Shown: positions 1-64,000 of the stretch, piece after piece
Layout: each line of letters begins with the position of its first letter
Numbering within the stretch: the stretch's first letter is position 1
Origin: an uncultured virus (IMG/VR IMGVR_UViG_3300028591_000115)
Lineage: Duplodnaviria; Heunggongvirae; Uroviricota; Caudoviricetes
Length of the DNA stretch: 64,000 nt
Direction: 5' to 3' (one strand)
Virus record (IMG/VR): IMGVR_UViG_3300028591_000115
Made by a program: the position numbers and the translations under genes
The notes under the pieces: generated by a model
The model's database searches: none
Told to the model about the DNA's origin: nothing
Seen by the model: only the letters and a program-made list of their open reading frames with translations

Positions 1-3000
1 AGGAGATAATTTAGGTAAATTCTGGAATGCATTGGCTTTGATCTGTGCAAGAGAAGCAGGAAGATCAACATAAACTAACCGATCATCGCCATAGAAGCAA
101 TTTGCCGGGAATGAATCAATTAAATCTGGTGTTATAGAAACTCCAGATCTATCATCACAACCACTGAAGAAAATATGAGTTACATAAGGTTGCCAGCTTA
201 AGTTACCACCATCCATGCCTTCATCAGCAACAACACGAGTGAAGTCATTACTTTCGATTTTGCTAGATAACAAGCCAATAACATTATATTCTTCAGGATC
301 TCCTCCACCTGGCGCCCATGTAATTTTATTAGGAATACAAATCTTACCACGGAGATAAGAGTTAATCTTAACTGTTACATTAACATTATTACCATTGACT
401 AATTGTACTTCTAATTCGTTCGCGGTTAATGGATTTGCATATACACTTTCCTTTTGGAAAGTTGCATATACTGTTGTGTCTCTATCAATTTTGATAGGAT
501 TTTCATTAGTATGAATTTCTGCATTGTCTTCAAGAGTCAAACGCCAACCTTTAAACTTATAAGTCTAAGTAAGTGGAAGAGCACTATCATCTTTCCAAGG
601 AATTTCATTACTAAATTCTACATTCCTACCAGAAACAGCAATAGTAGTTAATGGAAGATCCCATTCATGAGTAATAGGATTATACTTGCAAACTGGAGTT
701 GTGCCATCATCCATCATATAAGTTACAGTGTAACCATGAACGGCATATACAGCAACAAATGTATAAACAACATTCTCACCTTCAAGTGTATAGTCACTTA
801 AAGAAGCAGAAGTTTTATTTGTACCATTAACGTTAATAACTGTGTTATTACGTTCACCTGGAGTTACATTCTTTTCCATCCAATCATTATGAGTAGAACC
901 CTTTGCTTCCCAATCGAAGGTACTAGATTCTTCAATTGACCAACCTAAGAAGTCATAATGCAACCTTGTAGGCGTATCATAATTATAGGTAATAATTGGA
1001 CTTAATCCTTGAATACCTGGCAAATATTTCTGAGAACCAAATTCATGAATTGAACCATCTGGTAAGTATTCAATGAATCTTGCACGGTTCGCAGGAGTTA
1101 CATAATTTGCAGTAATATCAAGTTTAGGGAAGTGAGTATTCTTCTGATAATAAGCAAAGATTTCAGCTTCATTAATACGAGTTTCCTCAGTATTGTTGAC
1201 ATGTAAACTACCACTGATAGTAGGAATAACTTTTGCGCCCTGAGTATTGCCAACAGGTCTGAAATAATAACTTTCATATCTGATTGCACTATTATCTAAC
1301 TCAGTGTAGAAATGATGAAGCATTTCAAGATCTTTGATTGGGCTTGGGCCCTTCACTGTATCATAAATATAAACCAAACCATTCTTAACATCCTTAGCCC
1401 ACTGGCTTTGATTAGTATATACATACTGTTGATAGGTTACGTAAGAAGATTCGCGTTTATAATAATTAGCAGCTTTAGTACCATCATAAATAGCATCAGG
1501 ATCAACCTGAGTATATGGAGTCCATTCAACATTTGCACAAGAAATGCTTAATTCTTTTGTCGTAGCTGTTGCATCATCTAATGTACCAGCTTGCGCCTTA
1601 AGTTTAATATTATAAAGATAATTTAATAAACGATAAGAACCATAGCCCAACTTGGTGTCATCTAATTGAATCAAGTCAATCTTTGATGTAGCAGAACTTG
1701 GAATTTCACCAGAAGTTTCAAATGCTACTAATTTATCGGTTAAATTATCAATATATAATCCGATTGGATCTGCACCCTCATTTACATGAGTAGGTTTGGT
1801 AGTTAACAAATTAGTTAACTTAAGTGGACGTTGTAAACTAATCATAGTAACAGTTGCAGGCAAATAAACAGTAGTTAAAACACTACCTTGCGGCAATGCA
1901 ACTTCACCAATCTTAGTACCTAATAACTTTAATACCTCAAGTTTTGCGCACTTATTAACTTTAGGGTCAGACTGTAATTCAGACAAGTTACTCAAGTCTA
2001 CTAAGCGAAGCAAGCCTTTTTCACCAACTTCAACAGAAGTTAAAGCAATATTTCTGTAACCGTTCTGATCATCACCAACTTTAAGCTCACGTAAACGTTC
2101 AGCATTAGTAATATCTAATTCATTAAGATATTTATTAGCTAAGTCGCCAATACTAGACAAGTACTGAGGTCCACGAATATAAGCTAATTGCTGTGTTAAT
2201 GCAGTACCTAAATCTGCCTTCTTTTGGATGGAGATTGGAGGTAATACAGTTACATTCTTAGCATTGCCACCAAGTTTAAACTTCTGTACTGCAGAAGGAG
2301 TTTCATCATAAAGTACAGAAACATACTGTGATAAGTATGGAGTAACAATATAAGAAGCACTAGAAGGATAAGTATTAGAAGAAGTTCTATCTTTATCATT
2401 CAAGTTATAACGCATCTTAATCTGAGTCTTTGTGCTTAATGGATCATATGCGCCAGCTGCCCATGCAGAGTCAAGATAATTAAATCTATTTCTAATCATG
2501 GTCTTTCTTTGTAAGCTTCTATCACCCTGTAAGCAGTAGTAATAAAGTGAAGTCTTTTTAATATTACCCTCTTGGTCAGTATAACCAATAGTGGCAGGAG
2601 CAAGATACTTATAATAAGCATCATAGTTCTTCATGACAGGAGACCATTTATCACTACCATTAGTTTCAAAGTAATATTCAACTTTTTCTTGGTTAAAGTT
2701 TGCTTTACGTAATGCATTATACATCTTCATGATTTCACTCTTGAAGCAAATATATATATTGTTCCATAAAACAGAACCATTACCAGAGAAAATAGAATCG
2801 GTAGAACCGGTTTCAGAATATACTTCAACATCTGGAACAGTTTCCCCATCAATTGTACGTGTTACCGCGCGCAATGCCAATGGAGGAGTTGCATCTTCAT
2901 CATAATCCCAATAAACCTGACCAGAGTTATTAACACCTAATTGTGTATCAAGGTCATAGAAAATTGGATACCAAATATATTCGCCACCTGGAGTTTCTGG

Positions 3001-6000
3001 ACCCCAAGAGCTAATCATCATGTTCTTTTGACGAGAGTCATAAAGAAGGAAGAATTCGGTATAAATGAAATAGAATAAGCAATAGTTGAGATTTAAATGT
3101 TTAGTTAATTCAGATTTAAACTTACATAAACGATAACGGTTAGTATCATATTCAAACTTTTCATAAAGATCAACATTAAAACCAACAGCATTAATTGCGA
3201 AATTCATTGTAAAGTGTTTATATGTACCAGCGCTAGTAAGTTGAATACCAATTTCACTTAAATCTTCAATGGCTTCTGCGCCATAATACCAAGAATCATC
3301 ATGATAAATGAAATCATGTGCAGCAATATATTGTTTATCATTAGCTGCATTATTTTCATCTTCTTCACCATTGGCAACGCGAATGAATTTTAATAATGCA
3401 GTTTGATCAGTAACTTTAAGACGTTCAGCGTCATAGTAGTTATTCAATGGATTATTATCTTCATCAAATTGAATATCAACTGTAGTGAACAATCCAGTAG
3501 GAGTAAAGACTTTTTCAATATGAATATCAACAGGTTCATAAACGCCTTCGTTTAAAGCATAATATGTAATTGCTGGTTCATATTCAGTAGAAATTGTTTT
3601 ATAATATACAGGCTCTTCAATCGTTCTCTTAGGACGATTAGCATTAGTATAATCAAAACTTGTTACGTCAGTTTGACGAATCCAATCCCAAAGCTTACCA
3701 AGTTCAACAGTCTTAGCACGCCATTCTCGGGTATCTTCTTCATCTGTCATTTCTGGATAACGCTGTTCAAAGTGGTCTTGAATAAGGTAATAAGGATCAC
3801 CACTCTTAGTAGTACCCTGATCTAACCAATTATCATTACCATCAGTAAACTTAGAATAACCAGCTTGGTTATTGGTTAATTCCCAGCATTGAGCAACATT
3901 AGTATATGTACAAGGAGTATCAACAAATTCATAATCTTCAGTTTCTTCATTAAATGCTGGAGCCTTAAAATATCTTACTTGCTTGGTTACTTCTTCACCA
4001 TCAACTTCTTCAGTTTCAGTTTTTACTTCACCAAGATTTGGCTGTTCTGTATCATCAACAAAACCAAATACATTTTCAGATGCTTTATCAATATTGAAAT
4101 TATAACGACCAATAAATTCAATATTTCCTGTGCTGTCTTCCCAGAATACCAAGATTGGGAATCCCCAAACGGTCGTACGATAAGCTGCAGAATCAGCAGA
4201 GCCAAGAATTCTTTGAAGTGGATGACGTAAATCATAACTTGTATCATGATTTAACAATGCAGTTGCATAATTAGCACCCGCAGTATTATGAACAGAAGAA
4301 CTATCCATATAATCTGCCTTTAAGCAGAATGCTGTGGCTTTTAAACCAACACCAATATCAATAGCACCTTTGTTCTTTTTAGGTGCATCCTTGTTCGCTT
4401 TATAACTAATATATTGTCCAAGATCGCCAGTATAAATATCTTTATTAGCTTCGTCACCATCCCAATGCTCAATACGTAATACATTAGGTTCCATTTCAAG
4501 AGTACCCATCTTTACTGCATCAGACCAGTCAGAAGAACCTTCTTTTACTTGGAATTTAAAGTTTCTACGAGGATATGCTTGAGAAGAAGTACCTTGAACA
4601 TTAATCTAAGAATTGGACATATGGAAATTACGTTTTGGATTCTTAGGATCATAATAACGAATATTAACACCAATTTTATTACCTTTGAAGTAAGGAAGTC
4701 TGTCCTATGTTTTAGAAATTGTTGGCAAGTTAACAGTACTGATAACCATAACAGGAATTAAGCCAGCTTCTTTAGTCTTCAAATAGTCTAAGTTGGAGCC
4801 ATCATCTTTAACAATAGCTTTTCCACAAAGATAACGTGCTTTCTTCTCAGGAAGAGTAGGCGCATCCGCAGTCCAGTTTTGTCCGATGTCAGCATAATAT
4901 AAAGGTTGTTCGTAAATACGAATACCATAAAGATCAACATCGCAGCAATCAGATGTAATACGAATACCCGCTTGTCCATCAAAAGATTGCGCAAATTGAG
5001 CACCTGCATTATATTCAAGAACGCTTGTTAAAACGCCATTGATATAAGCATAAATCATAGGGGTTACATTGTTGCCTGAAGCAGGACCAACAACGAAAGA
5101 AACCTTAACACGAGTATCATCAGTATAACGAGCACTGACAAGGGTAGAACTAGATAAGCTTAAGAACGCTTCTTGAGTACCTAAAACAATACCACGATTA
5201 GAACCATAGTATGTTAAGAAAGCACTATCAGAATTAGAAGAAACAACACGTTCAACTGATTCGCTACCAGTCAATTCATTTTCTTCTGGCATATGACCAC
5301 CAATTGGGCGATCAGGATCATCGCCTTCGGCAATTTTGATTGCTAAACTTTCATCATTACCTTCTTCTTCTGGAGCATAACACTCAAGAGTATAAGGTAA
5401 AGCTGTTCTACTATCACTTTCAAACCATTTATGAGTAGATAATTCGCTATATTTTAAATACTTAGTTTGAGTATTGATTAAACGAGAATAGTCAACAGCA
5501 TTATGTACAGCGAAATCAAACTCATAAGTTTGTCCTGGGCTTGTACCACCACCACTTGCGAACAATGTAGTAGGAATAAATACAGAAGCGCCATTAGAAA
5601 CGCGCAATGCTGTATTACCATCACTATCTTTAATCCAACCATTGTTATACCAGTTAAAACCACTAAGTACAACAGGAGAATCAATAAACTCATCGTTCTG
5701 GTCTTTGGTCTTTAATACTTTAGTATTAGAAGTTACTACTTCATTAGGCCATAAGACACGTTTGGTTGCACGCTCATTATTTGTGCGGCCAGCCGCACTT
5801 AAATATAAAATAGAACCAGAAATTGGCTCTAAGCTATAACGACTTTCAGCAGTAATTGTTACAGTAGAACTCCAAGAAGAATCACCTGCAACAATAGTGA
5901 AAGTATTAGAACCAAGATTATACTTAATAATTTCCCAATTGTTATAATTACCAGTATAGCTTAAATCTTCACTACTAATTTCTTCATCATTAATATAATA

Positions 6001-7227
6001 AGTTACAGTAGTAGTTCCAACCAAGTTTGTTGGATCATACACAACAAAAGGAATCTCAATTAATGTATAGTTTACAAAAGAGGCACCTGAACGCTTAAAT
6101 GGAGACCAAATAATAACACTTGTTCCATCTGTTACCCAACCAATTTCGTAGTGTAAATCTTTACTGATCTCAACTGTTGTTGGACCAATTGTCATTTTTG
6201 CTACAATATCAAGGGTATGTGCGCCATGTGCGGCACCTTCAAATAAGCTCCAAAGTTCTAATACACCACTTGTAGTTTCAATTTTTTGAGTCTTTTGAAC
6301 TCCACCATTTGCAGCATCCACAGTAGCAGTTACTTCAATTTCACCTTGTTGGAACAAGTCTTCAGAAGTAACGCCTTGACCCAATGTAAGCTGCCATGGG
6401 AATGTAATACCGCTAATACCATCAGCTTTACGTTTAATAGTAGAAGGATTCCACTGATTAGTTGGCTCATATCTAACATCAATTACTGAGAAAGATGTGC
6501 TTTCAACTTCAGACTGACGATCATTAACGAATGCTTGAACCTTCAATACTGTTAAACCAGTTCTAAGATAGCTTGCAGGAATATTTAATTGCATTGTACC
6601 AACACCGTTGGTTAATGTCAAACGTCCTGGATTCCAAGTTTCTCTATATGGCTGCTGTGCATTACGGCTTTCATAGAAATTAACTTCTAATTCAGCCTGA
6701 CTTCCACGTTTTGTATCAACAACACGGATAGTCGCCACAGCATTTTGTCCTTTTGCAATCATGCTTGGGAACTGAACTGTATAAATAACACTAATTGAAG
6801 AAGTATCAGTGCCACCACCGCCACCAGATCCAGATACAAGGATTTTTTCTACCCAGCAGAATTCTTCATCAAGCTTCTTAATACGATAGAGGGTTCCATC
6901 ATAATTAATAATAATATCTTCTCTTTGGTAGGTTTCAACTGGCTTATTGATTAAAGCATAAGCTGCATCAATATCGGCACGAGGGAATGGTAAAAGACCA
7001 TCGGAATCATCTGTTGCTACAAGAGTATCCGCACAATCGCCATATACAAATTTAATACCTGAACCGCTCATGACATGACGTTCACCATCTGCATCATCAA
7101 AGTAGATTTTATTTGTATCATAAGCAAAGAAAATCGCACCGGGTGTAGATGGAAATGCTTGACACTATGCTTCTGTTCCACGGTAAGGGGCAAATGCATT
7201 TTCAGAAACCTTAGATGTAACAGCCAT
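1..7227 (-). CDS. Giant tail-tip/fibre-associated protein (>2,400 aa, runs off the window) with a CotH-kinase-like domain, leucine-rich repeats and BspA-type LRR; TAG read as Gln
   Basis: ATG at 7227 after a GGAG RBS. Track ORFs 4705..7071 and 565..4509 are in the same frame, and the hand-translated gaps contain only TAG stops. Motifs: VQGTSSQAYPRRNF, KADYMDSS..HN, GFPI, YNFNIDK, DSRQKN and YDLDT (CotH-like); LxxLxLxxT repeats; YDFLGW/YKFKGW (InlB B-repeat-like); VYVDLPASLAQIKANAFQN (LRR_5-like). Confidence 0.8.
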
Positions 7228-7255
7228 TACATTAACTCCCTTCTCTCATAAATTT

Positions 7256-7275
7256 GGGGCAGATTGCTCTGCCCC
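7256..7275 (-). terminator. Probable intrinsic terminator or processing hairpin
   Basis: GGGGCAGA-ttgc-TCTGCCCC inverted repeat between two genes. Confidence 0.5.
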
Positions 7276-7290
7276 TTATTATTTTTTATA

Positions 7291-9081
7291 TTAGAAAGTC
7301 TCCCACATCAAGTCAATACCAAGTGCAGTTGCTGCATTGGCATCAGCTCTTGTAAATGTGAGTGAATCAGACTTCAAATTAAAGATGCTAGTCATTGTTG
7401 TATTATCTTGGAATGTGATTGTAGAAGTTAATCTTGCCCCAGATGCTTTTGCAGATGCTCCAGCAGTTACAGCGGTAGAACCATTATAAAGCGCGGAAAT
7501 ACCTGCAAAAGATTTCAACTTAAGATGACCAACAGTAATAGTACCAGTCTTAACTGCAGTGATATGGCCGTTAGAAACAGTAATACCAGTAATTGCAGTG
7601 AAGGAAGCAGTACCATATAAATCACCGCCAGTAGCGCCAACTGTAGCATTAGTTGTTGCATCTGCGGTAGGAGTAATTGCAGCATAAGCCTTATGGGCTA
7701 ATGTTACAACCTGATTTGTACCAGAACCGGTAGAGGTTGTAGTTAAATCAGTTTGATCAACACGTAATTTAACACCATTGTTAACACCATTAACTGCGAT
7801 ATATAAATCTTTAGTTGCATCTGCATAAGTCAATTTAACTGTTTGTGTATCATCACCAGATGGGATATAAGTCCAACGAATCTTAGAAGGTTCAATATAT
7901 CCTGCAGCATTTTCAGTACCATCAACAGAGGTAGCAATGAACATGTCGCCTACAGCAGCATCTTGAGTATTACCGGTTGTTAAATTATTAATTATATATG
8001 TATTATTGGTTACAACTTTATAAGTGTCACCAATAGATACAGTACCAGTTGTTAATGGTAATGAAGTAATTGAAGCACCATCAGAAGCTGCACCAACTGT
8101 GCCCTTATAAGACATTGAATCAGCAGCTTTTAATTTTTCTTCAATCGCAGCATTAGTCTGATCAATAGTATAAACAGGTAATACTGCAGTACCATTTACA
8201 AATTTAATATTAGAAGTTGCACCGCTCTTACCAATTTGAATAATTGGAGAAATTGTCGCAGTAGCAGCGTCAATATTAAGAATAGTATCTTTAATGGCTA
8301 ATTTCAAATCACCAGAAGAATTGAAAGAGCCAGTTAAGCTAATCTTTGTACCAATAGTGATCGTGCCATTGGCATCAGATTTAACGTGCGCGATACCATC
8401 ACCGACCAAGTTAATTGTATTAGTCGGAGTTAATGAAGCAGGCTTAGAAACCGTTGCTCCAGTTGCGTCAGTACCAGTGCTATAATTATAAAGATTTAAT
8501 GGAACTTCATTCGCGCTATATGCAGTAGTTGTAGTTTTTAACTCTGTAATTTCAATTAAATCTTTAACACGCATTGTAATGGTATAAATACCATTGGTAT
8601 CTGCCGCACTTGATAATTGCATAGCAGTTGTATTTGCACTAGCTAACTTCCAAGATAGTGTGGATCCAAATGCTGGCGTATTATCAGGTTTTGTAATATT
8701 CAACTTAATAGTTGAAGTAGCATTACCTGCGGTCGTGATATTCCACGCCATCGCTTTGATAATATTACTAATACTTTGACCGTTAATCTGTTGCCAGTCT
8801 CCAGCCGTAGTATCCCATTTAGCTAAAATATTACCATCTTTGACGTAGTATAACGCTGTTGTGCTCTTAGGTTGAGAAGCTGTAGGTAAATCATTTATTG
8901 TAGCAACTTCAATAATATCGCCTAAACGAATACGTTCTACTGTGCTACCACCTGTTGGCGTATAATCAACGTACATTGCACGTTCATCATAAGCAACATA
9001 TACATTACCATCAGTTTTAGTAGAAGGTAAATCAGCCTAAAGCCCACGCAAAAATTTAACTCTTGCGTCAGTTACCGCCAT
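7291..9081 (-). CDS. Tail fibre-like protein (596 aa; TAG at codon 15)
   Basis: ATG at 9081 after AGGAG, in frame with track ORF 7291..8976. Thr/Ala/Gly-rich and beta-type, with a fibre-like N-terminus (VKFLRGLQADLP..DGNVYVAYDERAMYVD). Confidence 0.75.
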
Positions 9082-9096
9082 TATGATTCATCTCCT

Positions 9097-10257
9097 TTAG
9101 CTATGTTTTTTATAAGTGCCCCATCTCATGATATTCTCATCGATTCGAGAATCAACATATTCAGTAACAGTTGCGTATTCTCTATCGTTCCAAGTTAAAT
9201 CACCAATGGAGTCATTCCAACCGTCAGCGCTTAAATAGGTATGCTTACGATTCATATCTTTAAGAGACTATACGGCGGTATTTAATGCTGGAACCACACC
9301 TGCGGCAGTATCAGAAAATAAAGGAATATTAACTTCCCATGCTGAATTACGAACTAATTTTGTTCCATTAACATAAACGTTTTGTAATCCAACTGGTTTA
9401 CTTAACATTGTTTCTAAATTTTCGACCCTTAAGATAAGCCCAGTTCCAGACGTTTGTCCAATAGTAGCTGTTCCAACTACAGATTGTAAAGTGTTTACCT
9501 TGTGAGTAAGGCTTGCTAAATCTGCCGTTTGAGATTCATTTATCTAATGAATATCAGTCAACTATTGCTTGATCGAAGTTACAGAAGTTTGTAAATCCTT
9601 GACATCTGTTAAGTTCGGTTCATACCAGCCCAATGACCCATCGCTAGAAACTCGCGGTTCGAGATCAGATGACCATGGGTGGTTTGCATCAACTGTGACT
9701 AACTCATAATGGGCTGGCACAGGCGGAATATATCCTAACTTGCCAGGTTCGCCTTGGCTTTCAACCTCTGGAATGAATTGATAATATTGCTTTTCATAAT
9801 CTTTTAATGAAAGAACACCATCATTAAGTTGCAATACTTTCTAATTAATGTTGAGGTCAAGCGTTCCAGATACACTGGCTAACTTTTCATCTAACGTTTC
9901 TCCGGATGGAAAAATAACATCTTTACTTTTGATACCGATATTAAGCTACTTCCAAACTTTTTGATCGGTATACATAAATAAATCTGTTGTTCCATTAGGT
10001 TCTTTAATTACCAATATATCATTAATTACAGCATATTTTCCATCCATTACGCGAGCTATTGCTGCCTCTATTGCTTCATTTTCTTGCAATACAGTTTCAT
10101 AATAATGCGAATTGCCAATTGGAACCGCACCACGATATAACTCATGCGTATCTAATAAAAAATATAATGAATTTGGATCTTTTTTAGCCAAAGCATTATA
10201 TTCTGCACGGGAGCCGAATCTAAACAGCACTTTTGAAGAAGATTTTTTCTGTGCCAT
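9097..10257 (-). CDS. Tail fibre/adaptor-like protein (386 aa, TAG-recoded)
   Basis: Joins track ORFs 9946..10272 and 9562..9834 through TAG and ends at TAA 9097. N-terminus FRFGSRAEYNALAKKDPNSLYFLLDTHELYRG, followed by a coiled-coil-like segment. Confidence 0.7.
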
Positions 10258-10308
10258 TATTTCCCCTCCCATCGTTCTCTATTTATAGAGAATGAAATAG
10301 GTCTATTA

Positions 10309-10695
10309 TCAATCATTGACCTCTTCCACATAATCAATTAATAAGGGATAGGTATCATCTGGAAAGCGAGTATTATATTGACCGAGCCGAGTCAAAGAAC
10401 TTGCTTCACATTTAATATTATAAATTGGCTATAAAGCCAATACTTCAGAAGGGATATCATAATAAAAATTTCGATCATCGTCTTGATTTATTCCAGAGTA
10501 AGCAAGTACTCTAATGGGAAATGGAGTATCATTGACAAAAAAGCCAAACCCTGGAATAGCAGTGATTCGTAATTCAATTATACGAGTACTGGCACCAAAT
10601 AAAGTTCCTGTAATTAAATTGGCGCGAGTAGCGCCAACTGAATTGCGAGAATCTCCTTCTGAAAAATATCTAATTTGTTTCTTTTTTGTAGTCAT
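10309..10695 (-). CDS. Hypothetical tail-module protein (128 aa, one TAG)
   Basis: Track ORF 10429..10695 continues through TAG to TGA at 10309; AGGAG RBS. Confidence 0.7.
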
Positions 10696-10706
10696 ACTTT
10701 ATCTCC

Positions 10707-13700
10707 TTAAATCAAACGATCTGCTGCTCTATAAGCAGTTATACTCATCATACCATCAAATTTTAACTGATATGAAAAACTCTTGATTATATATTCACCA
10801 CGAATGCCGGTATTATTATCAACAACTCTAATACGTTGATTGGGTTCAAACCAATAAATCGGCACACAAGATAAGGTAATTGTTTCTTGATAATTCGTAG
10901 TTTCATAAACCATTTCATCTAATGCATCTTTAGCGCCCTTGCCTTGAGTACTAATCTTAAAATAATTAGATAATCCATTATTTAAACGTAATCTAATATA
11001 ACTTAAATTAGATGCATTAAAACTTGCGTCATTAGGATCAAGCCACATTATATTAGGTATTGTTCTATAGAAAATCGCTTTAATATTTGTATCATTAATT
11101 GCTTTTGACCTATGCCCTATAGATGCAATTTTATATTTACCATATTCACTAAAAGTATCCATAAAATCAATCCAAAATAACATATCTTCTGGTGCAATAA
11201 AACTAATTTCATGTGAATCTTTATGATAACGAATAAAATTAGGATTCCAATGACCATTGTCTGTCCAGGCAAGGAAAGCGGTTTTAACCATGTTTTGTTT
11301 ATGAGTTTTTTGCTCTTTTTCCATAGTTTTTACTACATTTTTTAATGTATCAGCATAAGTTTTATAACGATTTTTTGTAGTTTCAACAGCTGTTAATCCT
11401 ACATTTACATTTGTACGTTGATCAGTAATATATTGCTTAACAATTGTAATAACTTGATCAACAACAGATGAGTTATAATATTCTTCATATGCTGTGTTAC
11501 GCATTTTTGCTCTGGTTGCGGCTAAATCTTCTTCAAACTCAGTCATTTTATCTTCTATGCTTAATAAAGTCGCAAGATATGCTTCTTTATGCATTAAATA
11601 ACGTTGATTACGTTCACCATCTGTTATGCTCATACTTTTAGTACGTAACATTTCTTTGTAATATGTGTTTTGTGCAGTCTAAAATTGAGAACTCTAAAAT
11701 TGAGTTAACATTTGTGAATTATAAGTTAAACCCGCAAAATAGGCTTCTGGTACATCATCACTAGTCAAATCGTTATCAACTTTATAATAAATATTCCAAA
11801 AACTAAGCATATCAGCAAAATAAATTGCATAACGATTATTTAATCTTGCTTCCCATGCAAGTAATTCTTTTGAAATAATTTCAAATGTTTTTTCTTTTGT
11901 TACACGAAAACGTGGCAAATAATATACATTATTGCCAGATCCATGCTATACCCAATCATAAAAAGTCATTCCACGTACTTGCCAACCATCAACACCGCCC
12001 AAAGTATCAATACGATATTTGCCTGAGCTATCAGCAGAATCTACACGTTCAAATTCTACATAAGAACGAGAACTATTATTAATCTCATTCTCTTGTCCAG
12101 CCCATTTCAAATTAGTTTTAGATAATACCCATTCAACCCAAGTATATTCATTTTGACCGTAGTCTTTACGTCCTTTTTGAATTTGCTCACCTTTATTATC
12201 AAACTTACCGATATTGCAAATCTCTAAATCAACAGACAAAAATTTTTTAAATGTATTGGTTTTTAAATCATAATACCAAACATAATCTTGCGAGTTAGCT
12301 TCAATAACCGAATCCTTACTATAATAAGAACCATCGCCATGATATAATTTAACTGGACATTTAAACGTATGAATGTTATATAAAGCAACAGGAGAATTTA
12401 AACCAACTTTATCAAATTCTTTAATATGCATTGCCGCACGTGAATAATCTAACGCCATACGATAAATTAATTCACGATAATCTACAACCTTAGTGCGGCC
12501 AGAACTGGCAGTAGAAGTAAAATGATTTTTTAATGCAGCGACGTTAGATTTAATTTCTGAATCAAAATAAAATGCTTCTTTAGTAGAAGAACCCTCTGGA
12601 TAATGCCAAAATGATTTCAAATATTCCTCATATTCATCTAGTAAATCTTGTAATTCAGTAACAGCTAATTCATTAGCATTATCCTTATCATCAAAATTAA
12701 ACCCTTCAGTAACATACCAATAACCATCAGATAAACAATGATATGCTTTTGGTTTATCATCAATAGCATAACGCAAATGACAAGGCCAGGACTTATGGGA
12801 AGAATTATTTGTCTTACCTATTGCTCCCCAAACTGCCCAATCATTACGAATATTAGTAAGTTTTGGTTTATTACTATAAGATTCAATAATATTAGAATTA
12901 GTAAAATCATAAATTGTTTGTGTCGCTTCAGTGCTTGAAAAATATCCAACGCTTTGATCTTCTGGTACAACGCCATTCCAAACAACGTTATGATAAATCT
13001 ATTTTCTTCTAAAAATAAATCTTCCCTATAGGTCATAAAAATATTCATATTCGCCTAATACTTCTACAACCTTATTCAACATTTCTACAATTGTGCCGCC
13101 AGTCTATACGACTAATTCTCCAGGATACGTTAAATCTGTTGCACGATAACCAGCTGTATCACCATAAGTTAATTTTTTAATAATACGATAATAACGTTTT
13201 ACACCACTACTTTCATTATGCTCATGTATAGTGCCTTCATCGCCTTCCACATAAATAGAATTTAAATAATTAGCAAACGCATCATTATAAGAAGGATCGT
13301 CCTCACTAAAAAAGCACATACTCGAACTATAAACTGAAAAGTCGGCATAATTAGAAACATCATATAAAAAACAATTTAAATTATCAACTTTATAATCTAA
13401 TAATTCAACTGATACGTCTTCTAAATCATTAATTAAAATATTTTCATAAGGTTCTTTAGCATATACATGAACCGCTTCACGAATCATATCATAAATTAAT
13501 ACAGCTTGATAAGTTATTGTTGTACCATCATCAGATTTAATCTCTTCGTTAGCGAAATCATGTTCGGCAAATAAAGCACCACCAACGCTACCATCTAAAA
13601 GACACATTTTATCTTTTCCTGTTAAAGAAAGTTGAAAACCGTTTAATTTGTTAGACATAGAAATATCTGTAGCTATGTACATACCCATTGGGAACCATAT

Positions 13701-14009
13701 CCATTCCGGATATTTATCATTAACAAAATTTTTCTTACCAATAGCAACAATATATTTAGTATGAATCTACCAATCTAATTCATTTACATTAGAATCTAAT
13801 GTAAACATAGTTAAACTACAAGTACGACGACAAGCAGAAGAACCATCTATTGAGATATTACCGCCTTCAATGTTGCCGGTAATATCTGCAATAGGATGTT
13901 CATTGAAATCCAAAACAATAATTTTCGCCAAGGTTTCATGAATTGGATATTCATCTAACTGTTTTAAAAAATCTTTATCTCTTAATGGTTGCGGATTAGG
14001 ATCAAACAA
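10707..14009 (-). CDS. Baseplate/tail hub-like protein (~1,100 aa, TAG-recoded)
   Basis: Five track fragments share one frame (start offsets are multiples of 3). N-terminal GNISIDGSSACRRTCSL and C-terminal ITLSCVPIYWFEPNQRI...GEYIIKSFSY resemble phage tail hub proteins. Confidence 0.7.
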
Positions 14010-14014
14010 TTAAA

Positions 14015-16876
14015 TCAACCTCCTTGTCCACCTTGAACAGTTAATGTATTTTTAATTTGAGTTTCAAGCGTTTTTTCTGCGACACGATAATTATTATATG
14101 CCCCATTAATTGTTGCAAAACTATAATCAGTATTAGCAACAGTATAAATTGTATAATTAGTTACATAATTAAACCATTCATTAACTGCAATTTGTGAAAA
14201 CCGATCACCTGTCCAAATAAATAACAATGTATTTGCATCAGACGGTTTATTCGCAATTTCAGTTAAATTAAATGTATATTTATACCATTCAAGTTTTTTC
14301 TTTTCTGCTTCAACTCTAGCTGGATTAATACCTGCGCCAGTTTCAATCGAATAATCAATTTTATTAACTTGATAAAAGAAATTAATCCAAACATCATTGC
14401 CAATAGTCCAATATACTTCATTTGGCTCTAAATAATTAATAGACACAATGTCTTGACTACCAGAATCATAAGCTGTAATATCAATTAATGCATTGTTTGC
14501 ATTTTTAGTACGAATACGCTTATTTGGCGTCATCTATACAAGATTGCCAGTAGATGGATTATATCTATAATAAACTGTTGCATTATTTTCTGTTGTTTTA
14601 TAAATAACAAATTCGCCATATAATAATGAATATTTATTTTTATAATTAGATGCCCACTGACTTGCTATACCAGGTTCTGTAACTTCTGGATAAGTATGAG
14701 CAACTGTTTTATAACAATTACTTACAATATATTTATTACCAGAGAAATCTTCTATAATATTACGACTCTATCCACTCGCGCCAGATGCTAACTAATTACC
14801 ATATGCGCTCCAACCAAAATACGTCATAACTTTTTGAGAAGAAACATTATCAGTAGTAATTGAAGTATCTATGCGCACAGTTAAATAAATAGTTCCCGTT
14901 GCACCCATTAATTCTTGACGAGAATTGGTAAATGCAACAAGCTTTAATGGCCCTATATAGGGTTCATTCCGCACCATTTCATAAGTACCATCAATACCCA
15001 TCATAAATGTAGAATCGCCCCAAGAGAACATTTTGGCTTTAACAGAAGTAGGAACTTGAATCATAATTCTAGAAACTGCTTGACCGTCTGTGAAATCATA
15101 ATTTTGTAATGCAGTTAAAATTTGATTATTACGCTGATCCGCATCATCAATATAAGCATATGTTGCCATAATACCATTACGAACATTGCTTATATCAACT
15201 GTTTTAACTACATCGACATATGTATGGCCTTCTTCATCGCCAGTTCCTTTAGATAATAATTCATATTTTAATAATGCATCAGTAGTATATGGCTAAATTT
15301 CATCTGCAGTTGCACTAAAAGAATGTATCATACGACTTGTGCCATTAAAAGGTGACAATGACACATTCATTAATTTAACTATAAAATTACCTTCTTGCGG
15401 TGATTTAAATAATTTAATCTTACCATTATTCAACCATGATAGCGCAAACATAGTAAAATTCTTTTCTGCAGCAATATTTTCATCGGTTTGATCTGTTGTT
15501 TCTATAAACTAAGACCAAGCATCTAATTGCCCTAATTTACCATTAATCGCATAGTTATGATATTGTAACTCTTTGCCTCTTGTTCTAAGCAATTCAATAG
15601 GTAACAGTTCAGATTTTTTCATAAATAATTCTTTATCATCTGATAAATATGTAAGTAATCCAGTAATAGGAAATTCTTTATAACAAAGATTGCCATTTCT
15701 AAAAATTAATGGGTATTTACTTCCTAATGTAGTTTTTTTCGTTTCAGAAATAACTTCTTTAAAAGAGCTAACATTAGCATTATATCGAATTTTTAACTGT
15801 CGTTTACCATCAAATAAAAATGCATCTTCAAAATAAGATGCAATTGAAGAAACTGAAACTGCGCGTTGAGAAAGAATATTTGCAGAACTAATTTTCTACA
15901 ATCCATATTTGTATGCAATACCAGATTCAATAGAATAATCATAAAACACAAATTCAGAATATTTTCCAAAAGATTGGAATGAATATAAAATAAGCCAATT
16001 TTCAAAGCTCGTTTTAGAATCAGTGCGCTCTAAATAATAATTACCAGAAAAAGCAATTTCATTAGAAGATCCATTAGGTTCTATTGTTATTTTAATACGG
16101 CCATTTTCATAATCTAATTCAGACTTTATAATAATAGGCAATGTTTCACCAACTGCAACTGCCGATTGTACTCCATACTATGGACTAGCAACTTCAAGTC
16201 CATTGGTAGTAATAATTTTATACTACATCGTATAATTTGCAGAAGAATCAAACATTTCAGTTAATGTTAATAAATCAACAGAAGAACTAAGTTCAGTATC
16301 TGTTGAACTATCATGAATTAACCAACCAGTATCTAAAAATGTTTTTTGTTCTATTTCATGTGTTAAAGTATTACGTTTAGAGCTATTAATAATAAATCTA
16401 TATTGATAAACTTTTTCACTAACATCTAAATTACTATACTATCCATAAAATTGTACAGTATTTACAGAGTTAGTTACACCAGACTCTAAGCCTTGAATAA
16501 TAACACTTGGGCATTCAGTATATTTAGCAATAGAAACAGTAGAATAATAGCCATCTTCACGTACACCATTATTCATAGTATAGTATGCTAATTGCAATTT
16601 ATAATAATTACCTTTTACTAATTTTTTTGCTAAATCACTACCTGCGGGAAGTGTATATGTAACTGTAAAATTTTGATCATCCCAATTTTCAGTTTTTAAT
16701 ACTCCAACTAGAGTATCAACCGTGGTTCTTTTAATTCGAAGAAGTAATCCTTTAACAGCGGCACGACTGACAGACTAATTCATAGTAAAAGGGACCACGA
16801 TGTTCGTGGTCCCCGACAAGTCTGTATAAAATGAAGGGAGTGTGCCAGCTATTGTTGGAGGATATAGCTTAGCCAT
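14015..16876 (-). CDS. Tail/baseplate structural protein (~953 aa, TAG-recoded)
   Basis: ATG at 16876 after GAGGAGG (MAKLYPPTIAG), in frame with fragments starting 16141, 15169 and 14533; ends at TGA 14015. Contains an Fn3-like DYSIESGIAYKYGL segment. Confidence 0.7.
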
Positions 16877-16878
16877 AA

Positions 16879-17265
16879 TTACGCCTCCTCATCAATTAAT
16901 AACTCAAGTGCCTCCATCTGTTTTGGGGTAAATTCCATGCTTTCAATCAAAGACATTGGAATTCTACGAAGTTCAACTTCTGTAGTAAAACCATCAAGTG
17001 CAACACGTGCTTCGCGGCACTCTTCTTCCATGCCTTCCTTGATCTTAAATACATTTTCAGCTGTCTGAACAAACTGACCATTCTCGTCTTGAACAAGGAA
17101 TTTGTTCGCAAATTCACGTTCACGTTCAATATAAAATTCAGTTTCCTGTTTTAATATTGCATTATCCTTTGCAAGAATTAAACTAAGCTTAAAAGGAAGC
17201 TTATTATTTTGCATAGAATTAATACAATCAGCAATCATTGAAATTTGATTAAAAGTAAGTGTCAT
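16879..17265 (-). CDS. Small phage tail-module protein (128 aa)
   Basis: Intact ORF with AGGAG RBS; helical and acidic, typical of small genes next to tail genes. Confidence 0.75.
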   Translation of the reverse strand: MTLTFNQISMIADCINSMQNNKLPFKLSLILAKDNAILKQETEFYIEREREFANKFLVQDENGQFVQTAENVFKIKEGMEEECREARVALDGFTTEVELRRIPMSLIESMEFTPKQMEALELLIDEEA

Positions 17266-17291
17266 TTTTTCATTTCTCCTTTTTCTCTTTA

Positions 17292-20200
17292 TTAACCACT
17301 GCCAGAGATAGTCATTGAAGTAATCTTAGGTGTAATTGTGCTAACACTATGAGTACAATGCGCTGCGCCATCAGTTCCTATATAAGGACTACCAGATAGA
17401 GTGCCACCATCGTAATCTAAAGTATAAGTAACACTAAATGAAACATCTTTAGAATGACTATTCCCACCCGTGACAGTGACAGTGCCGCCATCTTGGGTAC
17501 CAGTAACCGATACAGCTACTCCCTCCCACAAATCGTCAAAAACCGATTGCGCGATTGAAACAATCGTCGCATATAAGGAACCACTTTCACCAAGCATTCC
17601 ATCAATTACTGAACTTAATTGTGATTTCAAAGAGTCAGTAATGTTTCCTTCTCCAAGTGCACTTTCAATAGCAGAACTAATAGCAGATTTCATTGCATCT
17701 GTATTAGCTCCAAGTGCGCTAGCAATAGCACCACTTAAAGCATTATCGGCATCAGCGGTAATTAAACCACTAATTGCTTTACTTAAAGCACCATTCGAAT
17801 CAGTTGTAAGTAAATTGCCAATAGCTTTACTTAATACTTGATCACTATCATTAGATAATAAACCAGCAATAGTAGTTGATAATGAAAGCCCCATAGTTGC
17901 ATCAGTTAATGCAGCAGATAATGCATCTGCAATATATTGTGTATTTTTATCAGCAACTACATGACCATTTTCCCATCTTAACCCTAAAGCATTTGCATCT
18001 GCTTCAGTTAATTCACCGTTCATATAACGCTTAAATCTTCTAATAATGGACCAAGCGGCGTTTAATGCTTGAACAGCTTTTCTAAATGCTGCAGCTGTAG
18101 CTTCATTAACACGAATAATGTTATTCATCAAACGTGCATCATTTTCATACACTTCAGCAATGGTTGCAGCATATGAATTTCCAATTTGCACTTCATTGGC
18201 ATATATATTCCAACGACGTGCGGGAGTTCCTAAAATACTATTCGTTTTGAAAGGTCTAATAATACAAATGCCATCTTCAAATCCAATATCAGCCAAATCA
18301 TCATCTGTATATGCTACTTTATCATATTTTAATGTCTTTAAATAAGAAGGCTTTAATTCAGCAGGATTATTATCTAAATTGGTTAAAAATTCTACTCTAA
18401 AACCATAGCCTCTTGATCCATCATGACTTTCAGAATCAAAATCTGGAATACCTGTTGTTTCATCAATATATGGATGAGTTTCATCCGCAAATAAACCAAC
18501 ATCAAAACGATTATTATTAACTAATTGATTTAATGACTAATTTACTAAATTAATACGACGATTATCATCAGATACATCTGTATTAATTTTAACTAAATAA
18601 GCGCCACCTTCTTGATATTCACCAGGATCAGTATCTGCCCATGAGCCAGTCCCTGTTCCACTAACAGTATCATCTTGTTCATTATCTTGTCTAGCATCTT
18701 GATTATATTGAATACCAGTATAAGTAGTTAATGTACTAGTAATAGATGATTCTGTTAAAGTTGTAGAATACGTAGTTGCGCCTGTTGTTAAACCAACCAA
18801 TGCAACTCTTGCCAAATAAATTGTGCCCATTGTATATATAGATGATCCGGTATCACCATTGGTAGCAATTTTATTACCAATAAACAAAACACCCGTGGTA
18901 CCATCTAATACTATTTGGCCAGAGCCAACACGTATCTAATTTAAACTAGGATCTAATGCAATAGACTCAACAACCTCGCTATTATTATTATAACGATAAG
19001 TTGCCATAACACCATTATTATTAGTTCCCCACGCGGAAATTGTCCCACCCATTAACATCATTTTTTCTCGTATAATGGTATCAGCAATTGCCGCATCATC
19101 ACCTTGTACAAACTTATTTTGTGTAGCAAACTAAAATTGTACAGGTTCATCCTCACTATAAGTAAAATATGCCAATGGAGGATATGCATTAACCTTTGCC
19201 CAAACAACATTTCTGTCATTGGTTTTTGAATATTTAAATTTAGGATTTTCATAATCATCAACCAATGGTTGATCATTACCACTACCCGCATTTAAATCAT
19301 TAGAATTAATATATCCTAATTTAGTAGTATTATTTAAAGAACAACTTACAACAGCATAATTATTAACAACTCTTACTACATCAACTTGTGTATTCGCTGG
19401 AACCTCAGCAACAATTGCAATCGCGCTTGTTGAAGTATATATTTTAGTATCTTTGTTAGTTGTTGTGGAATACTAACATACTTTTTTATAATATCCTTCT
19501 TGTACTCTTTCATACCAACCAAGCGCATGAGGATCTTGATGCTAACCTTCTGCATTTTGATCTGCATTAGGCGTTACTTTCTAATATCCAGTATGGAAAT
19601 GTATACCATTTTCATCAACATAAGTATAAGATCCATCTGGCCGCACATAACTATAACCTTGACCAGATAATGTATATTCATGTCCAGCAGGGTCTGTAAA
19701 TGTTTGACCAGTATTACTAATTGTCTATTGATTACCTTGTTCATCTGTATAAGTTGTTGTACCACCGTAATATGTACTTGTATTACCATTCTAATCCAAA
19801 TAAGTTGTTTGACCATTTACCAGCGTATAACTATGGTATGGATTTCCTGTATCATCTACAATTGGATTTCCATTAGAATCAAACAAAGTATTTTGAATAG
19901 TAATATCTAAGAAATTACTATGCTCTACTGTGGTTCCTACAGCAACAGAATTATTAATCCTAATACCATCAAATTGAGCTCGATTACCATAAACTGTGCC
20001 ATCTAAACGAACACCAAAATGGATTCCTTGTTTATCTCCTGCGTATATAGCAAATTCACCATAAGTATTAAATGTTTCTGGGCCCAGTTTAGAGGCTGAA
20101 ATCTACTAATAAAGTTCAGCAGATGTTATATTAGGTTCAAGCCCGGTAGGAGTTTCAGAAAATGGATCATGAATAACTCTTATATTACCACTACTATCCA

Positions 20201-23200
20201 TAATACGAATAGTATTTTCAGTGTAACCAAGTTCAGTATTTCCTGTTGGTTCATAAACTGCTATACCATGACGAGAAGTTATTTCACCTGTACTAGAATC
20301 ATAGTCTTCTGCATAAGTAGGATGTAATTCTTCTTCAGATTCAAAAACTGTACCACCAGAAGAGGTAGTAGTAATTGCACGTTTAATGACTGTATACTCA
20401 ACCCATTCAGTATAACCATTAGCAGTTTTTAATTTTAACTTTGCACTATTTGGTAATAAGAAAGTTACTTGTGTTCCATCAGTTTCAGTAACAATAGGCT
20501 CGCCATTCTCTGTTAAAAACTTTGTGGCATTACCAGTCTAAAAAGATAATAATTGATCTTTTGTATAGGCGCGACCTGTTACTTCCGGATCTCCTAAAAA
20601 TATAATACCAGAATTATTTTGTTGTGTCAAACCTGCATCACCAATATACCAAGGTGATGTATAACCAATTTTACCATGTCTTGCTAATAAATAACCATTC
20701 CATTTTACACCAAATAATGGATCATCTGCATGAGACCAATCGCTTGGACTTGTAAGACTCCATGGACCATGATAAGCTGCATAAATAGCATATCTTTCAG
20801 TGTCCTATTCAGCATAAAGTTTATTCATTGCAAGAGAACGTTCATATTTTAAATCTGCAATTTTATTATCATAATAATTATTAACATTACGATAATATTC
20901 ATCTTTAATACGTTGCTTATAAGAATCATCATAGCCTTCTAATGAAAAATTTGCAGATAAAGTATGTGAAGCTGCTAAGCCTGTGCGCTTAATATTTTCT
21001 AAACCACCAGCTTCATTAATAATAGTCATGGCATATGTATAATCATCAATATTATTAACTTCTGTTTTAGCCAAACCTTGTTCTAACATATAGAATAATG
21101 CTTGGTTATAATAAACATCATAATAATAGCAATAAACTGTTAAATCTGGAAGTAAAGTATTTACCAAATAAAGTAAATCAATATATTCAGAATTTAATTT
21201 CGATCTTATTACTGTATATGAAGATTCTACTGCTCTACCATTTCTCCAAACATTATCATAAATAGTAAAACTAGAATCTAATGGATGCACTGTTGGCGCT
21301 TCATATGAAGAAGCAGGCATTCCCGCACTTGCTGCAACAATCCAAAAGTTTAAAGAACCTGTTGTATTTGAAGCTTTATATGTAATGCCTCCTCTAATTG
21401 CATCTGTATCATATGGACGTGGATCATATGAAGAAGCTCTAGTTGCACCAATATCATTAAGAGTTTTATATTTTTCTCCAGCAGATTGCCAAATTCCAGA
21501 ATATGAATAATACTGTCCATCTTCTTCAATATTGAAATTAGCAGTCTGTCTTGCGTTACTTGGTAATGTTACACCAAGTACATTTTCAACATTAGGGAAC
21601 AAACCATACTACGCAGGAGAAGATTGACCCGCGGCATTATAGTGATTATGATAATGTTCATTAATTAATTTATATACAAATAATCTATGAGCTAAATTAT
21701 CTTTGTCATATAATGCATTACGCACATTCTCCGCTAAACTATTTAGTGTTGATTCAAAATTTTGGTATTGAGAAAGCAATGCCATAGCTCTATTGTACTA
21801 TTGCATATATTCATCATAGCGTTCCCAAGTAATTTCACCTTGATTGTACTATGATTCAGCTCTTACTCTTGTTTGCTCCCATTTTGATTCATATTGTTCT
21901 GAATCAAATGTCTCAACTGCTTCATCACCTGAACCAGTTGTTTTAAATACGCCACCCATGGCTCTTAATGCAGATTTTAATGAATCCATTGTTAAAGGGA
22001 CTCTTAATGAACCGTCATCATTTAAAATCTGCTATTCTTTTAATATAGAAACAATATAATCTAAATTAGCCTATACAGCAATGAATGTATTAAAATAATG
22101 GTAAACATCCATTGTAAAAGCTGATTTATCTAAATAAGGATAAAGATTTAATACTAAATTTGCAATACTACCTTCTGGTAAAGTAATTTCTTTACCAAGC
22201 GCAATCTATCTATCTTCTTCAGCTTTATCAATTAATTTCTAATAATCATTAAATGTCGTAAAGAGGTCCGTTTGATCTAAACCAGGCATACCTAAATACA
22301 TAAATCTATCAGCAGTAAAATCATATGGATCTTCTGTATCATTAAGTTTTGCATGAATAGACGCTTGTACATTTTCTAATGCGGTATCAATTAATTCAAT
22401 AGTAACATCATCTAAAGTAGTAGCATTAGTATTAGCCAACACAGATGCTTTTTCTTCATCAGTTAAATGATCTTTTAAAGACAAAGGAGGATCAAGTTTC
22501 AAGAAATTCTTCGCTACATTTAATGCAGTAGCAGCAGCCTCCCAGGTTTTCATTTGATCTTCATGAATATATTTTTGATATAAACCAGTTGAATTAATAT
22601 ACCAATTACCAATGCGACCATATTTAGAAACAATACCACCGCTCGTTAATAAACCATGCGCTGGATCAACAACAAAATAATTATTGTCTGAATCCGCCAT
22701 AAATTCATTTGCCCAAGTAAGATCACGCTCAGTATCAAACGCAATACACCGAGCTGCGTCCACAGGAATTTTACAATATAAGAAATAAGGACTAATACCT
22801 TTATTATCAGTATTATAATATCCTTCACCAGATTGCGCTAAAGTATTTGGATTTAAATTCAAATAGCAAGATTTATCACTATTACTAATTAAAGCATTAT
22901 TACCATCAAATTGAATACGGCCTTTTCCTGCTGGGCCAATATATCCTGTACCGTCATCTAAGAAAGCAAATGAGCCAGCACCTTCAAGGAAACCATAAAT
23001 GCCAGAAGCATTTTCACGTTTATCTTCACTATCAAAAGTTTCATCACCTTTTGATGCCCAGTTGCCCATCATAACACCAGTAAATGCACCAGTAGTAGCG
23101 TTTTTAGTACCTGCAGCCATCATGGTTGCTAATACTGCACCATTCTCATAATCTAATGTAAGAGTTTTACCATTCCACATATTGATTAAAGATGATGGAT

Positions 23201-26200
23201 ATAAAGATCTATCGAATGCTAATGCTTGAACAAAAGTAGCAGTGCGATCCTCAGATTTAATTTCAGTTTGACCAGTTGTTTCATTATATTCAGCATATTT
23301 ACGTTGCCAATCTACCTTAAAACGTAAAGAAATTAAATATAATGGATCAGTCGCATAAGCATCTTTCCATACCCAAGAATTTTGTGTTGTAGCTTCTGTG
23401 TCTAATGAACCTACACCGCTTGGTTGATAAATCATACGATATTCATTAGTTTCAGGCGGTGATTTAACGCTTACTGCAGAAGTTAAACCATGTGAAGTAC
23501 CATATGGTACATTCTATGTATAAACCATTTTAGATTCATTTACATAGGATTTCCATTTTCTATGTGCTTCATCATCATCATCTGGGTCATAGGATTGATA
23601 ATCACCTTTTTCATAATCAAGATACATATAATTCTTTTTAGGATCATATTCATCACTTGAAAAGACTGGATATTTTTCTCTTTCATATTTTGAGGTGACT
23701 TTCAAGTATACTAAATTCTTTAAAAATTGATCTTCTACATCAAGATGCCATGTTGGATAGAAGAAACGAGATACATCATCATAATAAACACCATTTTCTT
23801 CATCGTCAACCATTGCATCATATTTACAAATAAAATTACCAGAATAATATTGCGGTGATTGACCATCACTACAAAATTGAATGCGATCTGGACAAGTAAT
23901 AGAATGATTAGTTAAAAACCATTCATCATCAGTAATACGTAAACCACGACGTGCATGAAGAACTTCATTCTTTAAATTCTCATGACTATAGCCAATTGCT
24001 TTCATGTCATTTGTGTCATGTTCTGCCAAATCAAGAGGATTAGTTAAAGTTACTTCAACATTAACAACAATAGGGTCACAACTAAATGGAGCTTCTGCAG
24101 TTAAAATAGCGTTGTGGCCACATACTGTTACACCGTCTGGCGCTAATAAATCTGATAATTCTTGATTTTTAAATGAGCCATCAAACATCATATTTTCGCT
24201 GCGGGAAATGAATGACCATCTACAAGTATAATCATCATAACACTCTCTACCCCACATGTCTAATATACGACATTCTAATTGGAATGTTTGCTTGATTTCT
24301 CTATTACCAACCTTTTTACTTGCTACAATATAACTATTTCCTGTTGGCAAAACAATATTAATCATAGGCGTGTAACAACTACCTTGCATCATTGCTTTAC
24401 CAAAATGGAATTCTCTTCTTACATTAAATGTTTGTCCCGCACGTTCTATTTTTGCTGTAATAGTATTATTAGCATACATATAATTATACATGTCTTTAAT
24501 CTTAAACGCACGAGTACATAAATCATCAACATCAAATTTTGTTAAAATATTTTCTGCATTTTCGCCAGTCCACAGAACATTAATGCTGTCTCGTCCTGCA
24601 AAATATGGAGAAGCATTTTTATATTCTTGTGGAATTCGATAGAATTCCATCATAGATTCGTTTGTTGGCGGCAAATCCCAAGTTACTTTAAATGGAGGAT
24701 TATACTTATACTATGTAGTATCATAATTATCCTCAACTTTAGGTTCACCTTCAGCCCAATCGGCTAGCCGCACATAAGCGTTCCAATCATGCTGTCCAGA
24801 AAGAACCACATTTTTATCGTCACGAATCCAAATATCTACAAAATATTCAATATCAGAAAATTTTACATTGTCATAACCATGAAGGATTAACTCTTCACCA
24901 TTATAATTATATCGTATTTCTTTTTTATCATCTGTGGTTAAAACACGATTATTTTCATCATAAACCATAAAGTGTTGTAATGTTTCATCTGGATATAAAA
25001 TTTGTCTTGTTCCATCTTCAAGAGACATTAACATTCCAACACGCAAAACAACTTTATTATTTAATGCGATAGATTGAGCGTCAGCTTCTGGTGAGAGTAT
25101 ATTCTAAAAAATAATAACATCACTTAAATAATGCTATCCATCAATTTCTACTGCCACTCTAATACGATAATCATCTTTATCTAAGCTACAAGTAAATGAT
25201 AAAGCTCTTGATGAATATCGTTCTTGATCATATGTATCAATCGCTTCAGGAGCATTCGCTTTTTGAATTGGTGCCCATAAAGTTGTTCCAGCATAAGTGT
25301 CATATGGTTCTAAATGTGAAACAGTCTATAATTTATAATAAGTCTATGAATCACTAAATGTGTCAGATTCAAGAACATGAATATAAACGCCATCTCGTTC
25401 AATATAATAATCTGTTTTATTCTCTGCAGTAGGATTGCCAACTCTTACATATTCTTGAATCCCATAAATTGGATTTGTACTATCAGCAACCCAATCTTTT
25501 TTCTTAATATACCAATATACTTTTGCTTTAAGTCCTTCTAATTCTTCATCACTATCATAAAGTTTATATTTACCAGTTTCTTTGTCTTGATAAACAAAAG
25601 CCATCATACAGGTTTTATTATCAAATACTGTGCGGTCAGTTACATTATCTGGTTCTTGACCATATTTCAAATCATTGAAAGTATAAAGATAAACTTTATT
25701 ACCTTCCATTTCAGACATTGCATAACCACTATAAACTGCTAATTTTTTAAATAATAAATTATATTCACATGGTCTATTCCCAAGAGACTCAATTTTCCAT
25801 GGAATTTCTTCATTATATTCATTGATAAATTTAGATGCATCAGATTCTGGATCTTGCCAAAAATATATATCTACGCTACCAATACTAAAAGCATCACTTA
25901 AATCAAAAATAGCTTGCTATGTTGTAAATGATGGATATACATATGGATTACCATACATTTGAGTAGTATTAAAATAAAATACTCTTGTATATGGAGTACT
26001 TGCTTCACCAGATTTATTTTTCAATAAACCTTTAACAACAATTTTTAATCCATAATCACCGCTAACCGGTCTTGAATCAATCAAAAGAGATTGGATATCA
26101 ACTGTAACACCAAGTTTTGTACCAATTAAAGGTGTTTCTTCATCGCCTGGATAACTTGCAATATGCCAATCTGTATCATTTATAGTTGGCCACTCATTTG

Positions 26201-26693
26201 TTCTTTTAATTAATTCACTTTCTTTTTGATTCGCACGATATTGATATACATTATCACCCTGATTAATTAATTCTTTTAATTGAATAAAATCATCAAAAGG
26301 AAATGAATAACTAAAAATGCCTTCTTCATTAGTTTCTGCACGAAGCCCCATAATGAATTTTTGATTTTTATAATCACCCTCTGGAATAGTAACATATACA
26401 ACATCATCTACTTCATATGTCGCACCATTCTATGAATAAGCCTCACATTGAACATCGCCAATGCGCACATTATATATACCATTTTTAATACGTTCTTCTT
26501 TTGTTTCAAGAATAACGCCCTATTTGGTGACATCATTTCTTAGTTTTTTAAGTTCTGAGTCAATGAGAAATTGTTGCGATTTAATAATATTGTTTAGCAT
26601 TGTTACTTTTTCTTCTGCTGCCAAGCTGCGATCACTTTGAATATTTTCACCAGCTTGGTTATATTCAGCTTCGCTAACTTCATTTATTGCCAT
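17292..26693 (-). CDS. Very large tail-associated protein (~3,133 aa, TAG-recoded) with a putative SH3b-like domain
   Basis: ATG at 26693 after AGGAG. Fragments starting 26351, 25718, 25046, 24674, 23435, 21602, 18887 and 18296 are all in this frame, and the gene ends at TAA 17292. GxIGxW beta motifs; not every gap codon was checked. Confidence 0.7.
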
Positions 26694-26715
26694 TAACTCA
26701 TCTCCTTTTTCTCAT

Positions 26716-26744
26716 ATTCTATATTAATTTAATTTTTCTGTCAA
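26716..26744 (-). promoter_or_regulatory. SigA-type promoter for the tail-tip operon
   Basis: TTGACA-17 nt-TAGAAT on the minus strand, just upstream of the 26693 start. Confidence 0.7.
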
Positions 26745-26764
26745 ATTTATTTAAGAGATATACC

Positions 26765-26800
26765 CAAATAAAAAATATGAGGGGCCTAAGCCCCTCATAT
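26765..26800 (-). terminator. Intrinsic terminator after the tape measure gene
   Basis: ATATGAGGGGC-ttag-GCCCCTCATAT followed by a T-run on the minus strand. Confidence 0.8.
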
Positions 26801-29800
26801 TATAGACCAACAGTGGTCTATCTATTAACATAATGTGATGTTTTATTATAAATTTCAGTAAGAGCTGAAACTATTTCTTGTTTATCAGTCGCTGCTGGGA
26901 AATCAGCCTTAACATAAACAGTTTGTTGTACAGAAGAAGAGGCATCAGATAAAGCACTTGTATAAGAATTGGCTAAATTATTTGCGTTTAAACTGGTCAT
27001 AGACATAGCCTATGCTGCATATATTAAAGCATTAAGTAATTTATCCATAACACCAGAACTTAAAATACCAAACATCATTTTTGTTTGATCGGCATTTAAA
27101 ACATATTCAGGATTTGGTTCTGTGCCATCTACCCAAGCAGGTCCAGTATAATCAATTAAACCTCCTGTGGCTGCACGTACTGAACCAGGCACACGTACCC
27201 TGCTATCAACTTTTGGTTTTGTGCCGCTGCTAGTTGGCTGCTATGTTTGTGTTGGACTAGGATCAGGATTATAACTTTTTGGAGTATAAGCTGTGACTTG
27301 ACGTCCACAAACAGTACATTTTGTACCATTCGTGATAGGTCCGCTATAAGTATGAGCAGCTTTTTGAACAATAGCACCCGTATCAAGATTTTGTCTCCAA
27401 TGATGAGTAGCATCATATTTCCAACCACTTAGACGAGTACCACCACCACCTCTACGGTCATCACCGCCATCTCTGCGGCCATCATCGCCATCACGACGAC
27501 CTCCATCTCTGCGGCCATCATCGCCATCACGACGACCATCATCGCCATCACGACGGCCTCCATCTCTACGATCATCACCTAAACTAGCTAATGCAGTAAG
27601 TACAGCATTGATTTTATCAATCATAGAAGAAAGATTTTTAATAGTTTTTTCAATTTCAGAATTCCAATTTTTAAAATCCTTAATAATTCGAGTCATTGCG
27701 TCTTCTAATGATTTCTTTAAAGTTTCAATTAATTTATCTGTTTCATTTTTAGTATTTGTTGCTGCAGTTTTAAATTTACCTAAATCAGAGGTCATATCCT
27801 CCCATTTTGTATGCGTATGCTCTTGCAATGAATCAACACGATTAGAGTAAGAGTCTAATGCTCCTACCAAAGCGGTTTGACAATTAATCATACCCTATTT
27901 AAAATCATCTGCTTTCTTAGACATCGCAACTAAAGTAGTATTTAAATATTTATCAGTATCAAATGCAGTACCTTTTAACTCTTCAGCAAATCTATTAGAT
28001 AATCTAGTATCATAATCAGTTAAATTTCCATAAGTAATCTCAATCTAACTGCCCAAATTATCCAATATTTTACCATACGCTTCATTTACTTCATCTAATC
28101 TCTACTATTTTTCTTCAGCAGTTAATGTAGCATCATTCCAAATTTGTTCAACAGCAGCCCTATATGCTTCTTCAGTCTCTTGTAAATTTTCATAAAGATC
28201 ATTTAAATGCTCTTTAGAAGTTTTGTGCATTTCATATAATACATCATTATACTTCTATTCAGCTTCACTTACTGCGTCTTGATCAGTAGTATATTGATAA
28301 ATCATATTACCGTTTTCATCGCGAGTAAGACGAACTTGATTTTTAGCATCTTTAGCATTCTCTAATTCTTGTTTTGCTAATAATAATTCATATTCTTTAT
28401 TCATCATTTCAATATCATATTCAGATAACTCATTACTATCAGCCTACAATTTAATCTTTTCTTTTAATGCTTTTAATTCTGCTTGATTACTCTTACTGCG
28501 GGTATCTGCGATAGAATCTTCGATTTTTCTTGTTAATTTATCAATTTCATAAATTTTAGTTACATCATCAACATAAAGATCATTATTCTTTTTCCATAAA
28601 TCAGCTTTGGTCTTAAGCCAATCCATATCATCGCCATTAAGTTTATTCATTTGATCCATAATTTCATCTACAGAATTTTGATATAAATCTTTTGCAGTTT
28701 GCGCAGCTGTCTTAACTGCATCAAGCCATTCTTCTTCTGCTTGTTCTTTAGTTTCTTTTAAGTCTTCAAGCGCACGTTTTGCTGCTTCATTAGTCGGATC
28801 TTTCTATAATTCTGCTTCTAATTCAGTTTCTTGCTATTGATAAAGTTTCATTCTTGCTTCATACATATCAATAGTCTATAACTAAGTATCATATTGGGCT
28901 TCCATAATAGTAGCCTTTTTATCCCAAACATCGCCGCCAGTATTATAAAGATCAACTAATTCAAGATATCCACTCATCATATTATTAAGATGTTTCATAG
29001 TATTAGCTAAAGCACTAAATTTTTCTTCACCTTTATCAATTACATCACCATAAAAACTTAACATAGTTTCGCGCATTTCAATAATTGCGTCAAGAGAAGA
29101 TTGAGCCTAATCTGCAATAGATTTTAATCCTTCTGCGAAATCTGACACGGTCATTTTATCTCCATCAAATCCATCAACAGTAGGAATAATAAATCCATCC
29201 TTATCTTGTTTAATCTTGTCTAAACTTGATATACCAGCCTAGCTCATTAAATTAGCCAAAGCTTCTGGCGCAGCATTGGATTGATGCTGTAATAAACGCA
29301 TTTGCTCAATATAATTTGTAAGTAATTTACTTGATTTATCTAAATCATTTTCATAAAGTTTAAGCATAGTTTGTAATAAATCAATTTGACGTTGATCAAG
29401 TTCAACTTTCAACTCTAATTCATAAGTAACCATCTCAAGCTTATTGGCACTAATTTGATTTTGAGCTTCAAGAATTGCTTCTTGAGCTTCTGCAATACGA
29501 TCTTGAGCTTCTTCATAACGTTCAACAGCATCCATGGCATTATCATATTTCTTTTGGAATTCTGTCCATGCATCGTCATCAATTGCGCCATTATTATATT
29601 GATCAACCATGCGATTATATTCATCTTGCCATTTTTTCTCATAAGCATCATAATCTATATTACCATCTTCATCAAATGTTGCGCCATTTTGTTCAAGTTC
29701 TTTTTTATCTTTTTCAAGATATTTTTGTGCTTCTTTAATTTTTTCTTTATTTAAGTCAATTTGATTCTTTAATTCTTTATTTTCTGCTTTTAATGAATCT

Positions 29801-32800
29801 AAATAACCAGAACCATATTTACGAGATTTTAATTTATCATTTTTAGTCAATAAATCATTTTGTTTCTTTAATTGACGATCTGTTTGATGATAACGAGTAC
29901 GATCATGATCATCTTTCTTTTGCTTATTACGACGGCCACCACCACCGCCGCCGCCTCCACGTTGACCATTACCAGTAGTATTAGTTTTAGAACTAGTTGC
30001 ATCATCAGCAACTAAGAAAGCAAATGTTTGTTCATCAGAAGAAGAGCTACTACCAGAAACAGAGGATGTCTATGTACTACCATCAACAGCCGTAGACGAT
30101 ACTTGTACTGCTGATTCAACTGCACCAGAAGATGAAGCAGATACTTCTTCAATATGAACACCACCAACAATTGGCTTAATACTATATTCTTGATCTGGCG
30201 GCTATGGAATATCTGGATCTTCTACATTGGCTTCATAGTTAACTGTTTGCGTAAGTTCTCCGCCTTCAGCTTCACCAGGCATAGCTTCAGCCATTCCTTC
30301 TGCAGCATCTGCCGCAGCATTTTCAGCATCTACAAACTCATAAACGCCTTTAGATACTTCTTTAATTTGTTTACCAGCTTTCGCAGCTTGAGCATTTGCT
30401 TCATCAAAACCTAATGTTTCAACTGCTTCTTGAGCGGTCATCATTTGTTCAGAACGATTAATGGTTAATCCCATTGTTTCAGCCAACTAATCCATTTGAG
30501 CATTTGTTAATCCAAGCTATTTTTGAATATCTTTTAAAGATTGAATTTGTTTTTTGCCTTCATCACCCATTTGACTTAATTTTTGACCAAGTTTCATATT
30601 ATTACCAATTTTATTTAATTCACTAATAGCATCAGAGCATGCATCAATATCTTTACCAAACTATTTTAATTTCTCAGTTAATATATTTTTTTCTATTGTT
30701 TCTGCCGCTTCTTCTGAACCATTAGCCCATTCTTTCATTGCTTCTGCATTAGCATCAATAAATTCACGACTAACTTGAAACTCACCAAAGAAATCCGTTA
30801 AAACACCAGCAAGAGAAGTATAAGCCGCAGTTTTTTCAGCTGCTGTTGCCGTAGAACTAGCCAATATATCAAATGCACCAGTCGTTGCTGTTAAAGCAGA
30901 TTCTAGATCTTTTAATGCTTGCTGCTAATCATCATTGTCTACTAAAGCCTATTTTAATGCCTCAAAATCATACACATCTTGAAAATAATCATCAGAAATT
31001 TCTACTCCACCACGAATACTTGCTTCTTGTTTCATGTCAGACATTGCCGCTTCTTTAGATTCATAACTATTATCTGATAAAAATTTATTCATTCTATAAT
31101 CTTTAGCTGTAGTTAAAGCAGCTTCTGCGCTCGCAACTTCAGCATTTGCACTAGCCCTAGAAGCATCAGTTTCACCGTTTTGCGCGCCCTCTTCACTAGT
31201 AACAATATCTTTAAATGTTTTTGCTGCAGATACTACTTCAGATGCAAAAGAGGTTGAACTAGCTTCAATAGATCTTGCTAAAGTTTCATCATCAACAGAA
31301 TCCATTAAATCACTCAATGATTCATATTCCGTTCCTAAAGATTGATTTAATGCTGTTAACCAATCCGCTTGACTTCGTCCTGTTTCAGACTCTAATGCTT
31401 TTGCTTTTTCTTCACCAGACAATGTTGAATGTTCTGTTGCCCATTTAGTAGTTAATTCTTGAGCTTTTGACCAGTATTCTGCTTCAGTTTTTGCGTTACT
31501 CAATCTTGTTTCAGCTGCTGTTTTTGTTCTTTGATATTCTTGCTATGCTTCAACTGCAGCATCATTGGCTTCATTCAATATGGCATTTCCTTCAGCCATA
31601 TCTCCCATTAAGGTCCAAGCTTTTTTATTTCCAAGTTGTAAAGCTTGAATTAACTATTCTTTACTTTCAACACCTTCAAGTCCATATTTAGTTGCAGCTG
31701 CTGCAACTGCAGCATCATCTTGGAAAGCAGTAGTAACAGCGTCCTATAATTTTTTATTTGCTGCATCTAAACGACCAATATTAGCAGCACTTCCACTTTC
31801 TGCCATATCTGCATGTGAAATAAGCCGGCCACTACTTGTGCGGACTCCTTCTGCAGATGCATTCGTAACTGTTTCACCGGGTAATAGACCTTTAACGCCC
31901 TAATTAGACATGAAATCTTGATAGGAAACTCGTCGTGACTATAATTTACCTTGATCATCATAAGACGTTGTTAAAAATGCATCAAGATTAGTAGTTTTTA
32001 AATATTCAGAAGTAGTATTTAAAGTAGGAGTTGTTAAAATATCCCCAGCCGTACCATTAGCAACCATTTGTGCAGCTTCAATATATCCATATCCTTGAGC
32101 TACCAATTGATGCATAGCATTTACTGCTGCATCAGTATCTCCAACAATCATAGAAGCAAATGATTTTCCTTCAGCCATTCCTAATAAGATATTAGAAATA
32201 GATTCAAAAGCAGATTTCCAAATTTCAATTTGTTCTGCTGCTGCACTACGTGCATTTTCATTCATTTGCTAATATGCATTTGACATCGCGTCAATTGCAC
32301 CGGCTTTTATTTCAGCATAAGCTGCATCATTAGCATCAACTGCATCACTTAAATAATCATTCATCGCCGCAATAAATTTCTCTGGATCTACTTGTGGGTC
32401 AAATTTTAATGCAGCTGCATCCCATGCTTCACTAAAAATTCCAGTCAGACTATCACTAAGACCATAATGCGACTACATGCGTTCAAGCCATCGATCTTTA
32501 TTATTAGTCTGAATATCTGCAATGTCCCAAACACCTCTGCCCTAATTAGCCTAATACTCAGCATTATATCCTGACATTAATTTATGAGCAGTAGATAATT
32601 CTTTATTTTGTTCGCGATGCGCTTCGGCAGCCTTACCAACCATTTCTGAATAAGCATTCGCCGCAATGACGGCTCGTTCTTCTGCTGTTGTAGCTTTAGT
32701 AAAACCATTTATTACAGATTCAGAGAAACCTGCCGCAGCTAACTTGGCTTTTTCTGTTGCAGTTAAATAACCATCATATATATGGTCTCCTAAAGTTTTT

Positions 32801-35800
32801 GCTCCATCTTGCATTTTTGTAACTTCTTCATTTAATGACTTAATTTGTTCTTTTGATCTACTATATGTTTTAGTAGCTTTTTCAGTATTTAACTATAATT
32901 TAGTATTTTCCCAATCTTCATTAGTCGTTTTCTCTGTCCAATAATCGCTACTCCATTGGTCCCATACTGCTTGTTGACCAGTTTGTTCCCATTTCTCATT
33001 CCACATTCCTTTACTTTGCAACTCAGCTTTTAATTGATCCCAAGTCATATGAGCATATTCACTTGTCATATATTTTTGTAAACCGACATCTGCTCTAGAT
33101 TTAGTAGTTTTAGTTATTGTTTGTAAATTTTTGACTAATTCTTTCATTTTATTATTAACATCATCAATTGTTTTTATATCTTTAGTACTAATACCGGCTT
33201 TTTCTAAAAGGGTTTTAGTTGAATCACTTAATTTACCTGTTTCAAATAAATCTTTATAAGCAGACTATAAAGCTTTAATTCCGTCTGTTGTTTCAGCCAA
33301 ATCATCTTTATCTACTTGTAAAACTTTATTCATTTCTGATTCAGCATGTGTTTGCTTCATTTGTTCAAGTTCAACACCAGCTATAGCTTTTGCTGAACCT
33401 TCTGTCATTCCATTGTATTGTTCTTCTGCCAAATCAATCATCATTTGCTCATATCCGCTACGATCTGTTCGATATTTTTCAACTAGCATATCTGCAGTCC
33501 ACTAATCAGAATTTAAATCTGTATGATTAATTTGTCTACCTTTATTTGTATATAACACACCAGTTGAAGAAGCACCAGTAATCTTTTCTCCATCGGCTAA
33601 ACGATTAGTATTAAATTTATTAGAAGCATTTACCATTTCAAGAACTTTATTCATGTCTTCAACAGAAGTTGGTAAAGAACTAAAAGCAGCTGATAATTTT
33701 GAGACTTTTTCACGCGCTTTATCCGCAGCTGATTCTACCGCGCCCAAAGTCGTGGCAGTACGTTTAGCGGCTTCAATAGCCTCATCAATACTTTTGCCCT
33801 CAGAAATAGCTTGAGTATATGCTTGATAAGCTTCTTTACTAGCATATATACCACTGTATATAACATCAAAAGCCTATTCAGCAGTATCTACATCCCAATC
33901 TAAACCTGACTCCCAATCTTGAGTTTCTTCATTCCATTCACTGCCATATAATGTGTATCCGCCATATTCATTTTTTTCCATTTGCCAAGAATGAGTTTCA
34001 TCAGGTTCAAAAGTAATACTATCTCCCTATTGTGTTAAATTTTTATTTACACGTCGTTGAAAATCAGTTAAAGCTGCAGCTCGACCTTCAAAATATTCTT
34101 CATATGCTTTAGTAGTAATTTGCTCTTCATCAAATCCCTATGATCTCAAAAATTCTTTAAAATCAGTTTCCCAATTTGTTTTATCTTCTTCTGCCAATGA
34201 CTAAGCAATCTAAGCATCTTCTTGGGCGGTTTCTAAATAAGAATCTGTAATACTTTGTAAATATGCTTTTCGTCCAGCATAATCTTTAGCAACAAAAGTA
34301 TCCCAATCAAACATATCAAAATCTGAATATGCATCATAAATAGCTTCATAATCAGATTGAGTCATGCCGTTTTCTTTTAATTTTCCTTGCGCGCTTATAG
34401 CTGCCGCATATTTAGAACCACTTTCGCCAGCTGTTTCTACTGCTTTATTAGATTTAACCAAACTCGCTAAACCAGCATCATCTTTAATAGATTTACCAGA
34501 AGCAGTTAATAATTTTAATCGACTTAAATAAGGCGAGATTTCTTCTAAAGTACTAAAACCATTTTCTTGCATCCAATCAACTACATCAGAAGTAGAGTCA
34601 CCAAAATCTTCTGCTAATGTTTCCATTAATTCAAATTGATCGGTTAGAGCAGTTTTATCTTTTAAAGCACCTGTTATTATTTTATGTCTAGCAGCGATAT
34701 ACTCAGCAGACCCAAAAGGTAAATCTCTTAATGCTTCATAATCTTCTTGATTAGCATCAATTTCAGCAGCAAGTTCACTATATTTATCATAAAAACCTTT
34801 AATTCCACCTAAATCTTCAACACTTTGACCAACAAATTCTGTTAATGCATCTGACGCAGTTGTTTGCAAAGTTGCAATATCAGTGTTATCTAAATATGAA
34901 TGTGCTTGGTTCATTACGTCTTCATTTTCGGTATAATGCTTACTTCTTGCGATTATAGCTTGTAAAGTTTTATATTCTATATCCTCTTTATAACCAGTCT
35001 TATTTTCACGACGAATTTCATTTGATCTTGCTGTTAATTCAGATATAAATTTTTCATTATTTACCAACCAACGAGCTAAATCTACTCCTTCTAAATCGGC
35101 CGGATTTGTCATTCCAGCATAACCATTAGCATCTCTTGTGCCTAATCCTAATTCGATCATTCGATTGTCCCATTTAGTATTCCAATCTTGATCGTATGCT
35201 GATGCGATTACTCCAGATGCAGCGGTTGACTTAGATTGAGAACGATCATCTTGATTATATTGCCAGCCTAATGAAGGAATATAACTTGCAAGAGGACCAA
35301 GACCACCACCAAAAGTAGTTAATTGACCTAAATCTTCTAAAGAATCGATCCCTAATATATCAAATAGTTTTTGCCAAGCTTCAATACCAAGGTTTTCATA
35401 CCAAGCAGCATTATATAATTCTTGACCTGCAGCTGTATCATTTCGAGTATGAGCCATATCCATCCAGCTTGAGTACCTATCTGGCATGTATTCCTATTGC
35501 CATGCTTCAAGTGCCTATCTTTGTTCATTATTGTCTGTATCTACATATGCATCTAAAACTGTTTTCAAAATTAAACCTGCACGTACTGATTCATCATCAG
35601 TGTTCGTCATATATTCATCGTCAGATTTTTCTCGTCCTGTTAAAGCACCTAAAATTGTGCTTAAAATTTTGCTAGTAATTGTGACAGCCTATTCTGGATT
35701 TTCATTCTACTCAGCGTAATCAACCATTTCTCCAGCTGGACCAGACAACTAAGATCCTACATAAGGAGAAAATTCTTTATTTTCTTTTTTATCAGGACTT

Positions 35801-38800
35801 ACAAAATCACTCATTGATGTATTAGCTGCATTTAATAAATCCTATAATTCTTTGCCTTCTTTAGCAATATCAACAGCTTCACGTAATTTTTTATTAAATT
35901 CATCAAAATTACCACTCGCTAATAAAACAGAAGCACCAGTAATATTGTAAGCATCTGCTAATTTTTCAGCAGATGTAATCAATTCTTCTTGTTTATCACC
36001 TGTTTTTTCATAAGTTGCATATAATTCATTATAACTAGTTAATACTGAACTATCAACCTTATTTGCTTTTTGTTTTTCTTCTAAATCTTTATAATCTTGA
36101 TTACTAGTTTCAAAAGCAGTTTCAGCCGCTTTTTCAGCACGTTTATTAATTCCATCTAAAATACCAGCGATAGTGACAATTGTCATAATAATTGCGCCAA
36201 CCCAGTTACCATTTACAACTGCATTAATAGTTGATCCAACTACTGTAATTGCCTGACTTAAACTCATTAATTTAGAAGTAGCATTACTTGTATCCCAATT
36301 GCCAATACCATTAGAAAAAGCATTAAAACCCATAACTGCGGAGCCAAAACTTGAAGCAATTTGTGAAATTGATTTAGACATATTTTGTGCACCAATTTTC
36401 ATTTTACTCGCCATATCAGTTAAATCTTGACCAGAACTTGTTAATTGAATAATTTTTTGACGAGCTTCTTCTGATCCATTGGCCATATCTCTTAATAATT
36501 GTTCAGGAACTTTTAATGTTGTAGCTAATACTTCAAATGCATTAGTCGCACCGGTTATTCCAGAGCTTTCTAATACCTACAATTTAGTCGTAACTTGGTC
36601 TAATGTAGTTGCAAAATTAGTGCTATCTGCAGACTATAATTTTGTAATTAATTTATCAATTTCTGATGCTGCTGCAGTTTGACCAGTCTATTGTAATTCA
36701 TTTCGATAAGCTTCTAATATAGTTGTAGCACTTTTAATCTATGGTTCAGCTTGTGCCCACGTCATTGTTTGATAATTCTCCAATGCTTTTGTCGCATCAG
36801 CACAAGTACTAATTTGATCGTTCAATAATCTATAATGGGTGATCATCTATTCAACGGTATTACCTTTTTCTGTATCAATATCAGACAATAAATCACCATT
36901 AAAAGCACTTTTACCGCCCATAAAATTAATAGCAGATTCAGCCCTGGACTCGTCTACCTTTTTTGCAGTGGCTCTATCACTTGCAGTACGGGCTTGACTC
37001 ATAGCTTCAGTTGAATCTTTAATAGAATTTGTTAAACTTTGTACATTAGATTCCGCTGTTTTATACTCTTGACCAATTTGAGTAATCTAATCAGCCTATA
37101 ATTGCAACATATTTAATTGAGACTATGCAGCAGCTAAATCTTGTGTACTCATCTAGCTTGAAACGTTTGCTAATTCCTATTTTTTCTATAACAATAATTC
37201 AATAGCAGAATATTGCTCTAACATTGCCGGATCATTTGTACCCGCAATTGCTTTTGCAGTTTCTTGCTAAAATTGCTAATTCATATTATTATACATTCTT
37301 TGATTTGTAGATTCTTTAAAGAATGATAAAAATGCTTGTCCTTTTGTCATTCCTTCAAATGAAGCTTTAAAGGTCTAAAACTTATTAATAGTATTTGTTA
37401 AAGAAGCACCAATTTGTTTAGAAAATACATTAAGAAAAATTGCGCCAATAGAAGTAGTAATTCCTTTTAGACCACCTAAAGAATCCACTACATTGGTAAT
37501 TCCTTCTACTAATCCAGTCATAGCTTTAGTTGCAGAAAGAATGTCTTTTTCATTAATTAAAGTACCCCATAACTCTTCTTTACTTGCTTGTAAACGTTTT
37601 TTAGCTGCTTCAATACCTTCCATATAAGTATCTTGCATTGCGTCTAAAGCGCCTTCAGAATTTTCTGCATAACCTAAATTCTATTTATATCTATCTTGAT
37701 TTTCGAATAAAGCCATAACATTGGTTTGTTGACGAACACCACCGACAGTATTTGCTAATGCTGTTTTTTGACCTTTGCTTAAATTATCCCATTTTTCCAT
37801 TAATTCGTCAATAACGATTCCCATATCACGTAAATTTCCTGAAGTATCAAGAATATCTACGCCAACTGTTTTTAATGCTTTACTATATTTTGTAAGATCC
37901 AGCCCATCTTCTAATGTTTCACCAAGTTTTAAACTAGAAAATCTACTTAAAATCGTATTCATTGCAGTACCAACAGTTGAAGCTGCTTGTCTAGTCGTAC
38001 TAGACACAGTAGCAATCATTGCCGATACTTGTTCCATACTTACACCAACAGTATTAGCCGTTGCAGCAACTTTTTGTAATGCTGTTGCAATTTCTTCAAC
38101 GGAAGAAGCTGTATGAGAACCTAAATTTGCCATAACATCAACCATATGTTCTAGTTCATCTGCACCGGCTTGGAAACCATTCCAAGTAGATGTTAACATA
38201 TCAGACATTTCAGAAGCAGTTGCTTTAAATGCAACATTAGTAGCTTTTAAAGTAATTTCTGCTTTTTTAGCAGCTAATTCTGAACTATCACCTTGTTGAT
38301 AATATGTTAATGCTGCTTTTGCATATTCTTTAGTTGTCGTGCCTAAAGCTTTTGCGGCTAAATTTGCCTAAGTGGTAAATTTTGTCATTTGCTCTACAGT
38401 TTGTCCAGATACTACACGAATATCTGTTAATGCTTCATTCAAATCGGTTACATAATTTAAAGCATTACTAAATGCTTTTTCAATACCATGTACTGCGCCA
38501 GAAGCCATTTCCCATTTAGCAGTGTTTTTTAACGTAGTCATCATAGTCGTTAAAGTTTTATTTGCCTATTTAATTGGAACGTCCATTAATGACACTGATT
38601 TACTTAATTGCGCAAATGCTGCTTGACCTTGAGTTCCAGCATTACGTAAACTCGCACCTAAAGTAGCAACATTTGTTCCAGCTAATTTTAATTGCTATGA
38701 AAATTGAGTCATATTTATTTGACCAGTATTAGCATTAAATGCAGCCTATAATGCAGTTTGTAACGTTTTTGCCGCACTAGCAGCCTAAGTTAATTCTGCA

Positions 38801-38931
38801 TTAATTCCCATATTACCTAATGATAAATTCTAAATATTTGTTAATTGTGCATTTAATTTCTATAATGCTTGTTGGGCCTGAGTAGTATCAGCATTAAATC
38901 CCAACGTAACTTGGACCCTATTCCCTGCCAA
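26800..38931 (-). CDS. Tape measure protein (~4,043 aa, heavily TAG-recoded)
   Basis: TTG start at 38931 after AGGAG. Seventeen track fragments from 38208 to 27006 are all in this frame, and the gene ends at TAA 26800. TP901-type TMP segment (TASSVEEIATALQKVAATA...TRQAASTVGTAMNTILSR), long Ala/Glu/Lys helical regions, and C-terminal AATGGLIDYTGPAWVDGT..PEYVLNADQT. Confidence 0.85.
27451..27578 (-). repeat. Coding tandem repeat encoding (RRDGDDG/RRDGG)n near the tape measure C-terminus
   Basis: Translation GDDRRDGGRRDGDDGRRDGDDGRRDGGRRDGDDGRRDGGDDRR; a ~35 nt DNA unit is repeated with 36 nt period. Confidence 0.85.
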
Positions 38932-38972
38932 TTTACTCACACTCCTTTTTCACAAATAAAAAAAGATTGGTA

Positions 38973-39497
38973 TTAACCAATCTTATCAAGAATTTCTTTA
39001 ACTGTTTTTAAAGCATTAGGATTATCTAATTTCGCCATAGTTTCATCGACATCTAATTTAGTATTTTCATAATCCTAAGTAATTGTTTTCATAACGCCCA
39101 TCAAAGAATTAAGATAATGTTCAAGATTATCTGCTTCATCATAAATTTTATTTCTTAATTCAATAAGTTCTTCATCTGGAATATTTTCATTTACTTGTTT
39201 AATAATATTATTTAATACTAATAAATCGTATAAATTAAGAATATTTTCCATTTGTTTTTCAGTAATATTAAAATTAGTATAAGTTTTAATAATTTCAATT
39301 TCCATCAAAATATTAAGTCTAAACATACTATATCTATTACTTTCATCAAAAGCACCAGCCAATACTCGTTCAGTCAAAGCAATTTTTTCCGCAGTTGGAA
39401 GATATTGCCGTACTTGAACTTTTTCACCATTAATTTCTACTTCTTTAATTTCTCCAGATTTAATTGGAGTAATTTTAATTAAACTAACTTTAGCCAT
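38973..39497 (-). CDS. Probable tail assembly chaperone (174 aa, one TAG)
   Basis: Directly upstream of the tape measure gene; continues through TAG 39075 to TAA 38973. Confidence 0.6.
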
Positions 39498-39520
39498 ACT
39501 AAAGTCCTCCTTTTTCTCTT

Positions 39521-39549
39521 ATAATACCAAAATTATTTTAAATTGACAA
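39521..39549 (-). promoter_or_regulatory. Possible SigA-type promoter for the chaperone-tape measure unit
   Basis: TTGTCA-17 nt-TATTAT with a TG extension on the minus strand. Confidence 0.4.
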
Positions 39550-40651
39550 ATCGGATATGAACTCCATAAGACATGTCTGTTTCAAACATTTCATCAAATA
39601 CCTGTTCAATTAATGCAGCAGTACTTGTTACAGTGATTGTACTCGTACTAGAAGGATCGTTCCAAATTAAATAGTCTGCATCTGTAACATCAGATAAAAT
39701 ACCATTAACTATTTGACCACGACCTGTTAATTCATAAATAAATCTAATATGCGCCAAATATGTTAAAGCAGTTTCGTCTCGAGCTGAATAAGTTGCATAA
39801 TAAACGCTATTGATCACATCATCTGACCAGCCAACAGAACGTAACACACTTAAAACAGCTCTATAAGTATTAGTATCACCTAAATGTACTGCGTCTGCAA
39901 TCATGCCTCTTGCTTCACGAATTCGGGCAATATAATCTGCAGAACCATAATTTTTAGCAGTAATAGTCGCTTTTGATAATAATGAATATATTTTTGTCAT
40001 TAATGGACTAGATGTCGCATCATTCATTGCCATCTATACATTAACTCCTTTAGTACTAATATCTGTTTTTATTTGAATTGGAGTTAAGGATAAAGAATTT
40101 CTTAATTTACCAATATCTGCCTGAGCACGTTCATAAGACATTCTAACTTCATTACTAACTCCTTCAGCTAGCACTTGAGTAAATTCATAGCCCATTTTAT
40201 CAAGAAAATCTCCATTTAAACCTTCTGCAGTAGTTCTTACAGAACCGGTATTTGCTTTTTCTAAAAACTATTGTAAACTCATTCCTGTTGAACCGTTACC
40301 TTCTAATATACCATAAATGAATTTAGTTAATTCTGTTTCAAATTTTTTACCACCCGAAGCATTAAATTTAAATAAAGAATTTTTCAAACTTGGTGGAAAT
40401 TTTGATTCTAACTATGCCAATATTTCATTAGTAAATAACTAACTTGTATTATGCGTACGACTACTTCTATTAGCATAAGATTTCCATGCTGTTAAAAATT
40501 CTTGTAACAAAGCTGCATCTTCTTTACTACCGCCCCCACCAGCAACACCTTTTAATGCTTGCTATTTATAGTGATTATAAAGACTTTGATGCACTTGATT
40601 TAACATACTACTAGGTGATTGATTAAGATCTGGACCGGGCACATGTAACAT
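39533..40651 (-). CDS. Hypothetical tail-module protein (~372 aa, TAG-recoded)
   Basis: ATG at 40651 after AGGTGA, in frame with track ORF 39533..40033. Confidence 0.65.
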
Positions 40652-40675
40652 TTGTCATCACCTTTTCCTCATAAA

Positions 40676-40716
40676 TAAAAAAAATAGGGGAGATACATAT
40701 TCGTATCTCCCCTATT
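40676..40716 (-). terminator. Intrinsic terminator after the tail tube gene
   Basis: AGGGGAGATAC...GTATCTCCCCT followed by a T-run. Confidence 0.8.
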
Positions 40717-40732
40717 GTCTATTTTATTTAGA

Positions 40733-41644
40733 TTAAGCCTGACCAAAGGTTGCCTGATCTTCAATAATCTGAATAGCAGCCAATACTTTCTTGGTCTTAT
40801 CGAACTTGGTATAATCTGGGAATGCATCCATTGTGAAGGTGAAGGTAGAAGGATCACCAGTTGGAGACAAACTAAAGGTAAAGTTAGACTGAACTTTACA
40901 ATTAGGAATAATGAACTCTGCAGGATAATCTTCACCAGTAGCCTGATCACGGAATAAGGTAGATGCTTCAAGATAGTAAGATCCACCAAACTTAGAAGCT
41001 TCAATATTAATCTGCTTTACACTCTTAGCAGCTTCTACATAGTAATCTACATAAACAACTGCGCCATTAGCAATAGCTGGAACAGTGGCAGTTAAGCCAA
41101 GTTCGGTATGACGAGCATCAGCATCATAAGCAGCTTTCCAAGCATTAAGAGCTGCACTTAATTCCATATCCTGATGTACTTCAGAAGAAGGAATAAGCAT
41201 AGGCATCTTACTAGAATCAATAGCACCATCACCGGTCATAGCCATAACATATAATTTACATTCAGACTTCGCAACAGAAGGAACTTTGCTAAGAACAATG
41301 TGTCCATTAACAACTTCAACCTGCTCAGTAGTATGTACATAAAGCTTTTCAGATGCACTTGCATCAAGCAAGCCAGCACCAGAAAGGATAGAGAAGCTCT
41401 CTGGAGAGATCAAAGCATCTTCCATTGTGAAAGTAACTGTACGATCACCTTCCCAAGCAACAAGACGTGGATTACCGCGTCCGCCCTGGGCGTATACTGT
41501 AGTTGCAGCACCTTCAAGAGAAGAAGTCTTTAAAGTATCGAAATAAAGAACTGGAGCGTCCTTATCAAGATAAAGCTTTCCAAAATAACCTTCCGCCTTT
41601 CTCTTCAAAACGACGTCGCAAATTTCGCGTACACCAAATTTCAT
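40733..41644 (-). CDS. Major tail (tube) protein (303 aa, no TAG)
   Basis: FDTLKTSSLE..TVYAQGGRGNPRLVAWEGDRTVTFTMEDAL and FTFSLSPTGDPSTFTFTMD motifs; strong GGAGG RBS; position between connectors and tape measure. Confidence 0.8.
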   Translation of the reverse strand: MKFGVREICDVVLKRKAEGYFGKLYLDKDAPVLYFDTLKTSSLEGAATTVYAQGGRGNPRLVAWEGDRTVTFTMEDALISPESFSILSGAGLLDASASEKLYVHTTEQVEVVNGHIVLSKVPSVAKSECKLYVMAMTGDGAIDSSKMPMLIPSSEVHQDMELSAALNAWKAAYDADARHTELGLTATVPAIANGAVVYVDYYVEAAKSVKQINIEASKFGGSYYLEASTLFRDQATGEDYPAEFIIPNCKVQSNFTFSLSPTGDPSTFTFTMDAFPDYTKFDKTKKVLAAIQIIEDQATFGQA

Positions 41645-41659
41645 AGGTTATTTCCTCCT

Positions 41660-42415
41660 TTAATGAATATCTTTCATCCAATCTTCAGGCTTATCATCCG
41701 GAGAAGCACCGGCAAGCCTTGATCGAATATCTAAATCCCAATTGATGTATAAACTAAATCTTTCAATAAGATCATATAGCTAACACACCGTAAGATTCAA
41801 ACAATCCTCAAGACTCATAGAATGTAAGCCAATAGTCAATACTGAAACATAACGTGCTAAAACTCCACCCGAAGATTCGTTCTTTTGTGCCGCAACTCGA
41901 GAACGACCTCTCATGAGTTTAGCTGCAATTTCTGCAGCTCTCTTGCCTTTTGGATTGAAATTTCCGTTTTCACCGGCTCCTTTGTTATGTAGGCCACCAA
42001 CCGCCTCAATAACAGTTTTCAAAGCTGTAAAATTGTTTTCATCTATTGTAACATTATGTTTCGTCGTAGGATTGTTCATATAAATGCTTCTGGGCAATAA
42101 CTGAGGAACATAGCCCGGAAACATAATCGTTAAAACGTTTAATAGATCATTCTAACGTTTTCTACTATTTTCAGCTTTTGGATCGGTTAATAACGTCATA
42201 AATATATCAAAGTCATTCATAGAAGATAAACGAGAATTGTCCTCTTGCGCCTATGCGATTAATATTCTTTTATCAAATCCAATTAACTGCAGTATTAAAA
42301 AATATGACATTTCACTTTCTAGTAATGAAATTTCTTTAATACGCGGCTAATGTAGTACTAAACCAAGTTCTGGAATAGGTACATCTACTCCAGAAACTAA
42401 ACATAAAGAATTCAT
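41660..42415 (-). CDS. Tail-module protein (251 aa, TAG-recoded)
   Basis: ATG at 42415 overlaps the upstream TAA; reads LH[TAG]PRIKEI; in frame with 41780..42124; ends at TAA 41660. Confidence 0.7.
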
Positions 42416-42942
42416 TATAATTCAATATCTTCTTTACTATGCGTTGATTGATAAATCGCAGTAAGACCCATAAGTTGTTCATTAAGAACCAAATCATTAC
42501 ATCCTATAAACTATAATGTTCCAATTCCTGTCAACTTTTGATTATTAAATAATGCATCAATATGCCCAATAATTTTATAAGGACGTAATTGGAAATCTCC
42601 CAAATTCCAATGATCTGGATGACAAAGAACATCAAAACTAATTGTATGATCTCTAAATTCTTGATTATTAGGATTGGGTACAAAATTATCAAATGTAATA
42701 ATTACCTAAACAGGACAATCTTTATCTATGTCAATTTTAGGCACAATACGAATCTGTCTATTTAACATACCAATAATTTGCTCAGGTTGCAAATCATCGG
42801 CTTTTAAACAATCCGGCTGAGTATAATATAATAACTTCATAAGATCTTGGTCTTTCAACATCTTACGAGCAATTAACTTAAAATCCTTTTCAACAGTCAT
42901 GAAACTGGATTTAGGATCAAAATATTCCTTACCTACTCGCAT
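42415..42942 (-). CDS. Probable tail terminator/completion protein (~175 aa, TAG-recoded)
   Basis: Reads through TAG 42706 into FRDHTISFDVLCH..W...LRPYKI and ends at TAA 42415; function inferred from gene order. Confidence 0.6.
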
Positions 42943-42959
42943 AGGCATTCTCCTTTTTC

Positions 42960-43910
42960 TCAAAACAATGATTCTACAATTACAGTATGTTCTAAATTAC
43001 CATAATGTAATATGTAAGATCCAGAAGTCATTTGCGTCCAAGTAACAGTTAAATCGCTATCAGTTAACACGTAATCAATTACATCATCTACTTCTTTATT
43101 CTTTTCCGCAGGTAATGTAATATTCCAAGCCGCACCTGGAGTAAACTTCTTATATTTAAATATAACCTTTTGTAATGGTTTAACAAAAGTTGGACCAATA
43201 ATTGCATTTTCTGTGTCTTCTGTAATCGCTGGATTTGGATCCGTAACTTCTACAATAAGCTCACCATGTTTGCAATCATAATCTTCTTCAGCTACAACTT
43301 CCATTACACCAGGCGTACTAATATGATCTGGCGCTTGCACTTTCCAAAAATACCCATCAAACTCAAAATTACAATATCTTTTAAAACTTCTTCGGTTCTA
43401 CTCTGTATCTGCCATATATATGTCTAATGTCATATTCGGCACATCAGCAACGATACCCGCTTTCTAAATAGTATTAATTTTAGTTTCGACAGGACCTCTA
43501 ATCGCACACCACTGTGTATATGATTCACCCGTTTCTGGATCTGTTACAGTTAATTGCTTACATCTACGAATATTCGCTCTAAAATAAGCTAATTCAGTAT
43601 CTTCAGGTTTTAAGATAATCCAATGACTACCTGTATTCTATCCCCATTCAAATGTATCTCCTGGTTTAAACCCATATTCCCAATCTACTGAAACAATCTT
43701 TTCATCATAATCAAATTTAACTCTATCTGGATTAATTAATGCACGACACCAATCATCATTACTATTATCTTTTCTAATCCAAGCTGATTGATAAGAATAT
43801 AATAATGCACGATGCATACTACGTTTCTTATCTAATATCATGCGGTTACGTTGGCGATCATTATTTGCCGCACCAGCTCTTAATTTAAATAATTCAAGAT
43901 TTTCTAACAT
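42960..43910 (-). CDS. Probable head-tail adaptor/closure protein (316 aa, TAG-recoded)
   Basis: Fragments 43638..43910 and 42960..43340 are in one frame; position in the neck module. Confidence 0.65.
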
Positions 43911-44205
43911 CTAAAATCGCTGTTAGTTCTGTAATTGTTGAAATAATACTAAATATCATAGATCTAAAAACCATGAAATCAGTATCTTCAGTAAGACCCT
44001 CTAAACTACTGACAATAATCAAGAAGTCTAGTTCATCGCCAAACATCCTACCGAGACCACGTAATTCAACCAATACAGCTTCTTTCTTTGTTTGCCAATC
44101 CTCATCATGTTCACGCATTGGCAACAATTTCCATATTTGATTTACCAAGCGCCGCAAATCACGAATAATAATATCATTATTAAAATCAGTTCCATAATAC
44201 ATCAT
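43894..44205 (-). CDS. Hypothetical neck-module protein (~103 aa)
   Basis: Intact ORF; start at 44205 chosen from the GGTGG RBS and the overlap with the upstream stop. Confidence 0.65.
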   Translation of the reverse strand: MMYYGTDFNNDIIIRDLRRLVNQIWKLLPMREHDEDWQTKKEAVLVELRGLGRMFGDELDFLIIVSSLEGLTEDTDFMVFRSMIFSIISTITELTAILDVRKS

Positions 44206-44792
44206 TCGTTTCCACCACCGATCGGCTCCCATGCATACTCATCACCATAATATTGATTATTGTATACATTGATCTGAGTCAATGCGCCGTAGCCAGAATT
44301 AGCTGTAACCTCCTCTGCTGCGGTTTGCTCAGGAATAGCACTTTGATTAATGGTAAGCCAGTTAGACATAATATGTCCATCTAATGCTTTAAAACGACGT
44401 TTATACAAACGTTGGAAATGTATGTTTTCTCTATTGACTTCTGCCTTTAAATTTAAAAGCTTCGCAAGATGATTAGCTTGCGAAGTAAATTTAAAATCTG
44501 AACCAGAATATTTCATTCTTGTATTTTCAACAGAAGCAATCTATCTATCCAACCAATTCATTTTCATTAATATCGCAAGGATATTAATTTCTTCCTTGGT
44601 TAAATCAACATTATAAACTCCCTCTTCTTCATCATAATCATATGGTGCAAAACGAGGAAATTCAAACTGAGGAATGGCATCAAGTAAATACTATTTTGCA
44701 TCACGAATAGTGTCTTCTTCAGTAAGTTCCAAGTACATATCGTCGGTAATCTTACTAAAGAACCTATCAATGATAGTATTAAATGACGTCAT
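44202..44792 (-). CDS. Probable head-tail connector protein (196 aa, TAG-recoded)
   Basis: ATG at 44792 after AGGAGG (MTSFNTIIDRFFSKITDD), in frame with 44202..44516; YSGSDFKFTSQANHL motif. Confidence 0.65.
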
Positions 44793-44809
44793 TTAACATC
44801 CTCCTTAGT

Positions 44810-45400
44810 TTATTTCTTTACGACATTATACTTAGGAGTTGTTCTGCGGCCACTTGTTTCTTTAGCAGCTGCTGGCTGCACACGACGTCCAGGAGTTTTT
44901 TCAACATTCATTCCACTCTCTGTCTGTTCTTTAGCTGCAGCTTCTTCTGCCGCAAGTTCTTCTTTATGCTTGAGTGCAAGCGCTACGTCAAACCCAGTCT
45001 TTTCCTTAATAGCTTTGATCTTACGAGTATCTGTAAGCGGAAGTTCAAGTGAATATTTCTGAACTAAATCAAGAACGCCAGCTGGTGCGAAATCAAGACA
45101 ATCCAGTAATGCATCGACTGAACCATTCTTTAGAAGATCAATAACTCCCTTGTCATCTAAATAATATTCAGGCTCTACGTTCATTGACATCTCTTCCACC
45201 GCGGCGGGATTCTCAATATACAAGTAATTCGCAATAATTTCTGGTCCGCCTGCCTGTTGACTTAAAGCATAAATCTCTTCAAGAGGAACTTGCTTGGCTG
45301 CTCCAGGCATAAATTCACGACGAACTCTTAAATCATCTACATTATATACGACTATAGAATTACTTCTATTGCGTACTGTAATCATAGTTTTATTATCCAT
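44810..45400 (-). CDS. Hypothetical head-module protein (196 aa, no TAG)
   Basis: Intact ORF directly downstream of the capsid gene; AGGAG RBS. Confidence 0.8.
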   Translation of the reverse strand: MDNKTMITVRNRSNSIVVYNVDDLRVRREFMPGAAKQVPLEEIYALSQQAGGPEIIANYLYIENPAAVEEMSMNVEPEYYLDDKGVIDLLKNGSVDALLDCLDFAPAGVLDLVQKYSLELPLTDTRKIKAIKEKTGFDVALALKHKEELAAEEAAAKEQTESGMNVEKTPGRRVQPAAAKETSGRRTTPKYNVVKK

Positions 45401-45436
45401 ATTAACTTTTTCTCCTTTTTCTCTATAGTAGAATAA

Positions 45437-45465
45437 GCGGGCGGCGTGTTATCACGCACGCCCGC
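45437..45465 (-). terminator. Hairpin after the major capsid gene
   Basis: GCGGGCG...CGCCCGC imperfect inverted repeat. Confidence 0.6.
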
Positions 45466-45477
45466 GATCAATTTTTA

Positions 45478-46689
45478 TTAATCCTTAGTGTAGTAGGTCT
45501 TGCCATCTGCAAGCTCAACATCAGAGGTCTTTACATAAGATCCATTAACGAGTTCATAATAGGTGCCAATATCTGCTACCTTAGGATTTGTTACTACAGT
45601 ATAAGTGTCAGTAGTTGGAGTAGTAGAATTGCTCTGCTTATCACCAGTATAAACTGCATACTGACCAGCAAGTTCAGTATCCTTATATACGCAAATATCA
45701 GGAGTCATTACGACACCAACGCCGACTTTCTTGTATACCTGAATTTCACGGCTACGATCCTTGTTGACATATTCATCAACAATTGTAGAGCCTTCCATAA
45801 CAACCTTAACTGGCTTTACATTACCTGGGAGGATATAGCAGAAACCTGGATCAATAACCTTAGTGGTATGAGTAGCATCAGTGAAACCCTGTGGAAGAAT
45901 ATTAATCACATGATTCTTATAAGAAGCAAAGCGACCATTATTCCAAATGGTATCCTTCATGCTATCAGACCAAGAAGCGTAAGTACCATTACCATTGCTT
46001 GGAAGAATCTTCTGAGCGAACTCTTCAGTACAATAAATGGTAGGAGTGCCATAAGCGGCAGAAATAGCGATCAAACGATCAAATGCCTTTTCATCGAAAC
46101 CATTGGTTACAACAGTATTCAATGCAGGAAGCTGAGTAAGACCTTCCTTAAGGGCAGCACCGATTTCCCAATGAATGAGTTCTTCGATACCTTCCATAAC
46201 GATACGGGTCACTTCAGCAAAATCAGCACGGCCATCAAGGAACTCTTCAAGACCGATCTGAGCAGCACCACCGATAGCGCTAGTCTGTACTTCGATAGGT
46301 GTATCTTTACCAAGCTTGAATACTTCGTAGATACCAGCAAGACCAACTTTAGTGATGAACTGCTTTGCGCGCTGACGATCATGTTTACGCCAGAAGATTG
46401 TAGAATTGCCCTGAGCAATAGTCTTTACCTCTGCGAACTTTTCAAACTCTTCCTCAACTTTCTTAGGAAGAATATCATCCATAGTCTCTTCAATTAAAGA
46501 GAAAATGGTGTTCTTATTTTCACGATAAAGGGCGAAAGTACCAGCTAATTCGTTCATTTCAGAACGAAGGGTTTCATTAAGAGCATCATAGCTCAAATTT
46601 TCGCCATTGAATGAATAAGCAACAGGAGCAGAGCGGTCAGCTTTAGCAGTTGCCTTCATCAATTTAAGAAGTTCATTTCTTTCTAACAT
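45478..46689 (-). CDS. Major capsid protein (403 aa, no TAG)
   Basis: Position after portal, protease and decoration genes; size; high-expression codon bias; followed by a hairpin. Confidence 0.75.
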   Translation of the reverse strand: MLERNELLKLMKATAKADRSAPVAYSFNGENLSYDALNETLRSEMNELAGTFALYRENKNTIFSLIEETMDDILPKKVEEEFEKFAEVKTIAQGNSTIFWRKHDRQRAKQFITKVGLAGIYEVFKLGKDTPIEVQTSAIGGAAQIGLEEFLDGRADFAEVTRIVMEGIEELIHWEIGAALKEGLTQLPALNTVVTNGFDEKAFDRLIAISAAYGTPTIYCTEEFAQKILPSNGNGTYASWSDSMKDTIWNNGRFASYKNHVINILPQGFTDATHTTKVIDPGFCYILPGNVKPVKVVMEGSTIVDEYVNKDRSREIQVYKKVGVGVVMTPDICVYKDTELAGQYAVYTGDKQSNSTTPTTDTYTVVTNPKVADIGTYYELVNGSYVKTSDVELADGKTYYTKD

Positions 46690-46712
46690 TGACTTTTTCT
46701 CTCCTTTCCTTA

Positions 46713-47519
46713 TTACTTAATTCTCATAACCTTGACTGCCTTCTGCATATCACCAAGGTTGTAGATCTTAACGACCTGCCACTGGAATGCAGCATTGGAA
46801 GCACCGGTAGCACTGAGATAACCATGAGCATTTGGAGTAAGAACAGATCCAAGTGTTACGGTTGCATCAGCGATAGTATTAGTAGTAAAAATGTCACCTT
46901 CGTGAGTCTTAAATACACGAGGAACCATTAAGCCAGCCTTACCATTTCCATTTGGACGGTTTGGCTGTGCATATTCAGCCATCTGAGGAACATTAAGCTT
47001 CTCAACTTCATAGCTGTTTCCAATTGGATAATGATTACGACCATAATCTGGAGCAACTCCAGGAGCATTGCTATGACCATCGCCATAGATTTCAACCTGG
47101 CTCTGAATAGCCTTCATCATATCCCAATCAGCAGAACTAGCAAAACCATTAATTTTGGTACCATTGATGCCCTGAGCAGAACCCCAATCAGCAGAAGCTC
47201 CACCAACACCAACTGGACTATAAACGCGACCATTGTAGTCACGACGGATCATAGCGAAATCCTGATCAGTTTCATGATCACGATATACCTTAACTTCATT
47301 GAAAACGAGCATCCATTCGCCAGGACCTGTAAAGTTTACTTCACCATTAGCATAGTCGTACTTAACGAACTGACCATTCTCAAGAATATCAATACTTGCA
47401 GCTACAGGTAACTGTGCATAAATTTCAGCAGTTCTCTGAGCACTGAGATGGTTAGGCTCGACCTGTCCGAAACCAAGTGTAACAAACTGAGCTTCTGGAG
47501 ACAATCTTGTAAAAGCCAT
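46713..47519 (-). CDS. Capsid decoration/minor head protein (268 aa, no TAG)
   Basis: Lies between scaffold and capsid genes; GFGQVEPNHLSA..AQLP and ENGQFVKYD motifs; high-expression codon bias. Confidence 0.6.
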   Translation of the reverse strand: MAFTRLSPEAQFVTLGFGQVEPNHLSAQRTAEIYAQLPVAASIDILENGQFVKYDYANGEVNFTGPGEWMLVFNEVKVYRDHETDQDFAMIRRDYNGRVYSPVGVGGASADWGSAQGINGTKINGFASSADWDMMKAIQSQVEIYGDGHSNAPGVAPDYGRNHYPIGNSYEVEKLNVPQMAEYAQPNRPNGNGKAGLMVPRVFKTHEGDIFTTNTIADATVTLGSVLTPNAHGYLSATGASNAAFQWQVVKIYNLGDMQKAVKVMRIK

Positions 47520-47542
47520 ACTTAGCTTCCTCCTTTATAAAA

Positions 47543-48874
47543 TTAGTTCATTTCTTTGGCGGTTTCACGCACGGCCTTAATCCAAGCAGGTGCGTTATCC
47601 TCACCATCATTACCATTTAATTCATAAATGGTAGGCTCTTTTTTGGAAGTATCCTTTTTATCGTCATCAAGGCTAAAAGAAACCTTGTTACGAACACAAA
47701 TAATAGATAATTTAGCTTCGATATCATTGAGACTATAAGTGTCAATATTATCAATGCAATCCTTCTTATCTTCATCAGAAAGCATATAGAAGCTATCAAT
47801 CATATCTTGCTTTGCTTTACGATCAGCTTCAACTTTAAATGTACGAAGTGGTTCAACTTCAGCCTTTAAAGCTTCAAACTGTCTCTGGAGTTCAGTAAAC
47901 TGAACAGCAAGATTCTTATAGAGATCAGATTCAGCGACTTCATCATCAGTTAAAGAATGCTTACCAAATGGTGGCTTCTTCTTCTTATCTTCGTCATCTT
48001 CTTCTTCCTTCTTGTCGTCACCGGACTCAGGCTTCTTTTCATCTTCGCCGCCCTTATCCTCTTCATCCTTCTTTGGAGGGAATGGATTCTCTTTCTTTTC
48101 TTCCTTTTTGTCTTCTTCTTCCTTCTTCTTGAAGTCAACATCAGGGTTTTCCAAAGTAGGATCATTTACATTCTTGTTTTCTTCATTCATAGAAGTAAAT
48201 CCTCCTTTGCTTAAAGCAGATTTAATATCCTCCATCAAGGAGAATAATTGGTTCTTGAAGTCGCCATCATACGAGAACTGTGCTGCAATACCCGCACCTT
48301 CAAAACAAGGTTCAACGTCTTCTCCAAGAATACAAAGCTTTTGTATCATTGCTTCATCAATTATGAAAAACTTTGGCAATCCTTTATCATCAAATGTCCA
48401 AGAGCCCTTCAAATTTTCTTCATTGAGTTCCATAGATTGATTATTTCCATGTTCTAAAATTCTTTTAGATTCTGGATATAATGTTGTCCATAAATACCCC
48501 TCAGTTAATAAGTAAGTGCGTCTAACTTGATTGTCATCAATAAAGTCTTGGAACCAAATCTTTGAACTAGAATCGACAAAGCCATAAGCCTTAGTTCTAT
48601 CAACAATACGGAACTTACCATCGCCAACTTCAATACTACGGTTGTGACCAGAGAAATCTTCCTCTTTATTATCATAAAATCCAGCAATCGGGCAACCATG
48701 TAAAGTCTTTGCCATCTTAATAGCGGATTCTTTGTCAATCACACTATGATTGCGGTTCTCGCCAAGATAACAAACTTTAATATCACAATGGCTCAATAAT
48801 GGATTATCTGACATTGGAGCCACATTAAGTAATTCAACCGTTCCATCAATCGGAACGCTAACATGTTTAGGCAC
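47543..48874 (-). CDS. Prohead protease/scaffold fusion (443 aa, no TAG)
   Basis: GENRNHSVI, GYLWT, NQSMEL and LCILGEDVEPCFEGA protease-like motifs, then an acidic/lysine-rich linker and a coiled-coil scaffold region. Confidence 0.75.
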   Translation of the reverse strand: MPKHVSVPIDGTVELLNVAPMSDNPLLSHCDIKVCYLGENRNHSVIDKESAIKMAKTLHGCPIAGFYDNKEEDFSGHNRSIEVGDGKFRIVDRTKAYGFVDSSSKIWFQDFIDDNQVRRTYLLTEGYLWTTLYPESKRILEHGNNQSMELNEENLKGSWTFDDKGLPKFFIIDEAMIQKLCILGEDVEPCFEGAGIAAQFSYDGDFKNQLFSLMEDIKSALSKGGFTSMNEENKNVNDPTLENPDVDFKKKEEEDKKEEKKENPFPPKKDEEDKGGEDEKKPESGDDKKEEEDDEDKKKKPPFGKHSLTDDEVAESDLYKNLAVQFTELQRQFEALKAEVEPLRTFKVEADRKAKQDMIDSFYMLSDEDKKDCIDNIDTYSLNDIEAKLSIICVRNKVSFSLDDDKKDTSKKEPTIYELNGNDGEDNAPAWIKAVRETAKEMN

Positions 48875-48879
48875 TTAAC

Positions 48880-50517
48880 TCACTCCTTTCCCGCAGCTTC
48901 ACGGTTAGCTATAGTTTTATCAGATTTCTATTCATTGCTTTTTTCCGGTCTGCCCATTTTTTTATCCTCGGCCGCACCCTTAATCTAAGCCTAAGCTTTA
49001 TTAGTAGCAGACTAAGCGTTTGATCCAGTCTTACCACCGAGTACATCCTCACCACGTAAAGTAGAACTCATGAGAGGCGGAATCATTAATTCTTGTAATT
49101 TCATTACATTATTCTCAAAATAAGCAGTAGCATAAATAGAACTTTGTGAATGTCCAAGAGCAATCTAAGGTAACACTTTGGAGAAACCAAGTTGTGTATG
49201 CTCTTTATATAACTTAGACAATTCTTTATAATTATTAATAGTAGTTTCAAGCATATTAAAATGCAAACACCACTTTTTATTTCCTGGGAACTTATTATTT
49301 AAGATCCTAGTAAATAACTCATCAAACTCAAAAATTAAATCTCTGATACTTGCTTCATCAACAGCACTCGCTTTCTCAAGAGCAAGATTACTATTAGAGT
49401 TAAATAGGTTTTGAGAAACACCAGCTTCATTATAAACAGTGCGCTCAACTTTTTCAAGTTCATCTCTTGTTGCTGTAGTATTCTTATCAGCAAGATCGGC
49501 AACATCTACATCTGCAAACGTTGTCATAACATCTACGCCAATAGCACGCTTCAACATCTATACTGTATTATTATGAATATCTTTTGCTTCATCAACGTCA
49601 AATATCAAATCACCATTTTTATCTAATGGTAATTTTTGAATAATGACTTTTAATAACTTCTGCATCATCTTACGACGATCCAGATCTTGCGCTTCGTCCA
49701 AGTCCAATATCTTTGAAGTAACATTTACAAGCATTGGAACATCTTGTCCAGCAATATTAATCTTAAAAGCACAATCTGGATCTAACAACCACCATGTGCC
49801 CTCAGTATATCCATTCTTTGGATTGTTCAATTTGCCCTTCTTATAAGCAATATAAGCTTCAGAAAATTCTGAAGGATACATTTTTAAAACTCTTAAACGA
49901 GTTTCAATATCCGGAAATTGTTCATCAAAAAATCTTGGATTAAATTCTACTGCTGGTCTATTACCTACTTTGAACCGAGAGCGGCAATATGCAATTGGTA
50001 ACTATTGGAATGTAAAGCCATTTGAGGTTTCTATAATATAGCCATAATAGCATCCATTAAGAATTACCTGCAATGCCACATCTTGGCACAACTTTTTCAC
50101 TCCTGCATGATCAAAATAATCTAGAGCTTCAGAAAACTCCTTTAAAATTTTGTCATTCTTCTTTTCATTCTCCTCGATTACATAAGGAGTAATATACCAA
50201 TCATATCTATAAAGACCGGCAAAATATTTAACCAATCTTTCATACATACCACTTACTTCAAAGAAGTAATTTGATATTTCTCTTAATAAAGGATAATCTT
50301 TTCTAGCCAATGCCGCAAGAACAGCCAATTTATTATAAGTTTTCTTGCTAGTCTTCTTAATGGCACCAAGATCTAATACAGCATCATCAAGTGTCTAGAA
50401 ATAATTAACTTTTACTTTTCCATAATCTACTTGACTACCATAAATGTCATGAAGTTCTGGACGTTGGACTATTGAGAAGCCTTTGGAATGGATTAAATCC
50501 TAACGATTCTATTCCAA
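48880..50517 (-). CDS. Portal protein (545 aa; TAG at codons 3 and 6 and elsewhere)
   Basis: TTG start after AGGAGG; joins 50002..50328, 49558..49881 and 49165..49557; C-terminal GRPEKSNE[TAG]KSDKTIANRE; ends at TGA 48880; lies between terminase and protease. Confidence 0.8.
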
Positions 50518-50529
50518 GCCAATCCCTCC

Positions 50530-50895
50530 TTAATATCCAGCTTTTTCCATGATATAATCATACGAAATTAAGTTTTCATCTGTATAAGGGATTTCGATTA
50601 GATTATATTCATTTAATGCGCAGAATCTGCGCTTATTTTTATCGTTGAACTATTGACGATAGAAACCTTGCTTTCCACCATATTTACTGGAAGGTTCAAA
50701 ATGTTGTTTTCCCTAATATTCAATTAAGAAATCCACATTACCATCATCATCAAACACGCAAAAGTCAAATCTTAATGGGCGACCATTTGGACTATTTAAA
50801 CCTTCGAATGATTGCTCCATGGTGAAATTGAAGCCTGCATCGCGCAATATTTCTTCAATCTTAATCTCTCCTCTTGAAGCTCGCAACTTTGACAC
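50530..50895 (-). CDS. PD-(D/E)XK-type (Vsr/DUF559-like) endonuclease (121 aa, TAG-recoded)
   Basis: LRFDF...LIEY[TAG]GKQH...DKNKRRFC...LIEIPY. The IEYxGxQH motif is restored when TAG is read as a sense codon. Confidence 0.7.
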
Positions 50896-50896
50896 C

Positions 50897-52627
50897 TCAA
50901 TTCATAAATAACATATCGCTAAATCTTTTTTTATTACGTTTACGTTTTTTATCTTCTTCTAATTTTATCCAATACAGACCATATTCAAAAGCAGAAAATT
51001 TATCCTTTTTAATACCTTTATTTGCTTGCTTCAAAATGATATTAACACCTTCGTTTTCTTCACGAAGATTCATCATTTCTTCCTTTAATATGGAAGTCAA
51101 AGTAAATGGTTTAAGATATTCTGCCCGTTCTTCGGGCTTCATCTCTTGACCACGCTTGGTGGCCATTAACTTAATTTTTGCAACACGCTCATCAATTAAC
51201 ATCTTAACTCTGCCAGCTTGCATCATTGATTGTACATTACCATGTACTTCAGTATTAATTGGCGCGTTAGCTTTAATTATCCATAAAGCATTTTCTTCAC
51301 AAACCGCAGTTCTATATTTTTTATACTCGCCTTCTTCGTCATTATCAACACCAAAATCAGCAATAAGATCTCCAGTATCAGGATCAGTTTGACCTTTTAC
51401 TAAATAATCAACTAAACCAATACCAAGACCGTTACCATCAATAACAACTTTTTTGGCTTTATATTTATAATATAATTTTTTAATACGAATACATTGTTCT
51501 TCAAAATGCATATCACTTAATGGATAGATATTGACTAAACTAATTAAAGCATTTCCCGCAGTTTGAGGATTAACCTTAAACACACAAATTACTGTATCAC
51601 ATCCACGTCTACCAACGTCGACAGAAAGTACATAATAAGCATTTTTTGTACTACGTCCAGAAAATTCATACTCTGGTTGCTTTAATATTCTATTATGATC
51701 AAATTGCTCTGCATTAAAGAATGCATCTTCTATTGTGCCGGACCAAACAGATTCATATTCACGTTCAAATGAAGATTCATTAAACGTACCGTCCATTTTA
51801 AGATCTCTAATAAAGTTCTTATCGAGCAAATCCATTAAAACCGGAATTCTCCAAGTACCACCCATGACCATCGCGCGATCAGGCTTTACAATCTCCCAAC
51901 ACAATAATTGAATTAATTTATCATAAGCGAATGTATTCTTCCAACCTGCTGTTGTAACATAAATCTATGATTTATTTAATACTTCATTATCATCTTTACC
52001 ACCACACGCTGCACGTCTTGAAACGTTCATCGTAGGGATAATAACTTCATTAAGAATCGTTCCATCAATACCGACGCACTCCTCCATGAGTCCGCCATGG
52101 CGGCGTTGTCCTCTCGAAGTTTCACGAGCTGCTATATTGTCCAGCACTGACCCGTTCTTAAATATGTATCTAACATAATCTTTTCCCTCCATTGTCTTGC
52201 CGCGACGCCAATCAATCTCATCGCGCAATGGTGGGATTAAATGACATAATTCTTGCACCTTAGCTTTAATAATACTTGATGCCTATTCCTTACCACCAGA
52301 TGTAACAAATAATTTTGCTCCTGGATACAGTATACAGCGAATTATTAAAATTAATGCGGCCAAGAATGATTTTGAGTAAGCACGTGGGAATACTGCGTAA
52401 GTATATTTGTAACGCATTGCCGCACGTAAGAACACTCTCTAATAAAAGAATAAATGGAAATTTTCCGGATTATTCTTTTCAAGTAAAAAATCAACAAATA
52501 AATCTGGATACTCTCGCCAGAAAGAAACCCATTTACGAGCCACAGGTATGCAAGCCCGCACACGTTCTTCTGACAAACCAATTTTATCTACTCCAGTTTT
52601 TAAGTTGAGTAAATCCTAAAGCGCCAT
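50897..52627 (-). CDS. terL: Terminase large subunit (576 aa; TAG at codon 4)
   Basis: ATG overlaps the upstream TAA. Motifs: FY[TAG]RVFLR Q-motif, PRAYSKS Walker A-like, RGQRRHGGLMEE Walker B-like, YVTTAG, and an RNase H-like nuclease domain (LSVDVGR, VIDGNGLG, KDKFSA). Confidence 0.9.
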
Positions 52628-53808
52628 TATTCATCATCCTCTCCGAGGAGTTCACGAATAGTAGCTTCATCTTCTTCTTGTTCACTTTCAACGAATTCAT
52701 AATGTTTTAAGAAATCATTATCATTAAGAACTTCATCCTCAATTTCTTGTAGATCTAAATCCTCAATCTCAGTAGTTTCAGAATCTTCTTCTTTTGCTTC
52801 TTCTCTTGCCATGGTTCTAACCGCGTTCTCAATAAGATTACCAAGATTCATTTCTTCAGTAACTAGCTTATGAGTATATCCACGAAGATCAGCAAGCGTT
52901 TCATCTACACGATCTTTTGGTTCATCTGTATAATATCTTGGAATAAAGTCTTCTCTTTCACACAACAGGATAAACTCGTCAATAGCGGAAACAAATTCTC
53001 CGCTCTCTGCTTTGTTCTGCGCAGCAGTAAATTTCGCAGACTTCATAAGCGTATCATAAACTTTAGACATTTTCTGAAATCCTTCAATGTCACCAAGATC
53101 AACTAACTAATGACACTTCAAAGAAGTCTTACAAATTAATTTTAAATAATCTTCATGAGCCGGGGTAACAATATCAAATGCCGCCATCATTTCTTGGTAT
53201 AATTTCTCTAACTGAACCCACTCATATGGCCTATAAGCTTTTCCCCATTTAAGTGTAAGATACTTCTTATCTTCTTCAGTTAAATCATCATCAAAGAAAT
53301 CTGGGGCATTTAAATCTATAGGAGCGGCACCTGTCTATTCGGCTTCCGCAGCTTTAAAATCTTCCGGCTTTTCTGGCATAGTACCAGTTTGAATAGCATT
53401 TTCAATTTCTTCTCCGGTATAACCCTATCGCGCCATAACTTCAGCTTTCTTCGCATTCATCTCTTCGCGCAATCTCTCGGTATCGGCCCAAGTATATGAA
53501 CTAAATTGTTTCATACGCATCTTAGATAAATAACGACCAAGAATAGTCATACCAGTTGTCTTTCTTGGATCTTTAGCATAACGATCCAATAAAGTTGTCC
53601 ATTCCTCTTCAATATAAGGAACGTCAATATCTTCCAGAATCCACAAATAAGTTTTAGGATCCCAGTTATCTACGTGTCTAGTTAAACATTTTTTACATTC
53701 AGGTAAAAACCCATCAGGATATTTATCAGTTCTTTTTGTTTGGTAAAACTGATTTTCGTCCATTGTACGATTACACGTTTTACAATACAATGTTTTTCCA
53801 TCGGCCAT
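52627..53808 (-). CDS. Zn-finger protein upstream of terL, candidate small terminase (393 aa, TAG-recoded)
   Basis: CKTC...CKKC N-terminus; joins 53425..53808 and 52627..53070 through three TAGs; acidic C-terminus. Confidence 0.6.
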
Positions 53809-53811
53809 TTG

Positions 53812-54882
53812 TTAGCACTCCTTTTTCTTGCTATTGCGGCACTTCTTACAAATACTATAAAATCCATCTTTACTCGTTTTATTAATACTAAAGAATTTTG
53901 AATGAGCTAATTTAACTTCGCCACACCGGCTGCATTTCTTCCACTTACCTTTTTCTACATAAGTGAAATACCACATTATCCATTCGTCTTGTGCCTTTTG
54001 CGCAATTAGTTTTGGAATCTTATTCCGCCACAAACTGCTTATGTATTCTATTGAGTGCGTAAATTGGAACTCTTGTTCAAGTAATGCTTGTATTTCTACG
54101 TTCTGTAATCGTTCTTGTTTATACTGAACTATGCGTCTATACATCGGAAAATCCGCTAATGCTCTTTCTACCAGCGGCGTAAAATCCTAAATCATATACC
54201 ATGTATCGCCTTCGAAATTACCTTCAGATCGTCCTTTTAATAAGGGATACAATTGAAGAATTTCGTTTATAACTCGATAATCACAGAATGAAACACCTTC
54301 ATATTTAATTACAGCATTATCATTGTCATCATATTCTATCCATTCATTCCAAGGTAATGGTGGGAACGTTTTCATACCTCTCGATAATTTAGTGAATACA
54401 ATGGGACGCTTGTAAGCATTTTTTACAACATATTGGTCTTTCCGCAATTCAATTAGCGTACTTTTTATTATATACGCCGCACGTCCGGTTGCAGTCTTTT
54501 GTAACCTTTCCCAGAATTCAATACTTTCTCTGAGACGTTTTAACTACGGTATATCTTCTATGTCTTGCTTTGTGATAGTAACTTTAGGTTGAAAAATTGT
54601 ATTTTTTCCATTATCAGTAATTAAATTGTAAATTCCATCTTCACCGTTCTCTAATTGACTGACCAGACCTTCATAAGAAATTTCTCGTTTATTAATCGTT
54701 GCTAAACGATTTTCAGTAAGAATTTTCTTCTCCTTTTTCTCTTGTTTCTCCATACAAAGAACCAAGTAATCCGCTAGAGCCTCTAGATACTACTCGCTTG
54801 GGTCGGGTACTTCTAACAAGATCTATTCTACTAGTTTGCGTCTTTCTTCTGGAGAATCAATAGTATAATCTAATTGAATTAT
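53812..54882 (-). CDS. Hypothetical DNA-binding protein with C-terminal Zn finger (~356 aa, TAG-recoded; start uncertain, ATA 54882 or TTG 54891)
   Basis: Joins three track fragments in one frame; CSRCGEVK...DGFYSICKKC; AGGAG RBS at 54892-54896. Confidence 0.65.
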
Positions 54883-54930
54883 ACCAATCAACTCCTTATA
54901 ATGGTCTATTTGTCCCCACTTACTACACTC

Positions 54931-54959
54931 ATTATACTAAAAAATTTTATGCAAGTCAA
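54931..54959 (-). promoter_or_regulatory. SigA-type promoter of the packaging/head operon
   Basis: TTGACT-17 nt-TATAAT on the minus strand. Confidence 0.8.
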
Positions 54960-54978
54960 CGACGTTTTTTGCCCAAAG

Positions 54979-55007
54979 TTGAAAAATATAAAAATTTATA
55001 ATATAAT
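54979..55007 (+). promoter_or_regulatory. Divergent SigA-type promoter
   Basis: TTGAAA-17 nt-TATAAT. Confidence 0.7.
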
Positions 55008-55036
55008 TATTATGTAAAAAAAAGAGGTGTATAAAA

Positions 55037-55570
55037 ATGAAGGTATATCTTGCAGGTCCAGTAGTTACAAATGATCCTATAGTGAAACAACAAATGGAAA
55101 CTTTAGAAACAACACTTAATAATATGCGCATCTATAATAGATATTCTGATATAGAAAAAGAATATGTGGAAGTCTATCGTCCAGGTAAACATAAAGTCCC
55201 TAATGCATGGGGTATTGATATGGCAACTTGGGGTCAATGTGTATTTACAATGGATGTTATTGCTATTGATAAATGTGAATGGATGGTGCTCGCAGATTAT
55301 GGTCGACAAGCCACTGCCGGCACAAGCTGGGAAGCTGGATATGCTTTTGCAAAGGGAATTAAAATTCTTGTCGTACAGATGCCTGGTGTAGAAGAATCTA
55401 GTCTTATGACACAAGGCTGTGCCGCAAACATTTGTAAGTACGAAGATTTTATTTCTGGCATTGATTGCGATGAACGTAATTGTGCTGTATATGATGAAAT
55501 TTGGGATCATAAATATGAACACTTCTTTTTTGAGCGTGGTCGTAAACCACAAGAAAGGGTGTTAAATTAA
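55037..55570 (+). CDS. Nucleoside 2-deoxyribosyltransferase / nucleotide N-glycosidase family protein
   Basis: MKVYLAGP, DVIAIDKCEWMV and GTSWEAGYAFAKGIKILV motifs. Confidence 0.8.
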   Translation: MKVYLAGPVVTNDPIVKQQMETLETTLNNMRIYNRYSDIEKEYVEVYRPGKHKVPNAWGIDMATWGQCVFTMDVIAIDKCEWMVLADYGRQATAGTSWEAGYAFAKGIKILVVQMPGVEESSLMTQGCAANICKYEDFISGIDCDERNCAVYDEIWDHKYEHFFFERGRKPQERVLN

Positions 55571-55929
55571 TGTCAAAATATTTTGAAGAAGAACTAAAAC
55601 GTAAAAATATAGAATATTATATTCCGCGCATGGAAAATATTTTAGCAGTACGAGAAGGTCAGGTGAACAATATGATACAATGTTTTGAATGTTTTTATAG
55701 CATGTTTGGTAAATGCCCGGTTGATGGACACAAAGGCAATGCCGCATGTTTACAATTACAAAAATCTTATTTTGATATGTCGCGCAAAGAATTAGAAGAA
55801 GTTACTGAAGAAGAATATAAAAAAGCTTTGCAAAATGCTGCGCAAATGTATCATATAAGAATGGATTATATTGCAAATATTTTTAAAGGAAAAGAGGAAC
55901 ATACTGATGAAGAAATATCAATTCATTGA
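55570..55929 (+). CDS. Hypothetical protein (119 aa)
   Basis: Start overlaps the previous stop; Cys cluster. Confidence 0.65.
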   Translation: MSKYFEEELKRKNIEYYIPRMENILAVREGQVNNMIQCFECFYSMFGKCPVDGHKGNAACLQLQKSYFDMSRKELEEVTEEEYKKALQNAAQMYHIRMDYIANIFKGKEEHTDEEISIH

Positions 55930-56134
55930 TGAGCATCCTACGGCAGGTTGTTTTACTGCTATTGTTCTTGTAGCATTAGCTATTTTTTTTGGGCCTTGGA
56001 TTGTAATGCATGCATGGACTCTTATCGCAGTTAATATGTTTGGAGCTCCGGCAATGTCGTACTGGACCGCCTTCTTTGGCACCTGGGCCGCGCATATAAT
56101 TTTTTCCAGAATGGATGTTAGAAAAGACGATTAA
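55907..56134 (+). CDS. Small membrane protein (~75 aa)
   Basis: GAGG RBS before ATG 55907; hydrophobic segments. Confidence 0.65.
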   Translation: MKKYQFIDEHPTAGCFTAIVLVALAIFFGPWIVMHAWTLIAVNMFGAPAMSYWTAFFGTWAAHIIFSRMDVRKDD

Positions 56135-56876
56135 GGAGTTTCCCGCAATGGATATGGATACAATGTTAGGTTTATCTTTTGGCATCGTTGGTGGATGTAT
56201 ATTATTGGCATTAGTTCCTTGGTGGCTGTTGTTAGCTGTGGGAGTAGGATGTGTACTTCCATGGTACAAGAGATGGCGTTTCAAATGGATCGAGCCCGCA
56301 GAGGTTAAAAAGTTTATAGACTTTTCCAACATTGGGTATGGAACAATAGGAGATCTTGAAAAGATGATGTTCATCGGAATGTCAGAGGATAAAACTATTC
56401 GTTGGTGGTACTGGCGTGGCGATGATGGAGTCAAGGATTATCTGGTGCCGCAAGCTGTTGATGATGGTCAGATATATTGGAATAAAAAATTAGAGATTAA
56501 GAATCCTGTGCTATTGAAACATTTGCACGGTTTTATGGATATGGGCAATGAATGGCCTGCTTTTTATAAAATGACCAATAAGCAGATTGAGCATGTGCGG
56601 CAAATGCATAAAAAACAAGAGAAGAAGCAGAAAAAAGGAAATGCTAACATGATCAAGCATCCTTGTTCTTTTGCGCCCGAGGATATAAAGGTTGTAGCGA
56701 GTGATTTGCCGCGAGCCGATTATGCGACCGTAGACCTGGACAAGAATAATATGAATGCAGCAACTGCGGCGATGGCTTCAGATGCTGAACTTTTGGAATT
56801 ACAAAAAGCCGTGAAGGAACTTGAAGAAGAAATTCATGGTAGATGCCCTACTCTTGAAATTAATGTAAATCCGTGA
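56115..56876 (+). CDS. Hypothetical membrane-anchored protein (~253 aa)
   Basis: N-terminal hydrophobic segments; the true start may be the internal MDMDT after an AGGAG RBS. Confidence 0.65.
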   Translation: MLEKTIKEFPAMDMDTMLGLSFGIVGGCILLALVPWWLLLAVGVGCVLPWYKRWRFKWIEPAEVKKFIDFSNIGYGTIGDLEKMMFIGMSEDKTIRWWYWRGDDGVKDYLVPQAVDDGQIYWNKKLEIKNPVLLKHLHGFMDMGNEWPAFYKMTNKQIEHVRQMHKKQEKKQKKGNANMIKHPCSFAPEDIKVVASDLPRADYATVDLDKNNMNAATAAMASDAELLELQKAVKELEEEIHGRCPTLEINVNP

Positions 56877-57167
56877 TCCGAAATTGAAAATACTTTTGGA
56901 GTGGGAATGGTCCAGGCAAAGAGCTTTTTTCAAAAAATAATAATTTTTTTCCCGAAAGTGGCCCCGGGGTCTAGCCTATCAGCAACATGCGTGTTGGTAG
57001 GCTTTTCACATGCCTAGGGTGCGAAAGTTTTTTGTTTTTAAGCTGACAAAAAAATAGGTAGGTAGTCTGGGGTCTCGCCAAACGCGCACCCGGGCGTGCA
57101 TGGTCAGCACGCCCGGCATTTAAGCCAAAGCAAGGGTTACACATTTTCGCCAGCGCATCGATACACA

Positions 57168-57217
57168 TGTAACCAGCATGTAACTATCCTGTAACCATGG
57201 GATCCCTCTCATGTAAC
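57168..57217. repeat. Helically phased TGTAAC direct repeats
   Basis: TGTAAC at 57168, 57179, 57190 and 57212 (spacing 11, 11, 22). Confidence 0.65.
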
Positions 57218-57342
57218 CCTCGGGATGTCAAATCTGGTAAGGTAAATGTTACAAAAAGTTAAGAAACTTTCGCTTGCTTTGTAACACCCTCTGTGCTATA
57301 ATAAGAGTGTCCCAAGAGGGAACAGAAAGAGAGGGTTACATC

Positions 57343-57696
57343 ATGAACAAGATCATCGCTACCGCTACCGCCATCACTATCGCTTTGATTCTGACTTTTG
57401 CAACCATGATTCCGGCATCCGCTGAAGTGGGCGATCGTGGCGAGTTCTACCCCCGGCTGACCGTAGTAGTCGGCTATGAGCGCATCGGCGACACTGACAT
57501 GTGGATCATCGACTGCATGGACAAGGATGGACAGGTCTGGAGCTTCTACGGAGAAGAAGAGGACGCACACATCGGCATCATGTTCAACCTGCTGATGTGG
57601 AACATGGGCGAAGTTGAAGAAGATGACGAGATCATCGAAGCGTATTACGAAGGACGCATGGACACAATGCAAATGATGAAGTGGATGGAAGATTAA
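57343..57696 (+). CDS. Secreted or exported hypothetical protein (117 aa)
   Basis: Signal-peptide-like N-terminus MNKIIATATAITIALILTFATMIPASA; acidic mature region; own promoter. Confidence 0.75.
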   Translation: MNKIIATATAITIALILTFATMIPASAEVGDRGEFYPRLTVVVGYERIGDTDMWIIDCMDKDGQVWSFYGEEEDAHIGIMFNLLMWNMGEVEEDDEIIEAYYEGRMDTMQMMKWMED

Positions 57697-57796
57697 AAAA
57701 AAATTGTTACAAAAGTATTAAACATTCAAAAAAGGGGTTGTAATGCAACCCCTTTTGTGGTATACTCTTATCAGATCAAGAGAGGAGGACACCACG

Positions 57797-58198
57797 ATGA
57801 CTTACTACTGGGACATGGACGGAGTGCTCGCCAACTTCCACAAGGCTTACGCTAATGACCGGGCTATCGCCCTCAAGCGTGAAGCGATGGCGAACCTTGA
57901 GCCCTTCATGGCCAACGTGGTTACCGTCCGGAATCTGATGGCTGAAGGCCACACCTGCTACATCCTCACCAAGGCCGCCAACGCTGAAGGCGCTGAAGGC
58001 AAGGTCGAGTGGCTCGCCAAGTACATCCCCGAGATGGACGAGGCCCACACCATCATCATCACCAAGGGCCGCAAGGTTGACAACATCCGTGAGGATGGAA
58101 TCCTGGTGGATGATGATGCCGCCAACACCCGGCAGTGGGAAAAGGCCGGACACAAGGCCATCCTCCTCACCACCAAGGGCGAGGCCGTCCGGATCTGA
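57797..58198 (+). CDS. HAD-superfamily phosphatase, 5'(3')-deoxyribonucleotidase-like (133 aa)
   Basis: WDMDGVLANF (motif I), ILT, K and ILVDD motifs; GGAGG RBS. Confidence 0.8.
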   Translation: MTYYWDMDGVLANFHKAYANDRAIALKREAMANLEPFMANVVTVRNLMAEGHTCYILTKAANAEGAEGKVEWLAKYIPEMDEAHTIIITKGRKVDNIREDGILVDDDAANTRQWEKAGHKAILLTTKGEAVRI

Positions 58199-58224
58199 CC
58201 AGATCCGATAATGTAAAATCTGGT

Positions 58225-58259
58225 AAGCTGATCCAAACAAGGATCAGCTTCTTTAATTT
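58225..58259 (+). terminator. Intrinsic terminator
   Basis: AAGCTGATCC-aaacaa-GGATCAGCTT followed by a T-rich tail. Confidence 0.65.
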
Positions 58260-58467
58260 GTCAAATCTGGTAAACGCAATTTTGCTTTACATCGATGTAA
58301 ATAAAAAGTTTTCGCAGGCGCGCGGCCGGTCGCCGCGCGCCTTGTTCGCGTAGTAAGTGGATCCCAACAAAAAAAGTTTGCAAAAAGTGCGCCAAAGGTG
58401 TTGACACAACCGCCCGAATGTGCTATACTAACAGTGTCAAGAGGGAGAGAGCAAGGAGGTCACCACC

Positions 58468-58776
58468 ATGATCAACATCAGGAGCATCAACAAGCTGCAG
58501 GACAACGACGGGCTGACGCTCAAGGCAGGCAAGCCTATCACCTACAAGACTGGTTGGCAGGTCGCCACAGAAGGCGTCGAGTGCAAGACGGCTCGTGAGT
58601 GCATCAAGGCTGTCAAGGCGTATGGTGGTAACTGCGGCGTGTGGTACAGCGAAGGGATCTATTACGTGGACAAGAGCCACAGGGTAAACACGAAGCGCGA
58701 AGCCATGACCATTGGCAAGGCTTGCAATCAGATCAGCGTCCTGCGGTGGCGTGACATGGGCCTTGCCTACTGCTAA
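58468..58776 (+). CDS. Hypothetical protein (102 aa)
   Basis: Own promoter and AGGAGG RBS. Confidence 0.8.
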   Translation: MINIRSINKLQDNDGLTLKAGKPITYKTGWQVATEGVECKTARECIKAVKAYGGNCGVWYSEGIYYVDKSHRVNTKREAMTIGKACNQISVLRWRDMGLAYC

Positions 58777-58854
58777 AAAAAGTTTGTAAAAAGTGTTGAC
58801 AAACCGCATGTAATGTGCTATACTTACATCATCAAGAGAGAGGAGCGCAAGGCA

Positions 58855-59004
58855 ATGAGCAAGTGGTACACAGTCAATCATGGAGCAATCACACTGGAGC
58901 AGACCTTCAACACCTACGAGGAAGCCGAGCTGATGGCCATGGCCATGGCAGTGACTGACCAGCACGTGTGGCATGTGGAGATGGTGATCGGTTGGGATCG
59001 GTGA
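58855..59004 (+). CDS. Hypothetical small protein (49 aa)
   Basis: Own promoter and AGGAG RBS; a terminator-like hairpin overlaps the stop. Confidence 0.65.
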   Translation: MSKWYTVNHGAITLEQTFNTYEEAELMAMAMAVTDQHVWHVEMVIGWDR

Positions 59005-59143
59005 CCCCAGCCTTTTCATTTGCACGCGCGCCAGCGGGCCTGGCGCGCGTTATTGCGCTATAGAACAGGATCCAGAAAAATTTATTTCGGGAAATGTGAA
59101 AAAAAGTGTTGACTTCTGATCCCGTTTCTGCTATACTATCATC

Positions 59144-59215
59144 AGTGAGAGAGAGTAGCAACTCTTGAAGGGCGCTCGACAGAGCCAGAGGTGGCCCACC
59201 AAAAAAAACTGCTAC
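59144..59215 (+). ncRNA. Putative small structured RNA, copy 1 of a three-member family
   Basis: Promoter at 59109-59137 and no ORF; GTAGCA/TGCTAC closing stem around ACTCTT-gaa-GGGC-hairpin-GCCC-A-tract. Confidence 0.6.
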
Positions 59216-59292
59216 AAATTTTGAAAAAACCCTTGACAGGATCAGCAAAAGGTGCTATACTCTTATCAGATCAAGAGAGGAGCGGATGAACG

Positions 59293-59559
59293 ATGATGAA
59301 CTACGAAGTCAAGAGCTACAGCTTCTTCCGGACGCCCAATGGTGGAGCCGATTATGTCAATGATGGAAAGCTGTTCCACCTGTCCGCTGAAATGCTGAAT
59401 TGCCTGCTGAATCAGTATAAGGTCATGGGCTTCAAAGTGATCTTTGACAACGACAGCTTCGTGAGCGTTGCCAAAGTCACCAACGAAATTGAAGTGTTCA
59501 GCGCTCGCATGGATGAAATGGCGCGCAACCTGCGGGAAGCTCGCGCAGAAAATAAATAA
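59293..59559 (+). CDS. Hypothetical protein (88 aa)
   Basis: Own promoter and GAGGAG RBS. Confidence 0.75.
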   Translation: MMNYEVKSYSFFRTPNGGADYVNDGKLFHLSAEMLNCLLNQYKVMGFKVIFDNDSFVSVAKVTNEIEVFSARMDEMARNLREARAENK

Positions 59560-59640
59560 AAAAAATTCAAAAAAAGGGTTGACAAAAAACCCGATCCATG
59601 TTAGAATAAATCATCGAAAGAAGCAAGGGAGGACGAAACG

Positions 59641-59868
59641 ATGATCCGTGAAAGCAAGATGACCTTCAAGCAGGTGGGTGCCCAGTCCGTTGACATTTAC
59701 TGCCAGACCCGGGATGACAATGGCCCGTGGCAGAAGCAGGGGATCATCCCGATCCGGGGCACCGTGGAAGAGGTCATGGCCCAGCAGATGGCCAATCAGG
59801 AGCGGTGGGGCTGGACTCCCTACGACATCGAGGACGGCGACACCCTCACCTTCTGGAAGGAGTTCTGA
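59641..59868 (+). CDS. Hypothetical protein (75 aa)
   Basis: Own promoter and GGAGG RBS. Confidence 0.75.
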   Translation: MIRESKMTFKQVGAQSVDIYCQTRDDNGPWQKQGIIPIRGTVEEVMAQQMANQERWGWTPYDIEDGDTLTFWKEF

Positions 59869-60017
59869 TCGCTCCAGAAGAATAAAAAAAGTGTTGACAA
59901 ACTGATTGACCTATGATACAATAACAATGTCGGGAGGGGTTACTCAATCAACCCTCAGAAGTAGCCGTAAAAAGTAGGGAACCTCCCGACCACTTAAAAC
60001 AATAGGAGGAAACAAAA

Positions 60018-60239
60018 ATGATGACCATGACAAGACAATTCACAATCGGCGATCTAGCACTGTTCAACCTCATGCAGGATGTGCGGAACATGGTAGATGA
60101 TTTCACCGCTGATAAGTTCGGCCCAAAGGTCAAAATGACCGCTGAAGAATTCGCCGATCTGATGGATCACATGGCGAAAAGCGCAAGGAACCTGGCCCAG
60201 GCCGAAGCCGTAAAGGCTGAACGCTCCAAGCGCACCTAA
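60018..60239 (+). CDS. Hypothetical protein (73 aa) with a structured 5' leader
   Basis: AGGAGG RBS; leader stem at 59929-59990. Confidence 0.75.
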   Translation: MMTMTRQFTIGDLALFNLMQDVRNMVDDFTADKFGPKVKMTAEEFADLMDHMAKSARNLAQAEAVKAERSKRT

Positions 60240-60368
60240 CACAGACGCAGCCCCCTCTCGCTTCTCTCCTTTCAGGCGGGAGGGTTTCTTTTTGGCCGAC
60301 CGCGCGCGACCGGCGCGGTCGGCATTTGAGTTGTAAAGGGGTCTCAGGGTTTGTGCTTGCGAAAGGGT

Positions 60369-60487
60369 AAAAAAAAGAGCGGGGATCGGACTCCCGCAAT
60401 GCCATCGGCTTTTGTTTTGCTGGGCTCGCCCGGCTCCGTGAGGAGCGCCCTAGAGGAGTGCCGGTGGATCACTACCATCTCCCTGTG
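60369..60487 (-). ncRNA. Putative small structured RNA, copy 2, with its own terminator
   Basis: Minus-strand TTGACA-17-TATCTT promoter; core ACTCCTCTAGGGC-hairpin-GCGAGCCCAGCAAAACAAAAG; terminator GCGGG..CCCGC plus T-run. Confidence 0.65.
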
Positions 60488-60654
60488 ACTATAAGATATC
60501 ATACTTTGCTCTATTTGTCAACTACTTTTTGCAATTTTCTTCAACTTTTTTTTGAAGAAAATAAATTGTTACAATTTTGTTAAATCTGCGAAAAAGGGGT
60601 TGTATTCTGATCCGATCTATGGTAATATAATGGTGCGAAAGGAAGGTGCTCTGA

Positions 60655-61089
60655 ATGAAGATCTGGTTCGACATGGATGGAACGATCGCCGATCTGTACG
60701 GCGTGACTGATTGGCTCCCGGCTCTGATCGCCGAAGATACCCGCCCTTACGAAGTGGCGAAGGGGATCGGCAATCTCGCTCTGATCGCTCGGCTCCTCAA
60801 CAAGGTGCAGGCGAACGGTCACGAGATTGGAATCATCTCTTGGACGGCTAAAGCCGGAACCGCCGGATACAACGCTCGGATTTACGCCGCAAAGGTTGGT
60901 TGGCTCGGCAAGCACCTTCCTTCCGTAAACTGGGACACGATCCTTGTCAAGCCCTACGGAACTGACAAGCGGGTTGCCACTGGTGGCGGGATCCTCTTCG
61001 ATGATGAGGAACCGAACCGGATCGGATGGGGCGAAGGCGCCCACACTCCTGCCGAGATCGTGGAAGTCCTCAAGGCTCTTACCAGATAA
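60655..61089 (+). CDS. Second HAD-superfamily phosphatase paralogue (144 aa)
   Basis: FDMDGTIADLY, IISW, K and ILFDD motifs. Confidence 0.75.
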   Translation: MKIWFDMDGTIADLYGVTDWLPALIAEDTRPYEVAKGIGNLALIARLLNKVQANGHEIGIISWTAKAGTAGYNARIYAAKVGWLGKHLPSVNWDTILVKPYGTDKRVATGGGILFDDEEPNRIGWGEGAHTPAEIVEVLKALTR

Positions 61090-61319
61090 GACAATGTCAA
61101 ATCTGGTAAACTAAAACTGACGCAGCACCCCTGACCTTCCTCCTTGGGTTGGGGGTTTTCCTTATTTTGTGGGCTGCGCGCCGGCGGTCGCCTGCGCGCA
61201 GTATTTCGGCTAATTAGGAGGATCAGAAAAAATTTTTTTGAAAAAGTTGTGAAAAAAGGGTTGACAGATTATCCCTTATCGTGTATAATGACTACAGTAA
61301 GAAACAGGAGGTAACCACC

Positions 61320-61493
61320 ATGAAGCTGATCGCCACCGTCAACAATCTCCCCGCCAACCTCTCCAAGTACGCTTGGATCACCGCTCGCGCTGTCGATGGC
61401 GAGCTCTGGTTCTACGGCGCTTGGTACGATGAGGATGGCGCTCGGGCTCAGGCTCGGGAGATCGACGGCATCGCCCTCAAGGTTGAGGGCTGA
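61320..61493 (+). CDS. Hypothetical small protein (57 aa)
   Basis: Perfect TTGACA-17-TATAAT promoter and AGGAGG RBS; ARAVDGELWFYGAW. Confidence 0.75.
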   Translation: MKLIATVNNLPANLSKYAWITARAVDGELWFYGAWYDEDGARAQAREIDGIALKVEG

Positions 61494-61560
61494 TGCTGAA
61501 AAAATTCAGCATCTATCCTGTTATAATAAGAGTGTAAGAAAGAGAGAGGAGTAAACGAAA

Positions 61561-61857
61561 ATGACTACCTACACCGATCTGATCCGCAAGATGGATAATC
61601 CCCGCTACGTTGGCAAGATGGACAAACCGGTCAAGCGGGTTAATAAAGTCTATGATCTGTTTATTGATGGATCTTACATCAAGACCGAATACCACAAGAA
61701 CAACGATCAGCTTGCTATTGGTCGGCTGATGGATCACGCTCGATACTACATCGACAAGATGAACCGGCTCGGCGGTGATCCCGCCGGTGAGATTGAGATC
61801 CGGATCACTGACAGGGATGGAAAAATTTCTTTCAAGAAATTTTCCAAAAACGCTTGA
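61561..61857 (+). CDS. Hypothetical protein (98 aa)
   Basis: AGGAG RBS; extended -10 (TGtTATAAT) upstream. Confidence 0.7.
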   Translation: MTTYTDLIRKMDNPRYVGKMDKPVKRVNKVYDLFIDGSYIKTEYHKNNDQLAIGRLMDHARYYIDKMNRLGGDPAGEIEIRITDRDGKISFKKFSKNA

Positions 61858-61912
61858 CAGGATCAAGCAAACCTGCTATAATGTAACCATCAAGAGAGAG
61901 GAGCGAAAGACA

Positions 61913-62188
61913 ATGACAAGCAAGAAATTCGCAGGACACGAAAAGGCCGCCGCTAAGATCAACTACTACGAAGACGGCTCCATGGAACTGGTGAGCTACA
62001 AGACCGTGGTTGCCACGGTTGACCCCGAAGGTTGGGTGCACCTCAACGGCCTGTACAGCATGACCACGATCAAGCACATCGGTTGGTTCGCCCGGCTGAT
62101 CGGTACGGACTACCACACGCTGAAAGGCCTCATGGTCGACCACAAGGACATGAACCTCAACACCGGCGAGGTGGTGGATTGGGAGTAA
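61913..62188 (+). CDS. Phage hypothetical protein (91 aa)
   Basis: Own promoter, RBS and terminator; LVSYKTVVA...YSMTTIKH pattern typical of small phage early proteins. Confidence 0.75.
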   Translation: MTSKKFAGHEKAAAKINYYEDGSMELVSYKTVVATVDPEGWVHLNGLYSMTTIKHIGWFARLIGTDYHTLKGLMVDHKDMNLNTGEVVDWE

Positions 62189-62350
62189 TCCCAATCCTTT
62201 TTCTTTTGAGCCGGTCGTTGCTGGGCGCGACGACCGGCATTTAGATTTTGGTAGGGTCTGCATAATTATACAATCGCATTGCATAAAAAAAGTGCTTGAC
62301 AGCCGATCCTGTATCTGGTACAATAGTGGTGGAAAGGAAGGTGCTACCCC

Positions 62351-62785
62351 ATGACTGAACTGACTGCGATCCGTGACTTCGTTGAGCTGATCACCGGCAT
62401 CCGCCCTGTGATCGCACGCAAGCGTGACGATTGGTCTGTTATTTCCGAAGCCGACTCCATGCGGATGACCGTCCCCACGGTCTACACCGGCTCCGAAACT
62501 GACAAGGCTTTCCGCAAGGACTTTGTGAGCCGTTGCCCTCTTGCCCGGGGCTTCGCTGATGTTACCATTAGCATCCTGCACGAGATGGGGCACTTCGCCA
62601 CCCGTGACAACTTCAACAGCGATGTGTACACCGCACAAGTTGAGGAAGCCGGCGCCGACATGGAAAAATACATGGCGATCCCTTACGAGATGCTCGCCAC
62701 CTGTTGGGCGATCTGTTGGCTGATGGATCCGGACAACCGGAAAGAAGCCAAAAATTTTGAGAAAAATTTCTTCGGAAGGGGTTGA
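62351..62785 (+). CDS. Putative HExxH zinc metallopeptidase-like protein (144 aa)
   Basis: ILHEMGH with downstream PYEMLA as a candidate third ligand. Confidence 0.65.
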   Translation: MTELTAIRDFVELITGIRPVIARKRDDWSVISEADSMRMTVPTVYTGSETDKAFRKDFVSRCPLARGFADVTISILHEMGHFATRDNFNSDVYTAQVEEAGADMEKYMAIPYEMLATCWAICWLMDPDNRKEAKNFEKNFFGRG

Positions 62786-62816
62786 CAAACCGCCCCGGAT
62801 CTGATACAATGATCAT

Positions 62817-63099
62817 GTTGAAAGGAGATGGTTCCGATGGGGATCGAAGCCCCCGGCCCGCAGGCAGGTGCGAAGCGGGCCACATGGGCGGGAGGTAAGC
62901 ACCCAGCCGGTTGAGGAGAGGGCCCCCAAGACCGGCAAGCGAACCTTGGCAAGTGAATGGAGGATGGCCACCGCCTTAAGAAGCCCCAGGGAGGCTGAAG
63001 CCGATTGCGAGAGCGCAAGTTGCTCGTGTAAGACCTTCAAACTCGGGAAACGAGGATGCCCCGAACCCTGTTGATACAGAGCCGAACGGCTCTTTTTTT
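62817..63099 (+). ncRNA. Putative ~280 nt structured ncRNA
   Basis: Promoter at 62782-62810 and terminator at 63079-63099; 5' GGTTC..GGGGATC can pair with 3' GAT.CCCC.GAACC; many short hairpins; only a 25-28 codon ORF. Confidence 0.6.
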
Positions 63100-63223
63100 A
63101 TTGGCCGAGCGTGCGCGGGCCACACGCTCGGCATTTGGGATCAGCTAAGGGTTCAGAAAAAAAATTTTGCAAATCGGCCAAAAAAGTGTTGACAAATGGC
63201 TCCCGTTATGGTATTCTATACTC

Positions 63224-63674
63224 ACCGGAAGGGGTTAGAGCCCGGGGCCACGGGTGCCAAAGCCGATGGAAGGAGCTACGCGCGGAGCGCCCCGCGCGCG
63301 GAAGAACCCGGGGGGTTGGAGTAGCGCACCAAGGGCCGAAGGCCAAGGCCGGATCTCCCGGGGCCGAAACTACTACGTTGAGGGTAGGCAGAGCCGGAAC
63401 ATCGGGTAGCCGAGCCGGTGGGGCCCATGAGAGCCTGTAAGACCTCCCCAATGAAACGACCGCAGGCCGAAGTCCTACTCTGCGGTATACGGGGCGAGGA
63501 ACCCCGGGGTCCGAAAGGGCTCAAATGTGCGGGCAACAACAGGGGAGCGTCTGGGACCCCGGGGCCAGTAGGATGGACGCAAAGGGTGGTAACCTGCCCG
63601 ACGAAGAGCCGGGCTTGAGACCTCAAGTGCGAGGACGAATAGCCAACAGAGGGATCAGCTGATCCCCCTTTTTT
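63224..63674 (+). ncRNA. Putative ~450 nt highly structured ncRNA
   Basis: Promoter at 63189-63217 and terminator at 63650-63674; end-to-end pairing, many GC stems and a 7 bp pseudoknot candidate; no RBS-led ORF. Confidence 0.7.
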
Positions 63675-63802
63675 CATTTGAGCTGGTCGCGGGCGGCCGC
63701 GCGCGACCAGTTTTCACGCTTCAGAGAGGATCCAGAAAAAAAGATTTGCAAAAGGCAGAAAAAAAGTGTTGACATCGGCTCCCGGATGTGGTATTATACT
63801 GT

Positions 63803-63912
63803 CAGAGGGAGAAGGCAGTGAACCGGCTGACACTCCTAAAGGGCGCCGAAAGGCAAGTGCGAGCCCCGCAAAACAAAAGTCACCGGCACGGGCGGGTCCG
63901 AACCGCCCACAA
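63803..63912 (+). ncRNA. Putative small structured RNA, copy 3
   Basis: Promoter at 63769-63797; core ACTCCTAAAGGGC-GCCGAAAGGC-aagt-GCGAGCCCCGCAAAACAAAAG; closing stem; 3' hairpin GGGCGG..CCGCCC. Confidence 0.65.
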
Positions 63913-63976
63913 AAAAGTTGTTGACAGATCATAAGGTCTGTGCTATAATGAAGCCATCAAGAGAAGGGAGCTAACC

Positions 63977-64000
63977 ATGATGAATACCGAAGTTATCAAG
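63977..64000 (+). CDS. Start of the next small gene (partial)
   Basis: Promoter at 63921-63949, GGGAG RBS and ATG at 63977. Confidence 0.5.

What the first reader, a model, noticed from the sequence alone, without database searches (positions are those of the whole stretch)
1..54882. The morphogenesis arm uses an alternative genetic code (TAG = Gln, code 15)
Seen: the minus-strand fragments end in TAG, resume in the same frame and end at TAA/TGA, often with TAATG-style coupling to the next gene. TAG sits where Gln is expected: terminase FY[TAG]RVFLR, nuclease IEY[TAG]GKQH and H[TAG]PRIKEI. Established: TAG-to-Gln recoding is known in Lak phages, some crAss-like phages and other gut phage clades. 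Inference: this is a recoded SPbeta-like siphophage of Firmicutes, and its suppressor tRNA lies outside the window.
Basis: partly seen in the sequence, partly recalled or inferred. Interest (0 to 1): 0.8.

Follow-up and report, generated by a model that had tools for sequence, protein, structure and literature searches.

The report
Gut phage reads TAG as glutamine
The virion genes of this gut phage use the stop codon TAG to mean glutamine, a known trick, and its close relatives carry an odd stop-reading tRNA with a spare glutamine anticodon that may explain how the host's own enzyme loads the right amino acid.

Summary
Confirmed. Read with TAG = Gln, 26 minus-strand genes fill 98.9% of 1-54,882. 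They hold 163 in-frame TAGs in 19 genes and none ends in TAG. TAG columns match Gln in standard-code relatives as often as CAA and CAG columns do (19 of 41, against 51 of 123 and 24 of 50). Code 15 is known, proteomically proven in crAss-like phages, and described in a related phage (phAss-1).

Three additions:
1. TAG is shut out of the high-copy capsid, capsid-adjacent and tail-tube genes across the clade, while the tape measure carries 67, so read-through must be about 97% or better per codon.
2. The arm's first gene has a host-type promoter and a TAG in all 28 recoded homologues, a candidate gate.
3. This phage's tRNA cluster was not reached. Its nearest relatives encode no Glu/Gln synthetase but carry an 89-93-nt CUA tRNA whose extra arm shows a Gln (CUG/UUG) anticodon loop in canonical register (37 of 39 such tRNAs; shuffles 2.9).

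My paper searches found no description of this tRNA; this scan had noted it before on other DNA. Its role in charging is inferred, not shown.

The parts
1..7227 (-). Large virion-associated protein, at least 2,409 aa, runs off the left end; only 4 TAG among 81 Gln codons
   Evidence: (PHROG 14959, unknown function)
7291..17265 (-). Six tail/baseplate-region genes (596, 391, 128, 1100, 953, 128 aa); 24 TAG in all, none in 16879-17265
   Evidence: (PHROG 1887 tail protein for 10707-14009)
17292..26693 (-). 3,133-aa tail-region protein, 28 TAG
26800..38940 (-). Tape measure protein, 4,046 aa, 67 TAG / 178 CAA / 6 CAG
   Evidence: (PHROG 34405, E 2.5e-47)
38973..40651 (-). Two genes between tape measure and tail tube (174 and 372 aa), 6 TAG
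40733..41644 (-). Probable major tail tube protein; 0 TAG, 0 CAA, 9 CAG
   Evidence: PHROG 2729 virion structural; weak PDB hit to tail tube proteins, E 0.016; a homologue annotated major tail protein; codons
41660..45400 (-). Six head-tail joining region genes; 11 TAG, including H[TAG]PRIKEI at 42347-42349
45478..46689 (-). Major capsid protein (HK97 fold); 0 TAG, 0 CAA, 11 CAG
   Evidence: model pLDDT 71.6; Foldseek hits to HK97-fold capsids and encapsulins, best E 7e-8; codons
46713..47519 (-). Capsid-adjacent protein (decoration or scaffold, inferred from position only); 0 TAG, 0 CAA, 14 CAG
   Evidence: no useful PDB hit
47543..48874 (-). Probable prohead protease/scaffold (from position); 0 TAG
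   Evidence: (PHROG 3313, unknown function)
48880..50517 (-). Portal protein, 10 TAG
   Evidence: (PHROG 2739, E 7e-80)
50530..50895 (-). Small nuclease, 2 TAG, both Gln in all 12 standard-code loci
50897..52627 (-). Terminase large subunit (YonF-like), 4 TAG; aa 63, 115 and 221 are Gln in 4/4, 3/3 and 3/4 cultured phages
52627..53808 (-). Gene upstream of TerL, in the place of YonG (probable small terminase subunit, from position), 3 TAG
53812..54882 (-). First gene of the arm, PHROG 5767 ('sigma factor'), ATA start; 4 TAG, the first at codon 20; candidate translational gate
   Evidence: (E 8e-48)
54931..54959 (-). Host-type promoter (TTGACT-17-TATAAT) facing the recoded arm; a similar site in 26 of 28 recoded and 7 of 7 standard-code relatives
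55037..64000 (+). Early region: short genes, most with their own near-consensus sigma-70 promoter, GC up to 56%; TAG used neither in frame nor as a stop in credible genes

Best explanation
This is the late (morphogenesis) arm of a 165-195-kb tailed gut phage of a clade in which UAG means Gln. Shown from sequence: UAG is a third Gln codon in low-copy late genes, never ends a late gene, is absent from credible early genes and is purged from the highest-copy virion genes. Inferred mechanism: early genes are made by the host's standard machinery. A phage amber-suppressor tRNA, encoded in a tRNA cluster outside the window, then accumulates, is loaded with Gln by the host pathway (no phage Glu/Gln synthetase) and out-competes RF1 almost completely, so full-length portal, terminase, tape measure and the arm's first regulator appear only late. 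In the nearest relatives the suppressor has two anticodon arms: a CUA arm placed canonically after the D-arm, and a short hairpin whose 7-nt loop shows CUG or UUG, placed canonically before the T-arm. The likeliest role of the second loop is to give the host synthetase the normal Gln anticodon while the CUA arm decodes. Odds: TAG = Gln 0.97; a phage CUA tRNA does it 0.9; this phage's copy has the second arm 0.85; the arm serves charging 0.55.
For: Coverage and stop usage. Majority residue in standard-code relatives: TAG columns Gln 19 of 41 (next Glu 7, Lys 5, Ala 3, Tyr 2), CAA 51 of 123, CAG 24 of 50. Against G003/G004, window TAG aligns mostly to TAG, CAA or CAG (21 of 27 and 22 of 30). In seven recoded relatives 790 of 1,584 tested TAGs lie inside alignments to standard-code proteins and only 12 look like stops. 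CUA tRNA with long arm in 7 of 9 near-complete recoded records (one, G008, a variant loop) and 0 of 6 near-complete standard-code records. No PF00749 synthetase in 35 of 35 records. The release factor in 3 of 35 is RF2 (SPF motif). In a scan blind to the variable arm, 37 of 39 non-Tyr-type long-arm CUA tRNAs have a closed NN-YUG-NN loop (shuffles mean 2.9, max 9 of 2,000), against 0 of 30 ordinary Leu/Ser/Tyr-type long arms. CUG 56 and UUG 14 of 70; 9 nt from loop to T-stem in 59 of 70, as in the phage's own tRNA-Gln. Two-sided pair changes in all 3 hairpin pairs. TAG share of Gln codons across recoded relatives: capsid 2/252, capsid-adjacent 0/271, tail tube 0/122, against 23-51% in ten other genes.
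Against: No proteomic or biochemical data. This phage's own tRNA was not reached. G014 is recoded and has only a single-arm 71-nt CUA tRNA; G032 (92% complete) gave none; phAss-1 and G017 carry single-arm copies beside the two-arm one. So the arm is not required in every host. E. coli GlnRS is known to charge CUA-anticodon tRNAs without help (PMC9976931, passages read). The second stem is often only 2-3 bp. By a stricter 'best hairpin' rule the count is 26 of 42 (shuffles 0.36). The 7/9 versus 0/6 contrast is between related genomes, not independent events. The two nearest relatives have no RF2, and no protein family was common to all seven recoded genomes and absent from three standard ones, so how RF1 is beaten is unexplained. 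22 of 41 TAG columns have another majority residue, as for CAA.
Confidence: 0.8

Rival explanations
1. TAG = Gln, but the distribution of TAG is drift plus cost, not a timing device. AT pressure turns CAG into TAG once a suppressor exists, and selection removes TAG only where translation demand is highest.
For: TAG replaces CAG in low-copy genes (tape measure 67 TAG: 6 CAG) while high-copy genes use CAG only. TAG, CAA and CAG swap freely between close relatives. The most abundant late proteins are not gated at all.
Against: All 28 recoded homologues of the arm's first gene keep a TAG, 24 within the first 31 codons and 13 at codon 20, where the alternative is mostly Lys rather than CAA/CAG. Early genes avoid TAG even as a stop (0 credible among 43 ORFs; standard relatives end 8-15% of genes in TAG). 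The two views are compatible: drift may create the gate.
Confidence: 0.45
2. The second YUG hairpin is not a synthetase signal. It is a relic of a duplicated anticodon arm, a decoy for anticodon nucleases or modifying enzymes, or an alternative decoding arm that lets one tRNA also read CAG/CAA.
For: Single-arm suppressors exist in the clade; the stem is short; GlnRS can accept CUA anticodons.
Against: The triplet stays CUG or UUG while stems and acceptor arms change with compensation. The distance to the T-stem is fixed. Pair 1-72 is U-A, A-U or unpaired in 55 of 58 and N73 is G in 53 of 70, which fits Gln identity (review passages). A relic would decay.
Confidence: 0.4
3. TAG is read as another residue (Ser, Leu, Tyr, Pyl) or ambiguously, because the suppressor has a long variable arm and G73, the signals of seryl-tRNA synthetase.
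For: Long arm plus G73 are SerRS identity elements (PMC7609411, passages read); ARAGORN labels the tRNA Pyl.
Against: Among 41 TAG columns Gln leads 19 and Tyr 2, and neither Ser nor Leu is among the eight listed residues (39 of 41 columns). Invariant Gln positions of TerL and the nuclease carry TAG.
Confidence: 0.03
4. The TAGs are assembly errors or mark a decaying prophage.
For: None beyond the fragmentation under table 11.
Against: 163 in-frame TAG and no in-frame TAA or TGA in 18,099 codons; 62 of 80 relatives show the same bias; strains in other studies.
Confidence: 0.005

Closest known systems
Phage phAss-1 (OQ749652) and its group, Babkin et al. 2023, PMC10607447 (first 20,000 characters and further passages read)
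   Same: Code 15 in structural genes, CUA tRNAs, no own synthetase, long tape measure, related to Enterococcus phage EF1. One of its suppressors has the same two-arm design, though the paper's main text never uses the word 'variable'.
   Different: TerL only 44.6% identical and on its own long branch; 136 kb against 165-195 kb; human gut, whereas holders of this phage are labelled sheep, bovine or unspecified gut.
Agate (or Sapphire/Jade) recoded clades, Borges et al. preprint 10.1101/2021.08.26.457843 (first 30,000 characters and passages read; supplements closed)
   Same: Large gut phages, late genes recoded and replication genes mostly not, code varying within a clade, RF2 in a few TAG-recoded members.
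   Different: Their genomes were not available to compare. No TGA-recoded member appeared among my 85 loci, although Agate has them. In the parts read the preprint tests genes enriched in TAG and reports no exclusion from the capsid gene ('capsid' occurs 0 times) and no suppressor structure.
Code-15 crAss-like and Lak phages (Peters et al. 2022, PMC9523058, passages read)
   Same: TAG read as Gln in structural proteins, shown there by mass spectrometry.
   Different: Bacteroidetes hosts and unrelated virion genes; here a YonF-type terminase and probable Firmicutes host, and no proteomics.
SPbeta-like siphophages (YonF terminase group: Sundance, Geobacillus E3, Enterococcus EF1/H1, Lactococcus 949)
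   Same: TerL homology and the YonG-YonF-portal-scaffold-capsid order.
   Different: All four cultured records checked use the standard code; TerL identity 33-50%; SPbeta itself is not among the top 40 hits.

Membership tests
Code-15 (TAG=Gln) phages | Coding density rises under table 15 and not under table 4/25 | tested here: met
Code-15 (TAG=Gln) phages | In-frame TAG aligns to Gln in homologues | tested here: met
Code-15 (TAG=Gln) phages | TAG concentrated in late structural genes, scarce in early and replication genes | tested here: met
   window; relatives G004, G009, G013
Code-15 (TAG=Gln) phages | Phage-encoded CUA suppressor tRNA | tested here: inconclusive
   absent from window and from about 18 kb of extension; present in the two nearest long relatives
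Code-15 (TAG=Gln) phages | Gln detected at TAG sites in protein | not testable with these tools
   needs proteomics
Agate clade (Borges et al.) | TerL falls in the Agate clade of their tree | not testable with these tools
Agate clade (Borges et al.) | Clade mixes codes 11, 15 and 4 | tested here: inconclusive
   63 code-15 and 22 code-11 loci of 85, no code 4
Phassvirus (proposed genus) | High genome identity to phAss-1 and one branch with it in TerL trees | tested here: not met
   TerL 44.6%; separate long branch
SPbeta-like siphophages (broad sense) | YonF-type terminase and conserved head-gene order | tested here: met
SPbeta-like siphophages (broad sense) | Temperate life style (integrase, repressor, arbitrium) | not tested
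   none seen among the window genes scanned; rest of the genome not held

The most novel reading that the evidence does not exclude
These phages switch the genetic code with one RNA alone: a suppressor tRNA with two anticodon arms, one (CUA) for the ribosome and one (CUG/UUG, in canonical register to the T-arm) that the host's Gln-charging enzyme reads, perhaps by swapping which arm stacks on the D-stem. The switch is then wired to late expression through early UAG codons in a regulator transcribed from a host-type promoter, while the highest-copy virion genes are kept UAG-free.
Probability: 0.4. Interest if true: 0.85.

Novelty: new variant of a known kind. Interest (0 to 1): 0.55.

Why it matters
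The recoding itself mainly matters for annotation: under table 11, 84% of this arm's codons lie behind a false stop. The open question in the papers read is how recoded phages without their own synthetase or release factor get Gln onto an amber tRNA and beat RF1. A tape measure with 67 UAG codons needs about 97% read-through per codon for a 13% yield, so the clade's suppressor must be unusually good. A tRNA that separates the decoding anticodon from the identity anticodon would be a new design principle, testable with a few transcripts and of use for genetic-code engineering.

Tried and rejected
TGA or TAA read-through: no comparable gain on the coding strand.

An early coverage heuristic labelled L046 as TGA-recoded. 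Codon counts inside alignments showed it is standard code, so the 'tga' group is one standard-code genome and four standard-code loci sat in its 'rec' group. The test was redone with corrected labels. L044 (2 TAG) is counted as code 11 but is ambiguous.

Reaching this phage's own tRNA cluster: no own genome is held. G001 adds 14 kb and L434 a further 4.5 kb, both without tRNAs; the next step found nothing; five other records did not match 1-19,000.

Phage Glu/Gln synthetase: 0 of 35 records. Code-switch protein by presence/absence in 7 recoded and 3 standard genomes: none universal. Rfam: no match in window or extensions. Pfam named none of 12 late proteins. The correlation of TAG share with a codon-bias index was not significant in the window (rho -0.33, p 0.12). 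Model R1 matches its own training sequences by construction, so one search counts mainly for the absences. The TerL tree is the quick version: at least 2-3 code changes, direction not established.

Paper searches for the two-arm tRNA and for capsid-gene exclusion gave no matching listing; only listings were seen for most papers, subscription journals are missing, and supplements of the Borges preprint could bear on clade identity and suppressor sequences. The function of the arm's first gene rests on one PHROG hit and stays open.
Full report
1. Observation. Under table 11 the minus strand of 1-54,882 breaks into fragments; with TAG read through it closes into 26 genes covering 98.9% of the stretch. 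Whole-window minus-strand cover by ORFs of at least 100 aa is 0.588 (table 11), 0.838 (TAG) and 0.623 (TGA); the TAG figure omits the gene that runs off the left end. The genes hold 163 TAG, 484 CAA and 111 CAG in 18,099 codons, and 19 of 26 have a TAG. The 25 complete genes end in TAA (18) or TGA (7), with overlaps such as TAATG and ATGA. The genes are a terminase, portal, HK97-fold capsid, probable tail tube and a 4,046-aa tape measure.

2. Not an artefact. G001 is identical over 44,000-63,000 but may share the window's source. Twenty of 24 listed runs, from 12 studies, hold the stretch or part of it, labelled sheep, bovine or unspecified gut where labelled. Of four laid, X4, X5 and X8 (three studies) carry strains about 98.5% alike, and an RNA-library contig of X3 spans all ten portal TAGs unchanged; the difference table was cut, so single sites in the other three were not read. 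Among 80 IMG/VR terminase loci 62 have in-frame TAG and 18 do not (one ambiguous); phAss-1 does and four cultured phages do not.

3. Meaning of TAG. With TAG masked as X, the majority residue in standard-code relatives was Gln in 19 of 41 alignable TAG columns, against 51 of 123 for CAA and 24 of 50 for CAG; Glu led 7, Lys 5, Ala 3 and Tyr 2. The other 122 TAGs had no alignable standard-code partner. TerL positions 63, 115 and 221 are Gln in 4 of 4, 3 of 3 and 3 of 4 cultured phages. Against G003 and G004, window TAG faces TAG, CAA or CAG in 21 of 27 and 22 of 30 cases. TAG behaves as a third Gln codon. In seven recoded relatives only 12 of 1,584 TAGs tested against standard-code homologues sat where a stop would be expected.

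4. Where TAG is used. The capsid, capsid-adjacent and tail-tube genes have 0 TAG, 0 CAA and 34 CAG, against 163/484/77 elsewhere (Fisher p 4e-4). Across recoded relatives the same three genes have 2 of 252, 0 of 271 and 0 of 122 Gln codons as TAG, ten neighbours 23-51%, and two (44810-45400, 47543-48874) 3% and 11%. That these three are the highest-copy virion proteins is established for capsid and tail tube and inferred for the third. The early region (55-64 kb plus 14 kb from G001) has short genes with their own sigma-70 promoters (29 sites, shuffles 11.1). Of 43 ribosome-site-led ORFs, 41 end in TAA or TGA and the two TAG-ended ones look spurious, while three standard-code relatives end 17 of 224, 19 of 198 and 35 of 228 ORFs in TAG. 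With 67 TAGs in the tape measure, per-codon read-through of 0.90, 0.97 and 0.99 gives 0.09%, 13% and 51% full-length product: reassignment must be near complete.

5. A candidate gate. The arm's first gene (53812-54882, PHROG 5767 'sigma factor') starts at ATA, where several relatives have ATG, GTG or TTG, behind a host-type promoter found in 26 of 28 recoded and 7 of 7 standard-code homologues. All 28 recoded homologues carry TAG, 24 within the first 31 codons and 13 at codon 20, where the alternative is mostly Lys. Inference: the gene can be transcribed early but translated only after the switch. Against this, another column (nuclease 82) is also TAG-biased, and the homologues are related.

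6. The machinery. The window has no tRNA and its own genome is not held. The nearest long relatives, G004 (193 kb, TerL 95%) and G003 (149 kb, 97%), carry large tRNA clusters with CUA tRNAs of 93, 89 and 92 nt. No Glu/Gln synthetase domain was found in 35 records; three carry a release factor, RF2 by its SPF motif, and G003 and G004 do not. The extra length is a hairpin whose loop reads like a tRNA-Gln anticodon loop. A pattern scan fixed on the CUA arm and T-loop but blind to the variable arm returned 116 stretches, of which 80 were listed and analysed. Of 46 distinct long-arm CUA tRNAs, 7 are tyrosine/serine-type and lack the motif, and 37 of the other 39 have a closed 7-nt loop with CUG or UUG at the anticodon place (shuffles mean 2.9, max 9). 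A stricter rule gives 26 of 42 (shuffles 0.36), and 0 of 30 ordinary long-arm tRNAs pass it. Over 70 distinct sequences, including a second scan that was biased to the motif, the triplet is CUG 56 and UUG 14, and the loop lies 9 nt before the T-stem in 59, the spacing of the phage's own tRNA-Gln. All three hairpin pairs show two-sided changes (rows were partly chosen for the motif). The long-arm form is in 7 of 9 near-complete recoded records and 0 of 6 standard-code ones; G014 has a single-arm suppressor only and G032 gave none. phAss-1 has the same design.

7. Mechanism. Shown: codon meaning, distribution, and the tRNA's anatomy in relatives. [quoted passage not shown] Inferred: the CUA arm decodes, the YUG arm supplies the identity anticodon, and accumulation of this tRNA times late translation. 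Unexplained: how RF1 is overcome; no protein family tracked the code across 7 recoded and 3 standard genomes.

8. Comparison. Code 15 in gut phages, its bias to late genes and its variation within clades are described (Borges preprint), proven by proteomics in crAss-like phages (PMC9523058) and reported for the related phAss-1 group (PMC10607447). This phage is not a Phassvirus (TerL 44.6%) and may belong to the Agate clade, which I could not test. Six searches for the two-arm tRNA and one for capsid-gene exclusion gave no matching listing. I noted the second loop; the scan's earlier notes describe it on other genomes, and one of them gave the two-fold wording used here.

9. Verdict. The recoding is a new member of a known kind; the clade's two-anticodon suppressor, the exclusion of TAG from high-copy genes and the candidate gate make it a variant with testable mechanism. 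The most interesting part lies outside the window and rests on relatives. Interest 0.55.

Noticed in passing
window 63224-63675 (+): A 450-nt GC-rich unit between a sigma-70 promoter and a terminator with no convincing ORF; 87% alike over 205 nt in G003 and 78% over 87 nt in G004; no Rfam match; folding z-score 0.36. Candidate non-coding RNA.
   Followed up: partly
window 62817-63100 (+): A second promoter-to-terminator unit of about 285 nt without a clear ORF; folding z-score -1.84; no match in relatives held.
   Followed up: partly
window 57259-64000 (+): Array of short early genes, most with a near-perfect TTGACA-17-TATAAT promoter and often a GC-rich hairpin between them; GC rises from about 33% in the late arm to 45-56%. 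It resembles a host-takeover module (recalled comparison).
   Followed up: partly
window 54880-54882 (-): ATA start codon, shared by most relatives and replaced by ATG, GTG or TTG in others, for the first gene of the late arm.
   Followed up: partly
window 27441-27579 (-): Tandem repeat (21/36/57-nt periods) encoding GDDGRRD/GGRRD units near the C-terminus of the tape measure protein.
   Followed up: no
G004 3,793-20,105 and 172,076-192,991: Two nearly complete tRNA sets (71 genes) with two different two-arm suppressors in one record; it may be a chimera of two related phages or a true duplication.
   Followed up: no
G003 90-437; G004 186014-186418; G009 34207-34542; G013 8155-8454; G014 18468-18869: A small, nearly TAG-free protein family inside the tRNA cluster of 5 of 7 recoded and 0 of 3 standard-code genomes; function unknown, a weak candidate for a code-switch helper.
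   Followed up: no
L145 1688-1759 (G008); G011 109750-109821; G029 10465-10813: ARAGORN calls a tRNA with anticodon UUA in G008, one with UCA in G011 and a tmRNA next to the suppressor in G029.
   Followed up: no
L157, L188, L189, L205, L208, L223, L228: A separate set of tyrosine/serine-type long-arm CUA tRNAs without the Gln loop in other viral contigs; these may read TAG as another residue.
   Followed up: no

Follow-up and report, generated by a model that had tools for sequence, protein, structure and literature searches.

Few structured small RNAs of phages have been described that lack a partner protein gene, and almost none of these has a known job. Among pseudoknotted RNAs, the H-type fold whose third loop is A-rich and lies in the minor groove is found in the preQ1-II and SAM-II aptamers and in viral frameshift pseudoknots. 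Type III antitoxins are reported to be encoded as arrays of tandem repeats, behind which come a terminator and a ToxN-type gene (PMC5086642). Phage pseudo-ToxI is a reported precedent for RNA mimicry directed against defence (PMC3475682), and the putRNA of phage HK022 is described as a nascent RNA, proximal to its promoter, that by itself acts in cis on the transcribing RNA polymerase and precedes the genes that it serves (PMC9378689).

Here, we followed up a first-pass annotation of a 64,000-nt stretch of DNA (the window) from the uncultured virus IMGVR_UViG_3300028591_000115, in which the region 59,144-63,912 was studied. The annotation had described three promoter-driven units without an ORF that share a common core, and we found them at the positions it gave, 59144-59215 (+), 60487-60369 (-) and 63803-63912 (+). 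The search pattern ACTCYT-N3-GGGC-N8-30-GCCC-N2-8-AAAA produced four matches at three places, two of them overlapping at unit 2, against a mean of 0.01 in 100 shuffled controls, none of which reached four. The units are dispersed (1.2 and 3.4 kb apart, on both strands), and Tandem Repeats Finder detected no tandem array of the unit in 58500-64000. As annotated, each unit is promoter-driven, the promoters being of sigma-70 type and on the strand of their unit, and none contains a conserved ORF, the core being without ATG and its GTG frames unlike between copies. The reading that we favour, with confidence just short of even, is that the units are paralogues, each a gene for a small RNA not catalogued before, which is stand-alone, accessory and trans-acting and binds a protein or ligand; for its function, trans action and partner binding are our proposal.

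The RNA resembles H-type pseudoknots in its two interleaved helices with a junction of 0-1 nt (the A before CUCCU), its loop 1 of 3-4 nt, its A-rich strand immediately preceding the second helix's 3' strand, and a structured insertion in the long loop. Unlike the described examples, it has no Rfam match, no regulated ORF or ribosome-binding site downstream, a purine strand (GGGAG) at its extreme 5' end, and the form of a stand-alone multicopy gene. It also differs from the pseudoknot riboswitches (preQ1-II, SAM-II) in that no ORF lies within the transcript of unit 2 or of one relative's copy (G004b), while elsewhere the following genes have their own promoter and ribosome-binding site. With ToxI, CptI and phage pseudo-ToxI as reported (PMC5086642, PMC3475682), it shares the character of a small pseudoknotted RNA with an A-rich single strand. 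It is unlike type III antitoxins in lacking an Rfam match and in being about twice the monomer length; moreover, given neither a tandem arrangement nor an adjoining toxin gene, the units are not type III antitoxin arrays. The features of the three units are as follows.

59109..59137, + strand: unit 1 promoter, TTGACT-17-TATACT, TG-extended (promoter scan), within promoter-cassette repeat families D1-D3
59144..59215, + strand: unit 1 RNA, leader and core (covariance model, 73 bits, E 5e-20)
59147-59151 with 59162-59166, + strand: unit 1 helix P0 (leader+core alignment)
59155-59160 with 59210-59215, + strand: unit 1 helix P1 (alignment)
59170-59173 with 59194-59197, + strand: unit 1 helix P2 (alignment)
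59174-59185, + strand: unit 1 hairpin P3; 59190-59192 with 59198-59200: helix P4 (alignment)
59201-59209, + strand: unit 1 A-rich strand (sequence)
60493..60521, - strand: unit 2 promoter, TTGACA-17-TATCTT, TG-extended (promoter scan)
60398..60487, - strand: unit 2 RNA, leader and core (covariance model R1, 37.8 bits)
60483-60479 with 60458-60454, - strand: unit 2 helix P0 (alignment)
60467-60460 with 60409-60402, - strand: unit 2 helix P1, one C.A mismatch (alignment)
60450-60447 with 60425-60422, - strand: unit 2 helix P2 (alignment)
60446-60433, - strand: unit 2 hairpin P3; 60429-60427 with 60421-60419: helix P4, 2/3 pairs (alignment)
60418-60410, - strand: unit 2 A-rich strand (sequence)
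60369..60397, - strand: unit 2 3' hairpin followed by a U-run, intrinsic-terminator-like (sequence reading)
63769..63797, + strand: unit 3 promoter, TTGACA-17-TATTAT, TG-extended (promoter scan)
63803..63889, + strand: unit 3 RNA, leader and core (covariance model, 81.7 bits, E 1e-22)
63807-63811 with 63833-63837, + strand: unit 3 helix P0 (alignment)
63823-63831 with 63879-63886, + strand: unit 3 helix P1, with a bulged C; extendable by 63818-63820 with 63887-63889
63841-63844 with 63863-63866, + strand: unit 3 helix P2 (alignment)
63845-63854, + strand: unit 3 hairpin P3; 63859-63861 with 63867-63869: helix P4 (alignment)
63870-63878, + strand: unit 3 A-rich strand (sequence)
63890..63912, + strand: unit 3 GC-rich 3' hairpin followed by an A-run, without a U-run; next promoter at 63921

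The covariance-model and metagenome searches that the annotation had suggested produced at least 14 distinct copies, with scores of 37.8-85 bits under model R1 (74.1 bits under model R2 for the G009 copy) at E values of 5e-9 to 2e-24; a copy identical to unit 2 (G001) scored 49.7 bits with R2. Alignment of these homologues bears out the annotated covariation, and the predicted secondary structure of the family, comprising the five helices P0, P1, P2, P3 and P4, is well supported. In the core alignment (13 distinct rows, fitted by covariance model), 93.7% of cells were paired compared with 76.0% in shuffles, with none of 500 shuffles as high, and slid controls reached 26-43%. Both sides of a pair had changed at 5/6 pairs of P1, 1/4 of P2, 1/3 of P3 and 2/3 of P4; the lineages contributing to this covariation are few, and P2 and P4 are represented by only two haplotypes each. 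In a MAFFT alignment of leader and core (14 rows; slid controls 36-54% paired), P2 was paired in all 56 cells and P0 in all 70. Two independent compensatory changes affect two of the five P0 pairs, each in one copy: G-C to A-U in unit 1, where CUCUU faces GAGAG, and A-U to U-A in G009, where ACACCU is matched by the leader GGGUG. Unit 1 is the only one of the 14 copies with ACUCUU and the only one with a GAGAG leader. Core folding energies were unremarkable (MFE z-scores of -0.03 to -1.69); support for the RNA fold comes from covariation rather than folding energy. When full-length copies were folded by nested MFE prediction, P0 appeared in 5/12 structures and P1 in 2/12 by dot-bracket reading, a method that cannot show the two together and in which several folds were disturbed by sequence flanking the copies downstream.

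The closing stems, inner hairpins, RGCCC element and A-rich run read as first described, with three corrections. The closing stems do pair in all three units, but that of unit 2 contains one C.A mismatch and that of unit 3 a bulged C, with GUG/CAC able to extend it; the arms flanking RGCCC are complementary except in unit 2, where only two of three positions of GCG/AGC pair. The suggested GGGC:GCCC pairing is borne out by the compensatory variant AGGC:GCCU in 3/14 copies. ACUCYU, listed among the shared consensus elements, is not free but a strand of P0, paired with the 5' leader GGGAG. P0 and P1 interleave, creating an H-type pseudoknot that the annotation lacked and that is second to the GGGC:GCCC one. 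From pseudoknot geometry, the 9-nt A-rich strand should be the loop that crosses the P0 minor groove. Were P2 and P4 to form simultaneously, 1 nt would span a 4-bp helix with no linker on the other side; on this geometric reasoning the two helices may alternate.

Among the matches listed, copies occur only in related large uncultured phages from ruminant gut samples, carried by five IMG/VR records and at least seven metagenome contigs, and the motif was found in none of 185,579 species genomes. Judged by terminase, the nearest cultured phages have Enterococcus, Geobacillus, Bacillus and Lactococcus as hosts, at less than 60% identity. In all 14 copies the upstream sequence of the same strand holds a TTGACA-17-TAnnnT promoter. 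Two relatives of 193 kb and 180 kb, both rated 100% complete, are without a copy, and of 80 loci around the NT5C-like gene just four carry one; at the slot beside this gene, the same promoter and leader precede different ORF-less sequences in three relatives (L637, L638, L649). We thus regard the RNA as accessory and swappable. The L637 RNA would have the same layout, from the P0 loop to the 3' end; blastn of it against all related loci collected gave only the self-match.

Looser collection patterns matched at least 119 and at least 120 stretches. The 5'-half pattern GGGAG...ACTCCT..ARGGCGC matched 32 stretches, including six known copies and no new one, and a 20-mer from P2-P3 matched four, all within known records. 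Several candidates were rejected. A 14-mer from the relatives' 3' hairpin loop occurred in at least 104 stretches, with no family member among the matches listed; two had flanking complementarity, both coding-like. The sole match in genome contigs, a stretch of a Bacteroidota MAG, is without the closing stem and P3, and L410 (20.6 bits, E 0.0013) lacks promoter and leader and has GC-rich, coding-like flanks. Weak covariance-model matches in G003 (E 0.087), G006 (E 0.37), L675, L712, L691 and L711 were not accepted.

The annotation had been unable to place the RNA in a known class, and Rfam 15 likewise gave no match at gathering score in the 64-kb window, with no ribozyme, riboswitch or antitoxin family matching the units. 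With the threshold relaxed to E<=10, a single overlap appeared around the units, SAM-II on the unit 1 A-run, at 19 bits where the gathering score is 44; at E<=1 nothing fell on the motif in eight relatives' loci. A 16-nt core string and two record numbers were absent from the portion searched of the supplementary text of a set of ~10,000 viral candidate RNAs (PMC10690425).

In our preferred reading, the carriers are a lineage of large (~130-190 kb) uncultured Bacillota-type phages of the ruminant gut, and host RNA polymerase would transcribe every unit from a strong early promoter, starting 3-4 nt upstream of the G-rich leader GGGAG and yielding an RNA of ~75-120 nt including the leader. The leader pairs with CUCCU of ACUCYU as P0. 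Because the loop of this 5' hairpin holds the 5' strand of P1, whose 3' strand closes the core, an H-type pseudoknot ties both ends together. The 9-nt A-rich strand, directly before the P1 3' strand, would run along the P0 minor groove, and this loop houses a small conserved insert composed of NNA, RGGC, the variable hairpin P3, a purine linker and P4, a 3-bp hairpin with a 5-nt loop, RGCCY, that forms P2 with RGGC. Such an RNA would be abundant early, nuclease-protected and active in trans; its invariant P2/P4/A-rich core may be recognised by a host or phage factor (a protein, possibly a small ligand) that is thereby sequestered or modulated, in an accessory host takeover or counter-defence role rather than a core phage function. 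A fold of five helices with at least one pseudoknot that is well constrained by covariation, strong host-type early promoters, several paralogues per genome and clear accessory behaviour together make this RNA an accessible candidate for a manipulator of Bacillota hosts.

A bolder version, to which we give only a small chance, is an RNA-only weapon for counter-defence or host takeover, with P0/P1 as a nuclease-resistant scaffold that fixes the two ends, the invariant P2/P4/A-rich core capturing a host immune component as an aptamer or mimic, and the relatives' other RNAs as alternative payloads on this scaffold. The captured component could be an RNA-cutting abortive-infection enzyme or a signalling nucleotide, and the phages would then be armed with diversifying RNA decoys, in analogy to anti-defence islands of proteins. 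If the decoy reading is true, it adds an RNA-based entry to phage counter-defence; otherwise the family is one more orphan RNA motif.

The units lie in a cassette-like early region, with 13 promoter-like sites compared with 3.3 expected, and every cassette of the region closes with a terminator-like hairpin. This arrangement would suit a cis-acting early leader, a 5' module of longer transcripts that protects them from 5' decay or modifies RNA polymerase for put-type processive antitermination past the cassette terminators, which we consider unlikely. As reported for HK022 (PMC9378689), a structured phage RNA stands directly 3' of early promoters without a dedicated protein gene. Unit 1, unit 3 and two relatives' copies (L420, L479) lie between two promoters in tandem, and no effective terminator separates them from the gene that follows: unit 1, L420 and L479 are terminator-less and continue directly into another promoter and its gene (the promoter after unit 1 begins at 59233), and the unit 3 hairpin has no U-run. 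Moreover, 5' hairpins of the P0 type on a GGGAG leader are general in early transcripts of these phages, mRNAs included, so that P0 may be a mere generic 5' stabiliser; the place of ACUCYU in a helix that locks the 5' end also suggests a design rule common to the early transcripts of these rumen phages. Against a cis role, genes downstream of the units have full promoters and ribosome-binding sites of their own, and several rumen-phage copies, unlike putRNA, meet a terminator immediately or face away from genes. Unit 2 and G004b are convergent with the neighbouring cassettes, the unit 2 promoter standing back to back with that of the NT5C-like gene 60655-61089. Unit 2 and eight relatives' copies have a 3' hairpin of their own, followed directly by a U-run in six relatives (G002, G003, G004b, L396, L402, G009) and without one in L409 and L466; the unit 2 hairpin has an extra C in its stem and is absent from the consensus terminator scan.

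Near-invariant junctions with variable peripheral helices are the typical conservation pattern of aptamers. The RNA shows this pattern, its junction and helix nucleotides being near-invariant and its peripheral helices freely variable, and the compact, doubly pseudoknotted fold in multicopy units behind strong early promoters would also suit a ligand aptamer without expression platform, either a sponge for a metabolite or immune signalling nucleotide or a degenerate riboswitch. We judge this decidedly unlikely: no Rfam riboswitch matches, neither a regulated ORF nor an expression platform was found at the units, and the neighbours, small ORFs of no assigned function and NT5C-like genes, suggest no ligand. 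Pfam on 12 neighbouring ORFs returned only NT5C and nucleoside deoxyribosyltransferase, and no RNA-binding or toxin gene was found beside the units with Pfam and PHROGs. A special case of the decoy idea, a mimic of type III antitoxins or another decoy for an A-tract-cutting abortive-infection RNase, draws on the exposed A-run of an early, phage-encoded pseudoknotted RNA and on the documented pseudo-ToxI mimicry (PMC3475682, PMC5086642); single dispersed units in place of tandem arrays, the lack of a toxin gene among those 12 ORFs or of an Rfam antitoxin match, and the lack of a known cognate host system make it improbable. It is similarly improbable that the RNA is a regulator that base-pairs with mRNAs through CUCCU, an anti-Shine-Dalgarno seed. 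The ribosome-binding sites used throughout this phage are of the GGAG type (repeat family D5), to which CUCCU is complementary, but CUCCU is internally paired in 14/14 copies, and because the leader compensates for the G009 and unit 1 variants, selection keeps the internal helix and not the anti-Shine-Dalgarno sequence. Small ribozymes are often phage-borne and the RNA is within their range of size and pseudoknotted architecture, but a self-cleaving ribozyme is very improbable given no match to Rfam ribozyme models, a helix order that presumably does not fit the HDV-like nested double pseudoknot, and the absence of a processing partner (tRNA, repeat junction). ARAGORN detected no tRNA or tmRNA gene in the window.

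Transcription was viewed in RNA runs as contigs, in which small RNAs and transcript ends are not resolvable and which speak neither for nor against expression of the units; the unit 1 bin had no contig cover in four runs and the unit 2 bin had depth only in X1. As a weak hint of expression, with DNA carry-over possible, sheep-gut metatranscriptome contigs match the region with no other letters, and the stretches covered include 63768-64000, over unit 3.

Reading of the sequence confirmed three dispersed units, at 59144-59215 (+), 60487-60369 (-) and 63803-63912 (+), with no tandem arrangement found. The motif that the first-pass annotation had reported as shared by them was borne out: the pattern ACTCYT-N3-GGGC-N8-30-GCCC-N2-8-AAAA occurs at three places in the window versus a mean of 0.01 in shuffled sequence. 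Unit 2 gives two overlapping matches, and the resulting total of four was reached by none of 100 shuffles. No conserved reading frame was found running through the copies, consistent with their having been called ORF-less. A TG-extended sigma-70-type promoter lies 6-8 nt before each unit, on the same strand:

59109-59137 (+), promoter of unit 1
60521-60493 (-), promoter of unit 2
63769-63797 (+), promoter of unit 3

Promoter-like sites number 13 in the 5.2-kb region versus 3.3 expected, and the unit promoters belong to repeated promoter cassettes that also drive neighbouring small genes. Host-type early promoters drive the units. The earlier failure to assign a known class held when the whole window was compared with Rfam 15, which gave no match at gathering score; at E<=10 the sole match touching a unit was SAM-II, on the A-run of unit 1, at 19 bits versus a gathering score of 44. 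ARAGORN identified neither tRNA nor tmRNA.

Building a model and searching metagenomes, as the first-pass annotation had suggested, brought the family to at least 14 distinct copies overall. A strict pattern matched 110 stretches in IMG/VR, six of which proved on reading to be true copies, while a tighter one matched 12 (seven copies and five chance matches). A covariance model (R1), for which five copies served as input, recovered only the three units within the window (81.7, 73.0 and 37.8 bits; next match 10.5 bits). Applied to whole related IMG/VR records, R1 recovered all three units again from the nearest (G001), a single copy from each of G002 and G003, and a pair from G004 (149 kb). At metagenome loci it accepted eight among at least 120 pattern matches at E<=0.01; seven of those listed were strong (55-85 bits), one being identical to unit 1. 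The eighth, L410, matched weakly and was rejected as a copy. A second model (R2) added one further copy, in record G009, and across 185,579 species, each represented by one genome, the only match was judged to be chance. All 14 distinct copies are preceded by a promoter of the same kind. The nearest cultured phages by large terminase (<60% identity) have Enterococcus, Geobacillus, Bacillus and Lactococcus as hosts, in keeping with the strong GGAG-type ribosome-binding sites and with the kind of promoter seen.

The core consists of a closing stem (P1), GGGC:GCCC (P2), a variable inner hairpin (P3) and short arms flanking RGCCY (P4). In a model-fitted alignment of 13 distinct rows, with P2 left outside the model, 93.7% of cells were paired versus 76.0% after column shuffling, a level as high being reached by none of 500 shuffles; sliding the partners gave 26-43%. 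The proposal that the stems covary is upheld by changes on both sides in five of six P1 pairs, one of three in P3, two of three in P4 and one of four in P2. Since P3 varies both in length and in loop (GAAA, GCAA, GACA, UCAC, CUCG), it is a structural element rather than a recognition site. The suspected GGGC:GCCC pairing was found in 56 of 56 cells of a 14-row MAFFT alignment of leader and core, three rows having AGGC:GCCU instead; P4 was paired in 41 of 42. P2 and P4 interleave; formed simultaneously, they would leave one nucleotide to span four base pairs and the other side without a linker, a tight arrangement, such that the two may alternate rather than coexist. Folding-energy z-scores of the core (-0.03 to -1.69) were ordinary under nested folding, which by its nature displays the leader helix P0 or P1, never both.

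All copies start with CA(G/C)N-GGGAG, the pentamer being complementary to CUCCU within ACUCYU. The latter sequence is indeed present in the units, as had been reported, but it is not a free strand, its CUCCU part pairing with the leader as P0. In the leader and core alignment P0 was paired in 70 of 70 cells, compared with 36-54% in slid controls. Two independent compensatory changes back the helix: unit 1 is the sole copy with CUCUU and also the sole copy with GAGAG (in L420, closely related to it, GGGAG is found opposite CUCCU), and G009 combines CACCU with GGGUG. Because the 5' strand of P1 lies inside the P0 loop and its 3' strand at the core end, P0 and P1 interleave as an H-type pseudoknot. 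Its first loop measures 3-4 nt, its junction is a single nucleotide (the A of ACUCYU), and its third loop is long, ending in the nine-nucleotide A-rich strand, which by standard pseudoknot geometry should lie in the P0 minor groove. Covariation backs five helices, including at least one pseudoknot, in a real, uncatalogued RNA family whose paralogues keep the core fixed and the peripheral helices free.

Ordinary mRNAs of these phages are likewise headed by GGGAG leaders closed as 5' hairpins, so that P0 seems to be the family's own version of a 5'-end design in general use. A further case of a GGGAG 5'-end helix is the 5' UTR (59923-60017, +) of the gene at 60018-60239, which starts with GUCGGGAGG; this pairs with CCUCCCGAC some 50 nt further on, enclosing a structured insert.

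The units sit among small promoter-gene-terminator cassettes at 55-64 kb, on the + strand and divergent from the structural genes. The neighbouring proteins are small unknowns and the following early-region enzymes, whose presence together suggests nucleotide-pool remodelling:

57743-58198 (+), NT5C/HAD-type 5'-nucleotidase
60655-61089 (+), NT5C/HAD-type 5'-nucleotidase, a diverged paralogue of the preceding
55037-55570, nucleoside 2-deoxyribosyltransferase

GC-rich palindromic hairpins (repeat families D7 and D9), each followed by ATTT, lie past the terminators at every cassette boundary and may be bidirectional terminators or marks of cassette junctions:

~59024-59050
60295-60323
~61173-61201
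62210-62238
~63103-63133
~63683-63711

The RNA is accessory and cassette-like in distribution. Unit 2 and the NT5C-like gene at 60655-61089 are divergently transcribed, a layout repeated in G002 and G004, where the NT5C-like protein is just 65-67% identical. Taking this protein as query gave 80 related loci, only four of which carry the RNA, and no copy was found in either of two relatives, of 193 and 180 kb, with a completeness rating of 100%. At three loci the promoter and leader of unit 2 (ATAGTCACAGGG...) head different ORF-less sequences in the slot divergent from the NT5C-like gene:

L637:2272-2376 (-), alternative ORF-less RNA
L638:2346-2388 onward (-), alternative ORF-less RNA
L649:~2250-2396 (-), alternative ORF-less RNA

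By eye, the L637 RNA, a single instance, appears to share the family's layout: GGGAG, a loop with GCCAC, A-CUCCC, NNA, a G/C helix of 4 bp and, close to the 3' end, GUGGC, giving a putative pairing of the P0 loop with the 3' end. This looks like swapping of RNA-gene cassettes at the NT5C-adjacent slot.

We tentatively favour an early RNA that would act in trans as a unit of its own, with protected ends and an invariant core to which a factor from the host or the phage would bind. A leader acting in cis, to stabilise transcripts or for antitermination, would suit the terminator-less copies lying between tandem promoters, but appears unlikely given that some copies are convergent and some terminated immediately. 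We find it harder to credit that the RNA binds a ligand as an aptamer or sponge. The hallmarks of type III antitoxins, according to one account (PMC5086642), are a tandem array and a toxin gene, and the absence of both here makes an antitoxin mimic improbable. Pairing of CUCCU as an anti-SD sRNA is very improbable, as the compensatory changes preserve P0 and not the CUCCU sequence, and a ribozyme is the most doubtful reading of all. We rate the RNA as a new family of unusual architecture, on the basis of Rfam 15, without a match, and partial coverage of a viral candidate-RNA catalogue of ~10,000 entries; the wider kind, orphan promoter-driven phage small RNAs, is already known.

Four ruminant metatranscriptome runs supplied contigs for comparison with 58800-64000. 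The best RNA library carrying the region was from sheep gut, and others were from bovine gut. In the best run, contigs identical to the region break between cassettes; one (63768-64000) spans unit 3, and the deepest (28x; 63105-63710) covers a large ORF-less region. Since RNA libraries may contain DNA, and small RNAs and transcript ends are not visible in contigs, this coverage is a weak hint of expression.

Seven relatives' copies, unlike those in the window, carry a second module directly 3' of the core, a covarying hairpin with a conserved apical GACAGGUAAGACC (GUCAGG... in G002), after which five of the seven have a U-run:

L093:354-385
L095:354-386
L363 (3' flank of G004b, one of two G004 copies)
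L396
L402
L409
L466

GACAGGUAAGACC can fold into GGU-AAG-ACC with a GACA bulge before it, resembling GAGA-GGU...ACC of the core. The octamer GTAAGACC, the conserved apex of this 3' hairpin module, occurs five times on the + strand of the window versus 0.91 expected (none of 100 shuffles reached five), with two occurrences in large ORF-less regions:

42461 (+)
43991 (+)
46136 (+)
63028 (+)
63437 (+)

Two GC-rich ORF-less elements, neither with an Rfam match, have GUAAGACC in common:

62782-63100 (+), ~270 nt; promoter 62782-62810; terminator-like hairpin 63078-63093 and T-run
63189-63676 (+), ~440 nt; promoter 63189-63217; terminator-like hairpin 63651-63666

The second contains five CCCGGGG-type repeats and reaches the greatest contig depth (28x) in the metatranscriptome run, and a stretch resembling it adjoins the NT5C-like gene of G004.

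Follow-up and report, generated by a model that had tools for sequence, protein, structure and literature searches.

In the early region of the phage represented by the window, i.e., the whole analyzed stretch of 64,000 nucleotides, comparison of homologous loci predicts a real, apparently uncatalogued and modular structured RNA gene, termed RNA1 in the following, for which a function can be proposed by inference. As anticipated in the original prediction, RNA1 possesses both a promoter and a terminator of its own (Table 1), and the promoter hexamers are retained at a variable spacer in the homologous loci L030 and L031. Likewise, the presumed structured nature of the RNA is supported by an alignment that folds better than its shuffles and by pairs that change on both sides. 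Conservation of an encoded peptide in place of base pairing, named beforehand as the observation speaking against an RNA, was looked for as well, and it is the pairs and not the peptide that homologues keep.

Table 1. Positions of the predicted features of RNA1 and of the adjacent larger RNA in the window.
Feature	Position	Strand	Remarks
RNA1, whole non-coding unit (predicted)	62817..63099	+	ends inferred from promoter and terminator; about 280 nt
Sigma-A/70 host-type promoter, extended -10	62782..62810	+	TTGACA-17-TG-TACAAT, 11/12 consensus
Intrinsic terminator	63078..63100	+	hairpin 63078-63093, then T run; invariant in 4/4 copies
End-pairing helix P1, 5' strand	62818..62825	+	partner 63067-63074; overlaps SD-like run 62821-62827
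5' module (P2, P3, P4, P6)	62817..62937	+	alone in L100; fused to the neighbor's core in L032
Small hairpin P2, ATG at loop	62832..62842	+	4 pairs retained in 5/5, one changed on both sides
P3 (GCCC/GGGC) around P4 (GGCCCGC/GCGGGCC, 62855-62881)	62849..62889	+	
P6 arm (GCCGGT/ACCGGC)	62906..62936	+	forms in 6/6 copies
Possible hairpin P7, self-complementary loop hexamer 62965-62970	62959..62975	+	loop invariant in 4/4
3' module, consisting of P10, the motif strand and P11	62986..63076	+	
P10, GAGC/GCTC, GCRA-containing loop	63011..63025	+	takes the place of TTGCG/CGCAA
GTAAGACC motif	63028..63035	+	invariant in 4/4 full copies
P11, TCGGG/CCCGA, invariant 12-nt loop	63043..63064	+	takes the place of CTCG/CGAG
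25-codon ORF, not conserved as peptide	62837..62914	+	
Neighbor, first module	63224..63370	+	promoter 63189-63217; one part stands as its own cassette in L032, with a match in L101
Neighbor, core RNA	63375..63675	+	three-way junction 63380-63451

Family matches to virion proteins and terminase identify the window as a segment of a large phage, which is predicted to read through TAG, as applying code 15 increases long-ORF cover of window 1-54 kb from 54% to 83%. In the late-gene region (window 1-55131), ORFs reach up to 4046 codons once TAG is read through. From about 55 kb on, an array of small units follows, each equipped with a near-consensus host-type promoter, and between 60 and 64 kb nine promoter sites of the 11/12-consensus kind found at RNA1 are present versus 2.2 in shuffles. 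From this cassette array, RNA1 would be among the earliest genes of what is probably a gut bacteriophage. Early arrays in which promoter-cargo-hairpin units come and go are also represented by the PeSL cassettes of T4-type phages and the host take-over module of SPO1, in contrast to which the cargo is RNA here. Contigs with the neighbor's core belong to two bins, named Clostridia bacterium and Candidatus Fimisoma, a weak hint at a clostridial host. In the RNA run X1, labeled sheep gut, a fraction of 0.76 of the words of 61-64 kb is present, and the main pieces match the window without differences.

At least three further full copies of RNA1 exist (L030, L031 and L035), with a mean column identity of 92% over the four-copy alignment A2, and at least two copies show the 5' half without the 3' half (L032 and L100); copy counts are lower bounds, the metagenome scan having matched at least 598 stretches. 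L001/G002 is a near-identical twin record of the window and, hence, was not counted as independent. Locus L031 is syntenic with the window and the upstream neighbors differ in L030 and L035, while an X19 contig (library type of the run unspecified) spans 61003-63103 with 72 differences. Distribution across related phages is patchy. The RNA1 model matched five of 79 related records (a set with many fragments), two of these matches being real and three being chance matches to a terminator or to coding sequence. RNA1 was found neither in the 16 near-complete related records nor in 151 sampled bacterial genomes, blastn of the RNA1 region against GenBank phages returned nothing, and RNA1 is missing from the corresponding site in two relatives identified via the upstream protein (48-49% identity). 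Viral contigs scanned for RNA1 patterns yielded only the twin record and the record of L035; other pattern matches (L034, 11 of 13 in one scan and 30 of 32 in another) were dropped, as their alignment to RNA1 ended with the pattern. A short hairpin model did not add any new member, its eight weak matches comprising seven that proved on inspection to be coding or non-cassette DNA and one copy of the neighbor's core.

As a single sequence, RNA1 folds only modestly (z of -1.74, 11 of 200 shuffles being as good), and without terminator the four copies give z values of -1.33, 0.05, -2.53 and -1.23. The fold of the four-copy alignment, in contrast, beats column shuffles (z of -3.2, 1 of 200), with a structure conservation of 0.84 versus 0.74. 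In a hand model of 59 pairs, pairing is possible in 97% of cells, and P1, P6, P10 and P11 each contain one pair changed on both sides; this model was fitted on only the four full copies (at least four exist) at 92% column identity, and because it was fitted on these same sequences the shuffle controls are generous to structure. The suspected pairing of the 5' and 3' ends is kept in homologues as P1, with seven pairs in all four copies, one of them changed on both sides (A-U, G-C, G-U), and one internal mismatch left out, albeit the alignment ensemble favors a rival register (0.71 versus 0.14). The hairpins GGCCCGC/GCGGGCC and GCCGGT/ACCGGC, listed in the original prediction, are present and persist as P4 and P6 arm, respectively. 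P4 has a pairing probability of 0.86-1.00, and one of its pairs is changed on both sides in L100, a copy found only after P4 was named. The P6 arm forms even in L030 and L100, where both strands are rewritten and the register has moved by one base. Taken as a whole, the 5' module covaries only marginally (30 of 500 shuffles).

Two further proposed hairpins exist in the sequence but turn out to be drawn in the wrong register and are not kept: three of the five pairs of TTGCG/CGCAA are broken in L030 and one in L031, and of the four pairs of CTCG/CGAG one is broken in L030 and two in L035. Of the helices taking their places, P10 shows an exchange of A-U to U-A in L031 at a probability of 1.00 in the alignment ensemble, and P11 an exchange of U-A to C-G in L035 at 0.97, compared to 0.03 in the window copy alone. 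Imposing P1, P3, P4, P10 and P11 together costs 0.1-2.3 kcal/mol relative to the minimum in all four copies. Much less secure are P2, P7 and P8, and the full hand model lies well above the energy minimum; P2 is thermodynamically favored in only one of the four full copies, and the P7 stem bears a mismatch in two of them, with a probability of 0 in those two.

Modularity becomes evident when comparing RNA1 with the adjacent larger RNA, which consists of two fused modules, the second of which, the core, has its own promoter in L038, L039, L043, L044 and L045. In 16 copies of this core, eight of 14 pairs change on both sides, a value reached by none of 500 shuffles. Among 80 related records, 12 contain the core, often twice, and one more weak match lies on another RNA type. 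The core represents a wider uncatalogued RNA family of its own, in which the 5' junction is conserved and the 3' parts vary. In other phages, RNA1 halves occur alone or fused to this core: L032 shows the 5' module joined to it and L100 the 5' module alone with its own terminator, both break points being at the P6 boundary, and fusions occur at short shared words. A three-part fusion is seen at L030 7276-7735, combining an RNA1-like 5' hairpin, a module that is separate in L043 and the neighbor's core. Hairpin-plus-motif units like the 3' module of RNA1 head ORF-free cassettes in L097 and L099, where the helix is kept through changes; these two are the top matches in 1.38 Mb, weak when taken alone (E of 0.069 and 0.50).

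A relationship between RNA1 and its neighbor had been suggested from the shared 10-mer TGTAAGACCT. This word is indeed present, at 63436 as described and at 63027 instead of 63026, but taken alone is at chance level, as 54 of 200 shuffles share an equally long word. The covariance model R2 of the core does not report the RNA1 3' module at E up to 10 (window, L030, L031 and L036), while seven of the eight weak matches of the reciprocal model are copies of the core (best E of 0.0046). A GG/CC helix closing a junction with the GUAAGA strand can be drawn in all four RNA1 copies, where it never varies and is not thermodynamically favored. What holds of the suggested relationship is a common junction-strand motif and module exchange (L032); the chance-level 10-mer and the failure of the core's model to detect RNA1 oppose common descent of the RNA1 3' module and the core, which probably share a functional motif.

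For evaluating the GTAAGACC motif, 74 loci fetched by an early protein and not by the motif itself were used, excluding the twin of the window. In 611 ORF-free promoter units the motif occurs 13 times in sense and three times in antisense orientation, compared to seven sense and nine antisense sites in 1572 coding units, and it ranks second among 1680 anagrams. Of the 13 sense sites, two are likely due to chance and the others represent five scaffolds; as related copies are included, the sites are not all independent. One short motif carried by several scaffolds is what protein-binding RNAs would look like. In RNA1, the motif may be partly paired in three of four copies by local pairing of GUAA, and a helix displaying GUAAGA as in the neighbor has a probability near 0 at a cost of 3-11 kcal/mol. 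Another word, CGCTAAAG, is found 23 times in ORF-free units of L097-L170 and, thus, more often than GTAAGACC.

Searching Rfam 15 as originally proposed did not assign RNA1 to a family. At the gathering threshold the window gives no match, at E up to 10 the region 62700-64000 gives five weak unrelated ones without any ribozyme, and none of the nine weak matches in eight homologous loci is a plausible family on the sense strand of the RNAs. No description of these RNAs was found in the literature searched, although they may be contained in the alignments of PMC10690425, the largest screen for viral RNAs; among the viral candidate RNAs of this study (Fremin 2023), the readable tables gave no match, the inspected sheet being without sequences. 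According to PMC12286853, ROOL (RF03087) and GOLLD resemble RNA1 in being phage-encoded, structured and non-coding. In contrast to both, RNA1 is located in an early cassette array and splits into exchangeable modules, and ARAGORN finds no tRNA or tmRNA gene in the window. The ROOL model has no match in the window nor in G002 and G011, both carrying RNA1, and GTAAGAC is absent from nine ROOL copies and also from ten OLE copies. ROOL itself is present in eight of the 80 related records (G007, twice, G018, G028, G031, G033, G037, G040 and G042), corresponding to eight of the 16 near-complete ones, and hence this phage group already invests in structured RNA.

Comparison with four RNA families gave a single, weak lead, the raiA motif RNA (RF03072), similar to RNA1 in size and in having paired ends. 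GUAAGNCC overlaps the linker of this abundant host RNA, which is described as solvent-exposed, conserved and a proposed recognition site of KhpA-KhpB or another partner in PMC12968392 and PMC10861870, and GUAAG[A/U/C]CC occurs in nine of ten raiA copies fetched. Interchangeable early RNAs presenting the latter motif might mimic the linker and titrate its partner. This would turn phage RNAs into bait for the binding partner of raiA, an RNA-by-RNA mimicry in host take-over. The idea is a long shot, since the match is short, the upstream half is missing, helix polarity differs and no model cross-detects. Specifically, the full linker UUAGA(C/A)GUAA is absent from the ORF-free units, where only the GUAA-GNCC part is common and the upstream UUAGA half is lacking; CC opens a helix in raiA but closes one in the neighbor's core; the RF03072 model yields at best 7 bits in five phage records versus a cut-off of 101 bits, and searching with models either way does not connect raiA with these phage RNAs. 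In a class sample around G083, OLE is found in 47 and raiA in 11 of 101 genomes. The surroundings of GUAAGAC also resemble a TnpB guide-RNA scaffold. This candidate was rejected, as GUAAGAC is present in just one of 22 TnpB 3' ends, 39 phage records do not contain a TnpB above cut-off and the model of the neighbor's core does not find any TnpB end.

At a rough probability of 0.45, RNA1 may tentatively be regarded as a non-coding, trans-acting early RNA serving, most likely, as decoy or scaffold for a host RNA-binding protein in host take-over or counter-defence. On phage entry, host RNA polymerase would produce RNA1 from the near-consensus promoter, presumably early and at high level; the transcript would fold with paired ends, in line with the comparative evidence, and stop at its terminator. 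Paired ends and the SD-like 5' run might shield it from 5' decay, for which the STAB-SD of Bacillus cry3A mRNA (PMC4113751) is a precedent, likewise showing an SD-like run near the 5' end without conserved coding role. In RNA1, by contrast, the run overlaps the end-pairing helix and is followed by an ATG, and stabilization is only predicted. Invariant strands and loops, including GUAAGACC, would provide the binding surfaces, while the modules themselves have been acquired, split up and joined in different phages. Promoter and terminator being kept among different neighbors (L030, L035) argues against action in cis on a single gene, and an antisense target among the window genes was not detected (longest complement of 11 nt versus 10-13 nt in shuffles). 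Against a decoy or scaffold stand the unfavored GUAAGA display helix, the patchy occurrence, and a structure deduced from few, highly identical copies with marginal covariation in the 5' module. The alternative that RNA1 is a nearly neutral or selfish cassette, with pieces shuffled by recombination between repeated promoters and a fold kept only for survival without specific target, would also account for the patchy distribution, fusions at short shared words and modest folding z-scores; it appears rather improbable in view of long unpaired stretches being invariant while helices change in pairs, a motif recurring on different scaffolds with strand bias and break points lying twice at a domain boundary. 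Somewhat less plausible still is an RNA-only multimer or scaffold in the manner of ROOL, GOLLD or OLE, built via the self-complementary loop and GNRA-like loops. Consistent with a possible dimer role of the P7 loop are its invariant palindromic hexamer, with a loop-loop duplex of -9.7 kcal/mol, the palindromic kissing loops bridging OLE and GOLLD chains (PMC12286853) and the frequent ROOL genes in related phages. However, the P7 stem is weak in two of four copies, a palindrome-to-palindrome change was not seen among the copies, the 5' half exists without the palindromic loop, and RNA1 has only half the size of ROOL (about 580 nt). Self-cleavage or other catalysis might be deduced from invariant junction strands and from the argument in PMC10861870 that large structured bacterial RNAs often are ribozymes; as Rfam yields no ribozyme even at E up to 10 and the modules separate freely, it is very improbable.

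The remaining alternatives concern the short ORF, which indeed follows an AGGAG (62823-62827) and comprises 28 codons from 62828 or 25 from 62837, so that a peptide had initially been considered possible. Start and stop do persist: an SD-like run, an ATG and an in-module stop are found in six of six copies, with 25 codons in five and 20 in L035. A gene for a small conserved peptide, followed by a structured 3' tail, would fit a reading frame kept in five of six copies and nine of 24 residues being invariant in the four in-frame ones. However, ORF changes are distributed 9/9/9 over the codon positions (variable columns 8/10/7 with L100), in contrast to 10/5/29 and 23/15/47 in the upstream gene with its third-position bias, and nine of 27 changes are synonymous, compared to 26% of sites expected by chance. 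Third-position bias together with a kept frame, as looked for in a small-protein gene, was thus not found in the ORF. Lack of codon periodicity and the frameshift in L035, i.e., one of six copies, make a conserved peptide from the 25-codon ORF unlikely, and a peptide gene, largely refuted already, is hardly credible any more. Alternatively, translation and not the peptide might matter, with a ribosome loaded at SD and ATG to stabilize the RNA, to switch its conformation or to sequester ribosomes. This would agree with the persistent start and stop signals and with the leaders of L030 and L035 reading as a strong SD (GGAGGTGA) shortly 5' of the ATG. On the other hand, ATG and TGA could be kept for structure, as they lie within conserved structural elements, the loop of a related 5' hairpin, located on another L030 cassette, lacks an ATG, and SD-like 5' ends are common to ORF-free units (at the start of 318 of 611 versus 44 of 555 further in). 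All in all, a role of translation is unlikely, though less so than any of the other alternatives.

The recurring short motif on different scaffolds provides a direct experimental handle, with a small RNA and an 8-letter motif suited to pull-down; if the motif targets a host RNA-binding protein, RNA decoys would join the early take-over toolkit and might expose the partner of raiA. ROOL and GOLLD are each listed in catalogues as one conserved fold, whereas the early RNAs described here, several of them under promoters of their own, are built from modules that become split, fused and moved.

Expression was looked up in contigs from four of 22 listed runs, which cannot show ends, strand or level. 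RNA run X1 covers 62576-62842 (depth of 2.5) and 62980-63131 (7.45), promoters included, while contigs from X5 and X11 cover the neighbor and not RNA1. In total, the neighbor is covered in RNA runs of three studies and RNA1 partly in one.

Besides, several features of the early region were observed. GC-rich inverted repeats lie between the terminator and the next promoter of several cassettes (60295-60323, 62210-62238 and 63104-63133), and a 19-bp palindrome bounds cassettes in L035/L036. Genes for HAD-type nucleotidase-like proteins occur three times in one early region (window 57743-58198 and 60655-61089; L001 11336-11779). A third family consists of short ORF-free cassettes (window 63803-63912, 60341-60487 on the minus strand and 59143-59215), with relatives in L045, L031, L107, L100 and L103, some of which end in a hairpin with GTAAGACC.

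Follow-up and report, generated by a model that had tools for sequence, protein, structure and literature searches.

The 451-nt unit at 63224..63674 (+) of the window, by which we mean the whole 64,000-nucleotide stretch of viral DNA analysed here, is a non-coding RNA gene of the early region of a ruminant-gut phage. The unit is a fusion of a 5' module, a core of ~205 nt and a subfamily-specific tail, and the core, judged by comparison of its homologues, folds into two conserved domains with four crossing helices and represents an apparently undescribed phage RNA family. The original prediction, made from the letters of the window, had proposed a new or divergent large RNA class of ~450 nt closed end to end; the proposal of an uncatalogued structured RNA stands, and the single closed RNA of ~450 nt gives way to a ~205-nt two-domain core with separate 5' and 3' modules.

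The unit is bounded by a sigma-70-type promoter and a terminator. The promoter, of the sigma-70/sigma-A type of the host (63189..63217, +), comprises TTGACA, a 17-nt spacer, TATTCT and an extended TG (10/12), and transcription would start near 63224; the intrinsic terminator (63651..63674, +) comprises a hairpin (63651-63666) and a U tract. Promoter-like sites of such quality number 9 in 4 kb, as compared to a mean of 2.2 in shuffled sequence, and the promoter of the unit is one of 9-11 of the same type across the surrounding cassette region. The GC content of the unit is 0.62-0.66, as compared to ~0.34 in late genes. The unit contains no ORF led by a ribosome-binding site, and its homologues share no conserved reading frame: among 93 parsed copies, the lengths of variable segments modulo 3 are distributed 34/23/36, the best sense frame is open in 20 copies and the best antisense frame is open in 49. 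We conclude that the unit, as read from its sequence, is a discrete non-coding gene running from promoter to terminator. The original prediction was accurate in its claims of a very GC-rich unit, of a promoter and terminator, and of the lack of an RBS-led ORF, and every motif that it named is found where it had been placed. GC-rich hairpins also follow terminators in the window.

From ~57,000 onward, the window is organised in serial small cassettes, each with a near-consensus TTGACA-17-TATAAT promoter, and the unit is one of these; its promoter and its position point to early expression, as had been proposed. Early genes resembling HAD-type 5'(3')-deoxyribonucleotidases lie at 57743-58198 and 60655-61089 (+), and relatives of these genes adjoin the core RNA at several loci. 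In the late genes of this large tailed phage, TAG specifies an amino acid: with read-through, ORFs cover 0.86 of positions 1-54,000, as compared to 0.60 without it. Positions 1-54000 (−) hold structural and packaging genes with TAG as a sense codon, and tape-measure-like and other frames, of 3,133 and 4,046 codons, exist only with TAG read-through. A Firmicutes host is likely, because the terminase of the window is ~50% identical to terminases of Enterococcus and Geobacillus phages.

Comparison of four metatranscriptome runs, from three studies, with positions 61001-64000 places the unit in RNA-library contigs. The contigs cover 63105-63710 (X1), 63190-63529 (X2, from the same sample as X1), 63252-63572 (X8, from another strain) and 63451-63559 (X11); three span the 5' module and core, and the deepest X1 contig begins 84 nt upstream of the promoter. 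Such contigs report presence in RNA libraries, to which DNA may contribute, and not strand, ends, timing or level; contig depth was not used to rank genes, and uncovered parts were not taken as silent.

Homologues of the core are numerous. A search with an 18-mer identified a 149-kb contig in which a stretch of 205 nt, flanked by a promoter and a terminator of its own, is 87% identical; the first 150 nt of the unit are missing from this homologue. Successive pattern scans yielded 5 stretches, then 40 (16 of them real), then 58 (42 loci at E<=3e-4 with model R1), and a metagenome pattern scan yielded at least 123. A scan with letters of domain II only gave 58 matches. The domain I strand lies upstream of 57 of them, a promoter is present in 56, and 53 have a pseudoknot partner of at least 6 bp; one of the 58 is a chance match. 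A scan with the window's own pseudoknot letters was set aside, since that strand varies and 16 of the 18 stretches returned were chance matches. The homologues comprise at least 140 distinct cores, in 71 groups after merging at 40% shared 8-mers, a count that is a floor and a set that is biased toward known members, the search patterns having been drawn from them. Across homologues the core is 162-210 nt long; in the window it occupies 63376-63580 (~205 nt).

Domain I (63376..63458; this and all following core features on the + strand) is predicted to consist of a helix, P1, with a kink-turn-like motif, followed by a three-way junction. P1 would pair 63376-84 with 63447-58 in the kink-turn-like segment and 63387-89 with 63441-44 at the junction; P2 is a variable hairpin (63393-63419), P3 (63422-63435) has an 8-nt loop here and a 7-9-nt loop in the family, and a GUAAG strand (63437-41) is almost invariant. 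Domain II opens with P4 (63459..63486), a hairpin with invariant CCGC/GCGG, the loop of which carries one strand of each of two pseudoknots, PK2a (63466-68) and PK1a (63473-79). P4 is followed by a conserved AUA...AAAUGUG element (63487..63529), which in this subtype contains a two-hairpin insertion (63490-63522) that is absent from 59 of the 93 parsed copies, and the bases after AAAUGUG provide PK2b (63532-34). The 3' part of the domain is an H-type pseudoknot in which P6 (63542-45 with 63557-60) and P7 (63547-51 with 63576-80) cross, with a UGRRA linker between them (63552-56), and which encloses PK1b (63567-73).

The structural case rests on covariation, because folding energy alone is at chance level: z is +0.20 for the unit, +0.07 for the core and +1.14 for the 5' module, and we rejected folding energy as support for any of the three (z is −3.3 for the compact homologue L010). 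For PK1, which the original prediction had noted as complementarity between TCCTACT and AGTAGGA, pairing of at least 7 bp is observed in 84 of 92 own pairings vs. 76 of 920 crossed pairings, with ~25 distinct strand pairs. In alignment A2, both sides change in all 6 of the 6 PK1 pairs, and pairing holds in 96.4% of cells, a level that 0 of 500 shuffles attain. The shuffle test ignores relatedness, but slid controls pair in 26-38%; the complementarity thus corresponds to a genuine pseudoknot. For PK2, which is absent from the original prediction and pairs the 5' side of the P4 loop with the bases after AAAUGUG, the counts are 117 of 125 own vs. 177 of 1,250 crossed, the 125 still including 3 non-members. 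P7 reaches at least 6 bp in 54 of 84 own vs. 78 of 840 crossed pairings, P6 shows swapped forms (seen without a crossed control), and the P6/P7 count leaves out 6 copies with a mis-picked partner. The UGRRA linker is present in 124 of 142 copies, as compared to 18 in a control stretch.

The domain I helices are invariant in close members, and hence uninformative there; in divergent members, 3 of 3 P3 pairs change on both sides, and swapped forms of P2 are seen by eye. The kink-turn-like motif is recognised in 48 of 93 parsed copies (a count without control). The P3 loop is mostly CCAYGNGA and varies in divergent members; this loop and the UGRRA linker are the two segments of the core that appear T-loop-like. 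The parsed set comprises 93 copies, 13 of 106 anchors having failed to parse, and pair counts of 93/93 within it are imposed by the parsing pattern and carry no evidential weight. The invariant bases of the core sit in junctions and one helix, and the pairing strands vary freely.

Other pairings in the original prediction fared unequally in the comparison. GCGTC/GACGC covaries, as an arm of a further pseudoknot and not as the simple nested stem that had been drawn; ACCGCAG/CTGCGGT is retained, 2 of its 6 pairs covarying and the other 4 being invariant; and in place of CGCGCGG/CCGCGCG a standalone copy has a different GC stem around a near-identical loop. The end-to-end stem finds no support, since in homologues, including two that have no 5' module, its 3' arms make local hairpins; in L183, the sole full-length relative, end-to-end pairing is still possible via G-U pairs. 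The stems GGTGC/GCACC and GCTAC/GTAGC likewise find no support: in L183 each is interrupted by a C-A mismatch, and the standalone copy has no counterpart of their 5' arms.

The 5' accessory module (63224..63375, +; conserved part ~63279-63369) has a structure that is tentative because it derives from 3 sequences. The module appears to contain a hairpin with an AGCGC loop and a long stem (63307-63317 with 63352-63362) that encloses an invariant segment together with a small hairpin, in the loop of which lies the palindrome GGCC. The module is 94% identical in L183. The complete phage G269, whose terminase is 95% identical, lacks the core but carries the module as a promoter-led cassette of its own, in which the stems show compensatory changes; a standalone form is also implied by loose contig ends in the RNA runs. 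A search of the viral collection with a pattern for the module matched the window's own record alone. The 3' tail (63584..63644, +) consists of subfamily-specific local hairpins (63596-63614 and 63621-63634) on the bases that had been proposed to pair with the 5' end; in 5 sequences, 3 of 15 tail pairs change on both sides, some via gapped rows. A UGGN segment of the tail is confined to one subfamily and appears paired.

The core is usually a standalone RNA: 71 of 91 copies begin within 40 nt of their own −10 box, 14 have a promoter further up, behind a fused module, and 6 have no promoter that was found. A descriptor of the domain I junction matches 16 sites in 1.14 Mb of carrier DNA, as compared to 0, 0 and 1 in shuffles. 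One of these sites is a divergent domain I junction at 62990-63038, in the neighbouring promoter-to-terminator cassette at 62816..63100 (+), which is probably a second uncatalogued RNA; in L148, the 5' half of that cassette is fused directly to a canonical core. The cassette is ~90% conserved in L041/L081, L209 and L230, and its 5' end has a candidate 25-codon frame behind a ribosome-binding-like site. The same junction also occurs inside a different RNA, in a paralogous family (L139, L184, L210, L153 and L225) in which the junction, enclosed by a GC helix, precedes an A-rich strand and then a 3' tail that is conserved; L217 and L256 contain related units. On the upstream or the downstream side of the core, further modules recur 5-12 times. 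Recurrent non-coding modules in L066, L141, L154, L182, L195, L243 and others (10, 12 and 5 distinct sequences) occur as cassettes of their own or as core fusions, and neither these modules nor the L139-type family matches Rfam, which gave only unrelated sub-threshold matches at E<=2 in 12 loci. A small promoter-led GC-rich cassette at 63800-63912 (+), with a 74% identical copy at ~60409-60494 (−) and a short motif that recurs in the 149-kb contig (G002), is possibly a third small RNA family.

The core has no fixed neighbour: 136 flanking ORFs fall into 88 clusters, the largest of which has 7 members. A tRNA gene lies closely downstream at 3 of 60 loci, and we rejected a link to tRNA genes on this count; the tRNA clusters of these phages lie tens of kb from the core RNA. 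At L085, L103, L091 and L112, tRNA-like sequences without an ARAGORN call directly precede or follow the RNA, and palindromes of ~19 bp lie upstream of promoters in L041, L131, L151, L152, L175, L242 and L247, instead of which the window has its GC-rich hairpins behind terminators. Tandem copies, and several copies per genome, occur. The 402-kb record G014, which may be a concatenated or chimeric assembly, has two near-identical RNA copies and two terminase matches ~205 kb apart.

Among large contigs picked by terminase, 6 of 30 have a strong match (3 of them known beforehand), as do 3 of 15 near-complete ones, and the core RNA is therefore accessory. Five named phages with related terminases, including Phass-1, give no model match (one at E=0.5); in cultured and GenBank phages the unit is without a match, and two homologues give chance matches only. 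A search for a host chromosomal counterpart in 185,579 species genomes gave 4 pattern matches, of which 2 fall within coding sequence and the 2 real ones lie on phage-like contigs. A search of 251 genomes with model R2 found real matches on phage-like contigs only, a result that is a floor, with 25-37 candidates scored per genome and one genome unscored. No reverse transcriptase was found in 5 carrier records with PF00078 (positive control detected), one model that distant reverse transcriptases may escape; within that scope, the core lacks the partner expected of a retron, DRT or DGR RNA. OMEGA/HEARO RNAs adjoin IscB, IsrB or TnpB genes, whereas core loci have no conserved neighbour gene, and no TnpB/IscB was found in the 79 of 137 G003 ORFs scanned with Pfam. 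Beside its tRNA cluster, G003 (L270-L271) encodes a DUF2828/DUF7788 protein, an RNA ligase, a kinase-like AAA_33 protein and phosphoesterases, which looks like an RNA-repair set; DUF2828 presumably resembles Ro60/TROVE.

Comparison with known RNA families yields no assignment. Rfam 15 gives 0 matches in the window at the gathering cut-off, and only unrelated sub-threshold matches at E<=10 in 62700-64000 and at E<=5 at 4 homologue loci; the scan covered, among others, OLE, HEARO, SRP, tmRNA, group I/II introns, ribozymes, riboswitches and T-boxes, and in the 149-kb carrier it returned tRNAs only. ARAGORN found no tmRNA, with its tRNA-like domain and tag frame, in the window or at 60 loci. The absence of RNase P, tmRNA and SRP signatures in the original prediction thus agrees with Rfam and ARAGORN, and the Rfam comparison that it had proposed, with GOLLD, ROOL, raiA, introns and RNase P, likewise leaves the unit unassigned. 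Short likenesses to raiA, c-di-GMP-I, cobalamin, SAM-I, pistol, RNase P and 16S rRNA were discarded, no model matching.

The nearest known RNA in size and spirit is raiA, which, in the portion of its description available to us (PMC12968392), is like the core compact, ~200 nt long and of Bacillota, with at least 2 pseudoknots, a kink-like bend and optional stems. In the same source, however, raiA is chromosomal, and has a P1 that closes 5' to 3' with GU and GGU bulges and an UUAGACGUAA linker, whereas the core has two domains in series and four crossing helices and is found on phage-like contigs only. The end-to-end stem that would correspond to the raiA P1 is unsupported, and the UUAGACGUAA linker is absent from alignments A2 and A4. 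ROOL and GOLLD, as far as the consulted parts of two papers go (PMC5737381, PMC12286853), are likewise ornate pseudoknotted RNAs of Firmicutes phages and prophages, ROOL having first been found in rumen, but are 580 to over 800 nt long, lie near tRNA islands and form cages; the core, by contrast, falls far short of ~580 nt, keeps apart from tRNA clusters, occupies early cassettes with promoters, takes part in a shuffling of RNA modules and gives no model match. T-loops like those of T-box stem I, RNase P and the L1 stalk (PMC4810234, parts consulted) may have counterparts in the core, which also has a kinked P1 and two T-loop-like segments, but no T-box specifier loop or antiterminator and no RNase P conserved regions; no T-box model matches, the core is not in leader position, and tRNA binding is hypothetical.

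In the literature, six signature 15-16-mers are unmatched, and a search by topic, with most subscription papers outside its scope, found no description of the core RNA. The 8,495 automated phage RNA candidates of PMC10690425 (consulted in part) show no match in 4 of 9 supplementary files; overlap with its alignments is possible, and fragments of the family may sit unrecognised among these candidates. The newness concerns the architecture and the family, and the function may be of a known kind.

We tentatively favour, at somewhat less than even probability and by analogy, the hypothesis that the core RNA is accessory, made early and active in trans, and that its shape lets it bind a host factor of translation or defence. 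According to this hypothesis, host RNA polymerase would transcribe the unit right after DNA entry, the bend in P1 would probably dock the three-way junction on the invariant P4/AAAUGUG surface to give a compact particle, and this particle, a decoy or mimic in takeover, would use its shape to bind a host macromolecule; the putative target would most likely be a translation, tRNA-handling or anti-phage factor. The core RNA is not a leader, because it ends at a terminator or at the next promoter, and, because it has neither a leader position nor a fixed partner gene, it presumably acts in trans. Freely varying pairing strands together with invariant junction bases suggest that a three-dimensional surface is recognised, and argue against antisense pairing. 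Patchy presence among close relatives (the 6 strong matches in 30) suggests a host-specific advantage, and such presence is typical of host-specific counter-measures. A decoy or mimic is favoured by analogy with pseudo-ToxI of phage phiTE and with RNA anti-CRISPRs, which, in the part of PMC12926258 consulted, are phage RNA decoys that are non-coding and act in trans on a host factor, as is proposed here. Those decoys copy a host RNA repeat, whereas the core has no host counterpart in the searched genomes, is far more complex and, lacking an Rfam match, resembles neither ToxI nor CRISPR repeats. It also counts against the decoy reading that ribozymes and riboswitch aptamers would be expected to show near-invariant junction bases just as much (PMC5737381, in part).

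Near-invariant junctions would suit a new ribozyme class that cuts fused modules or downstream tRNAs out, or alters transcript ends. We take the nested pseudoknots around an invariant A-rich strand to resemble pistol, HDV-like and glmS ribozymes, and the fusion of the core to varied upstream and downstream modules, with the tRNA genes that closely follow it at a few loci, would provide substrates; nevertheless a ribozyme is unlikely, since no Rfam ribozyme family matches, most copies are an entire transcript with little to process, and the tRNA clusters are distant. The same build, at 165-205 nt with a kink-turn, a three-way junction and conserved junction bases, fits an aptamer, and the RNA might be a riboswitch-like sponge, in trans, for a small signalling molecule or metabolite; no riboswitch family matches, there is no expression platform and no consistent downstream gene, we know of no precedent for an RNA sponge of such kind, and we consider this quite unlikely. 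Another candidate is a trans-acting tRNA clamp, in which the P3 loop and UGRRA linker would interlock, bind tRNA elbows and shield or sequester tRNAs. The prevalence of UGRRA in the P7-P6 linker and of CCAYGNGA in the P3 loop speaks for a clamp, as do the 13-25 tRNAs encoded by 4 of the 5 large carrier records scanned and a P1 that we take to be kinked as in T-box stem I. Single T-loops, though, are common internal tertiary motifs, divergent members vary the P3 loop, no T-box or RNase P model matches, there is no specifier loop, and the tail UGGN appears paired and is limited to one subfamily. The consulted part of PMC4810234 describes the interdigitated T-loop motif as portable and likely to recur, which favours a clamp; taken together, we regard this reading, too, as quite unlikely.

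An oligomerising RNA-only scaffold like the ROOL and GOLLD cages would share their broad setting, rumen phages of Firmicutes, and would accord with the palindromic loop segments conserved in the 5' module and with tandem and multiple copies per genome. The core, however, is about one third the length of ROOL (581 nt on average; PMC5737381, in part) and as a rule is not in tRNA islands, and the palindromic loops belong to a module absent from most members, all of which makes a cage very unlikely. A part in the machinery for converting the cell to TAG as a sense codon would be consistent with TAG read-through in the late genes of 9 of 11 carrier virus records examined (the window and 8 others), and the consulted part of Borges et al. 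(bioRxiv 2021.08.26.457843) leaves room for 'novel types of RNA molecules' in code change. We consider such a part extremely unlikely: carriers G009 and G011 look standard-code in 60 kb of each, which breaks the link, G269, whatever its genetic code, is without the core despite its closely related terminase, and TAG recoding may simply be a trait of the clade. In the 149-kb contig, L272:3515-3606, within a 19-tRNA cluster, is a tRNA with a CUA anticodon and a likely TAG suppressor. A broader reading draws on the occurrence of the same three-way junction in at least three RNA contexts: the phages would possess a combinatorial toolkit of RNA domains, subject to duplication, fusion and reordering as protein domains are, with the four-pseudoknot core as its working unit, a new trans-acting tRNA clamp or ribozyme that seizes host translation in the first minutes of infection, and we hold this to be doubtful.

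Whatever the function of the proposed shape-binding RNA, comparative support for a complex fold is, as inferred from sequence, unusually strong. Where RNAs of bacteria and phages combine covarying pseudoknots at such density with invariant junction bases, most have proved to belong to core machinery or to be ribozymes or riboswitches; the few exceptions without a function, raiA, ROOL, GOLLD and OLE, are current targets of cryo-EM. With ~140 variants found in nature, a minimal form of 165 nt and a structure derived by comparison, the family is ready for probing, cleavage and binding assays. The shuffling of RNA modules between cassettes is unusual in itself, and it points to several more uncatalogued RNAs in the same phages.
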